Source of the DNA: Candidatus Curtissbacteria bacterium
GTDB taxonomy: Bacteria; Patescibacteriota; Microgenomatia; Curtissbacterales; GWA2-41-24
DNA length: 64,000 bases
Reading direction: 5' to 3'
NCBI GenBank assembly: GCA_030647775.1
Contig: JAUSJC010000010.1
Coordinates: forward strand, 433,334-497,333
The notes under the pieces were generated by a model. It searched no databases. It was given only the letters and a program-made list of their open reading frames with translations, and was not told the origin of the DNA. The position numbers and the translations under genes were made by a program. This document shows, one piece after another, positions 1-64,000 of this stretch (positions within the stretch are counted from its first letter, which is position 1; each line of letters opens with the position of its first letter).

Positions 1-134
1 TGTCCTTTGAAAGCAAATTAAATAAATTAGGTTACTCAGAGGTCGTATCCAAGATTATTCCGGTTGTAGTTATGGATAACTATAACGAGGTATTGCAACA
101 ACTGGCCGATAACCAATCAAAACAAAAGGCATGA
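1..134 (+). CDS. 3' end of a CDS that starts upstream of the window (...VVMDNYNEVLQQLADNQSKQKA*); its TGA overlaps the ATG of the next ORF
   Basis: open frame to TGA at 132-134 forming an ATGA overlap with the 131 ORF; too short for the ORF track. Confidence 0.3.
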   Translation, partial: SFESKLNKLGYSEVVSKIIPVVVMDNYNEVLQQLADNQSKQKA

Positions 135-340
135 ATGGCATTATGTTGAAAAAAATTAAAAGTCAGTATATTCACCTAATAATTTCTCTGGTTTGTTTAG
201 TTATTGTCCTCTATTTTGGAATCCTTATTTACAAAGAGTTTAAACCACAAAGTTACGATGCGAAGTATATGCATTGCCTAGAACTTCGAAACGATTTGGG
301 GTTGGGGTTATGCCTTAAGCAATTAGGCTCGAAAAAATAA
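131..340 (+). CDS. small hypothetical membrane protein (one TM helix)
   Basis: 69-aa ORF with a hydrophobic segment LIISLVCLVIVLYFGILIY. Confidence 0.35.
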   Translation: MNGIMLKKIKSQYIHLIISLVCLVIVLYFGILIYKEFKPQSYDAKYMHCLELRNDLGLGLCLKQLGSKK

Positions 341-374
341 AGAGGATTATTTCTCCAAATTAATTACGGATGTT

Positions 375-1004
375 ATGGACAGAAACGGTGATTATTCAGA
401 TTATTTAACAATTATTAAGTTTGCTGTAGAAAATATTTCTAAAGTAAAAAGTGTTGATGGGATAATATCATGTTTTCAAAACTCAATTGAAGACATCACA
501 GACAGAGATGAATTACATATGGCTCAACTTATATCAATGAATATCCCTGGACATGAAAACTATTTATTCAAGTTCAAAGAAAATTGCAGCTCATTTGGTG
601 AATTTAGTGTGGATTTTATTCCTACTAATCCGGAGGAGTTTACGAGAAATGGGATACGAGCTCTAGGGGGTCTAACTACTGAACCTTTATTTGATCAAAA
701 GCAACTCGCAAACTTTCGAGTTCAATTATTTGCAGACGGTTTATTGTCATTTACAAAACTAAGATGTAAAGTGATATTTGACTACATTATTAAGCAGTTT
801 GGTGAACCTAACCAATCTCCAATAGCAAAAGAGCACGCAAAGTTTTTAGAAGAAACCTGTGGAACTGAAATTAACTGCTGGCATTTTCAAAAAGAAGAAA
901 AAGATTACTTAATAACATTCTACTTTTTTAGGGATCCTAATAATATTAGGTCTTATGCTTCATTTTCAATATCGCTAGTCTTTCAAAATAAAGATAGATA
1001 CTAA
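375..1004 (+). CDS. hypothetical protein
   Basis: 209-aa ORF with no recognisable motif; AT-rich accessory context. Confidence 0.5.
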   Translation: MDRNGDYSDYLTIIKFAVENISKVKSVDGIISCFQNSIEDITDRDELHMAQLISMNIPGHENYLFKFKENCSSFGEFSVDFIPTNPEEFTRNGIRALGGLTTEPLFDQKQLANFRVQLFADGLLSFTKLRCKVIFDYIIKQFGEPNQSPIAKEHAKFLEETCGTEINCWHFQKEEKDYLITFYFFRDPNNIRSYASFSISLVFQNKDRY

Positions 1005-1055
1005 TTAAGCTCTGCTTTGAATTTTGGACTAAAATGATAAAAGATTAAGATAAAG

Positions 1056-1631
1056 ATGGACAAAACTTCTAAAACTCCCCTCCAGTACTTCGCTTTTACT
1101 AAAAATAACAAGCCCGATGGGAAATACTTGGCTATTGAAGTTTGGCCAGATGGATCTCCGAATAGAGTGAAAGGACGATACCTAGAGATAGATGCAAACA
1201 CTTTTTCTACAGACGAGACGAAATTAGACAGCCTCATTGCATATTGGGAAAAGGTAGCAAGTGATGAGGGATTTGAAAAGCCAATGATTACCATTCAGGC
1301 AGACTTTGGAATTGGCAGTGAGCTTGCCTACGCTTATACGGACGGTAGAGAAGAAGTGCCGCCAAATGCTAAGTCATATACTATCAAACCCCGATTTGAC
1401 AAAAATATCTTTCTGATGAGAACCGGAGGAGACGGTAAATCTCTTGTATACAGCAGCCCGCTCGACTCACCGACCATACGGGAAGAAATCTCTAACTTCA
1501 ACAAATTATTGGTGCAGTTTTTCAATGGAGCCTTTTATGAGGTGCTTACGGAATACTCGGACAGAGATATGGGGTGGGAACTGCTTAATGATCTTGTGAT
1601 TGATAACGCAAAACTTAGATCACCCAAATAA
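1056..1631 (+). CDS. hypothetical protein, translationally coupled to the downstream PP2C phosphatase
   Basis: 191-aa ORF; stop TAA overlaps the ATG of the next gene (TAATG at 1629-1633). Confidence 0.55.
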   Translation: MDKTSKTPLQYFAFTKNNKPDGKYLAIEVWPDGSPNRVKGRYLEIDANTFSTDETKLDSLIAYWEKVASDEGFEKPMITIQADFGIGSELAYAYTDGREEVPPNAKSYTIKPRFDKNIFLMRTGGDGKSLVYSSPLDSPTIREEISNFNKLLVQFFNGAFYEVLTEYSDRDMGWELLNDLVIDNAKLRSPK

Positions 1632-2422
1632 TGAACCCCAATCGTAGTAATAGTCCGGGGGAAATCTCCTTTAGGTATTCTGGACGATCTATTCCAAGTA
1701 TTGAGCATCCGGACCGGAATGAAGATTCAATCGCTTATGATCCTGAAGGAAGCTGGGCGGCTGTACTGGATGGTTTAGGTGGGACAAAGGCGGGTAAAGA
1801 AGCTAGCAACAAGGCACTGGAGGTAATAAAACTTAGACTCGAAGGCTGGAAACTAGAGGATGACCTTAAGGTTGAAGAGAACCTCAAAACAATGGTTAAA
1901 AAGGCTTCTTTGGCAGTAAGTAGGCAAGTTCCGGATGGATTAACTACAGCAGTTATTACCAAAATAGTTAGCCTTGAGGGTCAGAAGATCTTTTTTATAT
2001 CCAGCGTTGGTGACTCTAGGGTTTATTTATTTAGGAAAGGAACTCTGATCAAAATTACTCACGATGACAGTATTGTTCCCAACCGGATAGCCCAAAAACT
2101 CGAAAATGCTACTTCTGCTGACGAACTAAGCGAATTGGAAGGTAAGGCATTTTTGCTACGAAGCATTGTTACTCAATCTGTCGGTCAACTTGAAGAATTG
2201 GAAGTTCATGGTTATTCGGTAATTGCGATGATCGGCGATAAGTTGATCCTGACTTCTGATGGCATCCACGATAACTTAACCTTTAACGAAATAGAAGAAG
2301 TCGTTGGACACAGCGGTGATGTGGCTAAATTACTGGTTGAGGCGGCAAGCAAAAGATCCAAAGAAAATCATTTCAGGTCAAAGCCTGATGATATATCAGC
2401 CATTGTTATTGAGGCGTATTAA
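1631..2422 (+). CDS. PP2C-family Ser/Thr protein phosphatase
   Basis: motifs AAVLDGLGGTKAG (PP2C DGxGG), ISSVGDSRVYLF, LTSDGIHDNL. Confidence 0.8.
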   Translation: MNPNRSNSPGEISFRYSGRSIPSIEHPDRNEDSIAYDPEGSWAAVLDGLGGTKAGKEASNKALEVIKLRLEGWKLEDDLKVEENLKTMVKKASLAVSRQVPDGLTTAVITKIVSLEGQKIFFISSVGDSRVYLFRKGTLIKITHDDSIVPNRIAQKLENATSADELSELEGKAFLLRSIVTQSVGQLEELEVHGYSVIAMIGDKLILTSDGIHDNLTFNEIEEVVGHSGDVAKLLVEAASKRSKENHFRSKPDDISAIVIEAY

Positions 2423-2442
2423 ATCCTCCGGGTCATGGAATT

Positions 2443-2928
2443 TCATTTTGATTCCGGAAGGATTTCATTCAGACGGGCTAGTGCTGCCTCTACCGCCTCA
2501 TTAAGACTATCGTTGACCTTTTCTGCCTTATATCTACCTCTAAGTTTATAAGTCATATCAATCGCATCTTTTCTGACTTTATTATTGGGAAGGCTAAAAT
2601 AGGCTCTAGCCGATTGTTGGTTACGTTGGATTTGAATTAACTTTGCATCGGGGATTTTCCTTACTACGAACTCGATTTCTTTGTCTGTCATATCATTGGG
2701 AAAAATAAATTTGTCTATCTCCGAAGAATTAAGAAGTTGCCCATGTTTTTTAAGCACATCTTCTTCCGGTAAGTATTTTTCCATCAACGGCTGCCATCCT
2801 TTACTTCTGGTTAATTTCTGGGGGTTTTTAGCACTCGCCTTGGAATATCCGGCGTCGATCATAGATTTGCTGACATTTCCACCATTTTCCACCAATTTTG
2901 TAGCTGCTAATTTTTGCTTGGTGGTCAT
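2443..2928 (-). CDS. phage terminase small-subunit-like HTH protein (TerS-like); the full-length copy
   Basis: N-terminus MTTKQKLAATKLVENGGNVSKSMIDAGYSKASAK matches the TerS HTH pattern (KQ..F...Y...GN...A...AGYS); the ORF could extend to 2964 if the upstream Met is used. Confidence 0.6.
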   Translation of the reverse strand: MTTKQKLAATKLVENGGNVSKSMIDAGYSKASAKNPQKLTRSKGWQPLMEKYLPEEDVLKKHGQLLNSSEIDKFIFPNDMTDKEIEFVVRKIPDAKLIQIQRNQQSARAYFSLPNNKVRKDAIDMTYKLRGRYKAEKVNDSLNEAVEAALARLNEILPESK

Positions 2929-3029
2929 TTTTTGCGATTCTTTCCGATAAAAAAAGCGACTCACATAAAGATTCGATCTACATCTTCATATGAACCGCGC
3001 CGGTTTTTCCGTTAAGCGATACGATTTAA

Positions 3030-3458
3030 TTATAACATTGGCTCTGGCAATTTCCTTACCATTTTTTCAATTTCAGCTACAACTTCATCGGCAAACTTGT
3101 CTAAAAACTGATAGTCTTTAAGAATTGCCCTTTTAACTCCTCTTTGCTTCGCCTGTTCGTTAAATTCCGGCACAGATGAAATTGCAATAACTTTGTCTCC
3201 TCCAAACCTTTCTATATCAAAAACGTGGAACGAGCCGCCGAGCTTACAATCTCTGTCCAAAAGGACAATATCAAATTCAGCTTTGGGGTTACTGTTGACA
3301 TAATTTTCGACTTGGGTGTAGTCAGACAAGCTAATTATGCAGAACTCGTACGGCTGGTCGCCTTCGAGCCGTGAGAGCCTCCCCAAGAGCTTTGAAAGGG
3401 TCAGTAGGTCATCTTCTAAGATCAGAACCTTTTTACTTAATATCATGGAAAAATACAA
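3030..3458 (-). CDS. standalone CheY-like response-regulator receiver domain protein
   Basis: KVLILEDDLL ... DIVLLDRDCKLGG ... KVIAISSV has receiver-domain architecture with no output domain. Confidence 0.55.
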   Translation of the reverse strand: MYFSMILSKKVLILEDDLLTLSKLLGRLSRLEGDQPYEFCIISLSDYTQVENYVNSNPKAEFDIVLLDRDCKLGGSFHVFDIERFGGDKVIAISSVPEFNEQAKQRGVKRAILKDYQFLDKFADEVVAEIEKMVRKLPEPML

Positions 3459-3487
3459 ACGTTTGCTCCATAGATTTGAAAGATTAC

Positions 3488-3961
3488 TTATTTTTCTAGT
3501 TCTTCTATACGTGACTTACTAAGTTTCCAAAGTTTTTTATCAACTAGATAGCCGTTTTGCATTTGAGTTTCTTGATAGTCTTTAAGAGTGAGAATCCTTG
3601 CCTCTCGCCATTTTTTGTTGCTAAATTTTGTTAAAGCTTCTTTGATCGCTTCATCATCGCTTGGGTATTGGATGAGCATAATTTCAGTTTCCTCAAGAAG
3701 TTTCACGTTATCATGCAATCCTTGTTCATAATAGTAGGCTTCCATTTTGTTAAGTGCCCCCTGCAATATACCTTTAGGGTATGGCAATATTGATTCAGGA
3801 ATATTTATGTCAAAAAGCATTCTTACCCCTCCACTATGTTCAAGATGCACTCCCCATATTGAGACAATATTTTGTGCTTCTTCTAGGGTTAACTTTTCAG
3901 CAATATGCTTTGATCGCATTTCGTCAAGTTCTTCTGCTCTTTTCATTAAATCGACACTCAT
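3488..3961 (-). CDS. hypothetical protein
   Basis: 157-aa ORF co-oriented with the receiver gene; no recognisable motif. Confidence 0.5.
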   Translation of the reverse strand: MSVDLMKRAEELDEMRSKHIAEKLTLEEAQNIVSIWGVHLEHSGGVRMLFDINIPESILPYPKGILQGALNKMEAYYYEQGLHDNVKLLEETEIMLIQYPSDDEAIKEALTKFSNKKWREARILTLKDYQETQMQNGYLVDKKLWKLSKSRIEELEK

Positions 3962-4038
3962 ATTTTCACTATTGCATAGTAGTTACAGCAAGACAAGTTG
4001 CTTTCTAATATTATCTATTACTCAACATTTTTGAAACT

Positions 4039-4213
4039 TTAGGATTCTTTGAGATGGACTATTTTCGTGTCTAGCCGGTTTTCATTATAAGTGGGTTGTG
4101 TGTTCAGTGGGTGGGATTCGATTACACCTTTTAAATCATCCACGACCAAATGAGTATATTTTAAAGTGGTATTTAGGTTCGAATGTCCATCAATTCTCGC
4201 CAGCCTTTACTTT
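4039..4213 (-). pseudogene. 3'-terminal fragment (about last 58 codons) of a tyrosine integrase gene paralogous to 7625-8650
   Basis: minus-strand translation ...GHSNLNTTLKYTHLVVDDLKGVIESHPLN... parallels the intact integrase C-terminus VGHSSLNTTLKYTHLVVDDLKGVMENHPLN; nucleotide similarity of 4125-4213 to 7705-7795. Confidence 0.7.
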
Positions 4214-4337
4214 CAGTCAATTTTTGAGGGGTTTTAGCAGTATTTTTAGAATAACCGGCAGACTTCATCGCTTCACCGATATTTCCACCATTTTCCACCA
4301 ATTTTGAAGCTGCCAATTTTTGTTTAAAAGTAGCCAT
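4173..4337 (-). pseudogene. truncated 5' fragment (about 55 codons) of a second TerS-like HTH gene, fused out of frame to the integrase fragment
   Basis: MATFKQKLAASKLVENGGNIGEAMKSAGYSKNTAKTPQKLTESKGW..; 4205-4337 is about 80 percent identical to 2800-2930; the reading frame then runs into integrase-derived sequence and stops. Confidence 0.7.
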
Positions 4338-4419
4338 ATCTTTATTATCCCACAGTCCACGGTTATTAGATAAGTTTACCTGGTGATATAATTTCCAGGC
4401 GAAGTAGCGGAATAAATTT

Positions 4420-6180
4420 ATGAAAATTAGAAGTCTCACAATATCGCACTTTCGAGGAATACAAAGCCTGGAATGGAAACCAGCTAAGGATCTGATTTGT
4501 TTGATAGGCCCCGGCAACAGCACTAAAACAACCGTTCTCGACGCTATAAGCATGGCTCTCACTCCTCACTTCTCGGTTAATTTAACAGATGCCGATTTCT
4601 TCAACTGTGATGTCTCCCAAGGAATACAAATCGACGTAGTATTATCCAATATACCTGACGAGCTTCTTAGTTTCGACAATTTAGGTGGCATGATTTGTGG
4701 TGTGAAAGACAATGGTGAGGTTGTTCCAGACCCAATTCAGAACACAGAAAAGGCGATAATAGTGCGATTTAGGGCTGATTCGAGTTTAGAGCCAGTTTGG
4801 GAAGCATACAAACCAGACTCAGAGCTGCCTCCTCTTAGGCTTAGTTCTAGCATGCGAGCAAGCTTTGGACTATTTAGATTGGACGAACGGGTAGATGTGC
4901 ATATGCGTTGGAGTCGAGGGTCTGCACTAGCATTGCTTACAAGCGGTACGGATGCAACGGCTTCTGTAATCGCCCAGGCAAGACGGGCAGCACGAGCAGC
5001 AGTTTTTGGTATCAGTGACGAAGGACTTCGGTCGACAACTCAAATTGTGACAGAAGCAGCTCGTAAATTTGGTGCTACTAATTACACAGAACTTCGTCCT
5101 GGAATAGATCCAGCAAGCTTGAATAATGGCTATGGCTTGACACTCCATGATGGTGAAATTCCGGTGACGAATGAAGGGCTCGGGGTTCGACGACTAACAA
5201 GCTTAGCTATCCAAGATGCAGGAGCGACCAACGCCTCAATTGTTTTAATTGACGAAATAGAGCTAGGTTTAGAGCCTCATCGTCTATTGCACTTGATAAA
5301 CATTTTAAGAAAAAAGGTTGATGGGAACTGCCAAGTTATTTTAACCAGCCATTCCCCGCTAGTAGTGGAATCCTTAGGGACAAATATAGCAAGGGTAATG
5401 AGTCAAGGCTCTACAACGACAATTAAAGAAATTCCAGAAGAAGTTGCCAGTCTGGACTCTGACGCCATGCAAAAGATGATCAGATCAGGACCATCAGCCA
5501 TGCTTGCAACAAGAGTAATTGTGGTCGAGGGGACGACAGAAATGGGCATAATGCGAGCCTATTGTAGGGACTGGGATCGGGAACGAGAGCAAAACAATCG
5601 GAACCCGCTAGCAATTATTGGAACTGCTATTAGGAACGGGCAAGGTGATGATGTATGTCTCAAAAGAGCAGAAAGTCTTGCAAAGCTGGAATATGCGGTC
5701 ATGGCAGTCTTGGATAGTGACAAGCCCCTCCTAGCTGAGGAGCAGGCAGCGATAAGTGCAGGAGCCTCTGTCGTAAGGTGGGGGAATGGAATGGCTATAG
5801 AAGAAAAAATTGCAAGTGAAATTCCTGAAGACAAGCTCTCCGACCTGGTTACGCTCGCAGTTCAATTCAATACTACAGAAAACCCTTCAGAATCAGTGTT
5901 GGGAGCAATATCTGCCCAAATGCCAGGTAGTCCTACTCTTAGTAGTGCTAACCCAACAGACTGGACTGCTCCAATGGCCGACATCCGGGAAGCAATTGGA
6001 AAGGCTGCAAAAAGAAACAAGTGGTTTAAAGTCGAGGATAAGGGAGAAAAATTGGGCGAATTGCTTATTGAATCAATGGCTGATATGCAGGGAACAGATT
6101 TGGCAAAAAAGATGAACCTCATACGAAATTTTGCCTACACAGAAGTAGACCCACAGGAAGCAGAGGGCGAGGATGGATGA
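4420..6180 (+). CDS. gajA: OLD-family ATP-dependent nuclease (N-terminal ABC-type ATPase plus C-terminal Toprim), GajA-like
   Basis: Walker A region LIGPGNSTKTTVLDAI; Walker B IVLIDEIELGLEPHR; Toprim glutamate VIVVEGTTEMGIM and DxD in AVLDSDKP; 586 aa; overlaps the downstream helicase gene. Confidence 0.75.
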   Translation: MKIRSLTISHFRGIQSLEWKPAKDLICLIGPGNSTKTTVLDAISMALTPHFSVNLTDADFFNCDVSQGIQIDVVLSNIPDELLSFDNLGGMICGVKDNGEVVPDPIQNTEKAIIVRFRADSSLEPVWEAYKPDSELPPLRLSSSMRASFGLFRLDERVDVHMRWSRGSALALLTSGTDATASVIAQARRAARAAVFGISDEGLRSTTQIVTEAARKFGATNYTELRPGIDPASLNNGYGLTLHDGEIPVTNEGLGVRRLTSLAIQDAGATNASIVLIDEIELGLEPHRLLHLINILRKKVDGNCQVILTSHSPLVVESLGTNIARVMSQGSTTTIKEIPEEVASLDSDAMQKMIRSGPSAMLATRVIVVEGTTEMGIMRAYCRDWDREREQNNRNPLAIIGTAIRNGQGDDVCLKRAESLAKLEYAVMAVLDSDKPLLAEEQAAISAGASVVRWGNGMAIEEKIASEIPEDKLSDLVTLAVQFNTTENPSESVLGAISAQMPGSPTLSSANPTDWTAPMADIREAIGKAAKRNKWFKVEDKGEKLGELLIESMADMQGTDLAKKMNLIRNFAYTEVDPQEAEGEDG

Positions 6181-7594
6181 AGATTCTGGGCCAAACCCAA
6201 GCAGACTCCTATCAGACCTGCCTTGGTCTATTGTGCTACCCGCTGGTTGTGGTAAGACTCAACTAATTGTTGGAATTGCCGCTGCGACACCTACGGGCTC
6301 TAAGCCTCTTTTAATATTAACGCACACTAACGCAGGAGTTGATGCTCTTCGCAGCCGATTACGGAGACTAGGTGTTGAGCCCAAAAAGTATGATTTGCTC
6401 ACTATAGATAGTTGGGCCAAATTTCTTTCTGGCCACTTCCGTGTTTTGGCAACTAGTAACGACTCCTTAGCGGTAAATGAGGGCGATTGGTCATCAATAC
6501 GTGCAGGAGCCTTAAAAGTTATCGAGTCTGAACATATAGCAGATTTAATAAGAGCAAGCTATTCAGCTTCAATAGTAGATGAGTATCAAGATTGCGATCC
6601 AAGCCAACATGCCATAATTTCCAAGCTAAAAGAATATATACCAGTTGGTGTGCTTGGAGACCCCCTTCAGGGGATCTTTGAATTTGGCAGTTCAAGTGTG
6701 GTGGATTGGGACGCGGTAGAAGCTATTTTTCCAACAAAAAGCCTAGAGATAAAACCCTATCGCTGGATTGAGCGTAATCCTGAGTTAGGAGAGAGTCTGC
6801 TCGCAATACGAAAAAGATTATTGAAATCACAGCCAATCGATTTGTCACAGGAGGAAAAAATAAATTGGATTGAGGCCTCACCGAAGAACCAAAGAGATGT
6901 CTGCTTTGAGGCTCTTCATCGAGAAGGAAAGGTGATCGCCCTCCATCAGCAAGCCAATCAATGTTATAGCTTAGGAAGAAACCTCAAAGGGTGTTTTGGA
7001 GTAATGGAGGAGATTCAGTGCAGGATTGTAAGAGATTTTATAAAAATAGTTGATGAAGGAGACTCTGGCAAAATTGCATCAGCAACATTAAAGTTTGCTC
7101 GTGATTGTTGCATAGGTATTGGCAATCCTCTTGATAAAAAGTGCGAAACGGATTATTCAAATAAAATAAAAAGGAAATTTCAAAAAGGAAGTAAGCCAAG
7201 CGCCTCCATATCTGCCTTGAACGACATAGTTGACAATCCTAGCACGAGAAACATACGCATAGCCCTCAAAGCTTTAAGAGACATAGGGGAAGTTTTTCGC
7301 CGCGAAGCCTGGGTTATCTGCGTTAAAGTGCTTGAAGCGATGGAATTAAATCCGGAGAAAACTGGAATGGAAATATTAGACAAAATCCGAGGGCGAACTC
7401 GATTTATCGGGCGCTTTGAAAGGAAACGATTACTTTCCAGAACTTTACTCGTAAAAGGTCTAGAATATGACGAATGTATTGTTTTGAATGCCGATGGAAT
7501 GAACGCCCGTAATTTGTATGTTGCTCTAACACGGGGCATAGATAAGGTTACAGTGCTTAGTTCTAGCCCAGTCATCACACCCACAGGCTTCTAA
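6173..7594 (+). CDS. gajB: UvrD/PcrA-like superfamily-1 helicase, GajB-like
   Basis: Walker A LPAGCGKTQ; motif II IVDEYQDCDPSQ; 473 aa; 8-nt overlap with the OLD nuclease gene (translational coupling). Confidence 0.7.
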   Translation: MDEDSGPNPSRLLSDLPWSIVLPAGCGKTQLIVGIAAATPTGSKPLLILTHTNAGVDALRSRLRRLGVEPKKYDLLTIDSWAKFLSGHFRVLATSNDSLAVNEGDWSSIRAGALKVIESEHIADLIRASYSASIVDEYQDCDPSQHAIISKLKEYIPVGVLGDPLQGIFEFGSSSVVDWDAVEAIFPTKSLEIKPYRWIERNPELGESLLAIRKRLLKSQPIDLSQEEKINWIEASPKNQRDVCFEALHREGKVIALHQQANQCYSLGRNLKGCFGVMEEIQCRIVRDFIKIVDEGDSGKIASATLKFARDCCIGIGNPLDKKCETDYSNKIKRKFQKGSKPSASISALNDIVDNPSTRNIRIALKALRDIGEVFRREAWVICVKVLEAMELNPEKTGMEILDKIRGRTRFIGRFERKRLLSRTLLVKGLEYDECIVLNADGMNARNLYVALTRGIDKVTVLSSSPVITPTGF

Positions 7595-7624
7595 GTTTTT
7601 GTCTTGATTAAACTTTGTCAAACA

Positions 7625-8650
7625 CTAGTTAATCGTAAAATCGGGAACTTGCAGATTTTCCGCGCTCTCTGGCTTTTTAGCCACATTTAGAGGATGGTTT
7701 TCCATTACCCCTTTTAAATCATCAACCACCAAGTGTGTATATTTTAAAGTGGTATTAAGGCTCGAGTGGCCAACAATCCTTGCTACCTTTAGTGCCGGAG
7801 CTTCTGCTCTTATCAATTCCGTAATAAAACAGTGGCGCAGAAGGTGTAAATGTACCCGTTTCTTAATACCAAGGATTTTTGCCCGTGTTTTAAGTTCGTT
7901 TATGAAGGAGTGGGCAGCAATACGTTTGCTATCCTTAAAAAATGATTTGAAAAGGGGATCTTCCGGTTTAGCCTTTCTTATACTAAGCCACTCTTCTAAC
8001 CTTAAGCCTAAATCGGTAGGTAGGGGCACTAGTCTTGGTTTATTAAATTTGGCGTGTCGTATACGGATAACCATGTCGCCAAAATCAACATCCCCGACAT
8101 CAATAGCCACGGCTTCTGACCGTCTAAGCCCAGTACACGCCACCAACTCAATAAAAAAGTCGTAATATGCCCGATCAAGATACATGTGGCATTTATCATA
8201 GTTTCGTGGGCAGTTAATAATAGCCCTAATTTCATCTACAGTTAGCAGATCCGGGAAGAACGGATCGCTTCTGTTAGCTTTAATACAATATGAAATGTCG
8301 TCCGGCAAAAATCCCTCTTCCAGCCACAACCAACGCAAAAACTGCTTTGTGGATGAAATAATCGAGTTCACCGAAGCCGTAGTAAGACCCTTTTTCTTTC
8401 CCAAGCCGTTGGTTGATTTAGATTTCTGGTCTTTGCAAAAAAGGATGTAATCTCTGGCGGTATCTTTGTTTATTGGTTTCCCATCTATAAAAATAGGAAA
8501 TCGGCGCAAATTGTACCAATTTCGTTGGATTGTCTTTTCTGAAAGCCCTCTATAGCGGTAAAAATCGCCAAATTTGGCAAGAAATCGCTCCATTTGGGAT
8601 TTTTTTACTATTTTGCCCCTTTTACTTGTGTATGACATATAATAAACCAA
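7625..8650 (-). CDS. int: tyrosine site-specific recombinase / phage integrase
   Basis: C-terminal catalytic region HLHLLRHCFITELIRAEAPALKVARIVGHSSLNTTLKYTHL (R..HxxR..Y signature); N-terminal SAM-like domain. Confidence 0.85.
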   Translation of the reverse strand: MVYYMSYTSKRGKIVKKSQMERFLAKFGDFYRYRGLSEKTIQRNWYNLRRFPIFIDGKPINKDTARDYILFCKDQKSKSTNGLGKKKGLTTASVNSIISSTKQFLRWLWLEEGFLPDDISYCIKANRSDPFFPDLLTVDEIRAIINCPRNYDKCHMYLDRAYYDFFIELVACTGLRRSEAVAIDVGDVDFGDMVIRIRHAKFNKPRLVPLPTDLGLRLEEWLSIRKAKPEDPLFKSFFKDSKRIAAHSFINELKTRAKILGIKKRVHLHLLRHCFITELIRAEAPALKVARIVGHSSLNTTLKYTHLVVDDLKGVMENHPLNVAKKPESAENLQVPDFTIN

Positions 8651-8691
8651 GCATTTTGGCCACTTTTGCAGACCAAAACGTTTTAATTAGT

Positions 8692-9804
8692 ATGTCCTAT
8701 CAACCCAAAGTAGCATTAGTACATGATGATTTCGTCCAGCAAGGCGGAGCGGAAAATCTGTTTGCCGAGATCGCCCAAATCTATCCAAATGCCCCAATTT
8801 ATACATCACTGGTCGATTGGAATAAACCGCCTATGGGAATAGACCGAAATAGGGTCCGACCCTCTTTTATGCAGAGAATCCCCTTTGCCGCAAAATTTTA
8901 TAAATTACTTTTGTCTCTCTACCCTTTGGCATTTGAAAGTTTCAATCTTTCCGCCTTTGACGTGGTTATTTCATCAACCACCCGTTTTGCCAAAGGCGTT
9001 GTAACCCCGCCAGATACGATCCATATTTGTTACCTAAACTCCATTCCCAGGTTTCTTTGGCATACCGACCATAAGAAAAGTTATTTGCCGTCCTCTCTCG
9101 AATCTATTTTTCGGCCCATCATAAATTGGCTAAAGCGCTGGGATATGGCTGCTGCTTCACGGGTAGATTTTTTTATTGCCAACTCCCAAAATGTTAAAAC
9201 CCAAATCAAAAAAGTCTATAACCGAAATTCCCAAGTTATCTATCCATTTGCCGATACAGATTTTTTTAAGCCCCCCAAAATTCATAACTGGAGACTGAAG
9301 AGTCAAAAATATTATCTTATTGTTTCGCGCCTGGTTCGCTGGAAGAAAATCGAAATCGCCATTCGTGCCGCCAATAATTTAGGAATCAACCTTTTTGTTA
9401 TTGGTGAAGGGCCGGACAGGAGTCGACTGAAGCACTTTGCGGGGAAGAGCACTAAATTTATAGGCAAAATTTCAAAAGAGGAGCTGCGTCAACTCTATCA
9501 AAACGCCCAAGCGCTAATTGTTACCCAAGAAGAAGATTTTGGTATAGTAACTGTTGAGGCTCAAGCATGTGGCCTTCCTGTTATTGCTTATGACCATGGC
9601 GGCCAAAAAGAAATTATCAAAAATGGCCTTACTGGTTTATTTTTCCCCTCGCAAAGCACCAAGGCTCTGGAAGATGCAATTAATGCGTCAAGTGCGGTAA
9701 AATGGAATTTAGCCGAAATTGTAAAGAACGGTCAAAGGTTCTCAAAGAAACAGTTTGTCAAAAATTTAAAAGCGAAAGTAAAAGAGTATGCCAGCCAAAA
9801 ATAA
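8692..9804 (+). CDS. GT4-family glycosyltransferase
   Basis: KVALVHDDFVQQGGAE N-terminus and the EEDFGIVTVEAQACGLPVIAYDHGG (E-x7-E) motif; start moved to 8692 to avoid overlapping the integrase. Confidence 0.8.
   Translation: MSYQPKVALVHDDFVQQGGAENLFAEIAQIYPNAPIYTSLVDWNKPPMGIDRNRVRPSFMQRIPFAAKFYKLLLSLYPLAFESFNLSAFDVVISSTTRFAKGVVTPPDTIHICYLNSIPRFLWHTDHKKSYLPSSLESIFRPIINWLKRWDMAAASRVDFFIANSQNVKTQIKKVYNRNSQVIYPFADTDFFKPPKIHNWRLKSQKYYLIVSRLVRWKKIEIAIRAANNLGINLFVIGEGPDRSRLKHFAGKSTKFIGKISKEELRQLYQNAQALIVTQEEDFGIVTVEAQACGLPVIAYDHGGQKEIIKNGLTGLFFPSQSTKALEDAINASSAVKWNLAEIVKNGQRFSKKQFVKNLKAKVKEYASQK
8850..8863. repeat. copy of the 15-bp REP-like quasi-palindrome TAGGGTC[C/G]GACCCT(A), in frame inside the GT4 gene (encodes NRVRPS)
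   Basis: exact core GGGTCCGACCC. Confidence 0.7.
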
Positions 9805-10900
9805 TCAGCGAGATTTAAAAATCGTCCTTTTCTGTGGAGGCTCCGGGACGCGCATGTGGCCGGCCAGCCGCAAAGAAAAACCCAAGCAATTCCAACCCCT
9901 GGTGGGCGATACTTCGATGTTCCAGCAGGCAATGGCCCGCATCAAAAAGGGTTTTCCCATAAGAGACGTTTTCGTTATCACCGGCAGGCAATATGTCGGC
10001 CTTGTTGTTCAGCAGGAACCGGATCTGCCCTTAGAAAACGTCATTATCGAACCGGAAATGAGGGATACCCTAGCCGCCGTCGGTTTTGCCGCCGCAGTCC
10101 TGGATAAAAAATTTGATAACCCTATCGTTGCTTCCCTTTGGGCAGCCGACCACTTGGTCAAAAATGATGACCAGTTTATTAAATCCTTAAAAGCCGCTTA
10201 TGAATATGTTAAAGATACCGGCAAAATGGTCTCAATTGACGTCAAACCGACATACCCCAATATCCATGTTGGCTACATCCAGATCGGTAAAATGATTAAA
10301 AAAGTTAACGGTCATGCTTTCTTTGAATACGTAAAACAAATCGAAAAACCGGATCTGGCAACCGCCAAAAAATACGCTGCCTCGTGGGAATACCTCTGGC
10401 ACGCCGGTTACAAAGTCTGGCATACCCAGAAAATGCTTTCTCAGTTTAAAAAATTTACACCCAAAGTTGCCAGCGGACTTGAGACTATCCAAAAATCATG
10501 GGGGAGCGATAACCAGGATGAAGTTGTCAGGCGTGTTTATCCGGATTTTGAAAAGCAATCAATCGATTATGCAATTTTTGAAAAGATGGATCCGGATGAC
10601 CTCGTCGTTTTACCGGCCGATATTGGTTGGTCTGATATCGGTGCCTGGAATATTCTAAAAGAAGAGCTTGCCCAAAACCAGACGGATAATGTTGTTTCCG
10701 GTGACGTTATTGATTTTGATTGTGAAGACTGTTTAATTTACAACAAAAGCGAAAATAAAATTGTGGCCACAATCGGTCTCAAGGGTTTAATCGTCGTCGA
10801 TACCCCGGATGGCCTCTTGGTCTGTGATAAAGATAAAATTTCCCAAGTCAAAAAAGTCATAGAGAAAATCAAAGAGACAAAGCAAGATAAATTTCTCTAA
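9788..10900 (+). CDS. manC: mannose-1-phosphate guanylyltransferase-like sugar nucleotidyltransferase
   Basis: KIVLFCGGSGTRMWPASRKEKPKQFQPL matches the ManC/GMPP N-terminal signature. Confidence 0.75.
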   Translation: MPAKNNQRDLKIVLFCGGSGTRMWPASRKEKPKQFQPLVGDTSMFQQAMARIKKGFPIRDVFVITGRQYVGLVVQQEPDLPLENVIIEPEMRDTLAAVGFAAAVLDKKFDNPIVASLWAADHLVKNDDQFIKSLKAAYEYVKDTGKMVSIDVKPTYPNIHVGYIQIGKMIKKVNGHAFFEYVKQIEKPDLATAKKYAASWEYLWHAGYKVWHTQKMLSQFKKFTPKVASGLETIQKSWGSDNQDEVVRRVYPDFEKQSIDYAIFEKMDPDDLVVLPADIGWSDIGAWNILKEELAQNQTDNVVSGDVIDFDCEDCLIYNKSENKIVATIGLKGLIVVDTPDGLLVCDKDKISQVKKVIEKIKETKQDKFL

Positions 10901-10909
10901 AACCCCAAA

Positions 10910-11560
10910 GTGCTATACGATTTATTAAAACGCACGATCGATATTATTGGCAGCCTCATAATTTTGGCCGTCTTTTCTCCTGTTATCTTAATTACTGCCG
11001 TTTTAATTAAGATTAGTTCCCCCGGGCCGGCCATTTATACCCCCCTGCGTGTCGGCAGGGACGGCAATCTTTTCAAGATGCTTAAGTTCCGCAGTATGTA
11101 CATGTATAAAATTAACGGCAAATTTGTGCATGCTAAAAAATACCTTGAGAAAAATCCCAAACTTATGCGCGAGTACCGGGAAAATAGTTTTAAGCTTGCT
11201 CACGACCCGCGGGTTACGCAGATTGGCAAATTCATTCGTAAGTTTTCCATCGATGAACTGCCGCAGCTTATTAATGTCGCCAAAGGCGATATGTCGCTTG
11301 TCGGCCCTCGGGCTTACCAGGAGGATGAGCTTACCCATCAGCAAAGGGTCTATCCGCATACCAAAAAATATGTAAAAGTTATTTTAGAAGCAAGGCCCGG
11401 CGCATCCGGCCCCTGGCAGGTTTCCGGCCGTTCTTTTATTAATTTTGATAAAAGGGTCATAATGGATGCTAAGTATGTCGAGAGGAGATCAATCTTATAT
11501 GATCTTTGGATCATGATGAAAACTCCAATTGCCATGATTACCGGCAGAGGAGCGGTATGA
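10910..11560 (+). CDS. polyprenyl-phosphate sugar phosphotransferase (bacterial sugar transferase, WbaP/EpsL-like)
   Basis: LKFRSM ... DELPQLINVAKGDMSLVGPR motif; N-terminal TM helix. Confidence 0.8.
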   Translation: MLYDLLKRTIDIIGSLIILAVFSPVILITAVLIKISSPGPAIYTPLRVGRDGNLFKMLKFRSMYMYKINGKFVHAKKYLEKNPKLMREYRENSFKLAHDPRVTQIGKFIRKFSIDELPQLINVAKGDMSLVGPRAYQEDELTHQQRVYPHTKKYVKVILEARPGASGPWQVSGRSFINFDKRVIMDAKYVERRSILYDLWIMMKTPIAMITGRGAV

Positions 11561-13371
11561 GAAAAAGAATCATCTTCATTTTAATAGCAATCGTTATCAT
11601 ATACGTCATCTTTGGCGTTCTTACGGCTCTTTCCATCAAAAAGGCAATTGGTACTATAAACAGTGCGTCCTCCGCTATCAAAGTCCAGGATTTGGATAAG
11701 GCAAAAGCAGATCTAAAGACCGCTAAAGGGGAGTTCCAAACCTCCCAGAAGATAATGGTAGTTTTTGCCCCAATTCGTGTTATTCCGCTTCTTGGCTGGT
11801 ATGTTGCCGATGCCCAGAGGGGCGTCGCGGCCGCCGTTTCCGGGCTTGATGCCGCCTCAACCGCGGCCGACGCAATTACTCCTTACGCTGATGTCCTTGG
11901 CTTAAAAGGTAAAGGTACTTTCTTAGGCGGTACTGCCCAAGAAAGGTTAGCAAAAGCAATCGAAGCACTTTCCAAAGTTGGCCCCCAGCTTGACGAGGTC
12001 GGTGCAAGTCTTGCTTCAACCAGGAAAGATGTCGACCAAATAGAGTCTTGGCGCTATCCAAATTTTTTGCCCGGCAGTCCGGGCGCCAAAATCGACAATA
12101 TTAAAAAAGCCGTCGACCAATTTGAATCACTAATCGTTGATTCGCGCCCCCTGCTTTTGGTTCTTCCCCAAATCATGGGTCAGGACAAAGAGCGAAAGTA
12201 TCTCGTCCTTTTCCAAAACGACAAAGAGCTTCGCCCCACCGGCGGGTTTATTACCGCTTACGCTGTTTTTCGGGTCAACAAGGGTGTTATTTCCTCAGAG
12301 GGATCCGATGATATTTACCGTCTGGACAGTACGCTCTTGAAAAAGGTCTCGGCACCCGCTCCAATGGTTAAGTATTTAAATGTTTCAAACCTTAACATGC
12401 GGGATTCCAATTTTTCACCTGATTACCTTGCCTCAATGAAAACCTTTGAAGACCTTTATCAGTCTTCATCCGGCAAAAAAGATATTGATGGCATCATCTC
12501 TTTAGATACCCAATTTGTTCTTTCGATGATGCAAGTTTTAGGCCCTGTCGATGCTTACGGCACCAAGTTTACCATTGATAAAGTTGATGCCTGCTCCTGT
12601 CCGCAGATAATTTATGAACTCGAAAGATACGCCGATCAAATCGTCGCTTATGAAAAAGGTTCCCGAAAAGATATTATCGGCGTTTTAATGCAAAGCCTGA
12701 TGGCCAAAGCTTTCAATGCGCCAAAAGGCCAGTGGCCAAGCCTCCTTGAGGCAATCGTCAATGACCTTCGCCAAAAACATTTGCTTCTCTATTTCCATGA
12801 TCCCCCAAGCCAGGCCGCCGCTGAAAAAATTAATTTCGCCGGCAGAATTTACAACTACGACGGTGATTATTTGCACATTAACGAAGCCAATCTTGGAGGC
12901 GCCAAATCCAACCTTTATGTTCAGGAGAAAGTGAGCCAGGTTGTTAAAAAGGCCAAAGACGGCAATTTGGATAAAACGGTTACGATTAGTTACAAATATC
13001 CGAAGGAAATGGATAATTGCAATTTGGAGCGTAAAACCGGCCTTTGTCTTGCCGGAATCTACCAGGATTATATAAGAATTTATGTTCCCAAGGGATCAAA
13101 GCTGATTAAATCCTCCGGAGCCGAAGTTGCCTTCACAGCCTCCGAAGACCTGGATAAAACGGTATTTGAAGCTTTCTTTACGGTCCGCCCTCAGGGCACG
13201 GCCAAAATCGAGCTCGAATACTCTGTTCCTATCAAAGTTACAAACCAGTACAAGCTCCTAATCCAAAAACAGCCGGGCACGGAAGGCATCATGTACGATA
13301 TCGATGCCCTCGGCCACCGCCAAAAAGCTTTCCCGCTCACAAACGACAAGGAATTGATCGTTAAGCTTTAA
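11557..13371 (+). CDS. DUF4012 domain membrane protein (cell-envelope polysaccharide associated)
   Basis: LVLFQNDKELRPTGGFITAYAVFRV is the DUF4012 hallmark; N-terminal TM; ATGA overlap with the previous gene. Confidence 0.7.
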   Translation: MRKRIIFILIAIVIIYVIFGVLTALSIKKAIGTINSASSAIKVQDLDKAKADLKTAKGEFQTSQKIMVVFAPIRVIPLLGWYVADAQRGVAAAVSGLDAASTAADAITPYADVLGLKGKGTFLGGTAQERLAKAIEALSKVGPQLDEVGASLASTRKDVDQIESWRYPNFLPGSPGAKIDNIKKAVDQFESLIVDSRPLLLVLPQIMGQDKERKYLVLFQNDKELRPTGGFITAYAVFRVNKGVISSEGSDDIYRLDSTLLKKVSAPAPMVKYLNVSNLNMRDSNFSPDYLASMKTFEDLYQSSSGKKDIDGIISLDTQFVLSMMQVLGPVDAYGTKFTIDKVDACSCPQIIYELERYADQIVAYEKGSRKDIIGVLMQSLMAKAFNAPKGQWPSLLEAIVNDLRQKHLLLYFHDPPSQAAAEKINFAGRIYNYDGDYLHINEANLGGAKSNLYVQEKVSQVVKKAKDGNLDKTVTISYKYPKEMDNCNLERKTGLCLAGIYQDYIRIYVPKGSKLIKSSGAEVAFTASEDLDKTVFEAFFTVRPQGTAKIELEYSVPIKVTNQYKLLIQKQPGTEGIMYDIDALGHRQKAFPLTNDKELIVKL

Positions 13372-13399
13372 AGTGGGAAAACCTCAACGTGAAGAGACA

Positions 13400-14215
13400 A
13401 TGAAATCCCCAAATCACGCTTGGCTTTTCGATGTCGATGGCGTCATAACTCACCCGGAGAAAAAGCAAGTTGTACGCAAGGGAATTTTTACCGAGATTAT
13501 CAAGCGTTTAAAATTAGGAGAACCCGTGGCGCTCGTCACTGGACGGGCGCTTTCTTGGGTCATGGAGCGCGTCGTTAATCCGCTTTCAAGCGAGATCGAT
13601 GACAAAACTGTTCTTGATAGACTTTTTGTATCAGGCGAGTTTGGCGCGTCGCGAATTCAATGGAAGAATGGAAAACCATTTCACGGTATAGATTCTTCAA
13701 TTTCTCTTCCAAAGAAACTTGCAGAAGAAGCACGCAAAGCTGCGGAAGCCTATAAAGATACTCAACACATCGACCCTGATAAAGAGACAATGGTCTCAAT
13801 TGAAATGAACGATGGGCTAACAGTTGATGAATTCAGACGTAATCAATTGCCTTTGGCAAAAAGACTGAATGAAATTCTCGCAAGCCAAAATGCAGAGCGA
13901 AAATTTGAAGTTCATGTTGACAGAATTGCGACCAACGTCAGGCATAAAGCTATAAATAAACACTATGCCGCACAACAAGTAATTCGCTGGCTTTCAAAAA
14001 TAGGGCTTTCGCCTAAGCAATTTTTTGCGTTTGGCGATAGCGCCGGAGACCGTGAAATGGCAGATGAGTTACACCGAGAAGGGAAAGCGGTAACATTTGT
14101 CTTTGTAGGACATAAAGAAGAGCTAGGTTCAAAAGGGAAAGGGTATAAAACAGTTATTACAGAAGAACAATGTGATGACGGAACAGTAGAATTTCTTAAA
14201 AGTAAAGAGAGCTAA
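13400..14215 (+). CDS. HAD-superfamily hydrolase
   Basis: motif I WLFDVDGVIT close to the N-terminus; FGDSAGD motif III/IV; an alternative GTG start at 13373. Confidence 0.7.
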   Translation: MKSPNHAWLFDVDGVITHPEKKQVVRKGIFTEIIKRLKLGEPVALVTGRALSWVMERVVNPLSSEIDDKTVLDRLFVSGEFGASRIQWKNGKPFHGIDSSISLPKKLAEEARKAAEAYKDTQHIDPDKETMVSIEMNDGLTVDEFRRNQLPLAKRLNEILASQNAERKFEVHVDRIATNVRHKAINKHYAAQQVIRWLSKIGLSPKQFFAFGDSAGDREMADELHREGKAVTFVFVGHKEELGSKGKGYKTVITEEQCDDGTVEFLKSKES

Positions 14216-14751
14216 GCCTTCTTATTACTGGTTGATTTAAGATATTCTTTAATGTCACTGCGAAAAAATTTAGCATACTTTTTCGGGGAAAAGGAAATCT
14301 TCCTTAAAAGAGTTTCCCATTCTACCCATTCGGGTTTTTCTTCCGACTCTCTATTAGTAAAGGATTCACCGTCAAGAATAATTTCAAAGAGATAAGCAAT
14401 TTCGTGGTTATTAGGCAAGTCATTATTAAAGAAAGACAAAAGTCTCTTAATCTTAATGCCGTCAGGCAATGATCGGCCGCCAAACAGCTCTTCTTGCAAT
14501 TCACGCATGATCGCCTCATCCGGCGTCTCATCGGAGAGGATGTGACCAGCAACCGAGGCTTCATACAAACTCGCTCCTTGTACGGCGTTTTTGCTTCTTT
14601 TTTGTACCAAAACCCTTGTCTTTTGTTCGTCACTAAAGACTAATGCATGAGCGCATTGATGGAGAAGCCCTTTTGTATGGCATTGCGTCCAAGTAGCGGT
14701 ACCGATTTTATTGCCCTTTTTATCTACAACGTCGTATATTTCGTCAGCCAT
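14212..14751 (-). CDS. NUDIX hydrolase
   Basis: Nudix box GHILSDETPDEAIMRELQEELFG. Confidence 0.8.
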   Translation of the reverse strand: MADEIYDVVDKKGNKIGTATWTQCHTKGLLHQCAHALVFSDEQKTRVLVQKRSKNAVQGASLYEASVAGHILSDETPDEAIMRELQEELFGGRSLPDGIKIKRLLSFFNNDLPNNHEIAYLFEIILDGESFTNRESEEKPEWVEWETLLRKISFSPKKYAKFFRSDIKEYLKSTSNKKA

Positions 14752-14764
14752 TTAAAAGTTAGTA

Positions 14765-15535
14765 TCAGGCAATGACCGTTAAAAGATCAGCAAAATTTTC
14801 TACAGTCGCATCAGGTTTATCGGCCGAAACTGAATAATCACGCCAGCGTTTTGTAGATCTGTATTTTTCCGGAGGAACGTATAATATAGCCTTTGCCCCA
14901 GCCTTATGTGCGCACTCGACATCACGGATAGGGTCATCACCGACATAGATAATATCTGAAATAGGCCGGCCAAACCTCTCGGACGCAACTTCGAAAACTC
15001 TCGGGTCCGGTTTTTCAATTCCAATTTCCTCACTTGTTAAAAAATGATCAAAAAGATCGGCTACACCAAGCCAAGCCAGCGTTGATTGTGGAGTAAAACT
15101 TCTATCGTTGGAAATTACAGCTAAATGTTTCCCGCGATCCCGCAACCCTCGTAAGGTTACTCTAAGTTCTTCTTTTCTTGGATTATTCTCGAGTAACTCT
15201 TTAAAACTCTTACGATACTCTGCAAGAATCAGCGGACCAAGAAGGAACCTGATTTCTGCCGGAACATTTGCTTCGTGAAGCCCTGCTTGTATAAATGGTT
15301 CTTCTTGTGAAAAATGAGAAGCAAACTGAAAGTTTAAATTACTGTTTGCTTGGCTCCAAGATTCTACAAATAAATTCTCATCTAACTGAAAACCAAAACT
15401 GCCCTTTGCTATCTCGACAGCTTTTTGGCCAACCTCATTCTTTAAATCATCAAATGGGTCCAAAACCAACGTATTACCCCAATCAAATACAATGCTATTC
15501 CCTTGCAACCTCTCAGATTCTGCCACTTCCACCAT
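14765..15535 (-). CDS. HAD-superfamily hydrolase
   Basis: IVFDWGNTLV motif I; YVGDDPIRDVECAHKAGAKAIL motif IV. Confidence 0.75.
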   Translation of the reverse strand: MVEVAESERLQGNSIVFDWGNTLVLDPFDDLKNEVGQKAVEIAKGSFGFQLDENLFVESWSQANSNLNFQFASHFSQEEPFIQAGLHEANVPAEIRFLLGPLILAEYRKSFKELLENNPRKEELRVTLRGLRDRGKHLAVISNDRSFTPQSTLAWLGVADLFDHFLTSEEIGIEKPDPRVFEVASERFGRPISDIIYVGDDPIRDVECAHKAGAKAILYVPPEKYRSTKRWRDYSVSADKPDATVENFADLLTVIA

Positions 15536-15612
15536 ATTGATATTCTACAGTAGTGCTTGTACTAGTTCCACCCATACTTGATCCAAGCTCCCGGATACGA
15601 CATACTTAATAT

Positions 15613-16239
15613 ATGTACTTTGCAACCGAAGGAGTAATCCTAGCCCGCAAAAATTTCGGTGAAGCCGACAGGCTCCTGACAATCTACACCAAGGACCATG
15701 GCAAAATCTCCGCCATTGCCAAGGGCGTGCGCCGTCCACGTTCCAAAAAGGCCGGGCATTTGGAACTTGGCAACTGGTGCAAGGTTTTTGTGGCCAAAGG
15801 TAAAAACATTGATCTCTTAACGGAAGTGGAGGTTAAACGCGCCTTTGGCATCGCCGAGTTCGGCGAGAAAAAGGCCAATAAAATCTATCATCTTTTGGAA
15901 ATTGTCGATATTCTTACTCCTCATAATCAGAAAAATCTTCGCGTTTTTTCGCTTCTCGTCAGTTTTTTGAAAAAAACATCAAATGGTGAAGATTTTAATC
16001 TTGTTTCCAGCGCTTTTAAGACCAAACTTCTCTCCGCACTTGGTTTTTTCTCAAGCCACAACTTAAAAGACTCCAAAGCCAAAGACGTCTTATTAGTTTT
16101 AGAAAACGAGGACTTCTCCGTTGTCGCGGGGAAGTTAAATCTAACCGACTCATCGTATTTGAAACTCTTATCGTTTCTTGATAGCATGATAGAAAGTATC
16201 GCCGGCCAAAAATTAAAAACTGCCCGCTTCCTGACTTAA
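15613..16239 (+). CDS. recO: DNA repair protein RecO (short form)
   Basis: N-terminal OB-fold region GVILARKNFGEADRLLTIYTKDHGKISAIAKGVRR typical of RecO. Confidence 0.75.
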   Translation: MYFATEGVILARKNFGEADRLLTIYTKDHGKISAIAKGVRRPRSKKAGHLELGNWCKVFVAKGKNIDLLTEVEVKRAFGIAEFGEKKANKIYHLLEIVDILTPHNQKNLRVFSLLVSFLKKTSNGEDFNLVSSAFKTKLLSALGFFSSHNLKDSKAKDVLLVLENEDFSVVAGKLNLTDSSYLKLLSFLDSMIESIAGQKLKTARFLT

Positions 16240-16243
16240 TTGG

Positions 16244-17092
16244 ATGGATCAATCTAAGAAAAATACATACGTTATTGCCGCAGTAGTCTTTGTCGCACTC
16301 CTCGTCGGCATTTATTTTTTATTCATCTTTAAAAAAGGTCCAAGTCAAATTAAATCTCAAGACAACCAGGCGACTGATGTTAAGCAAATTACCGATATCG
16401 AGCTTGCCAAGCGCCCATATATAACCCTAACCCCGACTTCCGACGGTGCCGAGGTCATTATTTCCATTGAAAATATGGGTGCTTTCGACCGCATAGAATA
16501 CGAACTTACTTATCAGGCCGATAACCCGACTTCTCCGGGAACAAAAATCGAAAGGGGTGCAACCGGTACGGATATTAATACCAAGGATCCCAAGTACAAA
16601 AAAGATATTCTCCTTGGAACCGCTTCCCGCGGCGTTAGGAATCCCGATACCGGTGTTACCGAAGGCAAACTTGCTCTCCATATGTTTAAAGGCGATACCC
16701 AGTACGATTCTCAAACTCCATGGGATCTGGTTAGTGCCGGTCTGGCTGCTGCCTCCATTTCGGATAGGGGGAATAATATTACCCTCAAGCTTCCGGCTCT
16801 CGGCAAGAATTACTGGATAATTTTGGCAGATACTTTGGGTATTCCGAAAGGCGGTACTTTTGACGTTAAAAACGTTACTCTTCCCGTTTATGGTGCCTTT
16901 TCTATTGCCCCAACTTTCCCGTCACCGGTAAATCTTACGCTAAAATCAGGTGCCGCCAGCCCGACACTTTTTGCCTACAATCTTGCGGATCAGACGTGGC
17001 AAAAAGTAGACTCAACTTATGCGTCCGCTAGCAAAACTTTAACCGCCACTATCAATAATTTTGCTACTTTTGTTGTCACCGGCTCCAAATGA
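16244..17092 (+). CDS. hypothetical membrane-anchored/secreted protein
   Basis: N-terminal TM helix; Thr/Gly/Ser-rich extracellular region. Confidence 0.5.
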   Translation: MDQSKKNTYVIAAVVFVALLVGIYFLFIFKKGPSQIKSQDNQATDVKQITDIELAKRPYITLTPTSDGAEVIISIENMGAFDRIEYELTYQADNPTSPGTKIERGATGTDINTKDPKYKKDILLGTASRGVRNPDTGVTEGKLALHMFKGDTQYDSQTPWDLVSAGLAAASISDRGNNITLKLPALGKNYWIILADTLGIPKGGTFDVKNVTLPVYGAFSIAPTFPSPVNLTLKSGAASPTLFAYNLADQTWQKVDSTYASASKTLTATINNFATFVVTGSK

Positions 17093-17198
17093 TCATTTCA
17101 AATATTCTTCGAGCGCAGCGAGAAGTCCTAAATTTCTTATATAATAGTTCTCGATAAGAGCGCTTGTTTTTTGAAGACTCAAAATAAACTCGAACAAT

Positions 17199-18518
17199 AT
17201 GGTTAATCTAGAAAAGCTTGTTTCCCTAGCAAAACGAAGAGGTTTTATCTATCCCGGCTCCGAAATCTACGGCGGCCTTACCGGCACTTGGGATTATGGC
17301 CCTTTGGGCGTGGAGCTTAAAAACAATATTAAAAAAGAGTTCTGGAAAAGCATGGTCTACGACCGCGATGACGTTGTCGGTCTTGATGCGGCAATCCTTA
17401 TGAACCCCAAAGTTTGGGAAGCCTCCGGCCACGTTCAGGCTTTCACGGACCCCCTTGTCGAATGCAAAGTTTGTCATGCTAGGTTGCGCGCTGATCAAAA
17501 AGAAGAAATCGAAACACACGAAAACTCGCACAAGGGCCAGAAGGTTGTCTGGACCGAACCCAAGAGATTTAATCTTCTGGTTGAGGCCAAACTGGGTGTT
17601 TTGGAAGATGCCAAGCAAAAAGTTTATCTGCGCGGTGAGATTACCCAGGGTGTCCATGTTAATTTTAAAAACGTCATCGATTCTTCCCGTATGCAAATTC
17701 CCTTTGGTATTGCCCAAATAGGCAAAGCTTTTAGAAACGAAATTACACCCGGCAATTTTACTTTTCGCTCCCGCGAGTTTGAACAGATGGAACTGCAATT
17801 TTATGTAAAGGCTGACCTAAAAGAAGCAGAAAAATGGTTTTTGTATTGGAAAGAAGAACGGATGAAATGGTATGTCTCGCTTGGCATCGATAAATCAAAA
17901 CTCCGTTTCCGCCAACACGAAGAAAACGAACGGGCCCATTATGCCAAAGATGCGTGGGACATTGAATACGATTCGCCGTTTGGCTGGAAAGAATTTGAAG
18001 GTATCCATAATCGCGGTGATTGGGATCTTTCCCAGCACCAAAAACATTCCGGCCAGGATCTTACGTACTTTGATCAGGAGGAAAATAAACATTATCTGCC
18101 GTGGGTTATCGAGACTTCCGGCGGCGTTGACCGCGCCACATTATTTTTCCTTGCCGATGCTTATACCCAAGATGGGGATCGGACTGTTTTAAAACTTCAC
18201 CCGAAACTGGCGCCATACAAAGTAGCGGTTTTCCCTCTTCTTGCCAACAAACCCGATCTTGTTAAAAAAGCCCGCTCTGTCTATGAACTATTAACTATGA
18301 ACCATCAACTTGCTCCTGTCGTTTGGGATGATAGGGGCAATATCGGCAAGCGCTATTTATCTCAAGATGAAATAGGTACGCCTTACTGTATAACAATTGA
18401 TTTTGAGACATTGGAAGATGATACCGTTACCATCCGCGACCGTGATACGACCAAACAGGAAAGGGTCAAATCCGAAAAATTATCTGAAATCCTGATAGGG
18501 AAAATTGCCGCTGGTTGA
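17199..18518 (+). CDS. glyQS: glycine--tRNA ligase (alpha2 dimeric type)
   Basis: N-terminus LVSLAKRRGFIYPGSEIYGGLTGTWDYGPLGVELKNNIK is the GlyRS signature. Confidence 0.9.
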   Translation: MVNLEKLVSLAKRRGFIYPGSEIYGGLTGTWDYGPLGVELKNNIKKEFWKSMVYDRDDVVGLDAAILMNPKVWEASGHVQAFTDPLVECKVCHARLRADQKEEIETHENSHKGQKVVWTEPKRFNLLVEAKLGVLEDAKQKVYLRGEITQGVHVNFKNVIDSSRMQIPFGIAQIGKAFRNEITPGNFTFRSREFEQMELQFYVKADLKEAEKWFLYWKEERMKWYVSLGIDKSKLRFRQHEENERAHYAKDAWDIEYDSPFGWKEFEGIHNRGDWDLSQHQKHSGQDLTYFDQEENKHYLPWVIETSGGVDRATLFFLADAYTQDGDRTVLKLHPKLAPYKVAVFPLLANKPDLVKKARSVYELLTMNHQLAPVVWDDRGNIGKRYLSQDEIGTPYCITIDFETLEDDTVTIRDRDTTKQERVKSEKLSEILIGKIAAG

Positions 18519-18570
18519 CAATAAATTCCAAAAGAAGTCATACTGAAAGTAATCCGCCTGTTTCATCGAT

Positions 18571-20121
18571 ATGTTTCAAGACTTGGACTTTGATAATAAG
18601 CCCCATGATCACTGTGGCGTTGCCGGTTGTCTTGCGCCCAAAAATGTAAACGCTTCGAGCGTTGTTATAGAAATGGGCAAAGCCCTCCAGCATCGCGGTC
18701 AAAACGGGGGCGGTATTGCCACCAAAGCCCACGGTAAAAACCTTAAGGTCTACAAAAAGGCCCAAGCATTCAATGAAATTTTCCGCTCGACAGGAATTAT
18801 CGATGAAAATTCTCTGCGCGGTGAAGTTGCTATAGCCCATCTTCGCTATCCAACAGAGGGGAATTTGAGGCGGGATTGTGATACACAACCGTTTTTTGCC
18901 TCTTATAAAGGTTGGGAGCTGGCACTTGGCCATAACGGTAGTATTGTTGATCTGGCAAGACACAGGAAAAAGCTTGAAAAGTTCGGGATCGAACTGGAAT
19001 CTGATTCCGATTCCGAGATTCTGACTTGGCTCATTGTTACCGCCCAGGGCGCCAACTGGAGACAAAAAATCTCAAATGCCTTTTTGGACGTTAAAGGCGC
19101 TTATTCGCTTGTTATGCTAACTGGCGATGACAAGCTTATGGCTCTTCGTGATCCCTGGGGTGTTAGGCCGCTTGTTTGGAGCCAGGATAATGGTCACGTT
19201 TTCGCCGCCTCGGAAACTTGTGCCCTTGATAGAATCGATGTCCGTCATAGCCAAAGAATAGAACGGGGGCAGCTTTTAGTGGCAGATCAGGATGGCGTTT
19301 CAATTTCAAGCTTTATAAAACCTGCCAAAAGGAGTTTTTGCGTTTTTGAAAAACTCTACTTTTCGCACGAGACCTCACTTTGGGATGGTGTCATTGGGGA
19401 AAATAGGGAAAGCTTGGGTCGCCAACTGGCGAAAGAAGAGATTGAAAGAATTAAAAGCGGCGAGTTAAAAGCAGAAATCATCCAAAAAATAGATTATGTA
19501 GTTGCCGTTCCCGATACCGCGTCCCCCGGAGCGCATGCTTTTTGTGAAACTTTGATAAATGAATCCGCAGTAGGCGGCTTAAAACTTAAATACAAAAGGG
19601 GGCTTGTTAAAGAAAGGTACGATTATGCCAAAAGGACATTTATTGAAGACGATCCTTATCTTCGTCAAAAAAACATCGAAAAAAAGTTTTTCATCTCTCC
19701 TAGCATTATCGGTAAATCAATCTATCTGGTTGATGACACGGCTGTTCGCTTGAATACCTTCAAAATCCTTGTTGCTTATCTTCTGCGGGTAGGCGTTCGG
19801 GAGATCCATTGCCGCTTTTTAGCTCCCCGTTTCCTAAATCCCTGCTTTTTAGGTGTTAGTATCGGTTCTCGGGATGAGCTTGGGGCCGTCAGAACCACCA
19901 AGTCGGGTAAATACGAAGCGCTGGAAGAAGACGAAATAAAAAACAAGCTTAAGGTCAGCTCATTGCACTATTTGAGTATCTATGGCATGGCCGCATCCCT
20001 TGGTATGAATTTGGATGAACTAAAAACAACTCATTGCACCGGCTGTCTCGACTACAACAACCCCTTCGATATGCGCCCCTTCGACCCCGAGTTTCGAAAA
20101 ACCACATACCTCACCAAATAG
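18571..20121 (+). CDS. purF: amidophosphoribosyltransferase (PurF-like; N-terminal Ntn glutaminase domain plus PRTase domain)
   Basis: propeptide then CGVAG nucleophile region; PRTase motif IYLVDDTAVRLNTF; C-terminal Cys cluster CTGCLD (Fe-S-type PurF). Confidence 0.75.
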   Translation: MFQDLDFDNKPHDHCGVAGCLAPKNVNASSVVIEMGKALQHRGQNGGGIATKAHGKNLKVYKKAQAFNEIFRSTGIIDENSLRGEVAIAHLRYPTEGNLRRDCDTQPFFASYKGWELALGHNGSIVDLARHRKKLEKFGIELESDSDSEILTWLIVTAQGANWRQKISNAFLDVKGAYSLVMLTGDDKLMALRDPWGVRPLVWSQDNGHVFAASETCALDRIDVRHSQRIERGQLLVADQDGVSISSFIKPAKRSFCVFEKLYFSHETSLWDGVIGENRESLGRQLAKEEIERIKSGELKAEIIQKIDYVVAVPDTASPGAHAFCETLINESAVGGLKLKYKRGLVKERYDYAKRTFIEDDPYLRQKNIEKKFFISPSIIGKSIYLVDDTAVRLNTFKILVAYLLRVGVREIHCRFLAPRFLNPCFLGVSIGSRDELGAVRTTKSGKYEALEEDEIKNKLKVSSLHYLSIYGMAASLGMNLDELKTTHCTGCLDYNNPFDMRPFDPEFRKTTYLTK

Positions 20122-20125
20122 ATCC

Positions 20126-20203
20126 CACGGCCTAGGGCCGTGGTTCTCTGGTCTTCGCTCAAAATCCGCCACGTCAGACGTGGCTTGTCGAGTCTGACTC
20201 GAC
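20126..20203 (+). terminator. three consecutive perfect hairpins downstream of purF (CCACGGCC-TAGG-GCCGTGG; GCCACG-TCAGA-CGTGGC; GTCGAGTC-TGA-CTCGAC)
   Basis: inverted repeats read directly; no strong U-tract, so terminator function is uncertain. Confidence 0.3.
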
Positions 20204-20309
20204 GCTTCACCTCTGTTCTTAAGGCGGAGTTTTTCGTTCAGAATAAACTTTTTCAAGTAAAGAGAGATTAAATTGATCTTCTTTTAGGGGGTTGACAACG
20301 TATACGGTT

Positions 20310-20346
20310 ATGGTGAAAAATGGTAATAGATGGTGATAAATGGTGA
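20310..20346 (+). promoter_or_regulatory. four direct repeats of ATGGTRA at exact 10-bp phasing, immediately downstream of a TTGACA (20292-20297), upstream of mraZ; candidate MraZ operator/promoter
   Basis: repeats start at 20310, 20320, 20330 and 20340; MraZ proteins are known to bind short direct repeats in their own promoter. Confidence 0.5.
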
Positions 20347-20468
20347 TCTGCCAGCTGGCGGAACCACCTACTCCTGATAGCATATCGCTGCCCGGGAGAA
20401 AAGTCCGCTAAATGCGGCGAGGATGTAAGGGACCCTCCTTCACATAAAGTTTCGGAGGGTTAAAAAAA

Positions 20469-20870
20469 ATGTTTCTGGGCAGCTACAAACCTTCATTTGA
20501 TCTAAAATCACGAAGAATTGCTTTACCGAAAAAAATACGTGGCTATCTTGCGACAAGTGAAATCATATTGTCTTACGGTTTCGAGAAGTGCATTTTTGGC
20601 TTTGACACCAAGACTTGGGAAAAACAATCTGCTAAACAGCTGGAGGAATCTATTAACACGAGAAGCGCACGTGATATCAGGCGCTTCTTTTTCGCCTCTG
20701 CAGCTAGCAGTCCACTCGACGATCAGGGTAGGTTTATTATCCCTGGCAATTTACTGGAATACGCAAAAATTACGTCTCCAGTAATAATCGGTGCGGGTGA
20801 TCATTTCGAGATTTGGGAAGACTCTGTTTGGGAGAAGTTAAGAAGAGGTCTGGAGGAGAAGATGAAATGA
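20469..20870 (+). CDS. mraZ: transcriptional regulator MraZ
   Basis: MFLGSYKPSFDLKSRRIALPKKIR and a second DxxGR-type half-domain; first gene of the dcw cluster. Confidence 0.9.
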   Translation: MFLGSYKPSFDLKSRRIALPKKIRGYLATSEIILSYGFEKCIFGFDTKTWEKQSAKQLEESINTRSARDIRRFFFASAASSPLDDQGRFIIPGNLLEYAKITSPVIIGAGDHFEIWEDSVWEKLRRGLEEKMK

Positions 20871-21733
20871 TCTATCACGCGCCAGTACTTTTACATGCCT
20901 GTTTAGATTTCATAGACCCAAAACCGGGCGATTTGATAATAGACGCGACGATTGGGGGTGGGGGACACACAGAGGAGATTTTAAAAAAGGGTGCAAAAGT
21001 TTTAGGCATAGACAGAGATCCGGACGCGATCGAGCACATTAAGCGTGAATTGGAAATTGCAGAAAATTTACGCTTGGCAAAAGGCAACTTTAGCGACCTC
21101 GGTCAAATAGCACGGGAGAATGGATTTGACAAAGTCGATGGAATAATTTTCGACTTGGGCGTTTCATCTCATCAACTGGATGAACCGTCAAGGGGTTTTA
21201 GTTTCAGGCGCGATGGGCCCTTAGATATGCGCATGGACCCATCCTTAACTTTAAGGGCAAAAGATATAATCAATAATTTTCCAGAAAGGAAGCTCGATGA
21301 AATCTTTAAAACGTATGGTCAAGAAAAGTTTAGTCGGGCAATTGCTCATGCTGCTTGTATCTCCCGTCAAATAAAACCGGTAGAGACAACGGGGGAGTTG
21401 GCAGAAATTATTAGGGAGGTGTATGTCAAAAGACACGTTAGGGAAAAAATCGATCCGGCGACAAGAACTTTTCAGGCTTTAAGGATAGTTGTAAATAGTG
21501 AACTTTTAAATCTAGAAGAAAGTTTACCGCAGACTGAGGAACTTTTAAAAATAGGCGGCCGATTGGTAATAATAAGTTTTCATTCGCTTGAAGATGGCAT
21601 AGTCAAACGTTTCTTCAAACAAAGTAGAAGCTTTATGGTTTTAACCAAAAAACCAATCGGCCCGCAAGATGAAGAAATGCGCGCAAACCCGCGCAGCAGG
21701 AGCGCCAAACTGCGCGCCGCCGAAAAAGTGTAA
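20867..21733 (+). CDS. rsmH: 16S rRNA (cytosine1402-N4)-methyltransferase RsmH (MraW)
   Basis: HAPVLL, DATIGGGGHT, GIIFDLGVSSHQLD motifs. Confidence 0.9.
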   Translation: MIYHAPVLLHACLDFIDPKPGDLIIDATIGGGGHTEEILKKGAKVLGIDRDPDAIEHIKRELEIAENLRLAKGNFSDLGQIARENGFDKVDGIIFDLGVSSHQLDEPSRGFSFRRDGPLDMRMDPSLTLRAKDIINNFPERKLDEIFKTYGQEKFSRAIAHAACISRQIKPVETTGELAEIIREVYVKRHVREKIDPATRTFQALRIVVNSELLNLEESLPQTEELLKIGGRLVIISFHSLEDGIVKRFFKQSRSFMVLTKKPIGPQDEEMRANPRSRSAKLRAAEKV

Positions 21734-21790
21734 GGGGGCTATTAAAAAAAATTGGGCAGCAAGTAAATTTCCGCATATAAGGAGAAAACT

Positions 21791-22153
21791 TTGTTGTCAC
21801 AAGTAGACTTTAGAGTCAAACAAGAATATTACAAGCCTGTTTTTACAATCAGTGGCGCCGCGTCCCAGCGAAGCCGGTTATTTGATTGGGGATCAATCGG
21901 AAAAATAAAATTAAGAGTGCTCATAACTTTTAGTATTCTTTTAACTTGTTTATTTTTAACTCAATTGGTTTTTGCCGCCAACCTTTCAACGGATGGCCAA
22001 AAGTTAGCAATTGCCCAGGAGGCTATCGCCAAATATGAATCGGAAAACGCCGACATAAGAGCCCAAATTGCCCGGCAGTCTTCTCTTACAAATCTTTCCC
22101 AAAAAGCCGAAGCTCTCGGCTTTAGCGCCAATCCAAAGATAATTAACCCCTGA
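21791..22153 (+). CDS. ftsL: FtsL-like cell division protein (TTG start)
   Basis: single TM helix then a coiled-coil; position between rsmH and ftsI; AAGGAG RBS 7 nt upstream of the TTG. Confidence 0.6.
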   Translation: MLSQVDFRVKQEYYKPVFTISGAASQRSRLFDWGSIGKIKLRVLITFSILLTCLFLTQLVFAANLSTDGQKLAIAQEAIAKYESENADIRAQIARQSSLTNLSQKAEALGFSANPKIINP

Positions 22154-22170
22154 ACTGCTAAACTAAAATA

Positions 22171-23994
22171 GTGATAGACAGGCTTAATATTTTTAAGTTC
22201 CTAATTTTCGTTTTTGCCCTGGCTATTGTCGCCAGGCTTTTTTATTGGCAATTCCTTTCCACTTATAGCGGACGGAATGTCTATAGCCAGGAGAATGAAA
22301 TTCCGCCTACCCGCGGTGAAATCTTTGCCTCCGACAATTTCCCTCTTGTTACAAACCAGGAGGCGTTTTTAATCTATGCCAAGCCAAAGGAATTAAAAGA
22401 GGATCCGGCCGCACTTGCCAAAAAGATTGCCCCTTTTTTAATTTCTGAAAAATACGCCCGCCCGCCATCGACTGAAGCCCCGCCTGACTTCGAGTTGACG
22501 AAGTCAAGTCGGGCAGGCGTAGGCTCTGTCGGGCAGGCTACGAATTCTGCCGCTCTTTCCCCCGAAGAGCAAAAACAAAAAGACGGCGAAATTAAAAATA
22601 TAGAGGCAGATCTGACCAAAAAGCTTTCGGATAAAAATCTTTTTTGGGTACAAATTGCCAGAAAAATTACGAAGGATATTAAACAAAAAATAGAAGATCT
22701 TAAAATCGCAGGGTTTGGTTTTGAATCTGACGATAAACGCCTCTACCCCGAAGCCTCTATGGCCGCCCAGCTTTTAGGTTTTGTCGGTTCGGATAAATTT
22801 GGTAAGGATATAGGTTACTTCGGTTTGGAAGGTTATTATGACAAGCAAATACGCGGCAAACCCGGAAGGATTGGTAGTGAAAAAGACCCATTCGGCTTCC
22901 CGATTCTTGTTGGTAAATACCGCGAGGTTAAACCCCAAAAAGGCGCCTCGCTTTACACGACTCTTGATAGAGTAGTCCAGTTTATTGTTGAGCAGAAGTT
23001 AGCCCAAGCCGTCGAAAGGTACGGCGCCAAAGACGGTAGTGTCATAGTTGTTGATCCAAAAACCGGCCATATTTTGGCAATGGCGACTTACCCGAATTAT
23101 AATCCGGCATTTTTTTCTGAATTTGACCCCAAACTTTATAGGAATCCTGTTGTAGCCGATACTTATGAACCGGGTTCGACGTTTAAACTGGTCACCATGT
23201 CGGCCGCCCTTGAACTTTCTGTTGTCGGGCCCGAGACGCGCTGTAATGTTTGTTCCGGCCCGCGGCAGATTGGCGGTTTTGAAATTTCAACCTGGAATAA
23301 GAAATATTATCCCGATACGACAATGACCGAAGTTATTCAGCATTCCGATAATATTGGTATGACCTTTGTTGCGGATAAATTGGGGCTAGATCGTCTTTAT
23401 AGTTACATTAATAAGTTCGGGTTTGGCCGAAAAACAGGAATTGATCTTCAGGAAGAAACCCCGGCCCCAATAAGGGCGAAGGATGATTGGCGCAAAATCG
23501 ATCTTGCCACTGCCTCGTTCGGTCAAGGTATCGCCGTTACTCCAATTCAAATGCTTGAAGCCGTCGGTGCTATTGCCAATGGGGGCAAATTAATTTCCCC
23601 AAAGGTCGTCGCTAAAATTGTTGATAGAGGACAGGAAGAATTGATCAGGCCGGATCTTGAAAAGCAGATAATATCGCCAAAAACGGCAGCGCAAATAACC
23701 GAAATGATGGTTAATGCCGTCGACCACGGAGAAGCGCAGGCATTTAAACCGCAGGGCTTCAGAATTGCAGGCAAAACCGGTACGGCGCAAATTCCCCTTG
23801 CCGGTCATTACGATCCTAATAAAACAATTGCTTCGTTTGTTGGTTTTGCACCCGCCGACGATCCTAAATTTGTCATGATTGTTCGCTTCACGGAACCAAC
23901 TTCGTCGCCCTTTGGCTCTGAAACTGCCGCTCCCACTTTCTTCGCGATCGCCAAAGACCTTTTCAATTATTATGGTATCCCTCAAAATCGCTAG
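22171..23994 (+). CDS. ftsI: penicillin-binding protein, peptidoglycan D,D-transpeptidase FtsI/PBP2-like
   Basis: STFK (SxxK), SDN and KTGT active-site motifs; N-terminal TM anchor. Confidence 0.9.
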   Translation: MIDRLNIFKFLIFVFALAIVARLFYWQFLSTYSGRNVYSQENEIPPTRGEIFASDNFPLVTNQEAFLIYAKPKELKEDPAALAKKIAPFLISEKYARPPSTEAPPDFELTKSSRAGVGSVGQATNSAALSPEEQKQKDGEIKNIEADLTKKLSDKNLFWVQIARKITKDIKQKIEDLKIAGFGFESDDKRLYPEASMAAQLLGFVGSDKFGKDIGYFGLEGYYDKQIRGKPGRIGSEKDPFGFPILVGKYREVKPQKGASLYTTLDRVVQFIVEQKLAQAVERYGAKDGSVIVVDPKTGHILAMATYPNYNPAFFSEFDPKLYRNPVVADTYEPGSTFKLVTMSAALELSVVGPETRCNVCSGPRQIGGFEISTWNKKYYPDTTMTEVIQHSDNIGMTFVADKLGLDRLYSYINKFGFGRKTGIDLQEETPAPIRAKDDWRKIDLATASFGQGIAVTPIQMLEAVGAIANGGKLISPKVVAKIVDRGQEELIRPDLEKQIISPKTAAQITEMMVNAVDHGEAQAFKPQGFRIAGKTGTAQIPLAGHYDPNKTIASFVGFAPADDPKFVMIVRFTEPTSSPFGSETAAPTFFAIAKDLFNYYGIPQNR

Positions 23995-24030
23995 TGGTGA
24001 CATGTGCAGCCGTAAAGTGTACAATTATTC

Positions 24031-24288
24031 TTGATGGATAACTTTTTTGGGGGTATGAATCTACAGGGGAATTACGCACTCAATATACTTTTTGCTTTAA
24101 GCTTTGTTTGGTCAACTGCTTGGAAAGGGCTTGGGCTCTGGAATGCCGCTAAGAATAAACAGCAGTACTGGTTTGTGGCGATGCTGATTATAAATACGCT
24201 GGGTATTCTCGAAATCGTTTATCTTTTCCGCTTTGCCACAAAAAGGCTAACTATAAAAGAGCTTTTAAGCCTCGTCAAAAGGGGATAA
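24031..24288 (+). CDS. small hypothetical membrane protein (two TM helices)
   Basis: 85-aa ORF with two hydrophobic segments inside the dcw cluster. Confidence 0.4.
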   Translation: MMDNFFGGMNLQGNYALNILFALSFVWSTAWKGLGLWNAAKNKQQYWFVAMLIINTLGILEIVYLFRFATKRLTIKELLSLVKRG

Positions 24289-24376
24289 TCCCCAAAAATA
24301 GCCCGTCCTCTTCAGATTGTAATATCCCATAATAAATGGTACAATTTAGCTTCGGGACGGGATATAATATAAATAC

Positions 24377-25570
24377 ATGTGGCAAAGAATTAAAAACTAT
24401 TACCACCTAGCCCAAGCTTTTTTAGCAGCAGTCATTTTTAATTTTCCCTCAAATAAAATTAAGGTAATCGGCGTTACGGGAACAGACGGCAAGACAACGA
24501 CCGTCCATATGATTTATGAAATTATAAAAGCATCGGGGCAAAAAGTATCCATGATTTCCTCGGTGGGAGCCGCCATTGGATCTAAAGCTTTCGATACAGG
24601 TTTCCATGTTACAACTCCATCAAGCTGGCAGGTTCAAAAATATCTAAGAAAAGCGGCCGACAGCGGACATAAGTATTTCGTCCTGGAAACCACTTCCCAC
24701 GGCCTTGATCAAAACCGCCTGGCCTATGTGCACTTCGAAATTGGAGTCCTGACCAATATCACTCACGACCACCTTGATTACCACGGTACTTGGGAGAACT
24801 ATGCCGCCTCCAAAGCAAAACTTTTCAAAAACGTTGCTTATTCAATTTTGAATTACGATGACCATAAATCATTCTCTTTTCTCCAAAATAAAGCAGCAGG
24901 TCAAGTTATTCCCTATGGAATCAAAAGTGGTGCCGATATCAATACAAAAAATTTTCCGCTTAAGCTCAAAATTAAAGGGGACTACAATTTAGAAAATGCC
25001 TTAGCATCGGCCGCCGCAACCAAAGCGCTAGGTGTTTCAAAGCAAAAAATCGTGAGAGCCCTCGCCAAGTTTTCAAAGGTTCCGGGTAGGATGGAAGAAA
25101 TAAACCTTGGTCAGGGCTTTAACGTTATTGTTGATTTTGCCCATACCCCAAATGCCCTGTCCCAAGCCCTCAGAACCCTAAAACCCAAAAGGCCGGGCCG
25201 TCTCATGGCCGTTTTTGGAGCAGCGGGAGAGAGGGATAAACTCAAAAGGCCGATTATGGGCAGAGTTGCCGATGAGAATGCCGATATCATTATCCTGACT
25301 GCCGAAGATCCAAGAAACGAAAAGGTTTTAGATATCGCCAGCCAGATTAAAAAGGGTATTAAAAATAAAACCGAAGGCAAAAGTCTTTTTGTAATTGAGG
25401 ACAGGGAAAAAGCTATCGGGTATGCCATAAATCTGGCTGCCAAAAATGATATTGTCGGAATTTTTGGCAAGGGTCACGAGAAGAGTATGTGTTTCGGCAA
25501 GAAGGAATCGCCTTGGGACGAATTCCATGTTACTGCAACCGCTATTAGAAGGAGGGTAAATGGCAAGTAA
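24377..25570 (+). CDS. murE: Mur ligase, MurE-like (UDP-MurNAc-L-Ala-D-Glu:diamino acid ligase), lacks the N-terminal domain
   Basis: VIGVTGTDGKTTT P-loop; DYHGTWENYAASKAKLF; the position after ftsI is the conserved murE slot. Confidence 0.75.
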   Translation: MWQRIKNYYHLAQAFLAAVIFNFPSNKIKVIGVTGTDGKTTTVHMIYEIIKASGQKVSMISSVGAAIGSKAFDTGFHVTTPSSWQVQKYLRKAADSGHKYFVLETTSHGLDQNRLAYVHFEIGVLTNITHDHLDYHGTWENYAASKAKLFKNVAYSILNYDDHKSFSFLQNKAAGQVIPYGIKSGADINTKNFPLKLKIKGDYNLENALASAAATKALGVSKQKIVRALAKFSKVPGRMEEINLGQGFNVIVDFAHTPNALSQALRTLKPKRPGRLMAVFGAAGERDKLKRPIMGRVADENADIIILTAEDPRNEKVLDIASQIKKGIKNKTEGKSLFVIEDREKAIGYAINLAAKNDIVGIFGKGHEKSMCFGKKESPWDEFHVTATAIRRRVNGK

Positions 25571-27554
25571 AAATAATTTCGCGGCAGTGGTGCTTGCGGC
25601 GGGTGTCGGCAAAAGGATGAAGTCCAAGACCTCAAAAGTTTTGCACGAAGTCGCCGGCAAACCAATAATTACACGCACCGTGGGGATCGTTGCATCCCTA
25701 AACCCCAGCCAAATAGTTATCGTTGCCAGTTCGCAAAATGCTAAAGACGTAAAAAGAATATTAAACGAAAAACCGGCCATCGCAATTCAAAAAGAGGCCC
25801 TAGGTACTGCTGATGCGACGAAGGCGGGATTGACAAAAATTAAAGAAGGCATAAAAGATATTGCGGTTCTCTATGGTGATGACACCGCCTTTTACAAGCC
25901 GCAGACTATCCTAAACGTCTTTGCGCTTCACCGAAAAACTTCTGCAAAAATTACTTTCGTCACTTTAGAAAAAGAAAATCCGTCTGGTCTTGGCAGAATC
26001 GTCAGAGAGAATGGTAAGCTTATCGGCATTGTCGAGGAAAAGGACGCGACAAAAAAAGAAAGGCAAATCAAAGAAATAAATGACGGTTTATATTTTTTCA
26101 GCAAAGACTGGCTTTTACAAAATCTTTCCAAACTTTTACCCTCTCCAGTAACAGGAGAATATTACTTGACCGATCTTATCAAAATTGCCCTTTCCCAAAA
26201 TCAAAAGGTCGAAACCTATAAATTAAAAGATCCCGGCCAGTGGCACGGAATAAATACCCCCGAAGAGTTGGAAGAAGCCAACAGCAAACTCAAAAACAAA
26301 ATCCATATTATGGGAATCGTCGGTGCCGGTGCAGCGGCCGTTGCCGGAATTGCCAAAGCATACGGTTTTAAAGTTTCTGGATGCGATATTTCGCCGCAGT
26401 CGGCTTACTCAAAAGGGTTAGGTATTAAGGTCCAAAAAGGCCATGACTCCGGCCATTTGAAAGCAGCCGACATGCTTATAATCTCTCCGGCCGTCTTAAA
26501 ACTAGATCCCAAAAACCGGGAGGTGGCAAAAGCAAAAAGTTTAAAAATCCCCGTTTCAACATGGCAGGAATTTCAGGGGGAATATTTACAAGAAGGTAAA
26601 TTTGTTATTGCCGTGGCGGGAGCTTATGGGAAATCAACGACAACCGCCATGGTTTCTCAAATATTAATCGATGCTGGTCTCGACCCGACATGTGAAGTTG
26701 GTGCAAAAGTCCTTTCATGGGATAAAAACTTTAGAGTCGGCAAGTCAAAATACTTCGTCTGCGAGGCGGACGAATACAATAATAACTTTTTAAATTACTC
26801 GCCGGATATTGCCGTCATCTTAAATATCGTCTGGGAGCATCCGGACTTTTTCAAGTCCGAAAAGGATATCACCGCATCGTATCAAAAATTTATTGATAAT
26901 ATCAAACCCGGCGGCACCCTAATCACAGGGTCCGACCCTCTGATACTTAAGCACAGAAAAAACGTCAAAACAGAGAAAATAGGGTCCGACCCTAACATTA
27001 CTAACATTAAACTTTCAATAATCGGTAATTTCCGAAAAGAAAACGCCGCCGCCGCGCTTTCCGTCGCCAAAGCGCTAAACCTTGATCTCCAAAAAGCCAA
27101 AAAATCGATAGAAAATTTCAAAGGCTTGGGGCGCCGTTTGGAGTTAAAAGGGGAGATAGACGGCGTCAAATTTTACGATGATTATGCCGTTCAGCCTTAT
27201 ACGGTCAAAACTACCGCGGACGCGTTAAAAGAAGAATTTAAAGATAAAAAAGTTTTGCTCGTTTTTGAACCACATACTTTTTCTCGCATCGAAACTTTTT
27301 TTGGCGATTTTGTCTCTGCGCTTAAAAAATCAAATGTCGATAAAATCTATATAACAGAAGTTTTTACGGCTAGGGAAAAAGGCAACAAAAAAACACTCGC
27401 TAAAAAACTGGCTAAAAAGGTAGGGAAAAAGGCAAAATTTACCGGATCGCTTGCCCAAACAGCGCAAGAAGTTAAAGATAATCTCGGGAAGTTTGAGATT
27501 GTCCTCTCGATGGGCGCCGGCGATATTTATAAGTTATACGATTTTTTTAAATAA
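25560..27554 (+). CDS. murC: fusion protein: N-terminal GlmU-like sugar-1-phosphate nucleotidyltransferase domain (no LbH acetyltransferase domain) plus C-terminal UDP-N-acetylmuramate--L-alanine ligase MurC
   Basis: N-terminus VVLAAGVGKRMKSKTSKVLHEVAGKPII ... LGTADA ... YGDD (GlmU pyrophosphorylase motifs); C-terminus IMGIVGAGAAAVAGIAKAYGFKVSGCDIS and VIAVAGAYGKSTTT (MurC). Confidence 0.75.
   Translation: MASKNNFAAVVLAAGVGKRMKSKTSKVLHEVAGKPIITRTVGIVASLNPSQIVIVASSQNAKDVKRILNEKPAIAIQKEALGTADATKAGLTKIKEGIKDIAVLYGDDTAFYKPQTILNVFALHRKTSAKITFVTLEKENPSGLGRIVRENGKLIGIVEEKDATKKERQIKEINDGLYFFSKDWLLQNLSKLLPSPVTGEYYLTDLIKIALSQNQKVETYKLKDPGQWHGINTPEELEEANSKLKNKIHIMGIVGAGAAAVAGIAKAYGFKVSGCDISPQSAYSKGLGIKVQKGHDSGHLKAADMLIISPAVLKLDPKNREVAKAKSLKIPVSTWQEFQGEYLQEGKFVIAVAGAYGKSTTTAMVSQILIDAGLDPTCEVGAKVLSWDKNFRVGKSKYFVCEADEYNNNFLNYSPDIAVILNIVWEHPDFFKSEKDITASYQKFIDNIKPGGTLITGSDPLILKHRKNVKTEKIGSDPNITNIKLSIIGNFRKENAAAALSVAKALNLDLQKAKKSIENFKGLGRRLELKGEIDGVKFYDDYAVQPYTVKTTADALKEEFKDKKVLLVFEPHTFSRIETFFGDFVSALKKSNVDKIYITEVFTAREKGNKKTLAKKLAKKVGKKAKFTGSLAQTAQEVKDNLGKFEIVLSMGAGDIYKLYDFFK
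26926..26994. repeat. two copies of the REP-like 15-mer 54 bp apart, in frame inside the MurC fusion gene (each encodes GSDP)
   Basis: cores at 26928-26938 and 26982-26992. Confidence 0.75.
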
Positions 27555-27555
27555 A

Positions 27556-28551
27556 ATGCCAAATTACGAAGAATTAAAAAATATTCTAGGGCCACTAAGG
27601 GTTTTTGAAAATGAACCACTGGCAAACCATACCTATTTTAAAATCGGCGGCCCGGCGCGGCTTTTTTTCGAGGCTAAAAGCTTGGATGATCTCAAGCTGG
27701 CCATAACAACAGCCAAAGAAAATAAAATCCCATTTGTTATTCTTGGCGGCGGCGCTAACGTACTTGTATCGGATAAAGGCTTTAACGGACTGGTTATTAA
27801 AAACAGGGCGGATGGTATAAAACTGGTTGGTTTAAAAGGGACAATCGACAAAACCGGGACCGGGATCAAAAACGCTCTTGTTTGGGCTTCATCTGGTACG
27901 CCGATGAATCAGCTTGCCCGCTTTACCATTGATCAAGGCTTGGAGGGGTTGGAATTTTTACTGTCTGTCCCCGGAACTATTGGCGGCGGGCTTAAAATTA
28001 ATGCCCATTTCGAAGTTGAGAAAGGCGATTTTATCGGCAGCCGGTTAGTTTCCGCGCTACTCTTTAACACAAAAACCAACCAAATAAAAAACGTAGACCA
28101 GACTTATTTCGAATTTTCTTACGACTATTCCAAAATCCAACAAACCGGTGAAATAGTTCTAGAAGCCGTTTTTCGGCTGGACAGAGCCCAAGATTCCCAA
28201 GGCCTTTGGCAAAGAGCGATGGATAATGTCAAAAGAAGAAATGACCAGCAGCCGGTCGGAATTGCCTGCTCCGGTTGTGTCTTCCGCAACATTTCACACG
28301 AGGATGCAGTTCATCTGGCCACTCCTAACCTGACAACATCAACCGGCTACATTATCGATAGCCTTGGCCTTAAAGGTACCAAAATTGGAGGCGCCGAAAT
28401 TTCTACCCACCACGCCAATTTTATCTTAAATACCGGAGGCGCCATGGCCCAAGATGTTATAGAATTGATTAACCTGATCAAGGCCAAAGCTAAAGAAACA
28501 TACGGTTTGGATTTAAAAGAAGAAATATTTTTGATCGGAGATTTTTTATGA
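27556..28551 (+). CDS. murB: UDP-N-acetylenolpyruvoylglucosamine reductase MurB
   Basis: FKIGGPARLFFEAKSLDDL ... FVILGGGANVLVSD FAD-binding signature. Confidence 0.9.
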   Translation: MPNYEELKNILGPLRVFENEPLANHTYFKIGGPARLFFEAKSLDDLKLAITTAKENKIPFVILGGGANVLVSDKGFNGLVIKNRADGIKLVGLKGTIDKTGTGIKNALVWASSGTPMNQLARFTIDQGLEGLEFLLSVPGTIGGGLKINAHFEVEKGDFIGSRLVSALLFNTKTNQIKNVDQTYFEFSYDYSKIQQTGEIVLEAVFRLDRAQDSQGLWQRAMDNVKRRNDQQPVGIACSGCVFRNISHEDAVHLATPNLTTSTGYIIDSLGLKGTKIGGAEISTHHANFILNTGGAMAQDVIELINLIKAKAKETYGLDLKEEIFLIGDFL

Positions 28552-29804
28552 TTACTTATGAGATAACTGGCGGCACAAAACTTTCAGGCAAAATCAAAGT
28601 TGCCGGTAATAAAAACTCAATTCTGCCCATTATGGCCGCTTGTCTTCTAACAGAAGACACTTGTACCATCAAAAACGTTCCCCAAATTTCCGATGTGGAT
28701 GTGATGAAAAAGCTGCTCGAGCTAACCGGAGCAAAAATTGAGTGGAAGGATAAATCAACGCTTGTTATAAGCGCCAAAGAAGTAAAACCAGTAGATTTTC
28801 CCCAAGAATTGACACAAAAGCTAAGAGCGGCTGTCCTCCTCATGGGGCCGATGTTGGCTAGATGCGGTGAAGTTAAAATGGGCCACCCGGGAGGAGATAT
28901 TATTGGCAGAAGACCTCTAGATACCCATATCCAATCACTTATTGCCCTCGGTGCCAAAATAAAAGAAGGCGATTTTTATGAAGGCTCGACCAAAGGCTTT
29001 AAGGGTACAGGTATCTTTTTAGAAGAGGCCTCTGTTACTGCTACCGAAAACGTCATTATGGCATCTGTTTTAGCAAGCGGTACAACCACGATCAGGAGAG
29101 CTGCTTCAGAGCCACACGTTATCGACCTATGCCAGTTTTTAAACAAAATGGGGGCACAAATCTCCGGTATCGGCTCAAACGTTCTAACAATTGTCGGCGT
29201 AAAACGTCTAAAAGGTACAACTTTCAAAGTCCGCCCCGATCATATTGAAGTTGGTACTTTTGCGATTTTGGCACTAGTTACCGCTACCAAGTTGGAAATA
29301 GCCCCTGTCATCAAAGAAGATGTCGAAATGATACTTCTTACTCTTTCAAAGTTCGGAGCCAAATATAAGCTGGGGAAAGAAACGCTTACTGTTTTCGGCA
29401 GTAAGCTTAAAGCCATAGAAAAAGTAGTAACTGGCGTCTGGCCGGGTTTTCCGACTGACCTAATTGCACCAATGATTGTTTTGGCAACCCAGGCCAAGGG
29501 CGTGACTATTATTCACGATTGGATGTACGAATCGCGGATGTTTTTTGTCGACAAACTTCTTTCGATGGGTGCTAAAGTTGAAATTGCTGATCCTCACAGA
29601 GTGCTTGTGTACGGCCCAACGAAGCTTTTCGGCCAAAGGCTGGACACTCCCGATATTAGGGCCGGTATCGCCATTGTTATCGCCGCACTTTCTGCAACAG
29701 GTAAGAGCCAAATCGATAAAGCCGAGCTTATCGAGAGAGGTTATGAAAATATAGTGGAAAGACTTTTAGCTCTCGGTGCCCAAATAACCCGTAGGCAGTC
29801 ATAA
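28548..29804 (+). CDS. murA: UDP-N-acetylglucosamine 1-carboxyvinyltransferase MurA
   Basis: ITGGTKLSGKIKVAGNKNSILPIMAACLL EPSP-synthase-fold signature. Confidence 0.9.
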   Translation: MITYEITGGTKLSGKIKVAGNKNSILPIMAACLLTEDTCTIKNVPQISDVDVMKKLLELTGAKIEWKDKSTLVISAKEVKPVDFPQELTQKLRAAVLLMGPMLARCGEVKMGHPGGDIIGRRPLDTHIQSLIALGAKIKEGDFYEGSTKGFKGTGIFLEEASVTATENVIMASVLASGTTTIRRAASEPHVIDLCQFLNKMGAQISGIGSNVLTIVGVKRLKGTTFKVRPDHIEVGTFAILALVTATKLEIAPVIKEDVEMILLTLSKFGAKYKLGKETLTVFGSKLKAIEKVVTGVWPGFPTDLIAPMIVLATQAKGVTIIHDWMYESRMFFVDKLLSMGAKVEIADPHRVLVYGPTKLFGQRLDTPDIRAGIAIVIAALSATGKSQIDKAELIERGYENIVERLLALGAQITRRQS

Positions 29805-30731
29805 ATGTCCAAGAAATTAAAAGTTGGTGTTCTTTTTGGCGGCAAATCACCCGAGCACGAGATTTCAAAAATTTCCGGCAGGGAAGTCATCAAAAATCTG
29901 AATAAGGATAAATACGAAATAATCCCAATTTATATTGACAAAGACGGCAATTTTGATTCCCCCGCAAAAGTAGGATCGCTAAAAAAGCTAATCGATATTG
30001 CTTTCATTGCCATGCATGGTCCGTTAGGGGAAGATGGCACGATTCAGGGACTCCTTGAGTTTTTAGGAATCCCATATACCGGTTCCAGAGTTCTAGCATC
30101 GGCTTTGGGCATGGACAAAATTTCCTCGCTCGCAATATTTGCTCAAGAAGGTTTAAAAATACCCAAATATGTGGTTGTCGACAATCCCCATGTAGATATT
30201 AAAGATTTCAAACTGCCAGTTTTTGTCAAACCGGCAAATCATGGATCTTCAGTCGGCGTCTCAAAAGTTATACATAAAAATCAGCTCAAGCAAGCAATCA
30301 CTCTCGCCCTAAAATACAGTCCAGAAGTTCTCGTACAGGAATTTATTGATGGGGTAGAGGTAACCTGCGCAATCCTTGGGAATGACAAGCCAAAAGCTCT
30401 ACCTCTTGTTGAAATCGTTCCCAAAAAAGAATTTTTCGATTATGAAGCCAAATATGATGCAAATCTTACCGACGAAATCGTTCCGGCAAGAATCAGCAAG
30501 TCTCTAACAAAAAAAGCTCAAGAAGCCGCCTTAAAAGCTTACAGAGCGATCGGTTGCAAAGATTTTGGACGGGTAGACATGATCATTCGCGGCAAAGATA
30601 TCTATGCCCTCGAGATCAACACAATTCCCGGACTTACACCCGTTTCTCTTTTCCCCAAAGCCGCCAAGGCTGCCGGCATCTCATACGAAAAACTGCTGGA
30701 TAAAATTATTTCCCTCTCGCAAGAAAATTAA
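29805..30731 (+). CDS. ddl: D-alanine--D-alanine ligase
   Basis: KVGVLFGGKSPEHEIS N-terminus; ATP-grasp motifs. Confidence 0.9.
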   Translation: MSKKLKVGVLFGGKSPEHEISKISGREVIKNLNKDKYEIIPIYIDKDGNFDSPAKVGSLKKLIDIAFIAMHGPLGEDGTIQGLLEFLGIPYTGSRVLASALGMDKISSLAIFAQEGLKIPKYVVVDNPHVDIKDFKLPVFVKPANHGSSVGVSKVIHKNQLKQAITLALKYSPEVLVQEFIDGVEVTCAILGNDKPKALPLVEIVPKKEFFDYEAKYDANLTDEIVPARISKSLTKKAQEAALKAYRAIGCKDFGRVDMIIRGKDIYALEINTIPGLTPVSLFPKAAKAAGISYEKLLDKIISLSQEN

Positions 30732-30776
30732 CTCCAGTTCTTTGAATTAAGTGCCCAAAAAAGATATAATAGCAGA

Positions 30777-31985
30777 TTGATGATGTTTAATACCGATATT
30801 TTTGAAGAGGTCAGATCATGGAAAAAACCTCTCCATAAATCAAGGAATTATATTGCCAAAAATTACCTCAAACTTCTTCCGGAAGTCGAGGTAATCGGTA
30901 TTACCGGTAGCGTTGGTAAAACCCTAACCCAAAACGCAATTTATTCGGTACTTTCCCAAAAATTTAACGTCGCCACCGGCGGCGAAAATCTTGATCCTAC
31001 ATTTCGTATTCCCCAAACGATTCTTGCAACCAAGCCGTGGAATCAAAAAGTAGTCCTCGAATATGGAGTCGAAAAACCCGGCAATATGGATCATTACCTT
31101 TCTATCGTCAAACCTAAAATTGCGGTTGTTACGACTATCTCCCCGACCCACACAAAATATTTTAAAGATATCGAGGGTATCTATAGTGAAAAGGTTAAGT
31201 TGGTAAAGGCTCTTGGTAAAAGCGGCTATGCAGTCTTAAACGCCGATGATCCAAACGTCACGAAAATGGCAAATGAAACCGAAGCCAGAATTTATTGGTA
31301 CGGTAAAAAGGCAGCCGACGGCGTAAAAATATCGCATTTTTCGCAAAGTCTTACCGGGTCAACCTTTCGTTTGCACTACAAAAGCCAAAAAGCTACTGTC
31401 AGCTGGAAGGCAGTGGGCGAACATCAATTAACTTCGGCATATGCCGCTGCAGCCGTCGGTCTTTTGGAGGGTTTGACTTTAAAACAAATCGCCAAGGGGC
31501 TTTCCCAAGTGAAATTGCCCGTGCACCGTCTGACTCCGCTTGTTACCAAAAACTTCAATATTATCGACGATACTTATAATTCTTCTCCAAAAGCGGCTCT
31601 TGAAGCCTTGAAAACGTTCCTCAAATTATCGAAAAATTTGCATAAAATAATTGTCCTCGGTCCGATGAAGGACTTGGGTCATTTATCCCTCGAAGAACAC
31701 AAAAAACTTGGGTCAGCCATTGCCAAATCTAAAATTAATGTTCTTATCACATACGAAAAGGTTGCCGAAATTATCGGCAAATCAGCCAAAAAATACGGCT
31801 TTGTCGGTAGAGTTCTAAATTCCGATTCAACGCAAGAAATTATAAAAGAAATTAAAAAACTCAAAAAGGCAAACAGCGTAATTCTAATTAAGGGCTCCCG
31901 CCATGCCCACCTGGAAAGAGTCGTTAATGGGCTTTTAGGAAAATCGACAAAGCTAAACTGTTACCACTGTGGTAATCTTAAATAA
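30777..31985 (+). CDS. murF: UDP-MurNAc-tripeptide--D-alanyl-D-alanine ligase MurF
   Basis: VIGITGSVGKTLT P-loop; position before mraY. Confidence 0.85.
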   Translation: MMMFNTDIFEEVRSWKKPLHKSRNYIAKNYLKLLPEVEVIGITGSVGKTLTQNAIYSVLSQKFNVATGGENLDPTFRIPQTILATKPWNQKVVLEYGVEKPGNMDHYLSIVKPKIAVVTTISPTHTKYFKDIEGIYSEKVKLVKALGKSGYAVLNADDPNVTKMANETEARIYWYGKKAADGVKISHFSQSLTGSTFRLHYKSQKATVSWKAVGEHQLTSAYAAAAVGLLEGLTLKQIAKGLSQVKLPVHRLTPLVTKNFNIIDDTYNSSPKAALEALKTFLKLSKNLHKIIVLGPMKDLGHLSLEEHKKLGSAIAKSKINVLITYEKVAEIIGKSAKKYGFVGRVLNSDSTQEIIKEIKKLKKANSVILIKGSRHAHLERVVNGLLGKSTKLNCYHCGNLK

Positions 31986-32004
31986 CTGCTCAAAATTAAT
32001 TTAG

Positions 32005-33036
32005 ATGGTTCAAATTTTAGGCTTACTGCTATTATCATTTTTTACAATCAGTATTCTCCTGGTTCCGTTTATAAACGCCCTCTATAAAATAAGATTTCAA
32101 AGACGCAGTCAAAAAACTCGCGACATCTTTGAGGCTAGGACTCCAATTTTTGATAAACTTCATGGCCATAAAGTCGGCACTCCGGTAGGCGGTGGAGCCC
32201 TGGTAATTTTAGTTGTGACTGCCCTTTATCTGGTTATTGTAAGTCTTGCCCCGCAGTTGGGGATTGAAAGAACCGCCGTCTACCCTTACAAAAAAGAAGT
32301 CCAAGTTCTCCTCTTCACTTTTCTCTCATTTGGTCTTTTAGGTGCATACGATGATCTTAGAAAAACTTTCGGTTTTACAAAAAATAAATTCTGGGGGATG
32401 CGCTTTCGCCATAAATTCGCTGTCCAGTGGGCCTTAGCACTGGCAGTTGCCTGTTTTCTTTATTTTGGCTTGGGAATTCACATTGTTAACGTCAGATTTT
32501 TTGATGTTTTTGACCTCGGCCTTTTATATATCCCTTTTGCCGCTTTTGTCATCGTTTCTTTTGCCAACGCCGTCAATATTTCAGATGGTCTTGACGGCCT
32601 GGCAACGGGGCTTCTCTTAATTTGCCTCCTAGCCTTCTTAATAATATCCCGCACGATTTTAGATACCACTCTTTCAACATTTTTGGGCCTTTGGATCGGC
32701 GCCCTTATCGCTTTTCTTTATTTCAACATTTGGCCCGCCAGGATTTGGCTTGGCGATGTCGGTGCTCTCTCCTTCGGCGCCACTCTTGCCGTTATCGGTC
32801 TTATTTTAGGAAAGTCAATTGCCCTTCCGGTTATTGGCGGCATGTTTATTGTTGAAGTTGCCTCCTCGCTCGCGCAAATAGTTTCTAAAAAAATCAGGCA
32901 TAAAAAACTTTTCGAGGTTGCCCCGATTCATCTCTGGCTCCAGAATAAAGGCTGGGAAGAATCAAAAATAGTTTTCCGGTTTTGGCTGGCTCAAATTATG
33001 TTCGCCGTATTTGGCCTCTGGCTCTCCTTTTTCTAA
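32005..33036 (+). CDS. mraY: phospho-N-acetylmuramoyl-pentapeptide transferase MraY
   Basis: NISDGLDGLATG and other MraY motifs; polytopic membrane protein. Confidence 0.9.
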   Translation: MVQILGLLLLSFFTISILLVPFINALYKIRFQRRSQKTRDIFEARTPIFDKLHGHKVGTPVGGGALVILVVTALYLVIVSLAPQLGIERTAVYPYKKEVQVLLFTFLSFGLLGAYDDLRKTFGFTKNKFWGMRFRHKFAVQWALALAVACFLYFGLGIHIVNVRFFDVFDLGLLYIPFAAFVIVSFANAVNISDGLDGLATGLLLICLLAFLIISRTILDTTLSTFLGLWIGALIAFLYFNIWPARIWLGDVGALSFGATLAVIGLILGKSIALPVIGGMFIVEVASSLAQIVSKKIRHKKLFEVAPIHLWLQNKGWEESKIVFRFWLAQIMFAVFGLWLSFF

Positions 33037-33074
33037 TTTTATGAGCGAAAACGAAGAAAATAAGCTCTCTTAAG

Positions 33075-33857
33075 ATGCAAGATAAACGACCAATAGGACT
33101 TTTTGATTCCGGTGTTGGCGGCCTCTCCGTTCTTTTGGAAATTGCCAAAATCCTCCCCAACGAAAACTTCATTTTTCTGGCTGATCAGCTAAACGTTCCC
33201 TATGGCGGCAAAACTAAAAGGGAACTGGAAGACCTAACTGAACGAATCACTTACTTCTTAATGAAGAAAAAAATAAAAGCTCTGGTGGTTGCCTGTAACA
33301 CGGCAACTTGTTACGCCTTGGATTATTTAAGGTTCAATTTCGATATTCCCATAGTCGGCGTCGTTCCGGCCGTTAAGCCCTCCGCCAAACTTACCAAAAC
33401 CGGGAAAATTGCCATTATGTCCACACCAGCCACAGCCAAAAGCGCCTATTTGGCTTCTCTAATAGTAGAATTCGGTAAGCATAAAAATTTCCTTAAACTA
33501 GGATGCGATGGTTTAGAAGATGCTGTCGAGACCTTAGATACAAATGCACTTGAGAAGCTTTTAGATAAATATTGCGCACAGATTAAAAAATTTGGTGCGG
33601 ATGTTGTGATCTTAGGTTGTACCCACTTCCCATTTCTAAAAGAAGATATTAAAAAAAGGCTTGGCCCCAATGTGAAAGTTATTGATTCAGGCCAAGCAAT
33701 TGCTAGGCGTGTTAAGTATCTTCTCAAGAGGAAAGACATTCTTTCTTCATCAAAAGATAGCGACCTTTTTTTTACTACGGGTGACGAGAAAGAATTTTCG
33801 CGCGTTGCTTCCCAACTTTTAGAATCTATTATCAAGTCCCAAAAAGCAGAGATCTAA
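33075..33857 (+). CDS. murI: glutamate racemase MurI
   Basis: IGLFDSGVGGLSVL and VVACNTAT motifs. Confidence 0.9.
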   Translation: MQDKRPIGLFDSGVGGLSVLLEIAKILPNENFIFLADQLNVPYGGKTKRELEDLTERITYFLMKKKIKALVVACNTATCYALDYLRFNFDIPIVGVVPAVKPSAKLTKTGKIAIMSTPATAKSAYLASLIVEFGKHKNFLKLGCDGLEDAVETLDTNALEKLLDKYCAQIKKFGADVVILGCTHFPFLKEDIKKRLGPNVKVIDSGQAIARRVKYLLKRKDILSSSKDSDLFFTTGDEKEFSRVASQLLESIIKSQKAEI

Positions 33858-33858
33858 A

Positions 33859-35208
33859 ATGAATAGAAACAGCGGCGTGAAGATTCTAAGAGAAAAATAT
33901 CCAGTATTTGAATACTCAAGTTTTTCTTATAAGAAAAAGGCTAAATCACTTGTTATCTCTTTTCTTTTTAAGATCCGTCCGGATATTGTATTTGAACCCG
34001 TTTTAGAAATTAAAAATGTTGATAATTTTGAAAATATAGAAAACTTTATTTTCCATTTAGGGTTAATTGAAATGTTGAGCTATTGGAAAGTCACCTGCTC
34101 TCCACTCATAAAAATAAAAGCTGGGTCATTAAACCAAAAACAAATAAATTGGTGGAAAAACTTACTTATAAAAGGTCTTGGAGAATTCTTCTATCAAAAT
34201 GATATCGACTTTAAAGAAGAAGATTTTGTGAGAATTGAAAGTGCTGGCAAAAAACTTTTTCAATATGACAAAGTCGGCCATAAAGATCGTTATTTAATTC
34301 TAAATGGAGGGGGAAGGGATTCTGTTGTCTCATTAGAATTTTTAAAAGAGCTTAAAAAACAAACAAAAATTTTAATGCTCAACCCTACCCAAGCCCAATT
34401 AGCTGTAACCAGAGTTTCTGGCGTAGATAATCCGATCATTGTTAAAAGAGAAATTGATAAAAGATTACTAGATCTAAACCAGAAAGGATATTTAAATGGC
34501 CATACTCCATTCTCGGCATATTTATCTTTCCTTTCTATTCTATGTTCTAAACTTTTTGACTATAAATACATTATTTCTTCAAATGAAAGAAGCTCTAACG
34601 AAGGAAACCTTGAATTTAAAGGCGAGAAGATTAATCACCAATATTCCAAAAGCTTCGAATTCGAGAAATCTTTTAGACAATATGCAAAAGAGAATCTATC
34701 AGATGACATAGAATATTTAAGTTTATTAAGGCCGCTTTACGAAATTCAAATTTCCAGGATATTTTCGAATTACAAACAATATTTCGGTGCATTTAAAAGC
34801 TGCAATAGGGGGCAAAAAACCAACAGCTGGTGTGGGAAATGCCCAAAGTGTCTTTCAATTTTTATTTCCTTATATCCATTCGTAGGTGAAGGTCAGGCAG
34901 AAATAATCTTCGGGAAAAACTTATATAAAGACACAGATCTCGTTGGTCTTCTCGGAGAAATCAGCGGTGAGGGCGAGAACAAACCTTTTGAGTGCGTAGG
35001 AACTTTTGAAGAAATTTTAACAGGTCTTTATCTAAGCTCAAAAAAGGCCGGAGAACAATTAAAAGAACTTCCTCTTTTGGAATTTGCGGTTTCTGAAATT
35101 TTACCTAAATATAATATGGAAGAAATTCAAGAAAGAATCATTAATGGTTGGGACGACGAAAATTTTCTGCCGGGAAAAATTGTTACTACACTCAAAAATA
35201 ATGTTTGA
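33859..35208 (+). CDS. uncharacterised protein with a PP-loop-like motif and a C-terminal Cys cluster, embedded between murI and murD
   Basis: LILNGGGRDSVV resembles the SGGxDS adenine-nucleotide alpha-hydrolase PP-loop; CNRGQKTNSWCGKCPKC Cys cluster; about 140-aa N-terminal region without a recognisable motif. Confidence 0.5.
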   Translation: MNRNSGVKILREKYPVFEYSSFSYKKKAKSLVISFLFKIRPDIVFEPVLEIKNVDNFENIENFIFHLGLIEMLSYWKVTCSPLIKIKAGSLNQKQINWWKNLLIKGLGEFFYQNDIDFKEEDFVRIESAGKKLFQYDKVGHKDRYLILNGGGRDSVVSLEFLKELKKQTKILMLNPTQAQLAVTRVSGVDNPIIVKREIDKRLLDLNQKGYLNGHTPFSAYLSFLSILCSKLFDYKYIISSNERSSNEGNLEFKGEKINHQYSKSFEFEKSFRQYAKENLSDDIEYLSLLRPLYEIQISRIFSNYKQYFGAFKSCNRGQKTNSWCGKCPKCLSIFISLYPFVGEGQAEIIFGKNLYKDTDLVGLLGEISGEGENKPFECVGTFEEILTGLYLSSKKAGEQLKELPLLEFAVSEILPKYNMEEIQERIINGWDDENFLPGKIVTTLKNNV

Positions 35209-36571
35209 AGAATTCAAAGATAAAAATATTTTGATTCTGGGAGCAGGTCGGGAAGGGTTTTCTGCTTTAAAGTTGCTAAGAAAGATTTTCCCACGGAAAA
35301 GATTAACTATCTGCGATGAGAAAAATTTAGAGAAACTTGATAAAGAAATTCAGGAAATCGTCAGGGGTGATAAAAATTTAGAAGCAAATTTTGGCAAACA
35401 CTATTTAGATTTTCCTGGAAATATCGATCTTATAATTAAATCTCCTGGTATCCCGCGAAAAAAATTGGGAAAAATATCTGCGCAGATAACATCAGCAACG
35501 AAAATATTCTTCAAATACTGCAAAGGGACCATAATTGGTATCACCGGAACTAAAGGCAAAAGCACTACATCGTCACTTGTTTATAAGATTCTCAAAGACA
35601 ATGGTTTTAATGTTGAACTGGTAGGTAATATTGGTAAACCGGCAATTATATATCTTGACGCAAAAACAGAAGACAAAATTTTTATTTATGAACTATCAAG
35701 TTTCCAGCTTGAAGATCTACGTCAAAGCCCGCATATTGGGGTTATTTTGAATATCTATGAGGAACATCTGGATTATCACGAAAGCTTCGAAGATTATAAA
35801 AAAAGTAAAGTAAATATTACCCGGTGGCAAAAACCTAATGATTTTTTAATTTATAATTTTAATGCAGACTTAAAAGCGGTAATTATTTCCCAGACAAAGG
35901 CACAAAAAATCCCCTTTAGTATTTCAGAAGCAATAAATGACGGCTATTCTATTGAAAACGACTGGATAGTTAACGCAACGGACGGAAAGAAAGAAAAAAT
36001 AATGTCGCTTGATAATATAAATCTTATCGGAAAATTTAATTTGAATAATGTAATTGCTTCTATTGCAGTTACTAAAATTTTTGGGATCGAGAACAGAAAA
36101 ATAGAAAAATCCGTTAAATCATTTAAACCGCTGGAGCATCGTCTTCAGCTTGTAGGCACTTTCAGAGGCATTACATTTTATAATGATTCTATAGCCACAA
36201 ATCCGGGGGCAACGATAGCAGCAATGGATGCTCTTGGGGATAATTTGCAAACGATAATCCTTGGCGGATACGAACGGGGATTAAATTTCGATAATCTGGC
36301 AACGGAGTTAATCAACAGCAAGGTTGAAAACACTATTCTCTTTCCCGTAACCGGCAAGAGAATAAAGGAAGCAATACTTACACAAAAGCCGGACTGCAAG
36401 ATTCATTTCTATGATGCTAGTAATATGTCAGAAGCCGTGGCACTTGCTTGCTCAAATACGCAAGAGGGCAAAATTTGTTTACTCTCCCCAGCTTCGCCGA
36501 GTTTTAACATGTTCAAAAATTACGAGGACCGCGGCAGGCAGTTTGCCGCCGAAGTTAATAAACTAACGTGA
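35201..36571 (+). CDS. murD: UDP-N-acetylmuramoylalanine--D-glutamate ligase MurD
   Basis: ILILGAGREGFSALKLL; IGITGTKGKSTT P-loop; start set at MFEEFK (overlaps the stop of the previous gene). Confidence 0.85.
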   Translation: MFEEFKDKNILILGAGREGFSALKLLRKIFPRKRLTICDEKNLEKLDKEIQEIVRGDKNLEANFGKHYLDFPGNIDLIIKSPGIPRKKLGKISAQITSATKIFFKYCKGTIIGITGTKGKSTTSSLVYKILKDNGFNVELVGNIGKPAIIYLDAKTEDKIFIYELSSFQLEDLRQSPHIGVILNIYEEHLDYHESFEDYKKSKVNITRWQKPNDFLIYNFNADLKAVIISQTKAQKIPFSISEAINDGYSIENDWIVNATDGKKEKIMSLDNINLIGKFNLNNVIASIAVTKIFGIENRKIEKSVKSFKPLEHRLQLVGTFRGITFYNDSIATNPGATIAAMDALGDNLQTIILGGYERGLNFDNLATELINSKVENTILFPVTGKRIKEAILTQKPDCKIHFYDASNMSEAVALACSNTQEGKICLLSPASPSFNMFKNYEDRGRQFAAEVNKLT

Positions 36572-37686
36572 GAAATTATTTGGTCAGGTCAAAACAAAAG
36601 GCACTGGACCTGCCTTTTATTACTGCCACTGTCCTTATGGTTATACTTGGTCTCGTCATCATCTATGATGCCACGCCGGTTGCCGCCTTTCATGATTTTG
36701 GCGACAAGCTTTACTACTTCAAAAACCAGCTCATTTGGGCAACATTAGGTTCTTTTGCCCTCATCTTCTTTAGTTTTTTTGATTACCATAAGCTCTTGAA
36801 ATTTGCTTACCCGCTCCTTTCGGCAAGCGTTCTTCTTTTATTGGCAGTTCTTGTGCCCGGTATCGGTTCTAAAATTTACGGGGCCCGCCGTTGGATTTCT
36901 ATTGCCGGTTTTTCTTTTCAACCTTCGGAAATTGCCAAACTGGCGCTAATTTTCTACGAAACTGCGGTTATCTCCAAATTTGAAAACTTTAAAATTTCTT
37001 TTAAAGATGCTTTTTTAGTAATCTTTCTGCCGGCGTTTGCCGTTACCGGTCTTGTCCTAGTCCAGCCGGACCTGGGAACAGCCTTAATTTTGGCTAGCCT
37101 TACTTTAACAATTTACTTTGTAGGCGGTGGTCCACTTAAACATCTTGTTTTGGCCCTTTCTGCCATAATTGTTGCGGGAGTTGGTGCAATAATTCTTGAA
37201 CCATACCGTTTTGCTAGGTTCAAATCGTTCCTCGACCCCGCTCACGACCCGCAAGGTGCTTCTTACCAGATAAACCAAATATTAATCGCTCTTTCCCAAG
37301 GCGGGCTTTTCGGTGTCGGGCTTGGAGGCTCCCGCAGCAAGTTTGACTTCATCCCCGAAGTTCAGGGAGACGCAATTTTTGCCGTTTTTGTTGAAGAACT
37401 GGGCTTTATTGGTGCCGTACTTTTAATTGCGCTTTTCCTTTTTATCATCTCCAGGGGCATCGCCATTGCCAGAAATGCCCCGGACCCGACCGGCAAAATT
37501 TTGGCAATCGGACTGGTTGGCTTAATTGCCGTCCAGGCGCTTTTTAATCTGGCTTCTGTCGTTGCCCTTGTCCCCCTAACCGGTGTACCGCTTCCGTTTA
37601 TTTCCTATGGTGGTTCGTCGCTTTTTGTTATAGTTGCCGCGATTGGTATTCTTATTAATATTGAAAGGCAATCGCAAAAAGCATGA
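36568..37686 (+). CDS. ftsW: FtsW (SEDS family peptidoglycan polymerase / lipid II flippase)
   Basis: SEDS motifs (FQPSE, PDLGT, ISYGGSS); position between murD and murG. Confidence 0.9.
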   Translation: MRNYLVRSKQKALDLPFITATVLMVILGLVIIYDATPVAAFHDFGDKLYYFKNQLIWATLGSFALIFFSFFDYHKLLKFAYPLLSASVLLLLAVLVPGIGSKIYGARRWISIAGFSFQPSEIAKLALIFYETAVISKFENFKISFKDAFLVIFLPAFAVTGLVLVQPDLGTALILASLTLTIYFVGGGPLKHLVLALSAIIVAGVGAIILEPYRFARFKSFLDPAHDPQGASYQINQILIALSQGGLFGVGLGGSRSKFDFIPEVQGDAIFAVFVEELGFIGAVLLIALFLFIISRGIAIARNAPDPTGKILAIGLVGLIAVQALFNLASVVALVPLTGVPLPFISYGGSSLFVIVAAIGILINIERQSQKA

Positions 37687-38780
37687 AAAAGATTGTAATC
37701 ACAGGGGGACATCTAACGCCGGCACTGGCCGTGGTAGAAGCCTTAGCAAATAAAAAAGAATACAAAATAATCTTCTTCGGCCGCAAGATTGCCACGGACG
37801 GATCCGATAGCGTGTCGGCCGAATTCCGGGAAATCGGCAAAAGGAATATTACTTTTGTAGATATCGTCTCGGGGAGGCTTACCCGAAAATTTACAAAATA
37901 CTCAATTCCTTCGCTGCTCAAGATTCCGCTGGGGGTTTTAATGTCATTTCTTTATCTCGCCAAATACAGACCTTCTCTTGTTGTTTCTTTCGGCGGATAC
38001 TTATCTACTCCCGTAGTCTTTTGCGCCTGGCTTTTGGGAATCGACTGCCTAACTCACGAGCAGGCGGTGGTTCCCGGTTTTGCCAACAGGCTGAATAGTC
38101 TTTTTGTTAAAAAAATCTTTTTGTCTTGGGAGCAGACAAAAAATTACTTTCCCAAAGAAAAATACCAGGTAATCGGAACCCCTCAACCCCAATCGTTATT
38201 GGAAAAATCCGCGGGCGAAAAAAAGGTCAAAGCAATTCTTGAAAGAATTGGGGACATGGTCGTGGTAGCCGGCGGTTCCCAGGGTTCACACATCATCAAT
38301 AACCTGGTTTTTGAAAATCTTGATCTTTTCGCGAGAAACTTGGTTTTTCACCAGATAGGTACTGCCAATTATAAAAACGACCACGCCAAAGCGGCCAAAA
38401 TCAGGAAAAATAATTATTTCGCCATTGACTACGTAAGCCCCGAAGATATTGGTGCCGTATTTTCTCGCGCCAAGTTCGTTATCTCACGCTCCGGCGCCAA
38501 CACCGTTTGGGATCTGGCAATGCTTGCCAAACCGGCCATTTTAATCCCCTTGGCCATTGCCGCGGGGGATGAACAAACCAAAAACGCCCAAATTCTCGAA
38601 ACCGCCGGTTCGGCAATTATCCTCAGCCAAAATAGCCTTTCCCGCGCCTCCTTAAAAGAAGCAATCAAAAAAATGGAAGACAATCTCTCTGAATTTGAAA
38701 AATCTGCCCGCGCCTTCCAAAAAACTCTACCCCAAAATTCAACCGAAAAACTCGTTCAGTATATTTATCAAATCCTCTAA
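37683..38780 (+). CDS. murG: undecaprenyldiphospho-muramoylpentapeptide beta-N-acetylglucosaminyltransferase MurG
   Basis: ITGGHLTPALAV N-terminus; GT28 C-terminal motifs. Confidence 0.9.
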   Translation: MKKIVITGGHLTPALAVVEALANKKEYKIIFFGRKIATDGSDSVSAEFREIGKRNITFVDIVSGRLTRKFTKYSIPSLLKIPLGVLMSFLYLAKYRPSLVVSFGGYLSTPVVFCAWLLGIDCLTHEQAVVPGFANRLNSLFVKKIFLSWEQTKNYFPKEKYQVIGTPQPQSLLEKSAGEKKVKAILERIGDMVVVAGGSQGSHIINNLVFENLDLFARNLVFHQIGTANYKNDHAKAAKIRKNNYFAIDYVSPEDIGAVFSRAKFVISRSGANTVWDLAMLAKPAILIPLAIAAGDEQTKNAQILETAGSAIILSQNSLSRASLKEAIKKMEDNLSEFEKSARAFQKTLPQNSTEKLVQYIYQIL

Positions 38781-38818
38781 TCCCCACCGCTACCACCTAC
38801 ATCCCAACTAAGATTAGA

Positions 38819-38887
38819 CCCGAGCGTTTGCGAGGGTCGCATGGTACTGTATTAGATTTGTTTAACAAATCGCATGGCACTGTATAT
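38819..38887. repeat. intergenic (murG-ftsQ) repeat: CCGAGCG..CGAGGG.CGCATGG.ACTGTAT with an internal direct repeat of CGCATGGYACTGTAT separated by the hairpin GATTTGTT-TAA-AACAAATC
   Basis: a second copy of the same motif at 55021-55052. Confidence 0.6.
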
Positions 38888-38896
38888 ACTTAAATC

Positions 38897-39415
38897 ATGC
38901 GCAAGATTTTGTGGGCTGTTTTTACTATACTCTTGGCAGGACTGATTTTTTTTGGGCTGACTAAAATCTCCAAAAATTTCAGCTTTAAAAAATCTGCCGC
39001 TGTTCAAAGTGTAAACGTTGAGCCGGTTGTCCAAATCGAAGGTACCGATCTTTATCTTGCCGAAAACGGAGAAGTAGTTGCCAGATCTGGTTCTAAAAAG
39101 CCGCTTCTATATCTGGACAAAAATATAAAATTCGCGGCCGGTCAAAAAATTACCCAGGGGCAGATTTTATTTGCCGCCAAAATCGCCGCCGGTTTAATAA
39201 AATCGGATTTCACAGTTGCCACTATCAGGCTTTTGGATTCTCGCGATATCGCCGTTTATAATCCCCAGGACGCGATTGCCGTTTTTTCCAGCAATAAAGA
39301 CGCGAATTTGCAGATTGACTCTTTACAGCAGGTCCTGGCCAAAGCTAAAATAGATGCGACAAAAATTGTAAAAATCGATTTGCGTTTTGATAAGCCTGTT
39401 ATCGCCTTTAAATAA
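38897..39415 (+). CDS. ftsQ: FtsQ/DivIB-like cell division protein (short, TM plus POTRA-like)
   Basis: N-terminal TM; position between murG and ftsA. Confidence 0.6.
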   Translation: MRKILWAVFTILLAGLIFFGLTKISKNFSFKKSAAVQSVNVEPVVQIEGTDLYLAENGEVVARSGSKKPLLYLDKNIKFAAGQKITQGQILFAAKIAAGLIKSDFTVATIRLLDSRDIAVYNPQDAIAVFSSNKDANLQIDSLQQVLAKAKIDATKIVKIDLRFDKPVIAFK

Positions 39416-39420
39416 TCTCT

Positions 39421-40698
39421 ATGCCTAAAGATAAAATTATAACTGGAATCGATATCGGTTCATCCAAAATTACCACCATCATCGCCCAGGCCACGGAAGC
39501 TTCAAAGCTCAATATTATCGGCGTCTCGTCTGTCGGGGCCCGCGGCTTAAAAAAGGGCCAGGTCGTCGATATCGAAGAGGCTGTAAAGGCAATTACCCAG
39601 TCTCTGGAATCGGCAGAGAGGATGGCCGGTTACTCCGTCGGCAGCGCCTTTATTTCAACAGATGGTACCCACATTGAGTCACAAAACAGTAAAGGAGTTG
39701 TCGCCGTTTCTAGCCCCAGCGGGGAAATATCCGAGGAAGACGTCATCCGCGTTGTCGAAGCCGCCCGCGCCATTTCCCTTCCCTCATCAAAAGAAATTCT
39801 TCACGTAATCCCCAGGTTTTTCATCATCGATTCCCAAAGCGGCATCAAAGACCCGATCGGCATGACCGGTGTCCGGCTGGAGGTTGAAACCCACATTATA
39901 ACCGGCGCCACCACAGCCCTCAGGAATATCGCCAAGTGCGCCAGCCTTGTCGGCATCGACGTAGATGGGTTGGTTTTTTCCGGGCTGGCGGGTGCTTACT
40001 CGGTTCTTACCGATACCGAGCGGGAACTCGGGGTAATTTTGGTCGATTTCGGAGGCGGAACTACCGATATTACCATTTTCACCGACGGTGCCCCGGTTCA
40101 TAGCGCTGTTTTGCCAATCGGTGCCAAAAATGTCACCAACGATTTGGCAATCGGCCTTCGTGTTTCTTTGGAATCCGCCGAAAAAATCAAGCTGGCGCTT
40201 TCATCTGCCCCAAAAATAGCCGTAGAAATGGACGAAGAAGGTAACGCGCAAGACAAAAAGGAATCCGATAAATTGGACCTTGCCGGCCTTGGCATCGAAG
40301 AAGATTTAAGAAACATTTCCAAAAAAACCTTAACCGACGGCATTATCAAGCCGCGCCTGCGCGAAATCATCAATATGGTTAAACTCGAAATCCAAAAATC
40401 CAACTACGCGGGCCTCACGCCCTCGGGCGTCGTTTTAACGGGCGGCGGTGCCCAAACTACCGGCATGATGGATCTTGCCCGTCAGGAACTCGGTATGCCG
40501 GTTCGAATTGGCAGCCCTATGGGTGCCACCGGCTTAGTCGAAGAAGTTTCCTCGCCCGCCAGTGCTGCCAGCCTTGGTCTTGTCGTCTATGGCAGCCAGT
40601 TCCAAACCGATGACGTCCGCCTGCCCCTGGTCGGCCGTATCCAGATTAAAGGCGCCGTCACCCGCGGCCTCGGCTGGATCAAATCTTTATTACCTTAA
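39421..40698 (+). CDS. ftsA: cell division protein FtsA
   Basis: IITGIDIGSSKITTIIA actin-fold phosphate-1 motif; VDFGGGTTDITIF. Confidence 0.9.
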   Translation: MPKDKIITGIDIGSSKITTIIAQATEASKLNIIGVSSVGARGLKKGQVVDIEEAVKAITQSLESAERMAGYSVGSAFISTDGTHIESQNSKGVVAVSSPSGEISEEDVIRVVEAARAISLPSSKEILHVIPRFFIIDSQSGIKDPIGMTGVRLEVETHIITGATTALRNIAKCASLVGIDVDGLVFSGLAGAYSVLTDTERELGVILVDFGGGTTDITIFTDGAPVHSAVLPIGAKNVTNDLAIGLRVSLESAEKIKLALSSAPKIAVEMDEEGNAQDKKESDKLDLAGLGIEEDLRNISKKTLTDGIIKPRLREIINMVKLEIQKSNYAGLTPSGVVLTGGGAQTTGMMDLARQELGMPVRIGSPMGATGLVEEVSSPASAASLGLVVYGSQFQTDDVRLPLVGRIQIKGAVTRGLGWIKSLLP

Positions 40699-41016
40699 CT
40701 CTATATTTTAATCCTGAGCGAAGTCGAAGGACCTCCTCCCTTAACACAAACTGTCATCCTGAACTCGATTGCAAATTTATGAGTAATAAGCTCTCTTATT
40801 CAGGATCTGGTGTTGGTTCAGGATCTTTTTTAGATTCCGGATCAGGTCCGGAATGACGATGAGGTGCGGGTTGCAAACAGCCTCAGATTATGTTGTTTAG
40901 GGAGTGCTATTGAAACAACGATTTCAATAGCTTTCGTACTAACATCCGGACGAAGTCGGAATAAATTCGCGCACGATAATTACTTCCTCGGTGACTGTTG
41001 CAAATAGGGTTGTATT
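40699..41016. repeat. ftsA-ftsZ intergenic region (318 bp) composed largely of fragments of the palindromic element family (ATCCTGAGCGAAGTCGAAGGAC; GTCATCCTGAACTCGATT; TTCAGGATC x2; CCGGATCAGGTCCGG; TCCGGACGAAGTCGGA; hairpin CTATTGAAA...TTTCAATAG)
   Basis: motifs read directly; the same motifs recur at 42140, 45459, 52532, 53388, 55070 and 58939. Confidence 0.65.
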
Positions 41017-42132
41017 GTGCTTAAATGCCGCTTGCAAATGTTAATCAAGCCCGACGTCAATCGTTTTGCCAAAATTAAAGTCCTCGGCGTTGGCGGGGGC
41101 GGCGTAAACGCCCTCAATTCCATGGTTGCCAATTCTCAAATTCAAGGTGTCGATTTTGTGGCCGTCAATACCGACCAACAGCATCTTTTGGCCTCCATTG
41201 CCCAAACCAAAGTCCAAATCGGGGACGGCATCACCAAAGGTTTAGGTGCCGGTGCCGACCCGGAAATTGGCAAAAAAGCGGCCGAAGAATCTCTCGAGCG
41301 CATTAAACAGGTAATCTCCGGTGCCGACATGGTTTTTATTACTTATGGCGCCGGCGGCGGAACCGGAACCGGTGCCGGTCCGGTAATTGCCGATCTGGCG
41401 CGCAAAATGGGGATTCTGACAGTTGCCGTTGTCACCAAGCCTTTCGGTTTTGAAGGCACCCGCCGAATCGTTGTTGCCGACGAGGGCATAGAAAACCTCC
41501 GCGACCGCGTGGATACTTTAATCGTTATCCCAAACCAAAAACTTTTGGAAGTTGTCGATAAAACCGTTTCCCTTCTGGAAGCTTTCAAGCTTGCCGATTC
41601 CATTCTTTCACAAGGAGTTCAGGGGATTTCCGATATCATTGTCATGCCGGGCCTGATCAATGTTGATTTTGCCGACGTTAAGACCATTATGACCAATGCC
41701 GGCACAACCCTGATGGGTGTTGGTGTCGCCTCCGGCGAAAACCGCGCCGCCACAGCCGCCCGCGCCGCTATTGTCTCACCGCTTCTGGACTCTTCCATCG
41801 AAGGCGCCCGCGGAGTCCTATTTAACATTACCGGCGGTACCGATATGACCATGAACGAAGTCGATGAAGCCGCCAAAGTCATCACCGCCCAGGCCGACCC
41901 TGATGCCCAAATTATTTTTGGCGCCGCCATCGACGAAAAGTTAATCGATCAGATCAAAGTCACCGTTGTCGCCACCGGTTTTGACGAGCAGAGAAGAAGA
42001 TACGTTCAAATGACCACGGAAGATAAAGAAATTCAGGAGCAAGTCCAGTCGCAATCCCAAAACCAGGAAGAAGAACCGGTCATCGACGAAGACGAATTCG
42101 ACATCCCCACCTTCCTCCGCCAAATTCGATAA
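41017..42132 (+). CDS. ftsZ: cell division GTPase FtsZ
   Basis: KVLGVGGGGVNA tubulin signature and GGTGTGAGPV T7 region; the start could be the ATG at 41038. Confidence 0.95.
   Translation: MLKCRLQMLIKPDVNRFAKIKVLGVGGGGVNALNSMVANSQIQGVDFVAVNTDQQHLLASIAQTKVQIGDGITKGLGAGADPEIGKKAAEESLERIKQVISGADMVFITYGAGGGTGTGAGPVIADLARKMGILTVAVVTKPFGFEGTRRIVVADEGIENLRDRVDTLIVIPNQKLLEVVDKTVSLLEAFKLADSILSQGVQGISDIIVMPGLINVDFADVKTIMTNAGTTLMGVGVASGENRAATAARAAIVSPLLDSSIEGARGVLFNITGGTDMTMNEVDEAAKVITAQADPDAQIIFGAAIDEKLIDQIKVTVVATGFDEQRRRYVQMTTEDKEIQEQVQSQSQNQEEEPVIDEDEFDIPTFLRQIR
42089..42132 (+). repeat. left copy of a 44-bp direct repeat (the 3' end of ftsZ)
   Basis: GAAGACGAATTCGACATCCCCACCTTCCTCCGCCAAATTCGATAA versus 42894-42937 (2 mismatches). 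Confidence 0.8.
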
Positions 42133-42139
42133 CCTACCC

Positions 42140-42166
42140 ATCATCATCCTGAACTCGATTCAGGAT
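42140..42166. repeat. hairpin element CATCATCCTGAACTCGATTCAGGATC directly after the ftsZ stop
   Basis: 8-bp stem ATCCTGAA/TTCAGGAT; same family as 40753-40770. Confidence 0.65.
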
Positions 42167-42235
42167 CTATTCAAATATAACTGTAGTATAATAAATCCGT
42201 AATGAAAGATTGCAAAGTAGTATAATATTCGTATT

Positions 42236-42472
42236 ATGAAAGTAATATTTGGAAAAAACATTGTTGCAGATCCAGAAGTTCTTGCAGGTAAACCCGTGAT
42301 TCGCGGGACAAGAATTCCTGTGGATTTAATTCTTAAAAAACTGGCTGAAAATATAACCACGGATAAAATTTTAAAAGATTACCCAAGGCTTACAAAAGGA
42401 CATATCCAGGAAATTCTAAAATACGCCCACTCACTTGTTGCTAGAGAAGAAGTTTATCCAGCGAACCCCTAA
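42236..42472 (+). CDS. DUF433-family antitoxin-like protein
   Basis: 78 aa; GKPVIRGTRIPVDLIL is the DUF433 hallmark; paired with a PIN-like partner. Confidence 0.65.
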   Translation: MKVIFGKNIVADPEVLAGKPVIRGTRIPVDLILKKLAENITTDKILKDYPRLTKGHIQEILKYAHSLVAREEVYPANP

Positions 42473-42481
42473 AAGTACTAA

Positions 42482-42853
42482 ATGTCCAAAAAATTGAAAT
42501 TTCTTGCAGACGAAAGTCTGGAATATTCAATTGTGTTATGGCTCCGCAGCTTAAATTACGATGTAACATCGATTGCCGAAGATTGTCCTTCCGTTGAAGA
42601 TGGAAAGGTACTTAAAAAAGCCACTCAAGAAAACAGAATTATAATTACCAATGACAAAGATTTCGGTGATCTTGTATTTCTCAATAAACTTTCCCACAAG
42701 GGAGTAATCCTGCTAAGGTTTAGGACAGAAGAAGTAGAAACTAAAATTAAATTCCTAAAATCTTTCTTGAACAATTATTCGGACAAAATTACCAATAGAT
42801 TTACCGTAATTGACGAGTCAAAAATTCGCATTAGACAATCTGACGACGCGTGA
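42482..42853 (+). CDS. DUF5615 / PIN-like (Mut7-C-like) putative toxin nuclease
   Basis: KFLADESLEYSIVLWLRSLNYDV ... IIITNDKDFGDL matches PIN-like DUF5615 proteins that partner DUF433. Confidence 0.6.
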   Translation: MSKKLKFLADESLEYSIVLWLRSLNYDVTSIAEDCPSVEDGKVLKKATQENRIIITNDKDFGDLVFLNKLSHKGVILLRFRTEEVETKIKFLKSFLNNYSDKITNRFTVIDESKIRIRQSDDA

Positions 42854-42893
42854 AAATTTTTCAGAATAATTGAAGTAATGGAGTTGAAGACGA

Positions 42894-42937
42894 ATTCGAC
42901 ATCCCCACCTTCCTCCGACAAATTCGTTAATTGTTCT
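42894..42937 (+). repeat. right copy of the 44-bp ftsZ-3'-end direct repeat, non-coding, downstream of the DUF433/PIN-like cassette
   Basis: GAAGACGAATTCGACATCCCCACCTTCCTCCGACAAATTCGTTAA. Confidence 0.8.
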
Positions 42938-42999
42938 TATAACATTAATTGTGCGACGCTCTAATAATTTGTTAACTTTAGTACAATAGTAAATAAAAA

Positions 43000-43299
43000 A
43001 TGAAGTATTCAGAGATGGACGATGAAAGCCTAATACAACACATCAAGGATGGTATTGGACCAGGAGGTACTGCTGCCGCTCAATCCGAGCTGATGAAGCG
43101 GTGGCTTTCAAAGCTAAATGGTGCAGTAAGTAAGGTTGAATCTTCTGCTTTGTCAGTTTCAAGTGCCGTCGATGAATTGCATAAGACGATTAAGAATTTT
43201 AATAAACAATCCGCAAGGTCAACGAAATGGATCATTGTACTTACTATAGTCATGGCTCTGCTAGCATCGGCACAAATAATCGTATCATTTGTTAACTGA
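43000..43299 (+). CDS. hypothetical protein with a C-terminal TM helix
   Basis: 99-aa ORF; hydrophobic C-terminus. Confidence 0.4.
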   Translation: MKYSEMDDESLIQHIKDGIGPGGTAAAQSELMKRWLSKLNGAVSKVESSALSVSSAVDELHKTIKNFNKQSARSTKWIIVLTIVMALLASAQIIVSFVN

Positions 43300-43359
43300 C
43301 AAGTTACGACTTCGGGTAAAAGAGGAAGGCACCTATTTTTGTATAAGTGAAGTTAAGCT

Positions 43360-43809
43360 CTACTTTTTAAGTAGACTTTCGTATCTTTTTTCGATTTCTT
43401 CCATTCTAATGCTCCAGTTTCTGATTTCGTCATAGTTTATATCTACCCCAAGTCCAGACCATTCAAAACCAGTCACCCATTCATCCAAATTTTTTGTGTA
43501 ATCCCGCCAATCGGTTGTGACCTCAAACAGCTTCTTGGTGTCGTGTTTAAGTCTTTCTGACAGCTTGACAAAATTCTCTCTTGTTTGCTGTGCACCAAAC
43601 TTTGCCTCAACTAAGTTTTTTCTAACATCTTTATCCTCCTTCTCGTCAATGAAAGATTCAAGTCTCTTAATGGATTTAGAATATGCACGATTAGCGAATA
43701 ACTGGAGGATTGGGATTTTTATTCCTTTTGGAGCGTAGTGAAGCGCAAACCAATATACAACAACTCCGATGGCCAAAGAAAAGATAAACCTGAGAATATT
43801 GTCTAGCAT
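43360..43809 (-). CDS. hypothetical protein with an N-terminal TM helix
   Basis: 149-aa ORF. Confidence 0.45.
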   Translation of the reverse strand: MLDNILRFIFSLAIGVVVYWFALHYAPKGIKIPILQLFANRAYSKSIKRLESFIDEKEDKDVRKNLVEAKFGAQQTRENFVKLSERLKHDTKKLFEVTTDWRDYTKNLDEWVTGFEWSGLGVDINYDEIRNWSIRMEEIEKRYESLLKK

Positions 43810-43902
43810 ACTGCTAACCTTTCTCAGAACCTAAATAGGGTAGATGACTTAGGAATGCCAACTTCCCTCCGCCGAAAAGTTAGTTAGCTTATAATAACAT
43901 CT

Positions 43903-44457
43903 ATGAAAGTTTTAGTAACGAGGGAAGAAGCAATTATTGAAACTATGCCCTTTTCCAGGGAACTGGTATTGTGGTGTAAAACATACCCCGATTTTGCAAA
44001 AGCATTAAAAATTGTGTACCCAGACAAATTTCTCACTTTAGGTGCTATTGTAACCAGTTTCTGCTCATATAAGCCCAAAGACCAGGTTATCGGAATTTAC
44101 GCCTATGCCTATACGATGAAAGAACCAATCTTCAAGCAAGATTTCGTAATAAACAAAGGGAGTTTACATAAACGATTCATTCTTTATACAAGATACCCAA
44201 CTGCAAGCAAAATGATAAAGGACATTTCTGATTTTTATCGAACTTATGGCATGGATAACAACTATATTAATACTCATCATTTGACCTTCGAGCAATTACC
44301 TGACAAGGTAAAACCAGCGGGACTGAGAGCAGTACAGCTTGCCGAAAAAATTCGCAAAAATGGTCTTTTAAAGAATGACCCGTTCCATACAAAAAAAATA
44401 TATGAAGGTATCATACGAGCTAAAAAAACTGATTGGTTCACAAAAGAAAAATTGTAA
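43903..44457 (+). CDS. hypothetical protein
   Basis: 184-aa ORF; no recognisable motif. Confidence 0.45.
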   Translation: MKVLVTREEAIIETMPFSRELVLWCKTYPDFAKALKIVYPDKFLTLGAIVTSFCSYKPKDQVIGIYAYAYTMKEPIFKQDFVINKGSLHKRFILYTRYPTASKMIKDISDFYRTYGMDNNYINTHHLTFEQLPDKVKPAGLRAVQLAEKIRKNGLLKNDPFHTKKIYEGIIRAKKTDWFTKEKL

Positions 44458-44615
44458 AATTTATTTGTGTTTTATAAGTAGCCAGGCGTTGCTGAGGCCG
44501 GGCGGGAAGCCGTGCGTTTTTACAAGCGCGAACGAACCCTTTACCTTTGATTGGTACAAATAGTGAATATCCGGTGTTGGTGTGGGAGAAATCGGTACAA
44601 TTCCTATAACGAATA

Positions 44616-44840
44616 TTATTCGGTTGAAACGGTTAGACCCAAATGATCTTCAATTGTAGTAATCCTTCTTGTATGAGATTCTAATGTTTCTTTGATTTCC
44701 GTTACATCTTCAGAAACTTCAGAGAGTTGAGCTACAATGCCATCCAGCTTGTTAGTGTGCTCGTCAAGGGTTTCCTTAATGGGTTCTAGTTTTTCTTCAA
44801 TTAGTGCTCCGATTTGTTCCAAATCAGTTTTATTCATCAA
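44616..44840 (-). CDS. small acidic coiled-coil protein
   Basis: 74 aa, Glu/Leu-rich heptad pattern. Confidence 0.35.
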   Translation of the reverse strand: MMNKTDLEQIGALIEEKLEPIKETLDEHTNKLDGIVAQLSEVSEDVTEIKETLESHTRRITTIEDHLGLTVSTE

Positions 44841-44918
44841 TAGCCATTATTGGCGCGTCACAATTATATGTCAATAAGTACTTTACCAAACCCGCCACGG
44901 ATAAGGTAAAATCATCTA

Positions 44919-45455
44919 ATGATTGTCGCCCTTGGCTCCAAAAACCCCGCCAAAATTGGGGCGGCAAAAATCGCTTTCGAAAAAGTTTTTTCTAAGGAAA
45001 AAATAAAAATTGTCGGCGTGGAAGTTAAATCGGGCATTTCCAGCCAGCCCATGTCAGACAGGCAGTCAATCCGCGGGGCTATTAACCGCGCAAAACAAGC
45101 ACTCAAATCAATCAAAGGCGCGGATTTTGGGGTTGGTATGGAGGGTGGTATCCACAAAATCGGCAAAAAGTGGTTTGAATCCGGCTGGATCGCCGTTGTC
45201 GATAAAACCGGCAAAATCGGCCTTGGCACTTCCGCCCGCTGGGAAATGTCGGCTAAAGTCATGGGCAAATTGGAAGGAAAAGGCGAACTGAGCCATGTCT
45301 TTGAAGATTTGGCCAAAATCGAAAACGCCAAAGATGTCGGTGGGGTCATGGGCCTTGTCACCAAAAATATCCTGCCGAGGGATCTGGCTTATTCCCACGG
45401 CGTCATCTTCGCCCTCGCTCCATTTTTCTCCGACCCGGTTTTCTGGGATGAGTAA
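44919..45455 (+). CDS. non-canonical purine NTP phosphatase (YjjX/ITPase-like, DUF84)
   Basis: IVALGSKNPAKIGAAK ... GVGMEGG ... similar to YjjX inosine/xanthosine triphosphatase. Confidence 0.65.
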   Translation: MIVALGSKNPAKIGAAKIAFEKVFSKEKIKIVGVEVKSGISSQPMSDRQSIRGAINRAKQALKSIKGADFGVGMEGGIHKIGKKWFESGWIAVVDKTGKIGLGTSARWEMSAKVMGKLEGKGELSHVFEDLAKIENAKDVGGVMGLVTKNILPRDLAYSHGVIFALAPFFSDPVFWDE

Positions 45456-45458
45456 AAT

Positions 45459-45507
45459 TGTCATCCCGAACTTGTTTCGGGATCTAAATCCTCTAAATCG
45501 GGATTTA
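45459..45507. repeat. two adjacent hairpins (GTCATCCCGAA-cttgt-TTCGGGATC; TAAATCC-tctaaatcg-GGATTTA) between convergent yjjX-like and GIY-YIG genes; the first supplies the last codons and stop of the GIY-YIG gene
   Basis: palindromes read directly. Confidence 0.65.
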
Positions 45508-45757
45508 CGCTCTTTATCAAATTTATTTTCCAATCTCTGTGCCAATTTTTTAATTGTTTTTCTCGAGCAATAGCTTCCTTGGCCTGACTATACTGTTCTA
45601 GATAGATAAGTTTTTTTAATTTATATTTCTTTGTAAACCCGTCAACAAATTCGTTTCTGTGCTCGTAAACCCTACGAGTCAAATCATTTGTGACGCCGAT
45701 GTAAAAAGTAGTGTTATGGAAATTAGTTAGGATATAGACAAAATAATTTTTTGTCAT
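45461..45757 (-). CDS. GIY-YIG nuclease-domain protein (UPF0213/YhbQ-like)
   Basis: YFVYILTNFHNTTFYIGVTNDLTRRVYEH contains GIY...YIG and the conserved Arg and Glu; the last about 9 codons and the stop come from a palindromic repeat element. Confidence 0.8.
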   Translation of the reverse strand: MTKNYFVYILTNFHNTTFYIGVTNDLTRRVYEHRNEFVDGFTKKYKLKKLIYLEQYSQAKEAIAREKQLKNWHRDWKINLIKSVNPDLEDLDPETSSG

Positions 45758-46367
45758 GAGCTATTATATACAGATGCTGAAGCGAGTTCAGCATGACAAA
45801 TTAATGGACGAACAAAAACTCCTTGACGAAATTGCCGAAGAGATAGAAAAGTGCAAAACCTGTAAAGTTGGTAAAACAGGCAAGCCTGTTCCCGGTGAGG
45901 GCGATCCAAACGCCGAAATTGTTTTTATCGGTGAAGCACCGGGCCGGACGGAAGGGGAGACAGGTCGGCCGTTTATCGGCCGTTCCGGCCAGTATTTAAC
46001 AAAACTGATCGAGTCAATCGGCTTGAACCGAAGCGACGTTTTTATTACCAGCCCCGTTAAATATTTCCCAATTAAATCCGGCAAAGGCAGGGCGCCGACC
46101 GACGCCGAAATTGCCCACGGAAGGAAGCATTTATTAAAACAACTAGTAATAATCGATCCAAAACTCATCATCCTTCTAGGAAAAGTTGCCTCAAAAGCCA
46201 TCCTAAAAAAAGATATACTAGTATACTTGGACCATGGAAAGCTCTTGAGAGAAAATGGCAGGACATATTTCATCACCTATCACCCCGCCGCCGCCATCCG
46301 TTTCCAGAAATTTAAGGCTTTAATAGAACAAGACTTCAAACTGCTCAAACGGTTAATAAAAAAGTAG
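45756..46367 (+). CDS. family-4 uracil-DNA glycosylase
   Basis: CxxC N-terminus; GEAPGRTEGETGRPFIGRSGQ motif. Confidence 0.85.
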   Translation: MSYYIQMLKRVQHDKLMDEQKLLDEIAEEIEKCKTCKVGKTGKPVPGEGDPNAEIVFIGEAPGRTEGETGRPFIGRSGQYLTKLIESIGLNRSDVFITSPVKYFPIKSGKGRAPTDAEIAHGRKHLLKQLVIIDPKLIILLGKVASKAILKKDILVYLDHGKLLRENGRTYFITYHPAAAIRFQKFKALIEQDFKLLKRLIKK

Positions 46368-46432
46368 TAATAATCTTTTCTCGCGTGCGTTACAATATAA
46401 GTTAGCTTGTTTCTCACAAGCTCGAAATAGGG

Positions 46433-47725
46433 ATGGAAAAAGAAGACGTAATCGAAAAAGACTTAGAAATAACAGCCGCCACCGGTGGTGCCGCGCCTGT
46501 TCAATTACCGGGTAAGGTTATTTCGGTTTTCCCGGCATTGGCGCACCGGAATTTTCAGCTCTATTTTGCCGGCCAGGCAATCTCTTTAATTGGTTTTTGG
46601 CTGCAGCAGGTTGGACTCGGCTTTTACGTTTTCCATCTTACCAATTCCCCGTTTTGGGTCGGTGTTGTCGCATCTGTCGGCGGATTGCCGGTTCTGCTTT
46701 TTACCACATTTGCCGGCGTTTATATAGATAAAGTCGATAAGCAGAAACTTTTGATTTGGACGCAGGTTGTCGAGGCCGCCATTGCTTTTATTTTTGGAAT
46801 TGCCGTTTTCACCCACACGGCCACTTTGCCCCTCATCATTGTTTTGGCTTTTGCCGGCGGAACGGTTACGGCACTCGACCTTCCGGCCCGCCTCACTTTT
46901 ATAGTGGAAATGGTTGGCAAAAAAGATTTGGCTAGCGCCATTCCTATCAACAACGGCGTTTTCAACTCCGCCCGTTTTATCGGGCCGGCAATCGCCGGGG
47001 CTTTAATTGCAACAGTCGGAGTGGGCTGGACCTTTATTTTAAACGGCCTAAGTTTTATTGCCGGTATCTGGGCAATTTCCAAAATGCGCCCCGTTTTTTC
47101 TCACGAACCGGAGAAAAATGTCCACCCCTTCGAATCGCTCAAGATTGGTATTAAATATTCATTTACCCACCCCCAAATTTTCTATTTGATGATTCTTGCC
47201 GCTTCCGCCGCCATTTTTATCTGGCCGTACCAGCCGCTTATGCCCGTAATTTCCGGGGAAGTATTTCAGTCTGGCGCCGCCGGTCTTGGCTCCCTTCTTT
47301 CTGCCGCGGGTGCCGGTTCCTTAACGGGGGCTTTTGTAACTTCCGCCCTGTCTCGTAGGAAAAACAAGGTACCGCAGATTATGGCGGGGCTTTTAATATC
47401 AAGTGTAACCATGATTCTGTTTTCCCTAAATACGAATTTTCTTGTTGCCCACATTCTTCTTTACATCATCGGGTTCGGGGTGCTGATTCAGGTCTCAACA
47501 ATTAACACTCTTGTCCAGCTGGCTTCGCCGGACCAGATGCGCGGCCGCGTGATGTCGGTTTACTTAACAATGTTTGTCGGCATGATGCCCGTCGGCGCTT
47601 TTCTTTCCGGGTTCATTGCCGATAGGACATCGGCACTGTTTACCATTGGGCTTGGGGGAAGCGCGATGCTTTTAATCGGCACAGCCTTTTATTTTAAAGG
47701 AGTCTTCAAAAACCTTGCACTTTGA
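46433..47725 (+). CDS. MFS transporter
   Basis: 12 predicted TM helices and MFS-like loop motifs. Confidence 0.75.
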   Translation: MEKEDVIEKDLEITAATGGAAPVQLPGKVISVFPALAHRNFQLYFAGQAISLIGFWLQQVGLGFYVFHLTNSPFWVGVVASVGGLPVLLFTTFAGVYIDKVDKQKLLIWTQVVEAAIAFIFGIAVFTHTATLPLIIVLAFAGGTVTALDLPARLTFIVEMVGKKDLASAIPINNGVFNSARFIGPAIAGALIATVGVGWTFILNGLSFIAGIWAISKMRPVFSHEPEKNVHPFESLKIGIKYSFTHPQIFYLMILAASAAIFIWPYQPLMPVISGEVFQSGAAGLGSLLSAAGAGSLTGAFVTSALSRRKNKVPQIMAGLLISSVTMILFSLNTNFLVAHILLYIIGFGVLIQVSTINTLVQLASPDQMRGRVMSVYLTMFVGMMPVGAFLSGFIADRTSALFTIGLGGSAMLLIGTAFYFKGVFKNLAL

Positions 47726-47732
47726 AGTAAAA

Positions 47733-47747
47733 TAGGGTCCGACCCTA
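47733..47747. repeat. REP-like 15-mer TAGGGTCCGACCCTA immediately upstream of the RAYT gene (overlaps its ATG)
   Basis: perfect quasi-palindrome with a C centre. Confidence 0.8.
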
Positions 47748-47904
47748 TGCCGGCTAAAAATTCTATTAAACAATTCGTAGAAAACGGAATCTATCACCTT
47801 TACAACAGGGGAGTGGAGAAACGGAATATATTCCTTGACGAGCAAGATTATTCGGTTTTTCTTGGTTACATCAAGCAGTACCTAGATGACACAGAGCCTG
47901 ATAC

Positions 47905-47919
47905 AGGGTCGGACCCTAA
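47905..47919. repeat. REP-like 15-mer (G-centre orientation) inside the RAYT gene, in frame (TGSDP)
   Basis: CAGGGTCGGACCCTA. Confidence 0.75.
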
Positions 47920-48173
47920 ATCATTAGCAGGTGAGATAGATCTTCTGGCCTTTTGTCTTATGCCGAACCATTTTCATTTTCTGGTTAAACAGACCACAAA
48001 AGATGGTATCACTAAGTTTATAAGGGCAGTGTGCACAAATTACGTCATGTATTTCAATAAGAAATACGACAGGGTCGGCACTTTATTTCAAGGCAAATAT
48101 AAAGGGCTTTTAATCGATAACGATGTTTATCTTTTGCATCTTTCTCGCTATATTCACCTCAACCCTCTTAAAA

Positions 48174-48188
48174 TAGGGTCCGACCCTA
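48174..48188. repeat. REP-like 15-mer (C-centre) inside the RAYT gene, in frame (IGSDP)
   Basis: TAGGGTCCGACCCTA. Confidence 0.75.
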
Positions 48189-48407
48189 AACAAAGCTATT
48201 CTAGTTACAGTTATTACCTCGGCAGAAAGCAGGCTAAATGGTTAAAGCCTGATACGGTCCTTGACTTTTTTAGAACAGCCAGCAAAACTAGCTTAACAGA
48301 TTATTTATCCTACGAAAGCTTTGTAGATGATTATGTTGAAGAGCCCGGAACGGTCATCGAGGATCTGACTCTTGAAGACGAGAGCGAAGATTAGGATAAA
48401 TTAGTAA

Positions 48408-48423
48408 ATTAGGGTCGGACCCT
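48408..48423. repeat. REP-like 15-mer (G-centre, inverted relative to the upstream copy) just downstream of the RAYT gene
   Basis: TTAGGGTCGGACCCTT. Confidence 0.8.
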
Positions 48424-48432
48424 TGGATTTGA

Positions 48433-48738
48433 ATGATTTTAATTCTCACAACCTTTCCCAATAAAACCGAAGCGGTAAAAATCGGCGAGGCGATTTTAGA
48501 CGAAAAACTGGCTGTTTGCTGGAATCTATTTCCGGTGGATTCAAATTATCGCTGGAAAGGCAAAATAGTAAAAGATAAAGAACTTTTGATGATCATTAAA
48601 ACCAAAGACGAAAACTTTGAGAAGATCGAAGATTTTATAAAAAAGAATCATTCCTACGAAGTTCCGGAGATTATATCCGTAAAAGCAAATAAAATAAACG
48701 CTTCTTATTTAGCTTGGGTCAATCAAGAAACTTCATGA
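48433..48738 (+). CDS. cutA: divalent-cation tolerance protein CutA
   Basis: ILTTFPNKTEAVKIGEAILDEKLAVCWN ... YEVPEI CutA1 signature. Confidence 0.8.
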   Translation: MILILTTFPNKTEAVKIGEAILDEKLAVCWNLFPVDSNYRWKGKIVKDKELLMIIKTKDENFEKIEDFIKKNHSYEVPEIISVKANKINASYLAWVNQETS

Positions 48739-49346
48739 GACTAATCGATCTGTCAGTACCGATCAACGAAGATACTCCGATTTATCCGGGAGATCCGAAA
48801 ACAGAGATTAAGCCAAATGGAGTTATGGATACAGATGGTTACGAGGACCATTTTGTTTGTGTCGGTACTCATGTGGGGACTCACGTTGATGCTCCTCGGC
48901 ACATGATTAAGGACGGCAAATCATTAGATCAAATAACACCTGATAACTTTGCGGGGAGAGGAATTGTCATTGACGTTAGAAATGGCTTTAGCCTCGAAAA
49001 GGTTAAAGCAGCTGATATAAAAGAGGGGGACATAGTGCTTTTCTACACCGGTATGAGCCATCGCTACCACCAGTCAGCTTATTATGATGCCTATCCGGCG
49101 ATTACGGAAGAAATTGCCGGATACCTAGTCGAGAAAAAAATAAAAATGGTCGGTGTCGATATGTGTAGCGTTGACCATGAGCCGTTTAAAGTCCACAAAA
49201 TTTTTCTAAAAGAGCAAATTCTCATAATCGAAAATCTCACCAACCTTGAAGCATTGATTGGCAGAGAATTTAAAATCTATGCTTTTCCGATAAAACTGCA
49301 AATCGACGGAGCACCGGCAAGGGTTATCGCAGAAATTTTAGGTTGA
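48735..49346 (+). CDS. cyclase-family protein (kynurenine formamidase-like)
   Basis: HVGTHVDAPRH metal-binding motif. Confidence 0.8.
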   Translation: MRLIDLSVPINEDTPIYPGDPKTEIKPNGVMDTDGYEDHFVCVGTHVGTHVDAPRHMIKDGKSLDQITPDNFAGRGIVIDVRNGFSLEKVKAADIKEGDIVLFYTGMSHRYHQSAYYDAYPAITEEIAGYLVEKKIKMVGVDMCSVDHEPFKVHKIFLKEQILIIENLTNLEALIGREFKIYAFPIKLQIDGAPARVIAEILG

Positions 49347-49715
49347 TTTCCTCTTAATTTCATTAATCCTCTTGTCGGAAATCCCGAAATGATGGGCAAT
49401 TTCATGCTCAACGGTGTCGATAATCAGCTTACGGATTTTCTCCTCATCTCCTCTTGCCAAAAATTCAATCGGTCCTCGAAAAATAGTGATTTTGTCAGGA
49501 ATCTGTAACCCTTGCCATCTTCCCCAAACCGTTTTTGGAATTCCGTGATAAAGCCCTAAAAGCAGGAGTCCTCTAGCAACTCTGCTGTTTGGCCACTCCT
49601 CGACCACGATACTTACATTATCCATTGCCGCCTTAAATTCTTCAGGCAAATCTTCGATAGCTTCATCAACCAGCTTTTCGAACTTGCTAATTTCCATCAA
49701 CTCAAATTTTACCAT
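49338..49715 (-). CDS. zincin-like metallopeptidase family protein (DUF1025-like)
   Basis: HEIAHHFG (HExxH) motif; N-terminus FEKLVDEAIEDLPEEF typical of the family; start moved to the internal Met (the ORF track gives 49838). Confidence 0.6.
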   Translation of the reverse strand: MVKFELMEISKFEKLVDEAIEDLPEEFKAAMDNVSIVVEEWPNSRVARGLLLLGLYHGIPKTVWGRWQGLQIPDKITIFRGPIEFLARGDEEKIRKLIIDTVEHEIAHHFGISDKRINEIKRKST

Positions 49716-49736
49716 TCTGCTAGAATTATTCCTGTC

Positions 49737-50420
49737 ATGTATAGAGAAGAAAGAAGGTTTAAAAATAGCAGAAGCCTGACACTTGCCGCCATTTACGAAG
49801 GCAAAAACAAAAACGCCCCGGTAGTTATCATGTGTCATGGCTATAGCAGTAGCAAAACAAGACCCTCTACAAGAACTTTAGCCAAAAGATTAACCAATGC
49901 AGGGCTGAGTGTTTATCGTTTCGATTTTACAGGCAATGGAAAGTCAGAAGGGAATTTAAAAAACCTTACACCAATTGTGGGTCTAGATGATTTAAAAAGC
50001 GCAATTAAAGATTTGGGCAGAAAAGATTTTGCCCTTTTTGGCTCCAGTTTCGGTGGCTATGTAGCATTGTTATACGCATTAGAAAACCCCATTATGGCAC
50101 TGGCACTGCGCGCGCCGGTTTCTAGCTACCCAGCCGTTTATGAGCCGAAATATAAAGAAGAAATGAAGAAAATTGTAAAAGAGGTAGCGGCAATAGATAT
50201 TTATAAGGAAGCAAAGAATATTAAATGCCCCGTACAAATTACCCATGGCGACGCCGACGATGTAGTACCAATTGCTCAAAGCAAAAAACTCCTCGAATCT
50301 TTATCAGGCATTAAACAGCTGGAGATCATTAAAGGGTCTAGGCATGCTCCAAAAGGAAAGTATTTGTCTAAATCAAATAGAGTTTTAGCCCAATTTCTTA
50401 CACAAACTCTGTTGAAGTAA
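49737..50420 (+). CDS. alpha/beta hydrolase (dienelactone hydrolase-like)
   Basis: GSSFGG nucleophile elbow; HGDADD; VIMCHGYSSS. Confidence 0.7.
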   Translation: MYREERRFKNSRSLTLAAIYEGKNKNAPVVIMCHGYSSSKTRPSTRTLAKRLTNAGLSVYRFDFTGNGKSEGNLKNLTPIVGLDDLKSAIKDLGRKDFALFGSSFGGYVALLYALENPIMALALRAPVSSYPAVYEPKYKEEMKKIVKEVAAIDIYKEAKNIKCPVQITHGDADDVVPIAQSKKLLESLSGIKQLEIIKGSRHAPKGKYLSKSNRVLAQFLTQTLLK

Positions 50421-50449
50421 GCATTTCCATCTGACATAATTAGCTTCAT

Positions 50450-53383
50450 ATGGCAAAACAGCAAAAATTTAAGCCCGTTGACCCAAAACAGGATTTTGTG
50501 GCGATGGAGAAAAAGCTTTTGGACTACTGGTACAAAGAGGGGATAGTCGAAAAATATCTCAAGAAAAACCGAAGTTCCAAAAAGAAATTCTCATTCCTCG
50601 ACGGCCCGATAACCGCCAACAACCCAATGGGCATCCACCACGCATGGGGAAGGACTTACAAGGATCTTTGGCAGCGTTTTTACAATATGCAGGGTTACGC
50701 CGGCCGTTTCCAAAACGGTTTTGACGAGCAAGGTCTTTGGGTCGAAGTCGAAGTCGAAAAAGAGCTGGGTTTTAAAAATAAAAAAGATATCGAAAAATTT
50801 GGAATCGACAAGTTCGTTAATCTTTGCAAAGAACGTGTCAAAAAATTCTCGCGCGTTCAAACCGAGCAAAGCAAACGCTTGGGTTACTTTATGGACTGGG
50901 AAAATTCCTATCACACCTCTTCTGACGAAAATAACTATGCCATCTGGAATTTCCTGAAAGTTTGTAATCAAAAAGGATATTTATATAAAGGCCGCGATTC
51001 CGTGCCCTGGTGCCCCCGTTGCGGCACGGCCATTTCCCAGCACGAAATCTTAACAGAAGAATACAAAGAAATAACCCACGATTCGATCTACTTCAAACTA
51101 CCTCTTATCGACCAGCCACACAAGTATCTTCTAGTATGGACAACCACACCCTGGACCATTCCCGGGAATGTTGCTGTAACCGTCGACCCTAAAGAAACCT
51201 ATACCGAATATCCCATTAGCAGTAACGAATATGTTTTAGTAATGAAAAAGGCCGTTGAGAGGCTAATAAAAGAAAAAGTATTAGAAAGAACTACCGCAAT
51301 AATAACGGATGAGGTTCTGGGGGCATCACTCCTCGACAAAAAATATATTGCCCCATTTGACGATTTTGAAGGAGTAAAGAAATCTCTAGATGGTTACGTA
51401 CATAAAGTCGTAGCAAGTGATGAGCAAATATTACCTATCTCGTCAGAAGAGGGAACAGGGATTATTCACCTTGCTCCGGGCGCAGGGGCAGAAGATTTTG
51501 CTATTTCAAAAAAAGAGAACTTACCAGTAGTCGAGCTAATCGATGAAGAAGCGAATTACCTTTCCGGCTTAGGCAAATTTTCTGGCCAAAGTGCTAAAGA
51601 CCATCCGGAATTAATCACGTCTTATTTAAAAGAAAAAGACAAGGGAAACTTTTTGCTCACAGTCCAACCTTACACTCATCGTTACCCGACTTGCTGGCGC
51701 TGCAAAACAGAACTGGTTTGGCGAGTCGTCGATGAATGGTATATCGCCATGGACCGTAAAGATCCCGATGACAAGAAGGGTCGGACCCTACGCCAGGAAA
51801 TGGTCGATGTCGCCAAAAAGATCACGTGGATTCCAAAGTTTGGCTTGGGAAGAGAGCTCGACTGGCTTAAAAATATGCACGACTGGCTGATTTCCAAAGA
51901 AAGATACTGGGGGTTGGCGCTGCCAATTTGGGAATGCACCAAGTGCGGCAGCTTTGAAGTCATTGGATCAAAAGAAGAACTAAAAGAGAGAGCTGTAGCC
52001 GGCTGGGACGGGTTTGAGGGGCAGTCTCCCCACAGGCCTCAAATTGACGAAATAAAAATAAAATGTTCCAAGTGCGCTGAAACAGTGACCAGAATTAAAG
52101 CGGTCGGCAATGTTTGGCTGGATGCCGGCATCGTGCCTTTTTCTACCATGTCCCAAGACTGGTTTCCGGCGGATTTCATTACCGAATCTTTTCCCGGCCA
52201 GTTTAAAAACTGGTTTTATAGCTTAATTGCCATGTCCACGGTTTTGAAAAATGAAAATTCTTTTAAAACCGTTTTAGGCTTCGCCACACTACTGGACGAA
52301 AAAGGCGAGGAGATGCACAAGTCGAAAGGTAACGCCATCGAATTCAACGAAGCCGCCGACAAAATCGGCGTCGACGTCATGCGTTGGATGTACGCAAAGC
52401 AAAACCCCGTTAATAATCTTTTATTTGGTTATCATGTTGCAGATGAAGTCCGAAGACGCTTTTATTTAATTCTTTGGAATGTTTATTCATTTTTCGTAAC
52501 CTACGCCAATCTAAACGACTTTTCTCTTCCCCGTCATTCTGGGGAGCGAAGCGACTCCAGAATCGATTCTGGACAAGTCCTTCGACTTCGCTCAGGACCT
52601 CAGGACCGTGAGTTTACCGAATCGGCCAGAGTGACAAAGAATGCCCTCGATAACTGGATAATCTCCCGACTAAACTCAACTATAAAAATGGTTACCGATT
52701 CGCTTACCAAATACGATGCTCAAATTGCCTCTACCGCCATTGAAGATTTTGTCATCGGCGATCTTTCTACCTGGTACATAAGAAGAAGCAGGGACAGGGT
52801 AGAGGAGGCGCTGCCTACGATCTACGATATTCTAGTCACGCTCTCAAAATTACTTTCACCATTCACGCCCTTTATCGCCGAAGAAATATATATGAATTTG
52901 GTAGAGGAGCAGTCCGTAAACCTTGCCGACTTCCCTACTTCCAACGCAAAACTCATTGATAAAAATCTCGAAGACCAAATGGCAATTGCACGGACTATTG
53001 TTGAAAAAGCCCATTCGGCAAGAAAAGAAGCCGGCATCAAAGTCCGCCAGCCGCTTGCATCTCTAACTTACGGTGAAGAAAAACTTCCCGAGCAAATCGA
53101 GAAAATAATCGCTGACGAAGTTAATGTTAAAGAAGTAATTACCAAAAAGGGATCAAAAATTACTCTCGATACTAAATTCACTCCGGCGCTAGTTGCAGAG
53201 GGTCAAGCCCGCGAGATAATCCGCAGTATCCAGCAGGCCAGAAAAGATGCCGGCTGTGATCTTGCCGAAAAAGTTACGGTGACACTCCCCGATTGGCCCA
53301 AGGAATTTGAGGAAGAAATTAAAAAGCAAACATTAACGTCGAAACTTGTTAAAGGCAAGAAGCTTGAAATCATTAGGTCTTAA
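50450..53383 (+). CDS. ileS: isoleucine--tRNA ligase (type 2-like) with a degenerate HIGH region and an in-frame repeat-derived insertion
   Basis: GFDEQGLWVEVEVEKELGF (compare IleRS GWDCHGLPIE), DWLISKERYWGLALPIWEC, KMSKS as HKSKGN; about 30-aa Ser/Arg-rich insertion at 52532-52610. Confidence 0.8.
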   Translation: MAKQQKFKPVDPKQDFVAMEKKLLDYWYKEGIVEKYLKKNRSSKKKFSFLDGPITANNPMGIHHAWGRTYKDLWQRFYNMQGYAGRFQNGFDEQGLWVEVEVEKELGFKNKKDIEKFGIDKFVNLCKERVKKFSRVQTEQSKRLGYFMDWENSYHTSSDENNYAIWNFLKVCNQKGYLYKGRDSVPWCPRCGTAISQHEILTEEYKEITHDSIYFKLPLIDQPHKYLLVWTTTPWTIPGNVAVTVDPKETYTEYPISSNEYVLVMKKAVERLIKEKVLERTTAIITDEVLGASLLDKKYIAPFDDFEGVKKSLDGYVHKVVASDEQILPISSEEGTGIIHLAPGAGAEDFAISKKENLPVVELIDEEANYLSGLGKFSGQSAKDHPELITSYLKEKDKGNFLLTVQPYTHRYPTCWRCKTELVWRVVDEWYIAMDRKDPDDKKGRTLRQEMVDVAKKITWIPKFGLGRELDWLKNMHDWLISKERYWGLALPIWECTKCGSFEVIGSKEELKERAVAGWDGFEGQSPHRPQIDEIKIKCSKCAETVTRIKAVGNVWLDAGIVPFSTMSQDWFPADFITESFPGQFKNWFYSLIAMSTVLKNENSFKTVLGFATLLDEKGEEMHKSKGNAIEFNEAADKIGVDVMRWMYAKQNPVNNLLFGYHVADEVRRRFYLILWNVYSFFVTYANLNDFSLPRHSGERSDSRIDSGQVLRLRSGPQDREFTESARVTKNALDNWIISRLNSTIKMVTDSLTKYDAQIASTAIEDFVIGDLSTWYIRRSRDRVEEALPTIYDILVTLSKLLSPFTPFIAEEIYMNLVEEQSVNLADFPTSNAKLIDKNLEDQMAIARTIVEKAHSARKEAGIKVRQPLASLTYGEEKLPEQIEKIIADEVNVKEVITKKGSKITLDTKFTPALVAEGQAREIIRSIQQARKDAGCDLAEKVTVTLPDWPKEFEEEIKKQTLTSKLVKGKKLEIIRS
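51777..51790. repeat. REP-like 15-mer inside ileS, in frame (KKGRTLRQ)
   Basis: AGGGTCGGACCCTA. Confidence 0.7.
52532..52610. repeat. palindromic element (GTCATTCTGGGGAGCGAAGCGACTCCAGAATCGATTCTGGACAAGTCCTTCGACTTCGCTCAGGACCTCAGGACC) inserted in frame in ileS
   Basis: shares the core CCTTCGACTTCGCTCAGGA with intergenic copies; encodes RHSGERSDSRIDSGQVLRLRSGPQDRE. Confidence 0.7.
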
Positions 53384-53525
53384 ACTGGTCATCCGAACTC
53401 GTCTCGGCATCTAGATCCTGAAACAAGTTCAGGATGACGCTAAGATTGCTTCGCGGAGTTTACCCCGACCTGAACAGATCCTTCGCTTCGCTCAGGATGA
53501 CAGGGAGGGGCGCGCAATGACATAA
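53384..53525. repeat. ileS-SEDS intergenic cluster of palindromic elements (GTCATCCGAAC...GATCCTGAA-acaag-TTCAGGATGAC; GATCCTTCGCTTCGCTCAGGATGACAG; CGCAATGAC)
   Basis: read directly. Confidence 0.65.
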
Positions 53526-53532
53526 TCTAAAA

Positions 53533-54576
53533 ATGCAACGTAAGTGGGATCTTCCGGCGCTTTTCCTGATTCTGGCGCTTGGCGCGATTTCTCTTTTGGT
53601 TATTTTCTCAATCAGCAGAAACCTTGCCACAAATCAGCTTATCTTTTGGATTATTGGCCTTGCCGTTCTTTCGGCAACATCACTTTTTCCCTACAATAAT
53701 TGGCAACGGCTATCCGTCCCCTTTTATATTTTTGTCCTTATTTGTCTTTTCCTCTTATTTTTTATTGGCCAGCCAATTCGTGGTTCTATCCGCTGGATCG
53801 ATTTGGGGCCATTCCGGTTCCAGCCTTCGGAACTGGCCAAAATCGCCAGCATTTTTCTTTTGGCCAATTTCTATAGCGAAAGGTCCGCCCGACAACTTAA
53901 AAATCTCATCACAAGTTTTGCCATCATTCTGCCGGCCATTGTTCTTATTTTCTTTGAGCCGGATCTTGGCAATTCTCTGGCCTTAATTGCCATTTGGTTT
54001 GGTATTTCCCTTGTTTCCGGATTTAAGCTAAAAACGATTGGCGTTTTTGTTTTGGCTGCCCTCATCTTTACTTTTTTTGGGTATGAGCTATTGTCCGGTT
54101 ACCAAAAGGACCGCATTGCCACGTTTATTAATCCGGCAAAGGATCCGCTTGGCACAGGCTACAACATTATCCAATCTAAAATTGCCATCGGTTCCGGTCA
54201 GTTCTTTGGAAGGGGACTGGGACACGGTTCACAGTCACAGCTTAAGTTCCTTCCGGAGGCGGAGAGCGATTTTATTTTCGCTTCGATTGCTGAACAGCTT
54301 GGTTTTCTGGGCGCAGTCCTAATAGTTTTACTTCAGGGCAGTTTAATCCTAAGGATCATCGGATTTTTGCAAAATGCCGAAAAATTCGGCCGGCTCGTCA
54401 TAATCGGCGCTGTTTCTTTTCTCCTTTTACAATTTATGGTTAATGTCGGCATGAACATGGGCCTTCTTCCCGTTACGGGAATCACTCTCCCGCTGGTTTC
54501 CTACGGCGGCTCCTCGCTAATTTCCACGCTTTTCCTCCTCGGAATTGTATTTTCAGTAAAGCGATATCAGTACTAA
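53533..54576 (+). CDS. second SEDS-family protein (RodA/FtsW-like)
   Basis: SEDS motifs FQPSE, PDLGN, VSYGGSS. Confidence 0.85.
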   Translation: MQRKWDLPALFLILALGAISLLVIFSISRNLATNQLIFWIIGLAVLSATSLFPYNNWQRLSVPFYIFVLICLFLLFFIGQPIRGSIRWIDLGPFRFQPSELAKIASIFLLANFYSERSARQLKNLITSFAIILPAIVLIFFEPDLGNSLALIAIWFGISLVSGFKLKTIGVFVLAALIFTFFGYELLSGYQKDRIATFINPAKDPLGTGYNIIQSKIAIGSGQFFGRGLGHGSQSQLKFLPEAESDFIFASIAEQLGFLGAVLIVLLQGSLILRIIGFLQNAEKFGRLVIIGAVSFLLLQFMVNVGMNMGLLPVTGITLPLVSYGGSSLISTLFLLGIVFSVKRYQY

Positions 54577-54650
54577 CCGAACCCTTCCGTAGCTCCCTTG
54601 GAGCGAAGGAGGGTCGGCGTCGTTTTTTCGGTAGAAAGATACCAGTATTG
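54577..54650. repeat. small GC-rich insert (CCGAACCCTTCCGTAGCTCCCTTGGAGCGAAGGAGGGTCGGCGTC) flanked by an imperfect duplication of the 3' end of the SEDS gene (AAAGCGATATCAGTACTAA / AAAGATACCAGTATTGAAA)
   Basis: read directly; the duplication is imperfect (5 differences over 19-20 nt). Confidence 0.35.
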
Positions 54651-54691
54651 AAAGCTGGAGCCGCAAAATGTTAGAATTCTTCCTTAATATG

Positions 54692-54994
54692 TGGGCAGTT
54701 ATTAAAACCGGCGGGAAACAATACAAAGTTACAGAAGGTCAGTCTTTGGCTGTGGAAAAACTCGATGGTAAAGACGGCAAGGTCACTTTTGATCAGGTTC
54801 TTGCTTTAGGCGGCGACAAAGTCCAGGTTGGCACACCATTCTTGGACAAAGTTAAAGTAACCGGTAAGGTTTTGGAACAATTCAGGGGTGACAAAATAAG
54901 GGTTGTTAAGTTTAAATCCAAATCGCGCTATACCAGGACAACCGGCCACAGGCAGAACCTTACAAGGGTTTTGATCGAGAAAATTTCCACTTAA
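54692..54994 (+). CDS. rplU: 50S ribosomal protein L21
   Basis: MWAVIKTGGKQYKVTEGQ. Confidence 0.9.
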   Translation, partial: WAVIKTGGKQYKVTEGQSLAVEKLDGKDGKVTFDQVLALGGDKVQVGTPFLDKVKVTGKVLEQFRGDKIRVVKFKSKSRYTRTTGHRQNLTRVLIEKIST

Positions 54995-54999
54995 CCAAA

Positions 55000-55130
55000 G
55001 CGTCATGCCGAACTCTAGCCCCGAGCGAAGCGAGGGCGCATGGCACTGTATATTTCGGCATCTTTTTAGATCCTGAATCAAGCCTTCGAGGCCGTGAGCC
55101 CTCAGGCCGAATCGGTTCAGGATGACAAAG
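55000..55130. repeat. rplU-rpmA intergenic cluster of palindromic elements (GTCATGCCGAA...TTCGGCATC including the CCGAGCGAAGCGAGGGCGCATGGCACTGTAT motif; GATCCTGAATC...GGTTCAGGATGAC)
   Basis: read directly. Confidence 0.65.
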
Positions 55131-55206
55131 GGAATAGATCAAATAGTAACGGAAATATCTCATTGACACTGCGTGAAAAGCACGGTAGAATTTCAACGGA
55201 ACTAAA

Positions 55207-55452
55207 ATGGCACACAAAAAAGCAGGCGGAGCAGTAACAAAAAACCGCGACACAGGTGGAAAGCGCTTAGGCGTTAAGATTTACGGCGACCAAAAAGCCG
55301 CGCCCGGCAATATTATTCTTAGGCAGCGCGGTACCAAATTTTTCCCGGGCAATGGTACCAAAATGGGCCGGGACCACACGATTTTCGCTATCGTTCAGGG
55401 CATTGTAAAATTCAAGCAAAAAATCGGCAGAAAGTTTATTGAAGTAGTCTAA
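55207..55452 (+). CDS. rpmA: 50S ribosomal protein L27
   Basis: [24 protein letters not shown]. Confidence 0.95.
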
Positions 55453-55457
55453 GTTTA

Positions 55458-56288
55458 ATGGAAGACTTCCAGATCTTCGAAATCGATATTGATATGTTGC
55501 AGCCAAACCCGCTGCAGCCCCGTGGTTTAATTACCCCCGATTCTTTAATAGAAATAGTTGACTCCGTCAGGGAACACGGTGTTTTGGAACCACTGGTTGT
55601 TGCCAAAACTCCGGCCGGTTATCAGATTATTGCCGGTGAGCGCAGGTGGCGGTCCGCAAAAATCGCCGGCCTTTCCAAGGTTCCGGTCATCATCAAAGAA
55701 ACCACTCCCCAGGGAATGCTTGAGATGGCTATCATCGAAAATGTCCAGAGGGTCGATTTAAATCCCCTGGAACGGGCCCAGGCTTTCAGGAGGTTATTGG
55801 ACGAATTCGGCCTTTCAACCGGTGAAATCGCCGTTAAAGTCGGCAAAAGCGCCCCCTATGTTTCCAATACCCTGCGGCTTCTTACGGTGCCGGATGTTTT
55901 AAAAGACGCCCTTGCTTCCGGTGCAACGACCGAAGGCCACGTCCGCGCTCTTGCTTCTCTTGAGGATCCTCATTTGATACTGGAAGCTTACAAACTCATT
56001 CTTTCTAAAAACCTTTCCGTCCGCGGAGCCGAAGAGCTTTCAAGAAAGATGAAAGCCCGCGAAAATATCGCGCCGAAACAGCAGCAGCCGCAACTCCGGC
56101 TTCAAAATGAAGATATGGATAACTACCAGGAAGAAATGACAGCCAAACTAAATACAGAAGGCGCCGGCGTCAAAGTTAAAATCAGCCAATCAAGGATTGA
56201 AGCAAAGATGTTAATTGTTGTCCGCGGCAAAGTTGAGGCGACTTCAGCGGTAATTAAGCGTGTCAGGGATGCCGTAATTAACTCTTGA
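55458..56288 (+). CDS. parB: ParB/Spo0J-like partition protein
   Basis: ParB box GVLEPLVV ... IIAGERRWRAA-like; HTH region. Confidence 0.85.
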   Translation: MEDFQIFEIDIDMLQPNPLQPRGLITPDSLIEIVDSVREHGVLEPLVVAKTPAGYQIIAGERRWRSAKIAGLSKVPVIIKETTPQGMLEMAIIENVQRVDLNPLERAQAFRRLLDEFGLSTGEIAVKVGKSAPYVSNTLRLLTVPDVLKDALASGATTEGHVRALASLEDPHLILEAYKLILSKNLSVRGAEELSRKMKARENIAPKQQQPQLRLQNEDMDNYQEEMTAKLNTEGAGVKVKISQSRIEAKMLIVVRGKVEATSAVIKRVRDAVINS

Positions 56289-56822
56289 GATGATTCTTAC
56301 CCCCTGGCTTTGACTGGTTTTAAAAATCGGGAAATAAATAAGCCAGGCTCTCCCTCTTATACTCTCTTTCTCAATCGGCCCAAAAACCCTAGAATCCGAA
56401 GATGAGCCCCGATTGTCCCCCAGAACGAAATATTGGTTGTCACCAAGCGTCACATTGATATTGCCCTGGGTCTGCTGTGTTTCGTAAGGTTCTTTTAGTT
56501 TTTGGTTATTGATAAAAATTGCGTTGTCTTCAACCCTTACATTTTCTCCCGGTAGACCGATGATCCTTTTTATAAAGTCAACGTCTCTTGGCCCCGGGGC
56601 CTTAAAAACAATCACGTCCCCCCTCGCCGGTTTATAAAGCCGGTAAGTAACTTTTTCCGTCAACAGGAGTTCGCCATCCGCAAAATTGGGAACCATCGAT
56701 TCGCCCTTGACCCGATGGGGCTGCACCAGGAAAATGTAAACGAAAAAGAAAATCGCCAGTGAAATTGCGATTGTTTGGGCAACTTCTTTGAAAGTATCTA
56801 GAAGAAAACTTTTTAAACTCAT
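56244..56822 (-). CDS. lepB: signal peptidase I
   Basis: GESMVPNF (catalytic Ser), RGDVIVFK, GLPGE motifs. Confidence 0.85.
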   Translation of the reverse strand: MSLKSFLLDTFKEVAQTIAISLAIFFFVYIFLVQPHRVKGESMVPNFADGELLLTEKVTYRLYKPARGDVIVFKAPGPRDVDFIKRIIGLPGENVRVEDNAIFINNQKLKEPYETQQTQGNINVTLGDNQYFVLGDNRGSSSDSRVFGPIEKESIRGRAWLIYFPIFKTSQSQGVRIISRVNYGIPDTLNYR

Positions 56823-56899
56823 AAAGTAATTGTATAATTTCTCAGGCGTTTAATGTAGAGCCAATCAAGGACAACTAGCTCAGCGCCTAATAATTATTT

Positions 56900-56972
56900 G
56901 CACGCATAGCTCAGCGGTTAGAGTGCTTGTATCACACACAAGAGGTCCCTGGTTCGAATCCAGGTGCGTGCA
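56900..56972 (+). tRNA. tRNA-Val (anticodon CAC)
   Basis: cloverleaf folded by hand: acceptor GCACGCA/TGCGTGC; anticodon loop aTCACac; T-loop TTCGAAT; no encoded CCA. Confidence 0.8.
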
Positions 56973-56988
56973 CACTGCCGCCTAATCT

Positions 56989-58185
56989 ATGGAGTTTATT
57001 AAATTACTTTTAATTGTCACTTTCTTAACACTCATCCCCGGCCAGGTTTTAAGGATTCCTCCGGATTCCTCATTTGGGGCCATAACCTTGACCGATATCA
57101 GCGTTTTGGTGCTTGATTTCTCTTTTCTTTTCTATTCGCTGGCCATTAAAAAATCGCTTAAATTTCCGCCAAAAATATTTTTCCCGTTTGCCATTTTTTC
57201 TGTCTGGTCTCTTGCCACGATCATTTGGGCAGCAAGGTTGCTTTCTGCCGGCGAAATTTTGATCTCCTCACTTTTTTTGGTGCGGTTTATCATTTATTTT
57301 TTTCTCGCGGTTATCGCGTTCAATATTGTTGAAAAAGATAAAATCAGGCGCTGGATAGAATTAATCCTTACGATCGGCGTCATTTATATCTTAATTGGGT
57401 TTGTCCAGTTTTTCACCATACCCGACCTTTCGTTTTTAACGCCTTTTGGCTGGGATCCGCACCAAAGAAGAATTGTCTCAACAGTTATCGACCCGAATTT
57501 TTCCGGATTTATTTTTGTTTTGCTTTTCTCGATGGCAACCTCTTTTTATTTTTACTCGGCAAAAAAGCTGCCGTATTTTATTATCGCCCTCGGTTCTTTT
57601 ATCGCCCTGATTCTTACTTTTTCCAGAAGTTCTTATCTGGCATTCATTGCGGCCATTGTCGTAATCGGAATTGTTAAATCAAGGAAATTGCTACTGGGGA
57701 CTCTTCTAGTCCTTCTTTTGATATTTACAATTGTCCCTCAAGTTAGAACAAGGGTTGTTGGCGCGTTGACTCTCGATGAAACAGCCCAGGCAAGGATCGA
57801 AAGCTGGCAAAATGCCCTTACCGTAACCCGTGACAACCCGTTTTTTGGTGTTGGTTTTAATACTTACCGTTTTACCCAGGAAAGGTACAATTTTTTCGCG
57901 AGCGATAATCCCGAAGGCGGCCATTCCGGCGGGGGAGTAGATTCCAGCCTTCTTTTGGTAAGTGCCACAACCGGCATTATCGGCCTTGCACTTTTTATTT
58001 TCTTTTTGGGATCAATTGTTAAAGCTGCCGCGAAAAATGTAAGCGCAAGTCCTCTTCACTTGGCAACGCTGGCGTCGGCAGCTGCACTTCTCGTGCATTC
58101 AATATTTGTAAACTCGCTTTTTTTCCCGCAAATTATGCTTTTAATTTTCCCGCTAGTCGGCCTAGCCGCAAAGGATGATAAATAA
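56989..58185 (+). CDS. O-antigen ligase-like (Wzy_C) polytopic membrane protein
   Basis: multiple TM helices; TFSRSSYLAFIAAIV region typical of the O-antigen ligase family. Confidence 0.6.
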   Translation: MEFIKLLLIVTFLTLIPGQVLRIPPDSSFGAITLTDISVLVLDFSFLFYSLAIKKSLKFPPKIFFPFAIFSVWSLATIIWAARLLSAGEILISSLFLVRFIIYFFLAVIAFNIVEKDKIRRWIELILTIGVIYILIGFVQFFTIPDLSFLTPFGWDPHQRRIVSTVIDPNFSGFIFVLLFSMATSFYFYSAKKLPYFIIALGSFIALILTFSRSSYLAFIAAIVVIGIVKSRKLLLGTLLVLLLIFTIVPQVRTRVVGALTLDETAQARIESWQNALTVTRDNPFFGVGFNTYRFTQERYNFFASDNPEGGHSGGGVDSSLLLVSATTGIIGLALFIFFLGSIVKAAAKNVSASPLHLATLASAAALLVHSIFVNSLFFPQIMLLIFPLVGLAAKDDK

Positions 58186-58240
58186 TATTTTCCATTTTAT
58201 CCGCCACCAAGTGAGGGGTGGCACCAGTGAAAGGGCTCAC

Positions 58241-58273
58241 GGCGGCGCACACCCCGCCCTTTTTGGAATCAAT
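58241..58273 (+). terminator. GC-rich hairpin GGCGG-cgcacacc-CCGCC followed by CTTTTT; candidate intrinsic terminator of the preceding gene
   Basis: 5-bp GC stem plus T5 tract, 56 nt after the stop at 58185. Confidence 0.35.
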
Positions 58274-58363
58274 CTCAATATCCGGAATTTTACTAGAACT
58301 CGAAAAGGGCTGGGGAGCACCGACGGGAGGGAAACTGGTGACAGGACCCCGAACAACAAAAAC

Positions 58364-59506
58364 ATGATACTTAAAATCTTTATCTTTTGGCGCATATCTC
58401 TGTTCGTACTGACATATCTTGGCTCGGTTATTTTCCCCAAAGTTGCCAATGGGGGAATTGGGGCAATCGGTCAGGGCAAAACTTTTGATTTCTTATCCTC
58501 TTGGGCCCAGTGGGACGGCGGCCATTTTATAAATATTGCCCGCCTTGGCTATTTTAATCCGCAGGAATACGCTTTTTTTCCGCTTCTGCCAAATTTAATT
58601 AGGTTTGTAACTATTTTTACTTTCGGAAATCTAGTCCTTGCCGGGTTAATTATCTCGAATGTTTCCTTTTTAGCGTTCCTAATCATTTTTCATAAATTGG
58701 TTAATAAAAAATTTGGCAGTCAGATTGCGAACATATCAGTTTTCACCTTTCTTACATTCCCATCGGCTTTTTTTGGAGTCGCCGTGTATTCCGAATCAAT
58801 CTTCCTGCTTCTTGCCGTACTCGCTCTATATTTTTTGGAAAGCAAAAGATTCTTATATGCGGCCCTCTGTGCGTCTCTTGCCGGCGCCACGAGGGTTGTG
58901 GGGGTTTTTCTTATTATTCCGTTCACAATATCTCTTCTGTCATTGCGAGGAGCCCTTCGACTTCGCTCAGGGCGACAAAGCAATCTCGAACAGATTGCTT
59001 CGCTCACTACGTTCGCTCGCAATGACATTGTTAAAGCGTTATTAATTCCCCTGTCGGTGTCCGGCCTGTTTTTGTATTCTCTTTATCTTTACCTGAAATT
59101 TGGCGACCCTTTTTATTTTTCAACCGTGGAATCTGTTTGGCACCGCTCCTTTGTTAATCCTTTCTCAACGATCTATTCTTATTTAACTATCAACGTTTTT
59201 GCCAAGCCGTTTAATGATTATCTTGATATTGCCGCTACCCTCGGATTTCTGGTAATTCTAGCCCTTGGCTTTAGGAAAATACCAAAATCGTGGTGGTTTT
59301 ATAGCCTTTTGGTTATCTTGGTTCCGGCCTCCACCGGAACCTTAACCAGCATGCCACGCTATGTTCTTTCGGCTTTTCCTGTTTTTATTTTGCTGGGGAT
59401 TTACCTAAAAGACAGGCAGATTTTGAGAATGATAACTTGGGGAATTTTTCTTGTCTTGCAAGTTGCTCTGGCTATTATGTTCGTCAATGGTTTTTGGACT
59501 GCCTAA
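58364..59506 (+). CDS. GT-C-fold membrane glycosyltransferase (PIG-V/mannosyltransferase-like) carrying an in-frame repeat insertion
   Basis: WAQWDGGHFINIARLGY resembles the PIG-V family motif; about 10 TM helices; start moved from 58175 because 58186-58363 is GC-rich, Gly/Arg-rich and lacks TM helices. Confidence 0.55.
   Translation: MILKIFIFWRISLFVLTYLGSVIFPKVANGGIGAIGQGKTFDFLSSWAQWDGGHFINIARLGYFNPQEYAFFPLLPNLIRFVTIFTFGNLVLAGLIISNVSFLAFLIIFHKLVNKKFGSQIANISVFTFLTFPSAFFGVAVYSESIFLLLAVLALYFLESKRFLYAALCASLAGATRVVGVFLIIPFTISLLSLRGALRLRSGRQSNLEQIASLTTFARNDIVKALLIPLSVSGLFLYSLYLYLKFGDPFYFSTVESVWHRSFVNPFSTIYSYLTINVFAKPFNDYLDIAATLGFLVILALGFRKIPKSWWFYSLLVILVPASTGTLTSMPRYVLSAFPVFILLGIYLKDRQILRMITWGIFLVLQVALAIMFVNGFWTA
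58939..59026. repeat. palindromic element with 11-bp terminal inverted repeats GTCATTGCGAG...CTCGCAATGAC and an internal hairpin AAGCAATCT-cgaac-AGATTGCTT, inserted in frame in the GT-C membrane protein gene
   Basis: contains the shared core CCCTTCGACTTCGCTCAGGG; encodes LRGALRLRSGRQSNLEQIASLTTFARNDI. Confidence 0.7.
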
Positions 59507-60770
59507 GAACTTTGCCGATATCGTGTCTTAGGTGCATGCCGGCAAAGTAGACACCCCCCGTGCCGATCGCGGAGTAAACTTTTCTGCGCGCTTCCGGCAT
59601 TGTTTTGCCAAATGCCGTAACTCCCAAAACCCTACCGCCGTTTGTCACAATTTTGCCATTCTCGTTTTTAGTCCCTGCATGAAAAACCTCAATATTCTCG
59701 CCACGGTTTATATCAAGTCCGCCGATAGTTTTTCCGGTTTTATACTCGCCGGGGTAACCTCCGGAAGCAAGCACTACGCAAAGCGCCGCACCCGTCCTGA
59801 AAGAGACTAGATTCGATTTAAGCGTTCCGTTCGCGCACGATTTCAAAACACCAAAAAGGTCAGAGGCAAGAAGCATCATCAGCGGTTGGGTTTCCGGATC
59901 GCCGAATCGGGCATTATACTCAAGCACTTTTGGACCATGGCCTGTAATCATTAAGCCCGCGTAAAGCACTCCTTTATAAATATGTCCCTCCCGGCGCATA
60001 CCGTCTATTGTCCGTTCAAGGATCGTTTCATAAATTTCTTTTTTTAATTTCGCGTCCATCTGTACCGGTGCAAAAGCTCCCATGCCGCCCGTATTGGGGC
60101 CGCGGTCACTGTCATTGATCCTCTTATGATCCTGGGCGGGTAGCATTGGAACAATCGTTTTGCCGTCGCAAAATGCCAGTTGCGAGACTTCCCGTCCAAG
60201 AAGTCTCTCCTGGATCAGTACTTCCCGGGAAGGTCCAAACTCTTCGTCCTTCATGATCCGCCGCAAAGCGTCTTGGGCTTCTTTCAAAGAAGCCGGTAAA
60301 AAAACTCCTTTTCCGGCCGCCAGCCCTGTCGCCTTAATGACGATCTTTTGCGGCCCGCGGGTTTTGATGTAATCCAACGCTTTTTTATAATCCTTGATAG
60401 CCAGCGATTTTGGGTGGGGGATATTGTGCCTTTCCATAAAGGCGGTTGCCCAGGATTTATCGGTTTCTAAAAGTGCCGCCTTGCGCGTCGGCCCAAAAAT
60501 TAGAAGACCGGCCTTTTCAAATGCATCGACTATCCCCGCCTCCAGCGGGACTTCCGGGCCAACCATTGTCAATGCGATTTTATTATCTTTGGCAAACTTT
60601 ACCAGTTTGTCTATTTCGCCGGCGCCAATCTCAACATTTTTTCCAAGTAGACCAGTTCCGGCGTTGCCGGGTGCAAAATACAAATCCGAAACCTTCCGCG
60701 ACTGCCTGATTTTCCAACCCAGGGCGTGCTCTCTTCCGCCGGCGCCAACAATCAATACTTTTGCGCCCAT
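59484..60770 (-). CDS. purD: phosphoribosylamine--glycine ligase PurD
   Basis: MGAKVLIVGAGGREHALGWKI N-terminus; ATP-grasp motifs. Confidence 0.9.
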   Translation of the reverse strand: MGAKVLIVGAGGREHALGWKIRQSRKVSDLYFAPGNAGTGLLGKNVEIGAGEIDKLVKFAKDNKIALTMVGPEVPLEAGIVDAFEKAGLLIFGPTRKAALLETDKSWATAFMERHNIPHPKSLAIKDYKKALDYIKTRGPQKIVIKATGLAAGKGVFLPASLKEAQDALRRIMKDEEFGPSREVLIQERLLGREVSQLAFCDGKTIVPMLPAQDHKRINDSDRGPNTGGMGAFAPVQMDAKLKKEIYETILERTIDGMRREGHIYKGVLYAGLMITGHGPKVLEYNARFGDPETQPLMMLLASDLFGVLKSCANGTLKSNLVSFRTGAALCVVLASGGYPGEYKTGKTIGGLDINRGENIEVFHAGTKNENGKIVTNGGRVLGVTAFGKTMPEARRKVYSAIGTGGVYFAGMHLRHDIGKVLRQSKNH

Positions 60771-61492
60771 TACTTGGAAAAGTTAACTTTCATTTTTACA
60801 ATTTTTGTATTCCCCGCAAGATCCACTGCTTTTATTTCCATATTGTTGTCTCCGGCCGCAAGCGGAACAAAGACTTCAAACGCCCCGTCCAGATTTGTGT
60901 TTGCCAAAAAGCCGTTTGCCCAAACCTGTACATTTTGATCGGTTTTTCCGGATACCCTGATGCGGTTATTCCCCGAAAAGCTCTGCCCGTCTGCGGGATT
61001 GTCAACGTCAAGCCTTGGTTCTTTGTGCAAAAACGCCACCTTTTTTACCTGGGAGAAATCACTTTCTTTCCCCTGGCCGGAAATTGCTTTCGCCGCAATG
61101 TTGTTGTCGCCGTCATTTAAAATAAAATCGTCGTATCTAAACTTTCCCGCTTGCGATGTTGTTTCGCCAACTTTTTCATCATTATCAAAGATTAAAATTT
61201 TACCGTCCGTTGCCGAAAAACCGGAAATAGAAAGTCGAGCACTGTTCGTCGCGTCGGGAAGCGGGTCAAGGATTGGTGCCTGGGGAATAAATTTATCGGT
61301 ACTTACTTGCTCTTGGGTTTTATTTTTAAACACCACATCCAAAAAATCGGCAAATTTCCCAAGCATGGGAACACCGAGAGTAAAAATAAAAATCAAAAGG
61401 AATATACTGACCACAAAAAGATAAACGATCTTTTTAACCGTTGCCTTTTCTTCTCTCCGGTTTAGCCTGTATAATCTCGAACTTCTTTTCAT
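60770..61492 (-). CDS. hypothetical membrane-anchored protein with a beta-rich (Ig-like) ectodomain; stop overlaps the purD start
   Basis: N-terminal TM; start trimmed to the internal Met so that it does not overlap tRNA-Thr. Confidence 0.5.
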   Translation of the reverse strand: MKRSSRLYRLNRREEKATVKKIVYLFVVSIFLLIFIFTLGVPMLGKFADFLDVVFKNKTQEQVSTDKFIPQAPILDPLPDATNSARLSISGFSATDGKILIFDNDEKVGETTSQAGKFRYDDFILNDGDNNIAAKAISGQGKESDFSQVKKVAFLHKEPRLDVDNPADGQSFSGNNRIRVSGKTDQNVQVWANGFLANTNLDGAFEVFVPLAAGDNNMEIKAVDLAGNTKIVKMKVNFSK

Positions 61493-61508
61493 AAGCAAAT
61501 TATACTTG

Positions 61509-61580
61509 AGCCGGTGGTGAGAATCGAACTCACGATCCACTGTTTACGAAACAGTTGCTCTACCACTGAGCCACACCGGC
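61509..61580 (-). tRNA. tRNA-Thr (anticodon CGT)
   Basis: reverse complement folds as GCCGGTG acceptor, TGGCTCAGTGGTAGAGCA D-arm, anticodon loop tTCGTaa, T-loop TTCGATT. Confidence 0.8.
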
Positions 61581-61639
61581 AGCCTAGCCCATTTTAGCTT
61601 TTTAAATCTTTCTATTCAAACTATAGTACAAGTGGGGAA

Positions 61640-62068
61640 TTAATACTCTAGCTCAACAATCTCAGCTTCTTTTTGAAGAATGACCTTTTTGAATCTATCG
61701 AAGAAACCAATTCCACCTAATAGTAAAGTACTCATATCATAACTAAAATCAACTTCGGTCCTGAAATGGAAACCCTGATCAAAAAATAATTCGATACCTA
61801 AGTGTCTATAAGTAATAATTTGATGGTTTCCGATACCTGTTGTCACATATTCTTTACCTTTTTTAACATTCAACCCTAAAACTTCTCCTACTTCAGCAGG
61901 GAATAAATTCCTGTCAGCACCACTATCAATTAAACCTGCAACAGGCCTAGTGAATTTGTGGTTTATTTTAAACATGAACCAAATATGTGGACGATAAATC
62001 ATTTCAAGGAATTTGCCTTCTTTATCTTGAACAACGAAGTTTATGTATTCCCCAACTAAAGTAGGCAT
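61640..62068 (-). CDS. retropepsin-like (clan AA) aspartic protease domain protein
   Basis: LIDSGADRNLFP contains the D-S/T-G-A catalytic motif; 142 aa. Confidence 0.65.
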   Translation of the reverse strand: MPTLVGEYINFVVQDKEGKFLEMIYRPHIWFMFKINHKFTRPVAGLIDSGADRNLFPAEVGEVLGLNVKKGKEYVTTGIGNHQIITYRHLGIELFFDQGFHFRTEVDFSYDMSTLLLGGIGFFDRFKKVILQKEAEIVELEY

Positions 62069-62251
62069 TTATGGAGCAAACGTGCCGATGAACGGAGGCA
62101 ATTTCATTAAATATACCTTTTGTTTTGTATTACCTAAAATTTTTAAAAGCCCTCGATATGTATCCGACGCGTAAATTACCTTGGACCTTTTCTCATCTAA
62201 AGCGATCCATTTGTTCGAGTATTTACGAATGTTTTTAATCTCCTTTTTCAT
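62069..62251 (-). CDS. DUF5678-like small protein, upstream partner of the retropepsin-like gene
   Basis: YSNKWIALDEKRSKVIYASDTYRGLLKIL matches the DUF5678 pattern (..kW.A...dk.v.asgd....l); 60 aa; directly abuts the protease gene. Confidence 0.5.
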   Translation of the reverse strand: MKKEIKNIRKYSNKWIALDEKRSKVIYASDTYRGLLKILGNTKQKVYLMKLPPFIGTFAP

Positions 62252-62398
62252 ATTAGTATTATATTACAACAAACAAACTATATTTTTCGATTAACCGTAG
62301 AGCATTAAGCGGGAGACGCAAATTATTTTGAACCGCTTCTCCCAGACATCCTGACACATTTTAGCAAGTTAATGAAGATTTGTATGTACAATAAATAA

Positions 62399-62647
62399 TT
62401 ATTTTTTTGGATCTAGTACCTCTCCTATAAAATGCACACCTTCTCCTGTAATTCTAATGCCTCTATCATCTACTTCACATAGTTGCGCTTGTGCAAGCTG
62501 TCCTACAGCAATAACGGTTTCTACTGTTAATCCCTGTTCAACTAAGGAAGTATCTATAACTCCCTTATCACCTAATTCACGAAGGATACGATATAATTCC
62601 GTCGGAGTGGGTTCTTCTAGGGCTAGTTCAACAGCTGCCTGGTTCAA
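62399..62647 (-). CDS. hypothetical protein (TTG start), possibly the 3' part of a gene interrupted by an in-frame TGA
   Basis: 82-aa ORF; an upstream 47-codon ORF (62647-62790) ends in a TGA immediately followed by this TTG. Confidence 0.35.
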   Translation of the reverse strand: MNQAAVELALEEPTPTELYRILRELGDKGVIDTSLVEQGLTVETVIAVGQLAQAQLCEVDDRGIRITGEGVHFIGEVLDPKK

Positions 62648-63045
62648 TCAAGTTCTTCTAGTTCTCATCTCGTCTTTTTCAGCAAGAGGTAGAGTTGTTT
62701 TACGATCTGGAGGAATACCCATTGGCCACTCCATAGCCCCTCTTGATCCACGCACAAGTATGCCTGCTAGTGTACATCTTTCAGCCATGCCCGCATCGTA
62801 TCAAAATCTGACGAGAATTTCAAATTTTAACTAACATTATAACTACTCACCATTATGATACGATTTCGTCATCTTGAGGCTGAAAGCCAAAAGGCCTAGA
62901 TTCTTTGCTACGATCAGAATGGCGACTTGTATCAGCAATGGTGAACAGTTACTTAACATTTTGTAAGAAAGGAGTAGGACTCGAACAAATTTGAGGCTAA
63001 ATATTGTTGAAGACATGATTGGAAGACGGGACACCCGATTAAAAT

Positions 63046-63107
63046 ACTATGGAGCGGGATACGAGAATCGAACTCGCGTCTCCAACTTGCCTGCCCGCCA
63101 GCTTGTG
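63046..63107 (-). pseudogene. tRNA 3'-half fragment (variable region, T-arm, acceptor 3' strand, CCA) without the 5' half
   Basis: reverse complement ...GAGACGCGAGTTCGATTCTCGTATCCCGCTCCA has a canonical T-loop and terminal CCA but no matching 5' acceptor/D-arm. Confidence 0.45.
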
Positions 63108-63180
63108 AGCGGTGGACCGGATTCGAACCGGCGACCTTCTGCTTGGGAAGCAGACGTTCTACCAACTGAACTACCACCGC
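63108..63180 (-). tRNA. tRNA-Gly (anticodon CCC)
   Basis: reverse complement GCGGTGGTAGTTCAGTTGGTAGAACGTCTGCTTCCCAAGCAGAAGGTCGCCGGTTCGAATCCGGTCCACCGCT folds as a cloverleaf; anticodon loop tTCCCaa. Confidence 0.8.
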
Positions 63181-63248
63181 AGGCATTGCAGGCGGGGGAA
63201 GCTGGCATACTACCATTGTATTAATCCCGCGATTATGAATAAAACAGC

Positions 63249-63285
63249 ATTCTGCCTAGGCCCGCAGTTCTGCATTGCAGAACGA
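63249..63285. repeat. 37-bp direct repeat TAGGCCCGCAGTTCTGCATTGCAGAACGAGAACCGCA containing the hairpin GTTCTGC-att-GCAGAAC; second copy at 63963-63999
   Basis: two copies with 1 mismatch flank the LysM gene. Confidence 0.7.
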
Positions 63286-63326
63286 GAACCGCATGGCTTT
63301 GTCTCTTAAACCACACCTGCGCTTGC

Positions 63327-63367
63327 ACTATTTTACTATAAACTATGAACGATGAACTATAAACTAT
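63327..63367. repeat. short tandem direct repeat (TATAAACTATGAAC x2, about 21-bp unit) immediately 3' of the LysM gene
   Basis: read directly. Confidence 0.5.
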
Positions 63368-63375
63368 GAACTAAA

Positions 63376-63981
63376 TCAGCGGGGAATTGTAAGTGTAGCA
63401 CCGGCAAAAATTAAAGGGTTGCCGTTTGACAGGTAGCCGACATTATTGGCTTTTGCCAAAACCGGCCATTTCCAGCCGTCGGCGTAGACCTTTTGGGCAA
63501 TAATAAACAGGGTATCGCCTTCCTGTACTTGATACGACGTTGCACTTAAATCCTTTATGATTACATCCGCCTCTGTTTTAGGCGGAACTTCCAAAGTTGT
63601 ATCAGTGTAAATTAAATCGGGGTAGATAATTGCATTTTTTACCGCCAGCACATTCCACATTGCCGGATCGCCGTAAGTTCTTTTGGCAATTACAGATAGC
63701 GAATCACCCTCTTTGACCTTGTATTCCCTCTTTGGCTCAAGCGTTTGGTTTTCTACACTTGTTTTTATACCATCACCGATTTCTCCCATCGGGCTGGAAT
63801 TTCTCGTTAGGAAACTGGCCACCAGAAATCCCAAAACGACGACAACAATCGCTCCAAGAAAAAGTCCGGTGTAGGATTGGTATGGGTTAAACTGTTTTAG
63901 TTTCTTTTTGAAACGCCTAAAAGTAGAATTTCTTGCCATATCAATTTGAAACAAGCTCTCTTTAGGCCCGCAGTTCTGCAT
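63376..63981 (-). CDS. membrane-anchored protein with two LysM peptidoglycan-binding domains
   Basis: YKVKEGDSLSVIAKRTYGD and YQVQEGDTLFIIAQKVYAD LysM signatures; N-terminal TM. Confidence 0.8.
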   Translation of the reverse strand: MQNCGPKESLFQIDMARNSTFRRFKKKLKQFNPYQSYTGLFLGAIVVVVLGFLVASFLTRNSSPMGEIGDGIKTSVENQTLEPKREYKVKEGDSLSVIAKRTYGDPAMWNVLAVKNAIIYPDLIYTDTTLEVPPKTEADVIIKDLSATSYQVQEGDTLFIIAQKVYADGWKWPVLAKANNVGYLSNGNPLIFAGATLTIPR

Positions 63982-63999
63982 TGCAGAACGAGGACCGCA
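63963..63999. repeat. second copy of the 37-bp direct repeat (window ends here)
   Basis: TAGGCCCGCAGTTCTGCATTGCAGAACGAGGACCGCA. Confidence 0.7.
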
Positions 64000-64000
64000 A

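Follow-up and report, generated by a model that had tools for sequence, protein, structure and literature searches.

Remnants of a phage-type terminase gene and an integrase gene fused in a recombination scar within an integrase-anchored defence island of Candidatus Curtissbacteria

CPR bacteria (Patescibacteria) have tiny genomes and, to our knowledge, little is known of how they acquire or exchange anti-phage systems. Among the systems relevant here, Gabija consists of GajA, an OLD-family ATPase-nuclease, and GajB, a UvrD-like helicase, encoded side by side. PICI-like satellites comprise an integrase, a regulatory switch, a replication module, a packaging gene and att repeats within about 7-18 kb and are mobilised by a helper, and the TerS of SaPI-type satellites redirects helper-phage packaging. 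Integrons possess an IntI-type integrase with an upstream attI site and arrays of attC-flanked cassettes. In Xer/dif systems with IMEX, a resident Xer recombinase acts together with a dif-like palindrome where foreign elements accumulate. Homology-facilitated illegitimate recombination, found in naturally transformable bacteria, combines a one-sided homologous anchor with a join at short microhomology, so that foreign DNA is inserted and part of a resident gene is lost. Accretion of elements, illegitimate deletion and turnover of integrase-adjacent cargo are mechanisms already well known in other bacteria. In Prochlorococcus, tycheposons are tyrosine-recombinase elements with variable cargo that pile up at one site; tRNA genes serve as their integration sites and partial tRNA repeats as their boundaries, newcomers displace older elements inward and leave fragmented integrases, and some are PICI-like and carry terS (Hackl et al., bioRxiv 10.1101/2020.12.28.424599). 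P4-like satellites have a defence slot next to the integrase, between int and psu, and PICMIs have one between prim and fis (PMC10803314).

The window analysed here is a 64,000-nt stretch of a Candidatus Curtissbacteria MAG, for which the NCBI contig was compared with an independent Logan assembly. The latter (run SRR13727527, L004) was 100% identical over window positions 1-10751, including the junction described below. The locus at 2443-8650 belongs to a defence island anchored by an integrase and contains a recombination scar, which represents a clean example of a known process rather than a new kind of system. A preliminary description made from the sequence had given its order along the minus strand as integrase, Gabija cargo, TerS-like fragment, integrase C-terminal fragment, hypothetical gene, receiver protein and full TerS-like gene, and this order was borne out. 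It had also likened 4205-4337 to 2800-2930 (about 80%) and 4125-4213 to 7705-7795. Both paralogies were confirmed with refined limits, as a repeat search aligned 2780-2919 with 4186-4325 (140 nt, 76% identity) and 4103-4207 with 7686-7790 (105 nt, 80% identity). The self-comparison of the 17.4-kb locus by blastn recovered each pair with E = 1.7e-22; apart from these it gave just one 70-nt repeat, located outside the window, and one match of 25 nt (E 0.07). These paralogies are far above chance level, and both uphold the proposed fusion: 4039-4337 is a TerS 5' piece joined to an integrase 3' piece.

The TerS piece (TerS1'; 4337..4173, minus strand) is an ORF of 54 aa in which codons 1-51 correspond to the TerS-family HTH domain and are followed by IRT and a stop, the TerS-derived stretch ending near 4185. 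It shared 69% aa identity over 49 aa with TerS2, the full-length gene of the locus, and 80% with the homologue P0041, and gave weak matches to phrog_51 and Terminase_2. The integrase piece (int2'; 4206..4039, minus strand) corresponds to the last 55 codons and stop of a second integrase of the same family as int1, the intact integrase of the locus, with which it shared 71% aa identity over 45 aa. It aligned with residues 284-338 of 338-aa homologues, reaching the natural C-terminus, and was 65% identical to P0092 across all 55 aa. It retains the GHS...LKYTH segment containing the last H...Y, without any of the upstream catalytic residues, and is untranslatable in its present form because a TAA at 4209-4207 closes its frame upstream. 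The parts of the chimera, 51 N-terminal and 55 C-terminal codons, each lie at a natural gene end.

The junction was further resolved by a three-way nucleotide comparison with six TerS and six integrase homologues. TerS homology continues through ...GWRELMD to 4185 and integrase homology begins at about 4206 (ARIDGHS...), which places the exchange within 4208-4185. Both parental homologies hold throughout this crossover zone (4185..4208), where family-typical residues are read in both frames (GWRELMD in the TerS frame, ARIDGH in the integrase frame), and the alignments and the three-way comparison revealed patchy microhomology over about 20 nt (4208-4185). The two pieces were joined illegitimately, in the manner of a microhomology junction. 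The heptamer CCTTTAC/CCTTTAG (GTAAAGG/CTAAAGG on the minus strand), previously taken for the crossover, turned out to be the left edge of the overlap. We tentatively regard 4039-4337 as a dead scar that would have no gene function of its own. Down to the base pair, it preserves the record of a single concrete exchange.

The operon-proximal part of the locus encodes a complete Gabija system, as had been proposed. The gajA gene (4420..6180, plus strand; 586 aa) matched PADLOC GajA PDLC04168 over positions 1-568 of 570 (E = 9e-156) as well as Pfam AAA_15 and AAA_21, and gajB (6173..7594, plus strand; 473 aa) matched PADLOC GajB PDLC04173 over 6-469 of 471 (E = 3e-127) as well as Pfam UvrD-helicase. 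Both genes are full length and adjacent with an 8-nt overlap (6173-6180), and gajB is convergent with int1. GC content was 0.43-0.48 at gajA and 0.36-0.39 in the module on its left. The system itself is ordinary, and what distinguishes it is that, in a CPR genome, it lies 3' of a conserved integrase.

The intact integrase int1 (7625..8638, minus strand) is a Xer-like tyrosine recombinase (Pfam Phage_integrase PF00589, E = 4e-30). Orthology places its start at the ATG at 8638, where the N-terminus MSYTSKRGK lines up with the starts of the orthologues; the mechanical ORF extends to a TTG at 8650. Its best PDB sequence matches, XerD among them, align with it at the R / HxxR / H / Y motifs, and comparison with a solved Xer-like chain identified GLRRSE, NK..VP, HLLRH and GHS..Y, in keeping with the R, K, HxxR, H/W and Y residues of a tyrosine-recombinase catalytic domain. 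Orthologues with 73-84% aa identity occupy the same position in five other loci (L013, L014, L015, L016, L019), and in all six Curtissbacteria loci the int1-family gene adjoins, and is divergent from, the same glycosyltransferase operon, with only a spacer of 50-54 nt upstream before the host operon begins. In the window, the glycosyltransferase (GT) gene (8692..9804, plus strand) is the first of a GT / NTP-transferase / Bac_transf / DUF4012 operon, whose order and orientation are kept in L013, L014, L016 and L019, with aa identities between loci of 53-60% for the GT and 49-77% for the NTP-transferase. The conserved spacer (8639..8691, 53 nt) is an imperfect palindrome with arms at 8639-8659 and 8673-8693, and contains GGTCTGCAAAAGTGGCC (8654-8674, minus strand). 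This motif, together with the 50-54 nt spacer, is present in four loci and occurs once in the window, with 0 chance matches expected; the spacer may act as an operator, a promoter or a recombinase site.

Both integron and Xer/dif systems were considered for this arrangement. The cargo lies 3' of the integrase and not at the constant 50-54 nt upstream spacer, so the locus is not an integron; IntI4 was a weak PDB match to int1, and attC-like repeated elements were absent from 1-12000. The closest solved relatives of int1 are Xer-type, and the conserved spacer palindrome and the conserved position also recall Xer/dif. However, no locus has an insertion at the palindrome, and a diverged second integrase copy is present here. 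No GC-skew switch was found in the window.

The island is at least 17 kb long and exceeds 2443-8650, with a third integrase (int3), Shedu, a PD-DExK nuclease and a PIN pair located left of the window. Gabija, Shedu, the nuclease and the PIN pair share an island that two conserved integrases anchor at one fixed place on the chromosome. The cargo following the int1 orthologues differs by locus, including another Gabija subtype, SIR2 and an RnlA-like protein, and is entirely different between related genomes. A second conserved integrase follows the cargo in the int1 islands, accompanied here by Shedu, and int1, int3 and the operon are all that the islands have in common. Sequence homology ended directly past the integrase stop codon in every pairwise comparison, and the variable cargo starts within about 40 nt of it. 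Cargo thus differs after int1-family integrases, as expected from the earlier suggestion of an element family swapping defence genes, but an intact int-cargo-TerS element was found nowhere else, and TerS was absent from the 5-10 kb flanks of all five other int1 loci. The proposal of an integrative element with att sites found no support either, as neither att repeats at the presumed ends nor an empty site was found. Direct repeats shared by the int1-GT spacer and downstream positions reached at best 9-12 nt, which is at chance level, and searches of 2443-8650 turned up neither a replication gene nor a repressor nor an att repeat.

In having variable defence systems at a fixed slot of a conserved element, the island resembles the hotspots of P4-like satellites and PICMIs, but psu, delta, sid, alpA, primase and fis are absent here and the integrase belongs to another family. 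Nor is it a tycheposon: ARAGORN found no tRNA in six island loci (L004, L013, L014, L015, L016, L019), the tRNA nearest to the island within the window being at 56900, and the locus further differs in that no bounding repeats were found, and by its CPR host and its anti-phage defence cargo.

The TerS-family gene TerS2 (2443..2928, minus strand; 161 aa) is full length and intact, ends 20 nt from the convergent gene, and has no large terminase nearby. Profile searches did not identify it as a small terminase: PF03592 scored 16.5 bits, below the cut-off of 26.1, with a match to the N-terminal HTH only, phrog_51 matched over 38 aa (E = 1e-3), and a profile search of PDB sequences returned only the DNA-binding domains 2cmp and 4zc3 (E 0.26). 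Its structural model (pLDDT 85.9) had the SF6 small terminase 3zqq as best PDB fold match (E = 1.9e-3), with a TM of only 0.3. In phage contigs, its homologues (40-58% identity over the full length) directly precede the TerL and portal genes. Among 31 IMG/VR contigs with TerS homologues, the next gene usually encoded 400-730 aa, and six of ten such genes tested matched Terminase_6N, GpA_ATPase or Terminase_3C; TerS was immediately upstream of TerL/portal genes in most of these viral contigs and in L001-L003, with portal and capsid genes downstream of the homologue in L002. By phage context and fold, the window TerS belongs to the small-terminase family, which is of genuine phage origin. A search with 50 TerL/portal-type queries gave no match in the window, L004 or the island loci. 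TerS2 was 85% identical to P0023, and since TerS1' (80% identical to P0041) and TerS2 are only 69% alike, they do not stem from a recent duplication in situ.

These data make tandem insertion followed by illegitimate deletion our favoured, though still tentative, account of the scar. The defence island adjoins the cell-envelope glycosyltransferase operon with the int1-family recombinase as its anchor, and two diverged int-cargo-TerS modules would have come to lie head to tail in this genome, an operon-proximal unit of int1, Gabija and TerS1, and an older unit of int2, a 157-aa protein, a receiver-like protein and TerS2. By the route that we judge most likely, the second module was inserted at the operon-proximal end and displaced the older one inward. 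A microhomology-guided deletion would then have fused TerS1 codon 51 to int2 codon ~284-290, with loss of the junction between the modules together with two thirds of TerS1 and about 85% of int2. The outcome would be a composite island with one integrase predicted to work and an intact Gabija operon, in which the inner unit could no longer move independently. We infer the order of these events, and likewise site-specific insertion and present-day mobility.

Besides the two paralogies, this account is favoured by the shared site of the int1 orthologues in six of six loci with unrelated cargo, and by same-site successive integration with fragmented integrases as known for tycheposons (10.1101/2020.12.28.424599). 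A homologue with 54% identity in Woykebacteria lies in a different context with MGE-like neighbours. Moreover, the closest relative changes at the GT/int boundary, from L013 for int1 to L014, L016 and L019 for the operon, which suggests that the integrase module has a history of its own from the spacer on. On the other hand, neither att repeats, an empty site nor an intact int-cargo-TerS relative was found, and the other five int1 islands had no TerS in the flanks examined. The nt identity of int1 with its orthologues was 0.55-0.81 and that of the neighbouring operon mostly 0.42-0.82, so that the divergence of int1 appears only modestly below that of its neighbours and long residence is as plausible as recent arrival. 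The integrase may thus have resided in the defence island for a long time instead of having arrived by a recent integration.

The same structure could also have arisen in one step, without a tandem intermediate, which we consider rather unlikely. An incoming island allele from another Curtissbacteria strain (GT operon, int1, Gabija, TerS1...) would have recombined with a resident allele carrying int2, the 157-aa protein, the receiver-like protein and TerS2, its left end through homologous sequence within or close to the GT operon or spacer and its right end illegitimately at the TerS1/int2 microhomology, by homology-facilitated illegitimate recombination or unequal crossover. Here int1 and int3 would be resident hotspot anchors, and cargo would turn over by recombination and not by integrase action. 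The positional orthology of the integrase in six of six loci with a spacer conserved at 50-54 nt, a divergence similar in magnitude to that of the adjacent genes, the loss of homology directly past the integrase stop in every pair, the failure to find att repeats, the restriction of shared content to int1, int3 and the operon, and a patchy microhomology typical of illegitimate joins are all consistent with this scenario. Nevertheless, the donor must already have had the int-Gabija-TerS order, for which no locus was found, the switch in similarity right at the spacer is more readily explained by the end of an element than by a homologous endpoint placed at random, and tandem accretion predicts just such a diverged second copy of the integrase. 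Homology-facilitated illegitimate recombination is a process and not an element, and as a route it is indistinguishable from tandem insertion plus deletion. Of the earlier proposal of two head-to-tail (int, cargo, TerS) copies altered by a deletion, the juxtaposition of diverged int...TerS units with unrelated cargo stands, but neither the tandem nor the later deletion is required by the structure itself.

Two decayed prophages, each with a TerS heading its late operon and with TerL, portal and capsid genes deleted, would make the scar one of several large deletions. The position of the TerS family immediately upstream of TerL/portal genes in most viral contigs and in L001-L003 fits this explanation, as does integrase ... 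TerS being a prophage gene order. It is nonetheless very unlikely, given that genes for repression, replication, lysis or structural proteins, or fragments of them, are absent from both units, that the 50 TerL/portal-type queries gave zero matches in the island loci, and that TerS2 is intact over its full length and ends 20 nt from its convergent neighbour. Orphan TerS genes also occur in other small recombinase-bearing islands (L005, L006, L018, L051), which argues for retention over random decay.

A deletion inside a single element whose TerS naturally lay upstream of an integrase on the same strand, with TerS1' and int2' both derived from that unit, is highly improbable: in L006 and L014 a recombinase does end an operon of small genes, which includes TerS in L006, but a TerS upstream is not the architecture of the int1 family, whose members are preceded in six of six loci only by the spacer and host operon. 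An assembly chimera of TerS-gene and integrase-gene reads is barely credible, for although the source is a metagenome-assembled genome and the two agreeing assemblies may share reads, the NCBI contig and the independent Logan assembly coincide across the junction, the fragment differs by 20-24% from both paralogues on the contig and so cannot be their chimera, and a k-mer graph error is unlikely because the parents share at most a few exact junction bases.

The recurrence of orphan TerS in small recombinase islands hints at satellites. Like PICIs and SaPIs, these are small integrase islands with TerS and defence cargo and without TerL, portal or capsid genes, and marine satellites carry terS too. 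In contrast to PICIs, the locus yielded neither a replication module nor a master repressor nor att sites, and the units are much smaller, with about 2-4 kb between int and TerS. It is conceivable, but in our view unlikely, that the orphan phage-type TerS genes mark an undescribed minimalist phage-satellite family of CPR bacteria (Patescibacteria), with the GT-adjacent two-integrase island of Curtissbacteria as landing pad and the scar as the fossil of a fused pair. Equally speculative is the make-up of such satellites, each of which would be a small island combining a recombinase of the tyrosine or serine type with a TerS that hijacks CPR-phage packaging, and would provide a slot for carrying defence genes. 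Should the orphan TerS genes indeed serve to package satellites, CPR bacteria would join the known hosts of phage satellites.

The inner unit and the module to its left encode several further proteins. The first gene past int2' encodes a 157-aa protein (3488..3961, minus strand) with no match in Pfam, PHROG or PADLOC; its homologues (54-77% identity) are spread over CPR lineages, and one homologue comes last in the gene order of a serine-recombinase / KAP-NTPase element found with at least two different flanks. The adjacent 142-aa protein (3030..3458, minus strand), earlier called a receiver, had no Pfam match at E up to 10. Its AF2 model, of low confidence (pLDDT 57.6), nevertheless showed a (beta-alpha)5 topology of predicted CheY fold, with the REC domains of ComE, HP1043 and PmrA as top Foldseek PDB matches (TM ~0.6), and LEDD and LLDRD motifs were placed by eye on strands 1 and 3 of this low-confidence model. 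Convergent with TerS2, a module at 131..2422 (plus strand) encodes 69-aa, 209-aa and 191-aa proteins and a PP2C phosphatase (PP2C_2, E = 2.5e-9), and may be the cargo of the TerS2 unit. Its first gene begins left of the window and encodes a 151-aa protein that was 50% identical to a gene in the TerS-convergent module of L005.

ORF listing and repeat finding bore out the minus-strand gene order given for 2443-8650 in the preliminary description. The tyrosine recombinase gene int1 (PF00589; 8650/8638-7625, minus strand), whose nearest solved relatives were Xer-type recombinases and whose catalytic motifs were all in place, was followed by the plus-strand genes gajA (4420-6180; GajA, E = 9e-156) and gajB (6173-7594; GajB, E = 3e-127), which make up a complete Gabija system. 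Four minus-strand ORFs came next, encoding proteins of 54 aa (4337-4173; TerS1'), 157 aa (3961-3488), 142 aa (3458-3030) and 161 aa (2928-2443; TerS2). Two direct repeats linked these genes, one of 140 nt with 76% identity (2780-2919 and 4186-4325) and one of 105 nt with 80% identity (4103-4207 and 7686-7790). The proposed paralogy of the fragment at 4039-4337, hereafter the scar, to the TerS and integrase genes was recovered by blastn of the 17.4-kb locus against itself (E = 1.7e-22 for each repeat pair), which otherwise gave only a 70-nt repeat lying outside the window and one match of 25 nt (E 0.07).

The TerS1' ORF began with the first 51 codons of a TerS-family gene (MATFKQKLAASKLVENGGN...SKGWRELMD) and ended in IRT and a stop codon. 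In a different frame, the integrase remnant int2' (4206-4039, minus strand; RLARIDGHSNLNTTLKYTHLVVDDLKGVIESHPLN...KES-stop) was open from 4206 only, because of a TAA at 4209-4207, and aligned to residues 284-338 of the 338-aa int1-family proteins, through to their natural C-terminus. In a nucleotide-level comparison of the scar with six homologues of TerS and six of the integrase, TerS similarity ended at about 4185 and integrase similarity began at about 4206-4208. This places the exchange within roughly 20 nt, a stretch of chance similarity between two unrelated parents. The shared heptamer at which the crossover had been placed does border this zone, but marks only its left edge. The junction thus bears the signature of illegitimate, microhomology-guided recombination.

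We conclude that two diverged int-cargo-TerS modules were juxtaposed, an outer one (int1, Gabija and TerS1) and an inner one (int2, the 157-aa protein, the 142-aa receiver-like protein and TerS2), and that an illegitimate join of TerS1 to int2 left the scar. This join inactivated both the integrase of the inner module and the TerS of the outer one. The most likely route, proposed tentatively, has modules inserting one after another at the operon-proximal end, as described for tycheposons (bioRxiv 10.1101/2020.12.28.424599), with a microhomology deletion afterwards. A single step, whether by homology-facilitated illegitimate recombination or by an unequal crossover of two allelic variants of the island, would lead to an identical product and agrees well with the conserved position of the locus; we regard it as possible, at a lower probability. 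TerS1' and TerS2 each had closer relatives elsewhere than each other, which argues against a recent in-situ duplication. That the modules are decayed prophages is unlikely; the window held neither a TerL nor a portal gene. An internal deletion within a single TerS-int element is more improbable still. Least credible of all is an assembly error, since the scar differed by 20-24% from both full-length paralogues, and is therefore no chimera of those two, and since run SRR13727527, as assembled independently by Logan (L004), was identical to the window across 10,751 nt, junction included. The proteins were also encoded in an NCBI MAG (Candidatus Curtissbacteria), on a contig 526,960 bp long.

The L004 assembly extended 6.6 kb further left of the window, and the island continued there (L004 1-6656). 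This part encoded a third integrase, int3 (L004 3798-4748, minus strand; 34% identical to int1), followed by a Shedu SduA protein (L004 2479-3651; E = 3e-128), a DUF6602 PD-DExK / NucC-like nuclease (L004 1368-2294), and a toxin-antitoxin-like pair of an 89-aa and a PIN protein. The latter pair was flanked by a 70-nt direct repeat (L004 328-397 and 1352-1421, 86% identical), which could mark the insertion of a small cassette with att-like ends or stem from duplication of a regulatory region. An 85-aa gene (L004 4745-5002) shared an ATGA overlap with the start codon of int3, an arrangement also shown by iolg in PICMIs. Its distant homologues (30-37% identity) lay 5' of a recombinase in two loci (directly in L015, and in L051) and 5' of TerS in a third (L005), and the gene may encode an excision or directionality factor.

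Five further loci (L013, L014, L015, L016 and L019), at least three of them from Curtissbacteria by label or synteny, carried int1 orthologues with 73-84% aa identity; a search of JGI metagenomes for int1 gave two loci. In every int1 locus, the integrase and a GT / NTP-transferase / Bac_transf / DUF4012 operon, which starts at 8692 (plus strand) in the window, pointed away from each other across a spacer of 50-54 nt, and an int3-like integrase lay 3-8 kb further on. Between and beyond the integrases, these loci had nothing in common, homology collapsing directly past the integrase stop codon. The slot 3' of int1, occupied by Gabija in the window, held a different Gabija subtype in L016 (11165-13784; GajA of 532 aa, 5e-215; GajB of 352 aa, 6e-116), with a GajA only about 28% identical to that of the window, a SIR2 protein in L014 and an RnlA-like protein in L015. 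The locus is a defence island that is anchored by integrases and contains hotspots for cargo.

Evidence on whether int1 is mobile or a resident anchor pointed both ways. Mobility was favoured by the second, diverged int1-family copy (int2'), by a 54% int1 homologue in a different, MGE-like context in Woykebacteria, and by incongruent kinship, the nearest relatives being in L013 and L015 for int1, in L014 and L019 for the NTP-transferase and in L016 for int3, with the nearest neighbour changing at the GT/int boundary. Residence was favoured by a position kept in 6/6 loci, by an integrase nucleotide divergence similar in magnitude to that of the adjacent genes, and in that neither att repeats at the locus nor TerS in the other int1 islands, within the flanks covered, were found. 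The att sites anticipated by the preliminary description did not emerge when 8590-8720 was compared with the whole 17.4-kb locus by short-word blastn, nor when the window and all loci were searched for the conserved spacer motif; the matches, of 9-12 nt and several of them wrongly oriented, were all at chance level. Small-seed repeat scans of the five intergenic junctions yielded nothing usable. No common motif was found among seven aligned integrase 3' ends with 160 nt of flank, where only int1 and int2' were alike past the stop codon, weakly and over about 40 nt. GC skew, used as a terminus/dif test, gave no signal, and promoter and terminator counts in 2300-4600 equalled those of shuffled sequence. 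The int1-GT spacer itself (8639-8691) formed an imperfect palindrome (arms 8639-8659 and 8673-8693) and contained GGTCTGCAAAAGTGRCC, which was single-copy in the window and kept in the four genomes whose spacer was read. The spacer could serve as an operator, as a promoter for both genes or as a site bound by a recombinase.

The process, in which elements accrete at a single site, integrases are left in fragments and defence cargo sits next to an integrase, has precedents in tycheposons, P4-like satellites, PICMIs and PICIs (bioRxiv 10.1101/2020.12.28.424599; PMC10803314). The tRNA integration sites of tycheposons and the tested features of integrons were not found here, and of the features of PICI-type satellites an integrase and TerS were present, structural genes were absent, and no replication gene, repressor or att repeat was found in 2443-8650. 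New are the host group, this conserved island with its two integrases, and the recurrence of orphan TerS genes.

The assignment of TerS2 drew strong evidence from gene context, profile matches being weak. TerS2 matched Terminase_2 (16.5 bits, under the cut-off) and phrog_51 (E = 1e-3) only in the N-terminal HTH, and a profile search of PDB sequences returned only TerS DNA-binding domains (E 0.26). The top fold match of its model (pLDDT 85.9) was the SF6 small terminase (E = 1.9e-3), but with a low TM. Full-length homologues (40-58% identity) lay directly 5' of a gene the size of a large terminase, itself followed by one the size of a portal gene, in L001, in the phage contig L002 and in most of 31 IMG/VR contigs, and six of ten tested 3' genes matched TerL families; the family is therefore a real small terminase of uncultured phages, whose hosts are probably CPR. 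In the IMG/VR viral contig L030, the TerS homologue was directly followed by a Cpn60 / GroEL-type chaperonin gene (2523-4070; E = 1e-39), not a large terminase. The TerS-portal interval of L002 (880-2975) held 221-aa and 287-aa ORFs with an MT-A70 methyltransferase gene between them, which may represent a large terminase gene that an insertion has interrupted. A weak TerL-type match in the window (20249-20452), intergenic and ahead of a 133-aa ORF, was dismissed as noise.

TerS2 had no match in cultured-phage records (INPHARED), and only seven TerS loci were found in GTDB species genomes. Orphan copies recurred in other small recombinase-bearing islands, with a serine recombinase adjoining tRNA-Leu genes in Curtissbacteria (L006), with a serine recombinase and helicase and HATPase cargo (L018), with type I R-M / GmrSD cargo on one side and a serine-recombinase module on the other (L051, the nearest relative of TerS1' at 80%), and without a TerL in the flanks covered (L005). 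It is rather doubtful that these islands are phage satellites.

Homologues of the 157-aa protein were 54-77% identical across distant CPR lineages (Levybacteria, Andersenbacteria), an unusually high conservation. In other contigs (L056-L063), a homologue came last in an element that combines a serine recombinase, MerR-HTH_17 and KAP_NTPase and that occurred with at least two different flanks, so the 157-aa protein is itself MGE-borne; neither it nor int1 was found in IMG/VR viral contigs. The 142-aa protein is probably, from its predicted structure, a stand-alone receiver-fold protein.

The module convergent with TerS in the window (1-2422) and in L005 (1805-5456) began with a homologous 151-aa gene (weak DUF7176 match) and then differed, the window set comprising 69-aa, 209-aa and 191-aa proteins and a PP2C phosphatase; the 69-aa ORF (131-340) had no homology to the 62-aa ORF of L005. 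The module may be a variable system, and in the window may belong to the same unit as TerS2. GC content over window positions 1-1000 was 0.32-0.34, compared to 0.40-0.47 in the surroundings, which suggests a separately acquired segment.

Follow-up and report, generated by a model that had tools for sequence, protein, structure and literature searches.

The closest described relatives of this locus are the REP/RAYT systems, or 'REPtrons' (E. coli TnpA_REP/RayT with its REP-BIMEs and the REPIN-RAYT system of Pseudomonas), in which a single Y1 HUH gene lies between short palindromes of its own that co-evolve with the lineage of the protein. These systems have conserved synteny and look vertically inherited. 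The locus compared here lies in a 64-kb stretch of DNA from Candidatus Curtissbacteria (the window) and shares the bracketing and the co-evolution, and its conserved synteny points towards vertical inheritance; the top fold match of its enzyme is 4er8. However, there are distinct differences. Classical REPs are 20-40 nt long, usually imperfect and marked by a 5' GTAG or CGTC tag, whereas the palindrome in the window is perfect, 13-15 nt long and without a tag, the flanks of its 13-mer core being (A/T)TAG at best. REPs and REPINs are present in tens to hundreds of predominantly extragenic copies, whereas the 13-mer is very low-copy and mostly intragenic. Unlike in a REPtron, two in-frame copies lie within the RAYT ORF itself; there are no internal REP copies in E. 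coli K-12 rayT, and neither REPs within a RAYT ORF nor CPR RAYTs are described in the literature searched, the coverage of which is incomplete. The window protein also scores below the NCBIfam cut-off that defines the curated RAYT family.

Other families share parts of this arrangement. HIP1 of cyanobacteria and the USS/DUS are short exact motifs that spread by substitution, in coding and non-coding DNA, where the peptide is tolerated. The 13-mer is likewise short and exact and lies where its encoded peptide is tolerated; unlike these motifs, which number hundreds to thousands per genome and flank no transposase gene, it is rare and co-varies with a RAYT. With IS200/IS605 the locus has in common the Y1 HUH enzyme, a compact organization (about 690 bp) with a hairpin at each end and a precise presence/absence polymorphism, and the hairpin adjoining the RAYT start codon recalls the sequestered ribosome-binding site of IS200. 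Unlike IS200/IS605, the RAYT unit is apparently single-copy with conserved synteny, has the same palindrome at both ends with the junction inside it, and is accompanied by dispersed solo 13-mers. The HUH replication initiators phiX174 gene A and pT181 repC carry the origin inside their own gene, and the window RAYT would resemble them in having the cognate nick site or hairpin within its coding sequence, an arrangement favouring cis action; unlike them, it is chromosomal, has two internal and two flanking sites, and shows no sign of rolling-circle replication. Finally, the Rickettsia RPEs, like the REPs that Di Nocera et al. described within genes, are also palindromes translated in frame within functional genes, including aminoacyl-tRNA synthetases, and both are insertions by which residues are added (Di Nocera et al. 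2013, PMC3733652). Such intragenic REPs are reported from several species, tRNA synthetase genes included, so that an earlier note on this DNA overstated the case in calling such colonization of genes rare outside Rickettsia. Three of the four non-RAYT copies in the window differ from these insertions in that they add no residues and overwrite ancestral codons.

The palindrome and its RAYT-like gene

The repeat core is a 13-mer, AGGGTCSGACCCT, with 6-nt arms and C or G as the centre base, and it is frequently lengthened to TAGGGTCSGACCCTA; the repeat taken for a 15-mer in the earlier note is real, with a shorter core that is often extended. Its exact form occurs eight times in the window (Table 1), compared with 0.64 expected matches when up to two mismatches are allowed, and none of 100 shuffles gave eight. 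There are no relatives with one or two mismatches in the window. Since a search tolerating three mismatches adds just three further sites, which is chance level (7.9 expected), the family is all-or-none and the window lacks decayed copies. No flanking sequence travels with the 13-mer, and its folding potential in context is -3.2 to -5 kcal/mol.

Six of the eight copies lie within long ORFs and are translated in frame as RVRP, GRTL and, four times, GSDP, just as the earlier note had read them; the fuller contexts are RVRPS (GT4), TGSDP and IGSDP (MurC fusion), TGSDP and IGSDP again (Y1 transposase) and KGRTL (IleS). The remaining two bracket the transposase gene. The motif is REP-like, as the earlier note had it, and belongs to the gene that it flanks, a domesticated transposase of the RAYT type; copies also lie in frame in real, conserved genes. 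The observation that the copies keep the ORF open holds for all six and follows in part from the motif itself, since the 13-mer, with C or G at its centre, is free of stop codons in all frames of both strands. Outside the RAYT locus there are four copies in 63 kb of the window, all intragenic. The 13-mer is also rare elsewhere: 0-1 per 20 kb in four other genomes with a RAYT of the GSDP type (L005, L168, L169 and L170) and three copies in 1.06 Mb of IleS loci from related genomes. In the whole RAYT family, 38 of 63 dispersed palindrome clusters lie in long ORFs.

Table 1. Positions in the window of the RAYT-like gene and of the eight exact copies of the 13-mer.
Feature	Position	Strand	Remarks
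Copy in GT4 glycosyltransferase gene	8851..8863	.	Read as RVRP; ORF 8530-9804, database protein begins 8632
MurC copy 1	26927..26939	.	GSDP; NTP-transferase/MurC fusion gene 25560-27554
MurC copy 2	26981..26993	.	GSDP; 54 bp downstream of copy 1
Left flanking copy (centre C)	47734..47746	.	Last base directly precedes RAYT ATG
RAYT-like HUH-Y1 gene, 215 aa	47747..48394	+	HUH motif at PNHFHFL; catalytic Tyr in SRYIHLNP
Internal copy I1 (centre G)	47905..47917	.	GSDP, aa 54-57; loop between helix 32-46 and HUH strand
Internal copy I2 (centre C)	48175..48187	.	GSDP, aa 144-147; directly after catalytic-Tyr helix
Right flanking copy (centre G)	48411..48423	.	Begins 16 nt past RAYT stop codon
Copy in ileS	51777..51789	.	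Read as (K)GRTL; gene 50450-53383

The window contains one RAYT-like gene. Its product matches Pfam Y1_Tnp above the cut-off (E 2.5e-9) and reaches 40.4 bits against the NCBIfam equivalog REP_Tyr_transpos (NF047646), under the cut-off of 80; a PDB sequence search gave no match at E <= 0.1. In a Foldseek search with the AF2 model, the top match is 4er8_A, the E. coli TnpA_REP with its REP (probability 1.00), followed by IS200/IS605 TnpAs. All of 27 homologues compared keep H77 and Y135, and the HFH of residues 75-77 is invariant or nearly so. The protein belongs to a distant, separate branch and is only distantly RAYT-like. Both internal copies fall in regions where the pLDDT of the AF2 model is below 50 (residues 53-55 for I1 and 140-145 for I2), and both loops are indel-rich across homologues. 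The left-flank position is also filled in the other four GSDP-type genomes, and in L170 the RAYT stop codon is the TAG of the extended palindrome. We found no orientation rule for the four copies at the RAYT locus, which therefore do not favour any particular geometry of cleavage or excision.

The gene neighbourhood is kept between genomes, with MFS-RAYT in the window and L170 and RAYT-IleS in L168, and this conserved synteny points to vertical inheritance. The RAYT cassette is gained or lost exactly at the palindrome: compared with L168, L088 lacks the RAYT and one REP, and the junction lies within the REP.

Copies in the GT4, MurC and ileS genes

The earlier note had proposed that the intragenic copies are lineage-specific insertions. 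Ortholog alignments contradict this for GT4, MurC copy 1 and IleS, where the residues are ancestral. In the GT4 gene, 60 orthologues align without a gap and many of them have R-V-R-P-S, so the RVRPS is ancestral rather than inserted. Among relatives, the exact 13-mer stands on the same codons in L087, L085 and L086 match at 12 of 13 positions, and others encode the same residues by other codons, for example AGA GTC.

In ileS, the GRTL residues correspond in the alignment to NTLF in the T. thermophilus IleS (1ile), which are core residues, and G[KR]T[LY]R occurs widely in IleS with synonymous codons. The site is an exact 13-mer on the same codons in the window, L090 and L140 and matches at 12 of 13 positions in L089; in five relatives (L088, L122, L108, L093 and L096) it has drifted synonymously with the peptide kept, as in GGC CGA ACG CTT. 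The window's ileS also holds a 35-aa insert that is a true in-frame insertion of another repeat family, and a palindrome pair of another repeat family is likewise found as a true in-frame insertion within a 717-aa ORF of L015.

The two copies in the NTP-transferase/MurC fusion were described in the earlier note as bracketing exactly 54 bp, taken for a tiny in-frame insertion. The 54 bp (18 codons) is the start-to-start distance, and the sequence between the copies is 41 bp (26940-26980). The closest motif-free orthologue has KSRVKPGKDLKTM as the homologue of the spacer peptide LILKHRKNVKTEK, so the spacer is native sequence and the 54-bp piece no inserted cassette. In the comparison with solved MurCs, the first copy falls on the 'ADDP' of the H. 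influenzae enzyme, at the 'DDP' position universal in MurC; xxDP is common here in MurC orthologues, and the AF2 model places the copy in coil directly following strand 453-456. Copy 2 lies in coil after strand 470-473. The solved MurCs are 25-30 residues longer than the window protein in the copy region, and copy 2 is accompanied by a length change of +2-3 aa relative to the closest relatives, while the copy-2 region of other lineages has about +6 aa relative to the common form. Copy 2 is thus ambiguous and may be an ancient small insertion.

Exact MurC doublets with the same 54-bp spacing are also present in L001, L171 and L172, whose MurC proteins are about 57-61% identical to that of the window. 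The spacers are unrelated among the four species and the centre base is variable, and codons are identical at the eight MurC sites in genomes of about 40% GC. Alignment suggests that copy 2 of the window is not positionally homologous to copy 2 of the other three, despite the same spacing. A neighbour-joining MurC tree, in which doublet-bearing orthologues are scattered, is uninformative on a single origin of the doublet. The copies in housekeeping genes are old, being exact in species whose proteins are only ~60% identical and whose adjacent DNA has diverged.

In-frame insertion of a tiny mobile palindrome, in the manner of the Rickettsia RPEs, would have the RAYT inserting 13-18-nt units or a 67-bp doublet, with the copies we see as in-frame survivors in tolerant loops. 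The added residues at MurC copy 2 fit this, as do the other repeat families inserted in frame and the richness of RAYT loops I1 and I2 in indels. We nevertheless regard it as unlikely, since there is no insertion at three of the four non-RAYT sites: GT4 is gap-free, MurC copy 1 occupies the universal DDP position next to a native spacer, and the IleS peptide sits on 1ile core residues, with relatives encoding it by synonymous codons. In RAYTs that lack internal copies the loops are at least as long, a 13-nt unit is not divisible by three, and no flank travels along. The 67-bp mobile doublet in particular was rejected, because the spacers are unrelated between species and homologous to native MurC.

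Co-variation of the palindrome with the RAYT lineage

Each RAYT lineage has its own palindrome, which in about half of the loci recurs inside the ORF, in two loops. We compared 80 homologous RAYT loci, 73 of which have a 10-mer common to both flanks, and this 10-mer recurs in the locus's own ORF in 36 of the 73. When palindromes were swapped between loci as a cross-control, internal matches fell to 67 of 5162 (1.3%). The internal positions are nearly all at nt 150-250 or nt 417-521, and the two exceptions adjoin the stop codon. The five GSDP-type genomes (that of the window and the four named above) belong to Curtiss- and Daviesbacteria, and their RAYTs are 70-77% identical to that of the window; all ten internal sites read A GGG TCS GAC CCT. 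The RAYT of L085 is flanked by a palindrome other than the 13-mer. A RAYT is present in six of 80 IleS loci, none of them of the 13-mer type.

These data also bear on three explanations that dispense with the RAYT. A mutation or repair bias, for example methyltransferase-linked, could make the motif by substitution in coding and non-coding DNA alike, as a HIP1-like iterated palindrome unrelated to the transposase; its origin by substitution, its exact copies without near-matches and its placement indifferent to coding status all agree with this. However, its density of about 1 per 8-16 kb at best is far under that of HIP1-like motifs, half of the eight window copies are concentrated at the RAYT gene, each RAYT lineage among 73 loci has a different palindrome, and 1.06 Mb of IleS loci from related genomes hold only three copies, all of which makes such a bias improbable. 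A site for a different double-strand DNA-binding protein (an operator, uptake signal or architectural site) is about as improbable: the perfect 6-1-6 palindrome and the 54-bp spacing (about five helical turns) recurring in four MurC species would suit a dimer, and the sequence is conserved at the DNA level, but lineage-specific palindromes at the ends and loops of RAYT genes and the precise gain or loss of a RAYT at the palindrome would be left unexplained, and no candidate binder was found. Chance, or convergence on GSDP, GRTL and RVRP as useful peptides with DNA identity following from codon bias, deserves next to no credence, even though these peptides show conservation among the orthologous proteins. 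Relatives use other codons for the same peptides (GGC CGA ACG CTT; AGA GTC), which effectively refutes a codon-bias coincidence; codons are identical at 10/10 RAYT sites and the eight MurC sites in genomes of about 40% GC, and the number of exact 13-mers expected by chance in 64 kb is far below one.

Proposed mechanism and meaning for the RAYT family

On balance we favour the reading that the 13-mer is the cognate REP of a low-copy RAYT system, whose genic sites are probably kept exact at the DNA level. The palindrome would belong to a vertically inherited RAYT-like HUH-Y1 nuclease of Candidatus Curtissbacteria (CPR/Microgenomates). As single-stranded DNA, the 13-mer could fold into a mini-hairpin of 5-7 bp with a 3-nt loop, the type of substrate that Y1 enzymes recognize, and the RAYT may bind or cleave it. 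Its sites would comprise the start and stop flanks of the RAYT gene, two surface loops of the RAYT in frame and a few housekeeping genes. The genic copies would have arisen without insertion of an element, from pre-existing loop codons whose ancestral peptide fitted one frame of the palindrome (RVRP, GSDP or GRT), with a force acting on DNA bringing the sites to the exact 13-mer and holding them there. Candidates for this force are selection for RAYT recognition sites and RAYT-dependent homogenization. After loss of the cognate RAYT, or a shift in its specificity, synonymous drift of the sites would follow; two isolated cases link loss or change of the RAYT with site decay, namely L088 (the ileS site) and L085 (the GT4 site). 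Our best guess for the internal and flanking copies of the RAYT gene is that they are cis-acting sites by which the enzyme recognizes its own gene, for self-limitation, autoregulation or cassette excision, and this would be why internal and flanking palindromes change in step across lineages.

More tentatively, and with more doubt than confidence, this reading might extend to a large, mostly CPR branch of RAYT-like enzymes that carry their recognition palindrome in frame at two fixed loops. The internal and flanking sites would form a self-recognition circuit, for autoregulation or programmed cassette excision, under which protein, gene and dispersed sites are forced to evolve together. Through the same drive on DNA, compatible codons in essential genes would acquire the palindrome and retain it unchanged over very long times, which would make this a REP system propagated by substitution and not by transposition.

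For sequence analysis, the locus carries a caution that repeat-derived peptides such as GSDP in alignments may reflect DNA-level constraint and not protein function. For experiment, the system is minimal and low-copy in tiny CPR genomes, so that every site could be enumerated, and the enzyme and a 13-nt hairpin are accessible to in vitro work. Dozens of lineages, each with its own palindrome beside and inside the enzyme gene, form a natural co-variation series, from which the code of RAYT-REP recognition and any logic of regulation in cis could be read. The copies remain exact while nearby synonymous sites are saturated, which points to DNA-level selection or homogenization and not to transposition. 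In summary, a low-copy REP/RAYT system with exact genic sites looks like an apparently undescribed twist on a known repeat system. It touches the open questions of how REPs originate, spread and are maintained and what role a RAYT has for the cell, and it shows that substitution in codons already present can give rise to, and maintain, a palindrome associated with a RAYT.

The 13-mer and its host genes

The single outstanding short repeat of the window, which has a GC content of 42.7%, is AGGGTCSGACCCT, a palindrome with 6-nt arms around a central C or G, and k-mer counting and pattern search recover eight exact copies. Allowing up to two mismatches adds no further site, for an expectation of 0.64, and allowing three adds only three sites, which is the chance level; therefore, the family is either exact or absent in the window. 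Six of the eight copies lie within long ORFs, and the Pfam-supported hosts are a GT4 glycosyltransferase, a GlmU-like NTP-transferase fused to MurC, a Y1 (IS200-like) transposase (the RAYT-like gene) and a type-2 IleS. The in-frame copies and the translations that the earlier note assigned to them are borne out. The other two copies flank the Y1 gene, one ending at the base directly 5' of the ATG and one starting 16 nt past the stop. Both forms of the 13-mer are free of stop codons in every frame, so an open frame is guaranteed where the motif replaces codons one for one. The MurC fusion and RAYT are identical over their full length to database proteins of Candidatus Curtissbacteria (CPR/Microgenomates), the source group of the window; the GT4 database protein is shorter (390 aa) and identical to the window product over those residues.

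Other repeats occur in the window. A third palindromic family (TCATCCTGAAC...GTTCAGGATGA) is found just past the stops of three genes and looks like shared terminator-type hairpins. Segments of 105-140 nt, which are 76-80% identical, lie at the starts of three minus-strand ORFs and are probably paralogous N-termini.

Coordinates of the repeats and compared segments (window positions unless a locus in a related genome is named)
Feature	Position	Remark
MurC fusion gene	25560-27554
MurC doublet, window	26927-26993	54-bp spacing
MurC doublet, L001	11380-11446	54-bp spacing
MurC doublet, L171	4467-4533	54-bp spacing
MurC doublet, L172	1441-1507	54-bp spacing
RAYT gene	47747-48394	215 aa
IleS loop after EWYIAMD	~51755-51790
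ileS insertion	52529-52633	aa 694-728
GTCCTTCGACTTCGCTCAGGA-related copy	40712-40732	intergenic after ftsA
GTCCTTCGACTTCGCTCAGGA-related copy	~58950-58975	LRLRSG in ORF 58175-59506
Third palindromic family	42144-42169	past stop of ftsZ
Third palindromic family	45460-45489	past stop of ORF 44919-45455
Third palindromic family	53409-53438	past stop of ileS
Repeated segment	2780-2919	ORF 2443-2964
Repeated segment	4103-4325	ORF 4173-4562
Repeated segment	7686-7790	ORF 7625-8650
RAYT polymorphism, L088	4699-4816	RAYT gene and one palindrome missing
RAYT polymorphism, L168	9948-10709	RAYT gene present
Inverted palindrome pair, L015	4976-5026	717-aa ORF
Variant palindrome pair, L085	1166-1191	GT2 ORF

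Orthologues at the genic sites

In the GT4 glycosyltransferase, the alignment of 60 orthologues (57-77% identical) contains no gap over 60 residues around the site, where the family consensus is R-[VIL]-[RKH]-[PT]-S and RVRPS itself is common. One orthologue with 60% identity (L087, a locus in a related genome) has the exact 13-mer in the same codons, and those of L085/L086 read AGA GTC CGA CCC T, matching at 12 of 13 bases; the RAYT of that genome has another flanking palindrome, CAAACCWGGTTTG. A GT2 ORF of L085 also contains two copies of a variant palindrome, GGGGTCCGACCCC, spaced 17 nt apart.

The GRTL peptide of IleS is aligned with NTLF of T. thermophilus IleS, though a clade-specific loop precedes it. 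The peptide G[KR]T[LY]R is found widely in the IleS of Microgenomates; among ten relatives with (K/Q)GRTLR, three (the window included) use the exact codons of the 13-mer, one matches at 12 of 13 bases and the others are synonymous, e.g. GGC CGA ACG CTT. The loop after EWYIAMD varies from 0 to ~27 residues among Microgenomates (loci L088-L167) and often contains recurring K/S/Q-rich peptides (KSKVKSQ, LKTQNSK and IQNSKF), possibly translated from other repeat families. Elsewhere in ileS, a second repeat family (GTCCTTCGACTTCGCTCAGGA and a partner arm) forms a true 35-residue in-frame insertion, PRHSGERSDSRIDSGQVLRLRSGPQDREFTESARV, which none of the 22 nearest IleS relatives inspected contains. 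The RPE-like case sought in the earlier note is this one, but in another repeat family.

More than 100 Curtissbacteria orthologues retain the fusion of a GlmU-like N-terminal nucleotidyltransferase to MurC. The GSDP of copy 1 is aligned with ADDP of H. influenzae MurC, and orthologues frequently have xxDP. The 54-bp piece bracketed by the two copies had been proposed to be inserted; however, its 14-residue spacer is native, being homologous to the matching peptide of the closest motif-less orthologues. Comparison with MurC structures likewise shows a region that is reduced, not expanded, with ~20 residues in the window versus 44-50 in solved MurCs, and the end of the central domain is ~25-30 residues shorter. 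Copy 2 is accompanied by 2-3 residues more than in the closest relatives, whose DNA at this position, ATAAGTCCAACCC, looks like a decayed copy. In the AF2 model (pLDDT 89), each copy is a coil segment directly following a strand (453-456 and 470-473), in the ligase region of lowest confidence.

Since the GT4 site is gap-free, MurC copy 1 falls on ADDP and IleS GRTL falls on NTLF, three of the four copies outside RAYT were written into ancestral codons. The reading of the copies as tiny in-frame insertions, the 54-bp insertion in MurC included, is therefore refuted by the very orthologue alignments that the earlier note had proposed as its test.

The MurC doublet, two exact 13-mers at identical spacing, is shared by the window and three further species (L001, L171 and L172), whose fusion proteins are ~57-61% identical to that of the window. 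The 41-nt spacers of these three are unrelated and have varying central bases (C,C; G,G; C,G), and further orthologues have degenerate peptides at an unchanged 18-codon spacing (GPDP..GVSDP, GSVP..GTDP and GPDP..GLDS). When aligned to the RKD[IV]K landmark, copy 2 of the window seems to occupy a different position from that in the three species; given the recurrent 54-bp spacing, either this indel-rich stretch is misaligned or a constraint acts on the spacing itself. Synonymous positions are saturated at the divergence of the doublets; thus, several sites can share all 12 arm bases only under purifying selection or ongoing DNA homogenisation. The genic 13-mers are old, and the constraint on them is at the DNA level.

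RAYT and its own palindromes

RAYT contains the HUH motif and the catalytic Tyr and passes Pfam Y1_Tnp, and its match to the NCBIfam 'REP-associated tyrosine transposase' family is below the cut-off. A sequence search of the PDB with the window RAYT gave no match; the AF2 model (pLDDT 75) is closest to E. coli TnpA_REP bound to REP (4er8), followed by IS200/IS605 transposases. A genome scan with alignment of homologues yielded 80 RAYT loci, mostly from Patescibacteria, in which each lineage is flanked by its own short palindrome, e.g. AGGTCCGACCT (in L007), ATTACAAAGGTCCGTCCTTTGTAAT, TTGACAGGGGTTACCCCTGTCAA and AAGGTCTCACCTT. Such pairing by lineage is the hallmark of REP-RAYT co-evolution, and the attribution of the repeat to a REP-RAYT system is supported.

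Unexpectedly, the palindrome is also found inside the RAYT ORF. Nearly all of the 70 closest homologues inspected retain both GSDP sites, and 10/10 internal sites read A GGG TCS GAC CCT in the five GSDP-type genomes whose DNA was compared. Where a lineage has another palindrome, it is that palindrome which lies at these two places, with other peptides encoded (NKVGP/TRSDLV, NYKGRTFVR/NKGPSFVI, LTKGRTLSK, LTGVTPVS and others). Among the 73 loci whose two flanks have a 10-mer in common, this 10-mer recurs inside the RAYT ORF of the same locus in 36, compared with 67 of 5162 combinations (1.3%) when palindromes are swapped between loci. The internal 10-mers nearly all fall within nt 150-250 or nt 417-521 of the ORF, with two exceptions, both adjoining the stop codon. 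The internal sites are the two lowest-confidence internal loops of the AF2 model, one (residues 53-55) joining helix 32-46 to the HUH strand and the other (residues 140-145) after the catalytic-Tyr helix. In RAYTs without internal copies these loops are of equal or greater length, so the palindrome is written into the loop and not added to it. The family carries its own palindrome in frame, in copies that co-vary with the flanking ones. In contrast, E. coli K-12 rayT has 47 10-mers common to its flanks and none inside the gene, and we found no mention of internal REPs in RAYT ORFs in the main RAYT/REP papers or in the literature searched.

The RAYT cassette and the nature of the system

The left palindrome adjoins the RAYT start codon in 5/5 genomes, and the right one either overlaps the stop or lies past it; the RAYT stop codon of L170 is the palindrome's own TAG. 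Synteny is conserved: the window and L170 share MFS-RAYT, and in L168 the RAYT gene directly precedes ileS. L088 and L168 are collinear, but L088 precisely lacks the RAYT gene and one palindrome. The alignments overlap on the sole remaining palindrome, so the junction lies inside it, and L088 retains a solo 13-mer 56 nt upstream of ileS; on this contig, the GRTL codons of IleS have undergone synonymous drift. This polymorphism fits either REP-by-REP deletion or insertion of the cassette into a REP.

The 13-mer is low-copy: the window has four copies in the 63 kb outside the RAYT locus, four other genomes of this type have 0-1 per 20 kb, and the IleS-centred loci of related organisms have three in 1.06 Mb. 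Of the 63 dispersed cognate clusters across all RAYT loci, 38 are in long ORFs, which cover 84% of bases; thus, intragenic location is normal in these compact genomes and only mildly disfavoured. In L015, an inverted pair of that lineage's palindrome (AGGTCCGTCC ... GGACGGACCT) is in frame, translated as RGPS...GTDL, and resembles a REPIN-type in-frame insertion, here in a different CPR genome.

The reading with the best support is a system of REP/RAYT type in an undescribed variant. Its anatomy, lineage-specific co-variation including the coding copies, DNA-level conservation, loop location, origin by substitution at three sites and precise gain or loss of the cassette at the palindrome are established by the comparisons. 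An RPE-like insertion, the pattern of the second repeat family in ileS, is less well supported for the 13-mer, as are a HIP1-like mutational motif, a target of some other DNA-binding protein and a coincidence of codons. In the REP/RAYT reading, RAYT would recognise the 13-nt hairpin (computed folding energies of -3.2 to -5 kcal/mol), RAYT-linked selection or homogenisation would keep the copies exact, and the internal copies may act on the RAYT gene in cis. The finding exceeds the first description in interest: the palindrome is an ancient signal at the DNA level that lies within codons, and the RAYT family has co-varying copies of its own palindrome in frame.

Follow-up and report, generated by a model that had tools for sequence, protein, structure and literature searches.

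A natural fusion of a GlmU-type nucleotidyltransferase domain with MurC in the mur gene cluster of Candidatus Curtissbacteria

A 64-kb stretch of Candidatus Curtissbacteria DNA (the window) contains, between murE and murB, a single open reading frame in which a GlmU-like nucleotidyltransferase (NTase) precedes a MurC, and no left-handed beta-helix (LbH) acetyltransferase domain accompanies the former. This raises the questions of what the protein makes, where the acetyltransferase half of GlmU is encoded and how the two parts came together. The answer that we consider quite probable is that one polypeptide carries two autonomous peptidoglycan-precursor enzymes and that it originated from a split glmU, the NTase part of which was joined to murC.

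The fusion gene and its two domains

The features of the locus are collected in Table 1. The gene order is murE, the fusion, murB, murA, ddl, murF, mraY, murI, murL-like, murD, ftsW and murG, which agrees with the dcw/mur location given in the original prediction. The stop codon of murE (25568-25570) lies inside the fusion gene, giving an overlap of 11 nt, and residues 1-81 of a full-length MurE relative found no match anywhere in the window. A scan for promoters and terminators gave counts no higher than chance.

Table 1. Positions of the fusion gene, its domains and its neighbours in the window.
Feature	Position	Strand	Basis and remarks
murE, 397 aa, without N-terminal domain	24377..25570	+	TIGR01085, 407 bits, profile positions 69-471
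Shine-Dalgarno AGGAGG	25549..25554	+	read from sequence; 5 nt 5' of fusion ATG, within murE 3' end
NTase::MurC fusion ORF	25560..27554	+	ATG start, 664 aa
GlmU-type GlcNAc-1-P uridylyltransferase (UDP-GlcNAc pyrophosphorylase) domain, aa 1-246	25560..26297	+	Pfam, profiles, structure matches; activity predicted
Remnant of GlmU inter-domain helical arm, aa 234-244, connector to MurC	26259..26291	+	AF2 model
Complete compact MurC (UDP-MurNAc:L-Ala ligase), aa 247-664, and stop codon	26298..27554	+	Pfam, TIGR01082; activity predicted
MurC N domain	26298-26588	+	Pfam Mur_ligase
MurC central ATPase domain	26613-26963	+	Pfam Mur_ligase_M
MurC C domain	27132-27521	+	Pfam Mur_ligase_C
murB	27557..28551	+	Pfam FAD_binding_4 and MurB_C; ATG 2 nt past fusion stop
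murA	28548..29804	+	Pfam EPSP_synthase, 243 bits; 4-nt overlap with murB

In the fusion protein the Pfam search placed NTP_transferase at residues 9-246, followed by the three domains of a Mur ligase (247-343, 352-468, 525-654); a hexapeptide or LbH match was absent from the 664 residues. The motifs LAAGVGKRM (12-20), LGTADA (81-86) and YGDD (105-108) are present, and GlmU profiles cover the NTase part at profile positions 1-241 with 200-209 bits (E 1e-59 to 1e-61), positions beyond about 250 being unmatched in the fusion protein. The N-terminal region thus aligns well with nucleotidyltransferases, and the predicted division into a GlmU-type domain of about 240 residues lacking LbH and a complete MurC was borne out. 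The whole protein scores 200.4 bits against the GlmU equivalog (TIGR01173/NF0109xx; cutoff 366.85), far below the cutoff because the LbH domain is missing from the polypeptide. The alignment of residues 1-246 with solved GlmUs (30-35% identity) spans the complete uridylyltransferase domain and reaches into the beginning of the helical arm; in place of the GlcN-1-P acetyltransferase/trimerisation domain stands MurC.

The MurC half has the three-domain Mur ligase architecture, and the P-loop lysine K358 (GxxGKST, G354-T361), the Mg-binding E402 and H427 are kept in 68 of 68 fusions. Its best solved counterpart is the MurC 9ir5 (E 2.5e-61), and Foldseek superposed it on H. influenzae MurC (1p31) with a TM score of 0.83 and an rmsd of 2.6 A. 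Paralogue profiles scored lower (Mpl 173, MurD 89, MurE 41-52 bits) than the MurC equivalog TIGR01082, which gave 331.1 bits in two stretches, just under its cutoff of 335.1. Apart from the N-terminal extension of 246 residues, the half differs from canonical MurC in the absence of about 28 residues between the central and C-terminal domains and in a clade-specific motif, DDYAVQP, found in 67-68 of 68 fusions in place of DDYxHHP; the MurC of unfused relatives has DD[YF]AHHP. The canonical motif is part of the MurC substrate pocket. Given this motif and a score 4 bits under the NCBIfam cutoff, the amino-acid specificity of the MurC half could differ from the canonical one.

The AF2 model of the fusion (pLDDT 92.4, pTM 0.78) has a short helical connector, in which helix 234-244 leads straight into strand 247-251 with no disordered linker and with block-mean pLDDT values of 86-94. 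The spacing between N232 and H249 is 16 residues in 52 of the 68 fusions. An internal start at the invariant Met251, yielding a separate MurC, found no support: no Shine-Dalgarno-like motif lies upstream, and the residue belongs to a clade-wide HxMGI motif occurring in unfused MurCs too.

The fusion was confirmed to be real and conserved. The identical 664-residue protein occurs between murE and murB in the independent Logan assembly of run SRR13727527, and the NTase and MurC architecture recurs in all but one of the 120 best clusters at 90% identity (55-100% identical to the window's protein), the exception being a 534-residue partial; such recurrence is far beyond chance. These 120 clusters, drawn from NCBI, JGI, ENA and Logan, are mostly Candidatus Curtissbacteria. 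In the survey of relatives the fusion was found across Curtissbacteria and in at least two further lineages. The arrangement had been called unusual; it is normal throughout Candidatus Curtissbacteria, but none of the Mur chimeras catalogued in PMC10214165 is of this type.

In public annotation the fusions are named 'sugar phosphate nucleotidyltransferase', 'NTP transferase domain-containing protein' or simply 'MurC', and metabolic reconstructions could therefore record GlmU, MurC or both enzymes as absent from such genomes.

The acetyltransferase half, the origin of the fusion and related fusions

Close relatives without the fusion (contigs L091 and L092) have the order murE, NTase, LbH, a yfiH-family gene, murC, murB and murA, and the order in the window is the same minus LbH and yfiH. 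Identities to the window are 52% for MurE, 43-46% for the NTase, 42-64% for MurC and 59% for MurA. In these unfused relatives glmU already consists of two overlapping ORFs, NTase and LbH, and a further contig (L001) shows this split as well, the stop and start codons overlapping in ATGA. In the ancestral state, then, glmU would have lain between murE and murC, already split into overlapping NTase and LbH frames; in the Curtissbacteria lineage the LbH and yfiH-family genes would have departed from the cluster and the NTase frame would have joined murC in frame, the acetyltransferase half persisting as a separate gene of about 200 residues elsewhere in the genome. We infer this order of events from a few short contigs and from neighbour-joining trees that carry no support values.

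A gene that fits the detached half does occur in the lineage. The stand-alone GlmU-type LbH protein P0278 matches GlmU profile positions 248-440 with 237 bits, and among the best 120 matches listed about 65 clusters are at least 66% identical to it, several of them named Curtissbacteria; the gene, of about 200 residues, lies elsewhere in these genomes. A fusion (P0009) and a stand-alone LbH (P0444) occur together in one MAG, assembly GCA_040900145.1, a co-occurrence that depends on MAG binning. No LbH coding sequence is present in the 64-kb window (tblastn with a relative's LbH, best E 1.4), and the surroundings of the LbH gene in other Curtissbacteria gave no synteny matches to the window. 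As to a separate glmU, which had been proposed as a check, no full gene was found; what does exist elsewhere in Curtissbacteria is the stand-alone acetyltransferase half. In a scan of the genome collection with the LbH profile, the matches listed were all from Chloroflexota, and for Curtissbacteria the scan is uninformative; in 70 of the 80 loci listed an NTase match lies directly upstream, and these look like ordinary full-length glmU genes.

The enzyme could be as described and the acetyltransferase absent from this organism, imported GlcNAc being converted through GlcNAc-6-P to GlcNAc-1-P, as in a GlcNAc auxotroph of the type of Capnocytophaga canimorsus. Genomes of the CPR are metabolically reduced, and this would suit such a life; genes for LbH, GlmS, GlmM and GlcNAc kinase were not found in the 64-kb window, and none of the best 120 LbH matches lies on contigs of 526,960, 583,648, 975,962 or 1,018,205 bp, which are the lengths of the large contigs that carry the fusion. 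The window, however, is 12% of its source contig, the search covered the best 120 matches so that a more divergent LbH would escape it, and both the commonness of stand-alone LbH genes in Curtissbacteria and their presence beside the fusion in GCA_040900145.1 speak for a retained acetyltransferase, so that we regard this auxotrophy as unlikely. GlmU_Cc of C. canimorsus and its counterparts in many Bacteroidetes are monofunctional, stand-alone uridyltransferases of acetyltransferase-less GlcNAc auxotrophs (PMC4358021). The likeness to the present domain is one of domain content, a GlmU-related uridyltransferase devoid of the acetyltransferase domain; the Curtissbacteria domain differs in being fused to MurC and in belonging to a lineage at least some genomes of which retain the acetyltransferase gene.

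In other lineages the GlmU NTase is fused to MurE (three protein clusters), and rough neighbour-joining trees suggest that the NTase joined MurC more than once. One Curtissbacteria contig encodes a protein (P0121) in which an archaeal-GlmU/RmlA-like NTase and a HAD domain are joined to a MurC that belongs to the fusion clade, a non-orthologous NTase thus occupying the position otherwise held by the GlmU NTase; no relatives of this NTase-HAD-MurC protein were found in the metagenome scan, and the architecture is that of one contig. Because of the MurE fusions, the apparently repeated MurC fusion and this replacement at the same position, it is tempting to speculate that the linkage of NTase and Mur ligase is selected in Microgenomates, UDP-GlcNAc synthesis being docked onto the cytoplasmic Mur complex and the LbH-less NTase being scaffolded by MurC or MurE. 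We hold this selection to be rather improbable; if true, the fusion would be a Rosetta-stone sign of an interaction between GlmU and Mur ligases in bacteria generally.

Function of the NTase half

The NTase half likely serves UDP-GlcNAc synthesis, since it is GlmU-like and not MurU-like and murB and murA lie directly downstream. Seventeen solved GlmU sequences match it with 97-136 bits (best E 1e-38), Foldseek superposed it on GlmU with an rmsd of 2.3-3.1 A over about 260 columns, and the RmlA profile gave 64 bits. Residues R19, K26, G82, T83, D108, G145 and E159 are invariant in the 68 fusions, and Gln77, Asn174 and Asn232 are nearly so among fusions of 55-74% overall identity. The catalytic Arg and Lys of GlmU are conserved, as are its two Mg ligands and the residues that bind GlcNAc; the positions aligned to these GlcNAc and Mg ligands are kept in 64-68 of 68 fusions. 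The conserved residues and the fold point to uridylyltransferase activity, and the suggestion of UDP-GlcNAc synthesis in the original prediction is strengthened by profile scores, structure matches, binding residues and gene order alike.

The other suggestion, that the domain acts like MurU, making UDP-MurNAc from salvaged MurNAc-alpha-1-P and passing it to the fused MurC, fared badly and appears highly improbable. It would have the fusion unite consecutive steps, host scavenging is thought to occur in CPR bacteria, and the different NTase of P0121 weakly matches the MurU model (58 bits, cutoff 250). The present NTase shares with MurU the broad nucleotidyltransferase fold and the N-terminal glycine-rich loop, but beyond the loop it has no significant match: the solved MurU structures 4y7t (E 0.94) and 8hhd (E 1.7) align at that loop only, with about 12 bits against the 97-136 bits of GlmU. 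The MurU model (NF045761) is absent from the 25 NCBIfam families shown for the domain. The retained positions of the presumed GlmU ligands are a further argument against it, as is the de novo route to UDP-MurNAc indicated by the adjoining murA and murB, and in the parts of the window that were scanned neither a MurNAc kinase gene nor an AmgK-like one turned up.

That the NTase is a catalytically dead remnant, retained for some structural or regulatory role attached to MurC, has still less probability. Its natural trimeric partner domain is gone, and in the pyrophosphorylase fingerprint L-x2-G-x-G-T-x-M-x4-P-K, of which L12, G15, G17, R19, M20 and K26 are present, Thr is replaced by Lys and Pro by Ser. 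These two positions, however, vary within the family and neither is the catalytic Arg or Lys; the invariance of Arg19, Lys26, Gly82-Thr83, Asp108 and Glu159, with the near invariance of Gln77, Asn174 and Asn232, speaks against an inert domain, and no second candidate for a UDP-GlcNAc pyrophosphorylase was seen in the cluster.

The least credible alternative, a frameshift or chimeric assembly join of two separate genes, has virtually no probability despite the MAG source of the window and the short A-runs close to the junction, because an independent assembly gives the identical protein and 119 of the 120 best clusters, from four sources, share the architecture; moreover, the junction (26280-26315) is in frame and free of stop codons, the fusions share one junction position and a conserved connector length, and the AF2 model is confident through the junction.

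With two autonomous enzymes in one polypeptide, the N-terminal NTase would make UDP-GlcNAc, MurA and MurB, encoded directly downstream, would turn it into UDP-MurNAc, and the C-terminal MurC would then start the stem peptide by attaching its first amino acid. According to PMC10087520, citing Pompeo 2001, the domains of GlmU are autonomously active and the trimer is needed by the acetyltransferase only. Direct channelling from NTase to MurC is not expected, because the MurA and MurB steps lie between the two activities. The fusion would guarantee equimolar co-production of both enzymes and may aid the assembly of a Mur enzyme complex; it probably works as the simple sum of two well-understood enzymes.

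Relation to known Mur chimeras

The natural Mur chimeras described are MurE-MurF, MurC-Ddl, MurC-MurB, MurG-MurC, MurD-FtsW and MraY-MurG (PMC10214165, PMC4803751), and those joining non-sequential steps have been read as helping with stoichiometry or with the formation of a complex (PMC10214165). The catalogue in PMC10214165 comprises these six types, with sequences from unidentified species excluded; the words 'GlmU' and 'nucleotidyl' have no occurrence in its text, and the present type is outside it. Literature searches on a fusion of GlmU with MurC, and on the GlmU of Patescibacteria or Curtissbacteria, returned nothing relevant.

The fusion resembles these chimeras in that neighbouring dcw/mur genes were merged and that both parts of the resulting polypeptide seem to be functional; in unfused relatives the NTase gene lies upstream of murC within the same cluster, and the fusion is conserved. 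As in MurG-MurC and MurC-Ddl, the steps joined are non-consecutive. It differs in that the Mur ligase is joined to half of a GlmU, a nucleotide-sugar pyrophosphorylase whose step comes before the Mur pathway proper, and in the existence of a sister chimera, MurE::GlmU-NTase. It is thus a new type within a known class and reveals no new chemistry or mechanism.

One type, or two with MurE::NTase, is hereby added to the natural Mur chimeras. Such chimeras serve as evidence for a complex in which the cytoplasmic steps of cell-wall synthesis are organised, and the set now reaches upstream to UDP-GlcNAc synthesis. GlmU is, moreover, not universally bifunctional: in one CPR lineage it is naturally split, its halves are encoded apart and one of them is fused to MurC, which provides a natural counterpart to the experiments in which E. 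coli GlmU was dissected into its domains.

The fused gene and its cluster

The fusion is real and conserved. Its reading frame contains all the nucleotidyltransferase (NTase) motifs quoted in the original prediction, and Pfam gave no hexapeptide or left-handed beta-helix (LbH, the acetyltransferase half of GlmU) match in the 664 aa. The NCBIfam GlmU models scored 200-209 bits (E 1e-59 to 1e-61) over model positions 1-241 only, and RmlA-type models about 64 bits. On the MurC equivalog model (cutoff 335.1) the C-terminal 419 aa reached 331 bits, the Mpl, MurD, MurE and MurF models remaining far below. A GlmU-type NTase devoid of LbH and followed by MurC was thus upheld.

A sequencing frameshift, proposed earlier as one refuting case, or another assembly artefact is ruled out by the stop-free junction, by the identical protein found between murE and murB on an 8.4-kb contig of the independent Logan assembly SRR13727527, and by the relatives. 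The survey of these, also suggested in the original prediction, covered 5.8 billion clustered proteins and gave 1264 matches at E<=1e-10. The NTase plus Mur ligase architecture (648-696 aa) was common to 119 of the 120 top-ranking clusters, which come from NCBI, JGI, ENA and Logan at 55-100% identity; the sole exception is a 534-aa partial sequence. Almost every named member belongs to Candidatus Curtissbacteria (Patescibacteria group, Microgenomates). Publicly the proteins are called 'sugar phosphate nucleotidyltransferase', 'NTP transferase domain-containing protein' or 'UDP-N-acetylmuramate--alanine ligase'; none has a bifunctional name.

The gene lies in a complete precursor cluster with the order rsmH, ftsL-like, PBP, murE, fusion, murB, murA, ddl, murF, mraY, murI, murL-like, murD, ftsW, murG, ftsA, ftsZ. 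The murB start follows the fusion stop by 2 nt and murB/murA overlap by 4 nt. The murE and fusion frames, which differ, overlap by 11 nt, and a small indel there could create a MurE-NTase-MurC triple fusion. Promoter-like and terminator-like sites occurred at chance frequency, the promoter-like ones being intergenic only before murE and murF.

Features of the window and of contigs encoding relatives
Feature	Location	Size	Remark
Polysaccharide-type cluster	window 8530-15535		separate, upstream; glycosyltransferase, sugar-transferase, Man-1-P guanylyltransferase and HAD genes
murE	window 24377-25570	397 aa	N-terminal (UDP-binding) domain absent; profile matched only from position 69
AGGAGG	5 nt upstream of fusion ATG		canonical Shine-Dalgarno, within last codons of murE
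Fusion ORF	window 25560-27554 (+)	664 aa	ATG start; read from window sequence
NTP_transferase	fusion aa 9-246		Pfam
Mur ligase domains (three)	fusion aa 247-343, 352-468, 525-654		Pfam; directly after NTase, no gap
Junction	window 26280-26315		plain coding sequence, no stop codon
DDYAVQP	window 27177-27197		aa 540-546
EPHTFSR[IV]	window 27270-27290		aa 571-577
murF	window 30777-31985	402 aa	N-terminal (UDP-binding) domain absent; profile matched from position 64
murI, murL-like	window 33075-36571		murD next
Second FtsW/RodA/SpoVE-family gene	window 53533-54576		308 bits; 15 kb downstream of mur-cluster ftsW
MurE::NTase (P0162)	L002 8001-10043		full-length MurE, C-terminal GlmU-type NTase; murC separate, next gene
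NTase-HAD-MurC (P0121)	L003 7141-9783	880 aa	GCA_016196855.1
Daviesbacteria NTase::MurC	L004 10001-15629		GCA_016186985.1; then murD, alpha/beta hydrolase, another Mur ligase
Stand-alone LbH and following genes	L006 5666-9911; L094 502-1956		same arrangement in L005-L010

Nothing in the window corresponds to residues 1-81 of MurE from a full-length relative, the gaps upstream of murE and murF are too short to hide an N-terminal domain, and a short MurE also occurs in another Curtissbacteria contig (L003). The glutamate racemase MurI scored 217 bits, above cutoff, and the 449-aa MurL-like protein 248 bits against a cutoff of 700. In the alternative MurD2/MurL route, MurL epimerises UDP-MurNAc-L-Ala-L-Glu; since two adjacent sources of D-Glu would be redundant, the MurL-like protein may have another function.

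Nature of the two halves

In a comparison with every sequence in the PDB, the first 245 aa matched 17 distinct GlmU sequences over the full uridylyltransferase domain (E 1e-27 to 1e-38), the next family being archaeal ST0452-type (E 1e-6). The original prediction had also offered a MurU-like enzyme feeding UDP-MurNAc directly to MurC; however, the two solved MurU sequences (4y7t, E 0.94; 8hhd, E 1.7) aligned by the glycine loop alone, and this identity was rejected. Moreover, the genes immediately downstream of the fusion encode MurA and MurB, which take UDP-GlcNAc to the MurC substrate in two steps; this fits a UDP-GlcNAc-forming NTase with no need for a MurU-type shortcut. UDP-GlcNAc synthesis, the main earlier reading, is therefore favoured as the probable activity.

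Residues were mapped by alignment to S. pneumoniae (Sp) GlmU and their conservation counted in 68 fusions. R19 (Sp R15), K26 (Sp K22), G82-T83, D108 (Sp D102) and E159 (Sp E154) were kept in all 68, Q77 (Sp Q72) in 67 and N174 (Sp N169) in 65, and N232 (Sp N227) was Asn in 64 and Asp in four. In GlmU structures Sp D102 and N227 are Mg residues and N169 a GlcNAc residue, roles predicted for their counterparts in the fusion. The pyrophosphorylase fingerprint L-x2-G-x-G-T-x-M-x4-P-K (PMC10087520) was retained apart from two substitutions, Thr to Lys and Pro to Ser, both at family-variable positions. In the MurC half the P-loop K358, E402 and H427 were kept in 68/68 fusions. With these residues conserved and the fingerprint nearly intact, both halves look catalytically competent.

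A confident AlphaFold2 model (mean pLDDT 92.4, pTM 0.78), computed from 68 members of the family, superposed on MurC 1p31 with TM 0.83 and rmsd 2.6 Å, and on the GlmU uridylyltransferase domains 4g87 (2.3 Å, 261 columns) and 4aaw (3.1 Å, 257 columns, 35% identity). In the model the halves are connected by helix 234-244 running into strand 247-251.

The MurC half is compact, about 28 residues being missing between its central and C-terminal domains. Across the whole Curtissbacteria fusion clade it carries DDYAVQP and EPHTFSR[IV], whereas unfused relatives and most MurCs have DD[YF]xHHP and QPHxxSRT at these sites. The change coincides with absence from the fusion cluster of the YfiH/PgeF-family gene, which in the unfused contigs L091 and L092 lies directly upstream of murC. 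YfiH/PgeF edits UDP-MurNAc-Ser/Gly misproduced by MurC (PMC8844914, PMC12280929), and a changed first-residue specificity or fidelity of the fusion-clade MurC is conceivable.

Architecture, residues and fold make the protein a MurC, although its score is marginally under the equivalog cutoff and its C-domain motif is altered. With LbH absent and the score far below cutoff, it does not count as a member of the GlmU family, nor is it a MurU.

Relatives and the acetyltransferase half

When 1.84 billion cluster representatives were searched exhaustively with HMMER and domain scans were then run, the GlmU-type NTase turned up in several arrangements. Three clusters at 50% identity have it joined to MurC, namely the Curtissbacteria group, P0122, and P0124 from Candidatus Daviesbacteria; it is fused to the MurE C-terminus in P0162, P0156 and P0190, and stand-alone in P0207 and P0261. 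The order around P0162 is mraZ, rsmH, ftsL, PBP, murA, MurE::NTase, murC. In rough neighbour-joining trees, which carry no support values, the Curtissbacteria fusions formed one clade for both halves and P0122 and P0124 fell among unfused relatives, which suggests that these two are independent fusions. The Daviesbacteria protein has a longer connector and a canonical HHP motif, with glycosyltransferases upstream on the other strand; its context and these features are consistent with an independent event.

P0121 occupies the same position between murE and murB and consists of an archaeal-GlmU/RmlA-like NTase (144-146 bits vs 78 for bacterial GlmU), a HAD-IA hydrolase and a MurC, 61% identical to the window MurC, that nests in the Curtissbacteria fusion clade. 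The NTase module appears to have been replaced in this protein, which is known from one contig; no relatives were found in the metagenome scan.

The unfused state is known from three short contigs of close relatives. L001 carries the murE 3' end, NTase and an LbH ORF, the NTase stop and LbH start overlapping as ATGA; since this overlap lies upstream of an A-run, the split is not explicable by homopolymer error. L091 and L092 have murE, NTase (252, 248 aa), LbH (198, 191 aa; overlapping ORFs), a Cu-oxidase_4/YfiH-family gene and murC; the longer L091 continues with murB and murA, and L092 ends just past murC. Identity to the window proteins is 52% for MurE, 43-46% for NTase, 42-64% for MurC and 59% for MurA. 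The window order is theirs minus the LbH and yfiH-family genes, with NTase joined to murC.

The LbH of L001, used as probe, retrieved many stand-alone proteins, roughly 200 aa long, that form a large family and match GlmU profile positions ~245-440. One of them, P0278, scored 237 bits on TIGR01173 and no more than 97 on other LbH families; about 65 clusters among the best 120 matches were at least 66% identical to it, the named ones being Curtissbacteria or 'Patescibacteria group'. In Curtissbacteria this gene lies outside the dcw cluster and adjoins genes with ATP-grasp_2/Citrate_bind, CoA-ligase and citrate-synthase domains. These look like ATP-citrate lyase or citryl-CoA synthetase/lyase and would be a possible source of acetyl-CoA for the acetyltransferase. 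The 64-kb window showed no synteny with this neighbourhood, and a genome-collection LbH scan gave, among the matches listed, Chloroflexota glmU-type loci only, most apparently full-length.

Whether a separate glmU exists elsewhere, as the original prediction asked, was answered in part: none lies in the window, but the LbH half does exist apart. Assembly GCA_040900145.1 contains both a fusion, P0009, on JBBDZN010000054.1 (murE, fusion, murB, murA) and a stand-alone LbH, P0444, on JBBDZN010000080.1. GlmU in the Curtissbacteria lineage is therefore split rather than half-lost, subject to MAG binning. It is possible that the source genome has no acetyltransferase and lives by salvage, as Capnocytophaga canimorsus does (PMC4358021); the 64-kb window, with no LbH, GlmS, GlmM or GlcNAc-kinase gene, agrees with this, and P0444 speaks for the split.

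Origin and place among Mur chimeras

The simplest reading of these gene orders has three steps: glmU would have lain between murE and murC and been divided into two translationally coupled ORFs; in the Curtissbacteria lineage about 1.4 kb would then have left the cluster, the NTase ORF becoming fused in frame to murC. The connector would be about 12 retained residues of the GlmU inter-domain helix.

Most likely the protein works as two autonomous activities on one chain. For E. coli GlmU it is established (PMC10087520, citing Pompeo et al. 2001) that the domains are autonomous and that trimerisation is required by the acetyltransferase only, so that the NTase should be active without LbH. Channelling to MurC is not expected because the MurA and MurB steps lie between. 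The fusion would likely bring 1:1 stoichiometry and stability, perhaps also easier assembly of a Mur complex, and MurG-MurC and MurC-Ddl chimeras have been discussed in like terms (PMC10214165). The data fit a purely neutral origin, by compaction of the genome, just as well.

As a general class, natural Mur chimeras include this fusion, but its GlmU-NTase partner is outside the catalogued types. The published survey, from which unidentified species were excluded, lists MurE-MurF, MurC-Ddl, MurC-MurB, MurG-MurC, MurD-FtsW and MraY-MurG and makes no mention of GlmU or nucleotidyltransferases (PMC10214165). No description of a GlmU-MurC fusion, or of GlmU in Patescibacteria/Curtissbacteria, was found in a full-text literature search. 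The HMMER search also brought up other chimeras among relatives of this MurC (P0126, P0154, P0168, P0175): a MurC-MurB of 699 aa, a MurD-MurC of 841 aa and a pair of Mur-ligase-MurC proteins of 930-958 aa. Most have no taxonomic name and would fall outside that survey.

The analysis adds a proposed evolutionary path, in which glmU was split within the mur cluster, LbH and yfiH were then lost from it and the NTase fused in frame to murC. It further adds the new location of the acetyltransferase gene and a sister chimera, MurE::NTase. The fusion implies no new chemistry and is useful for annotation, for the debate on the Mur complex and for the cell-wall metabolism of the CPR.
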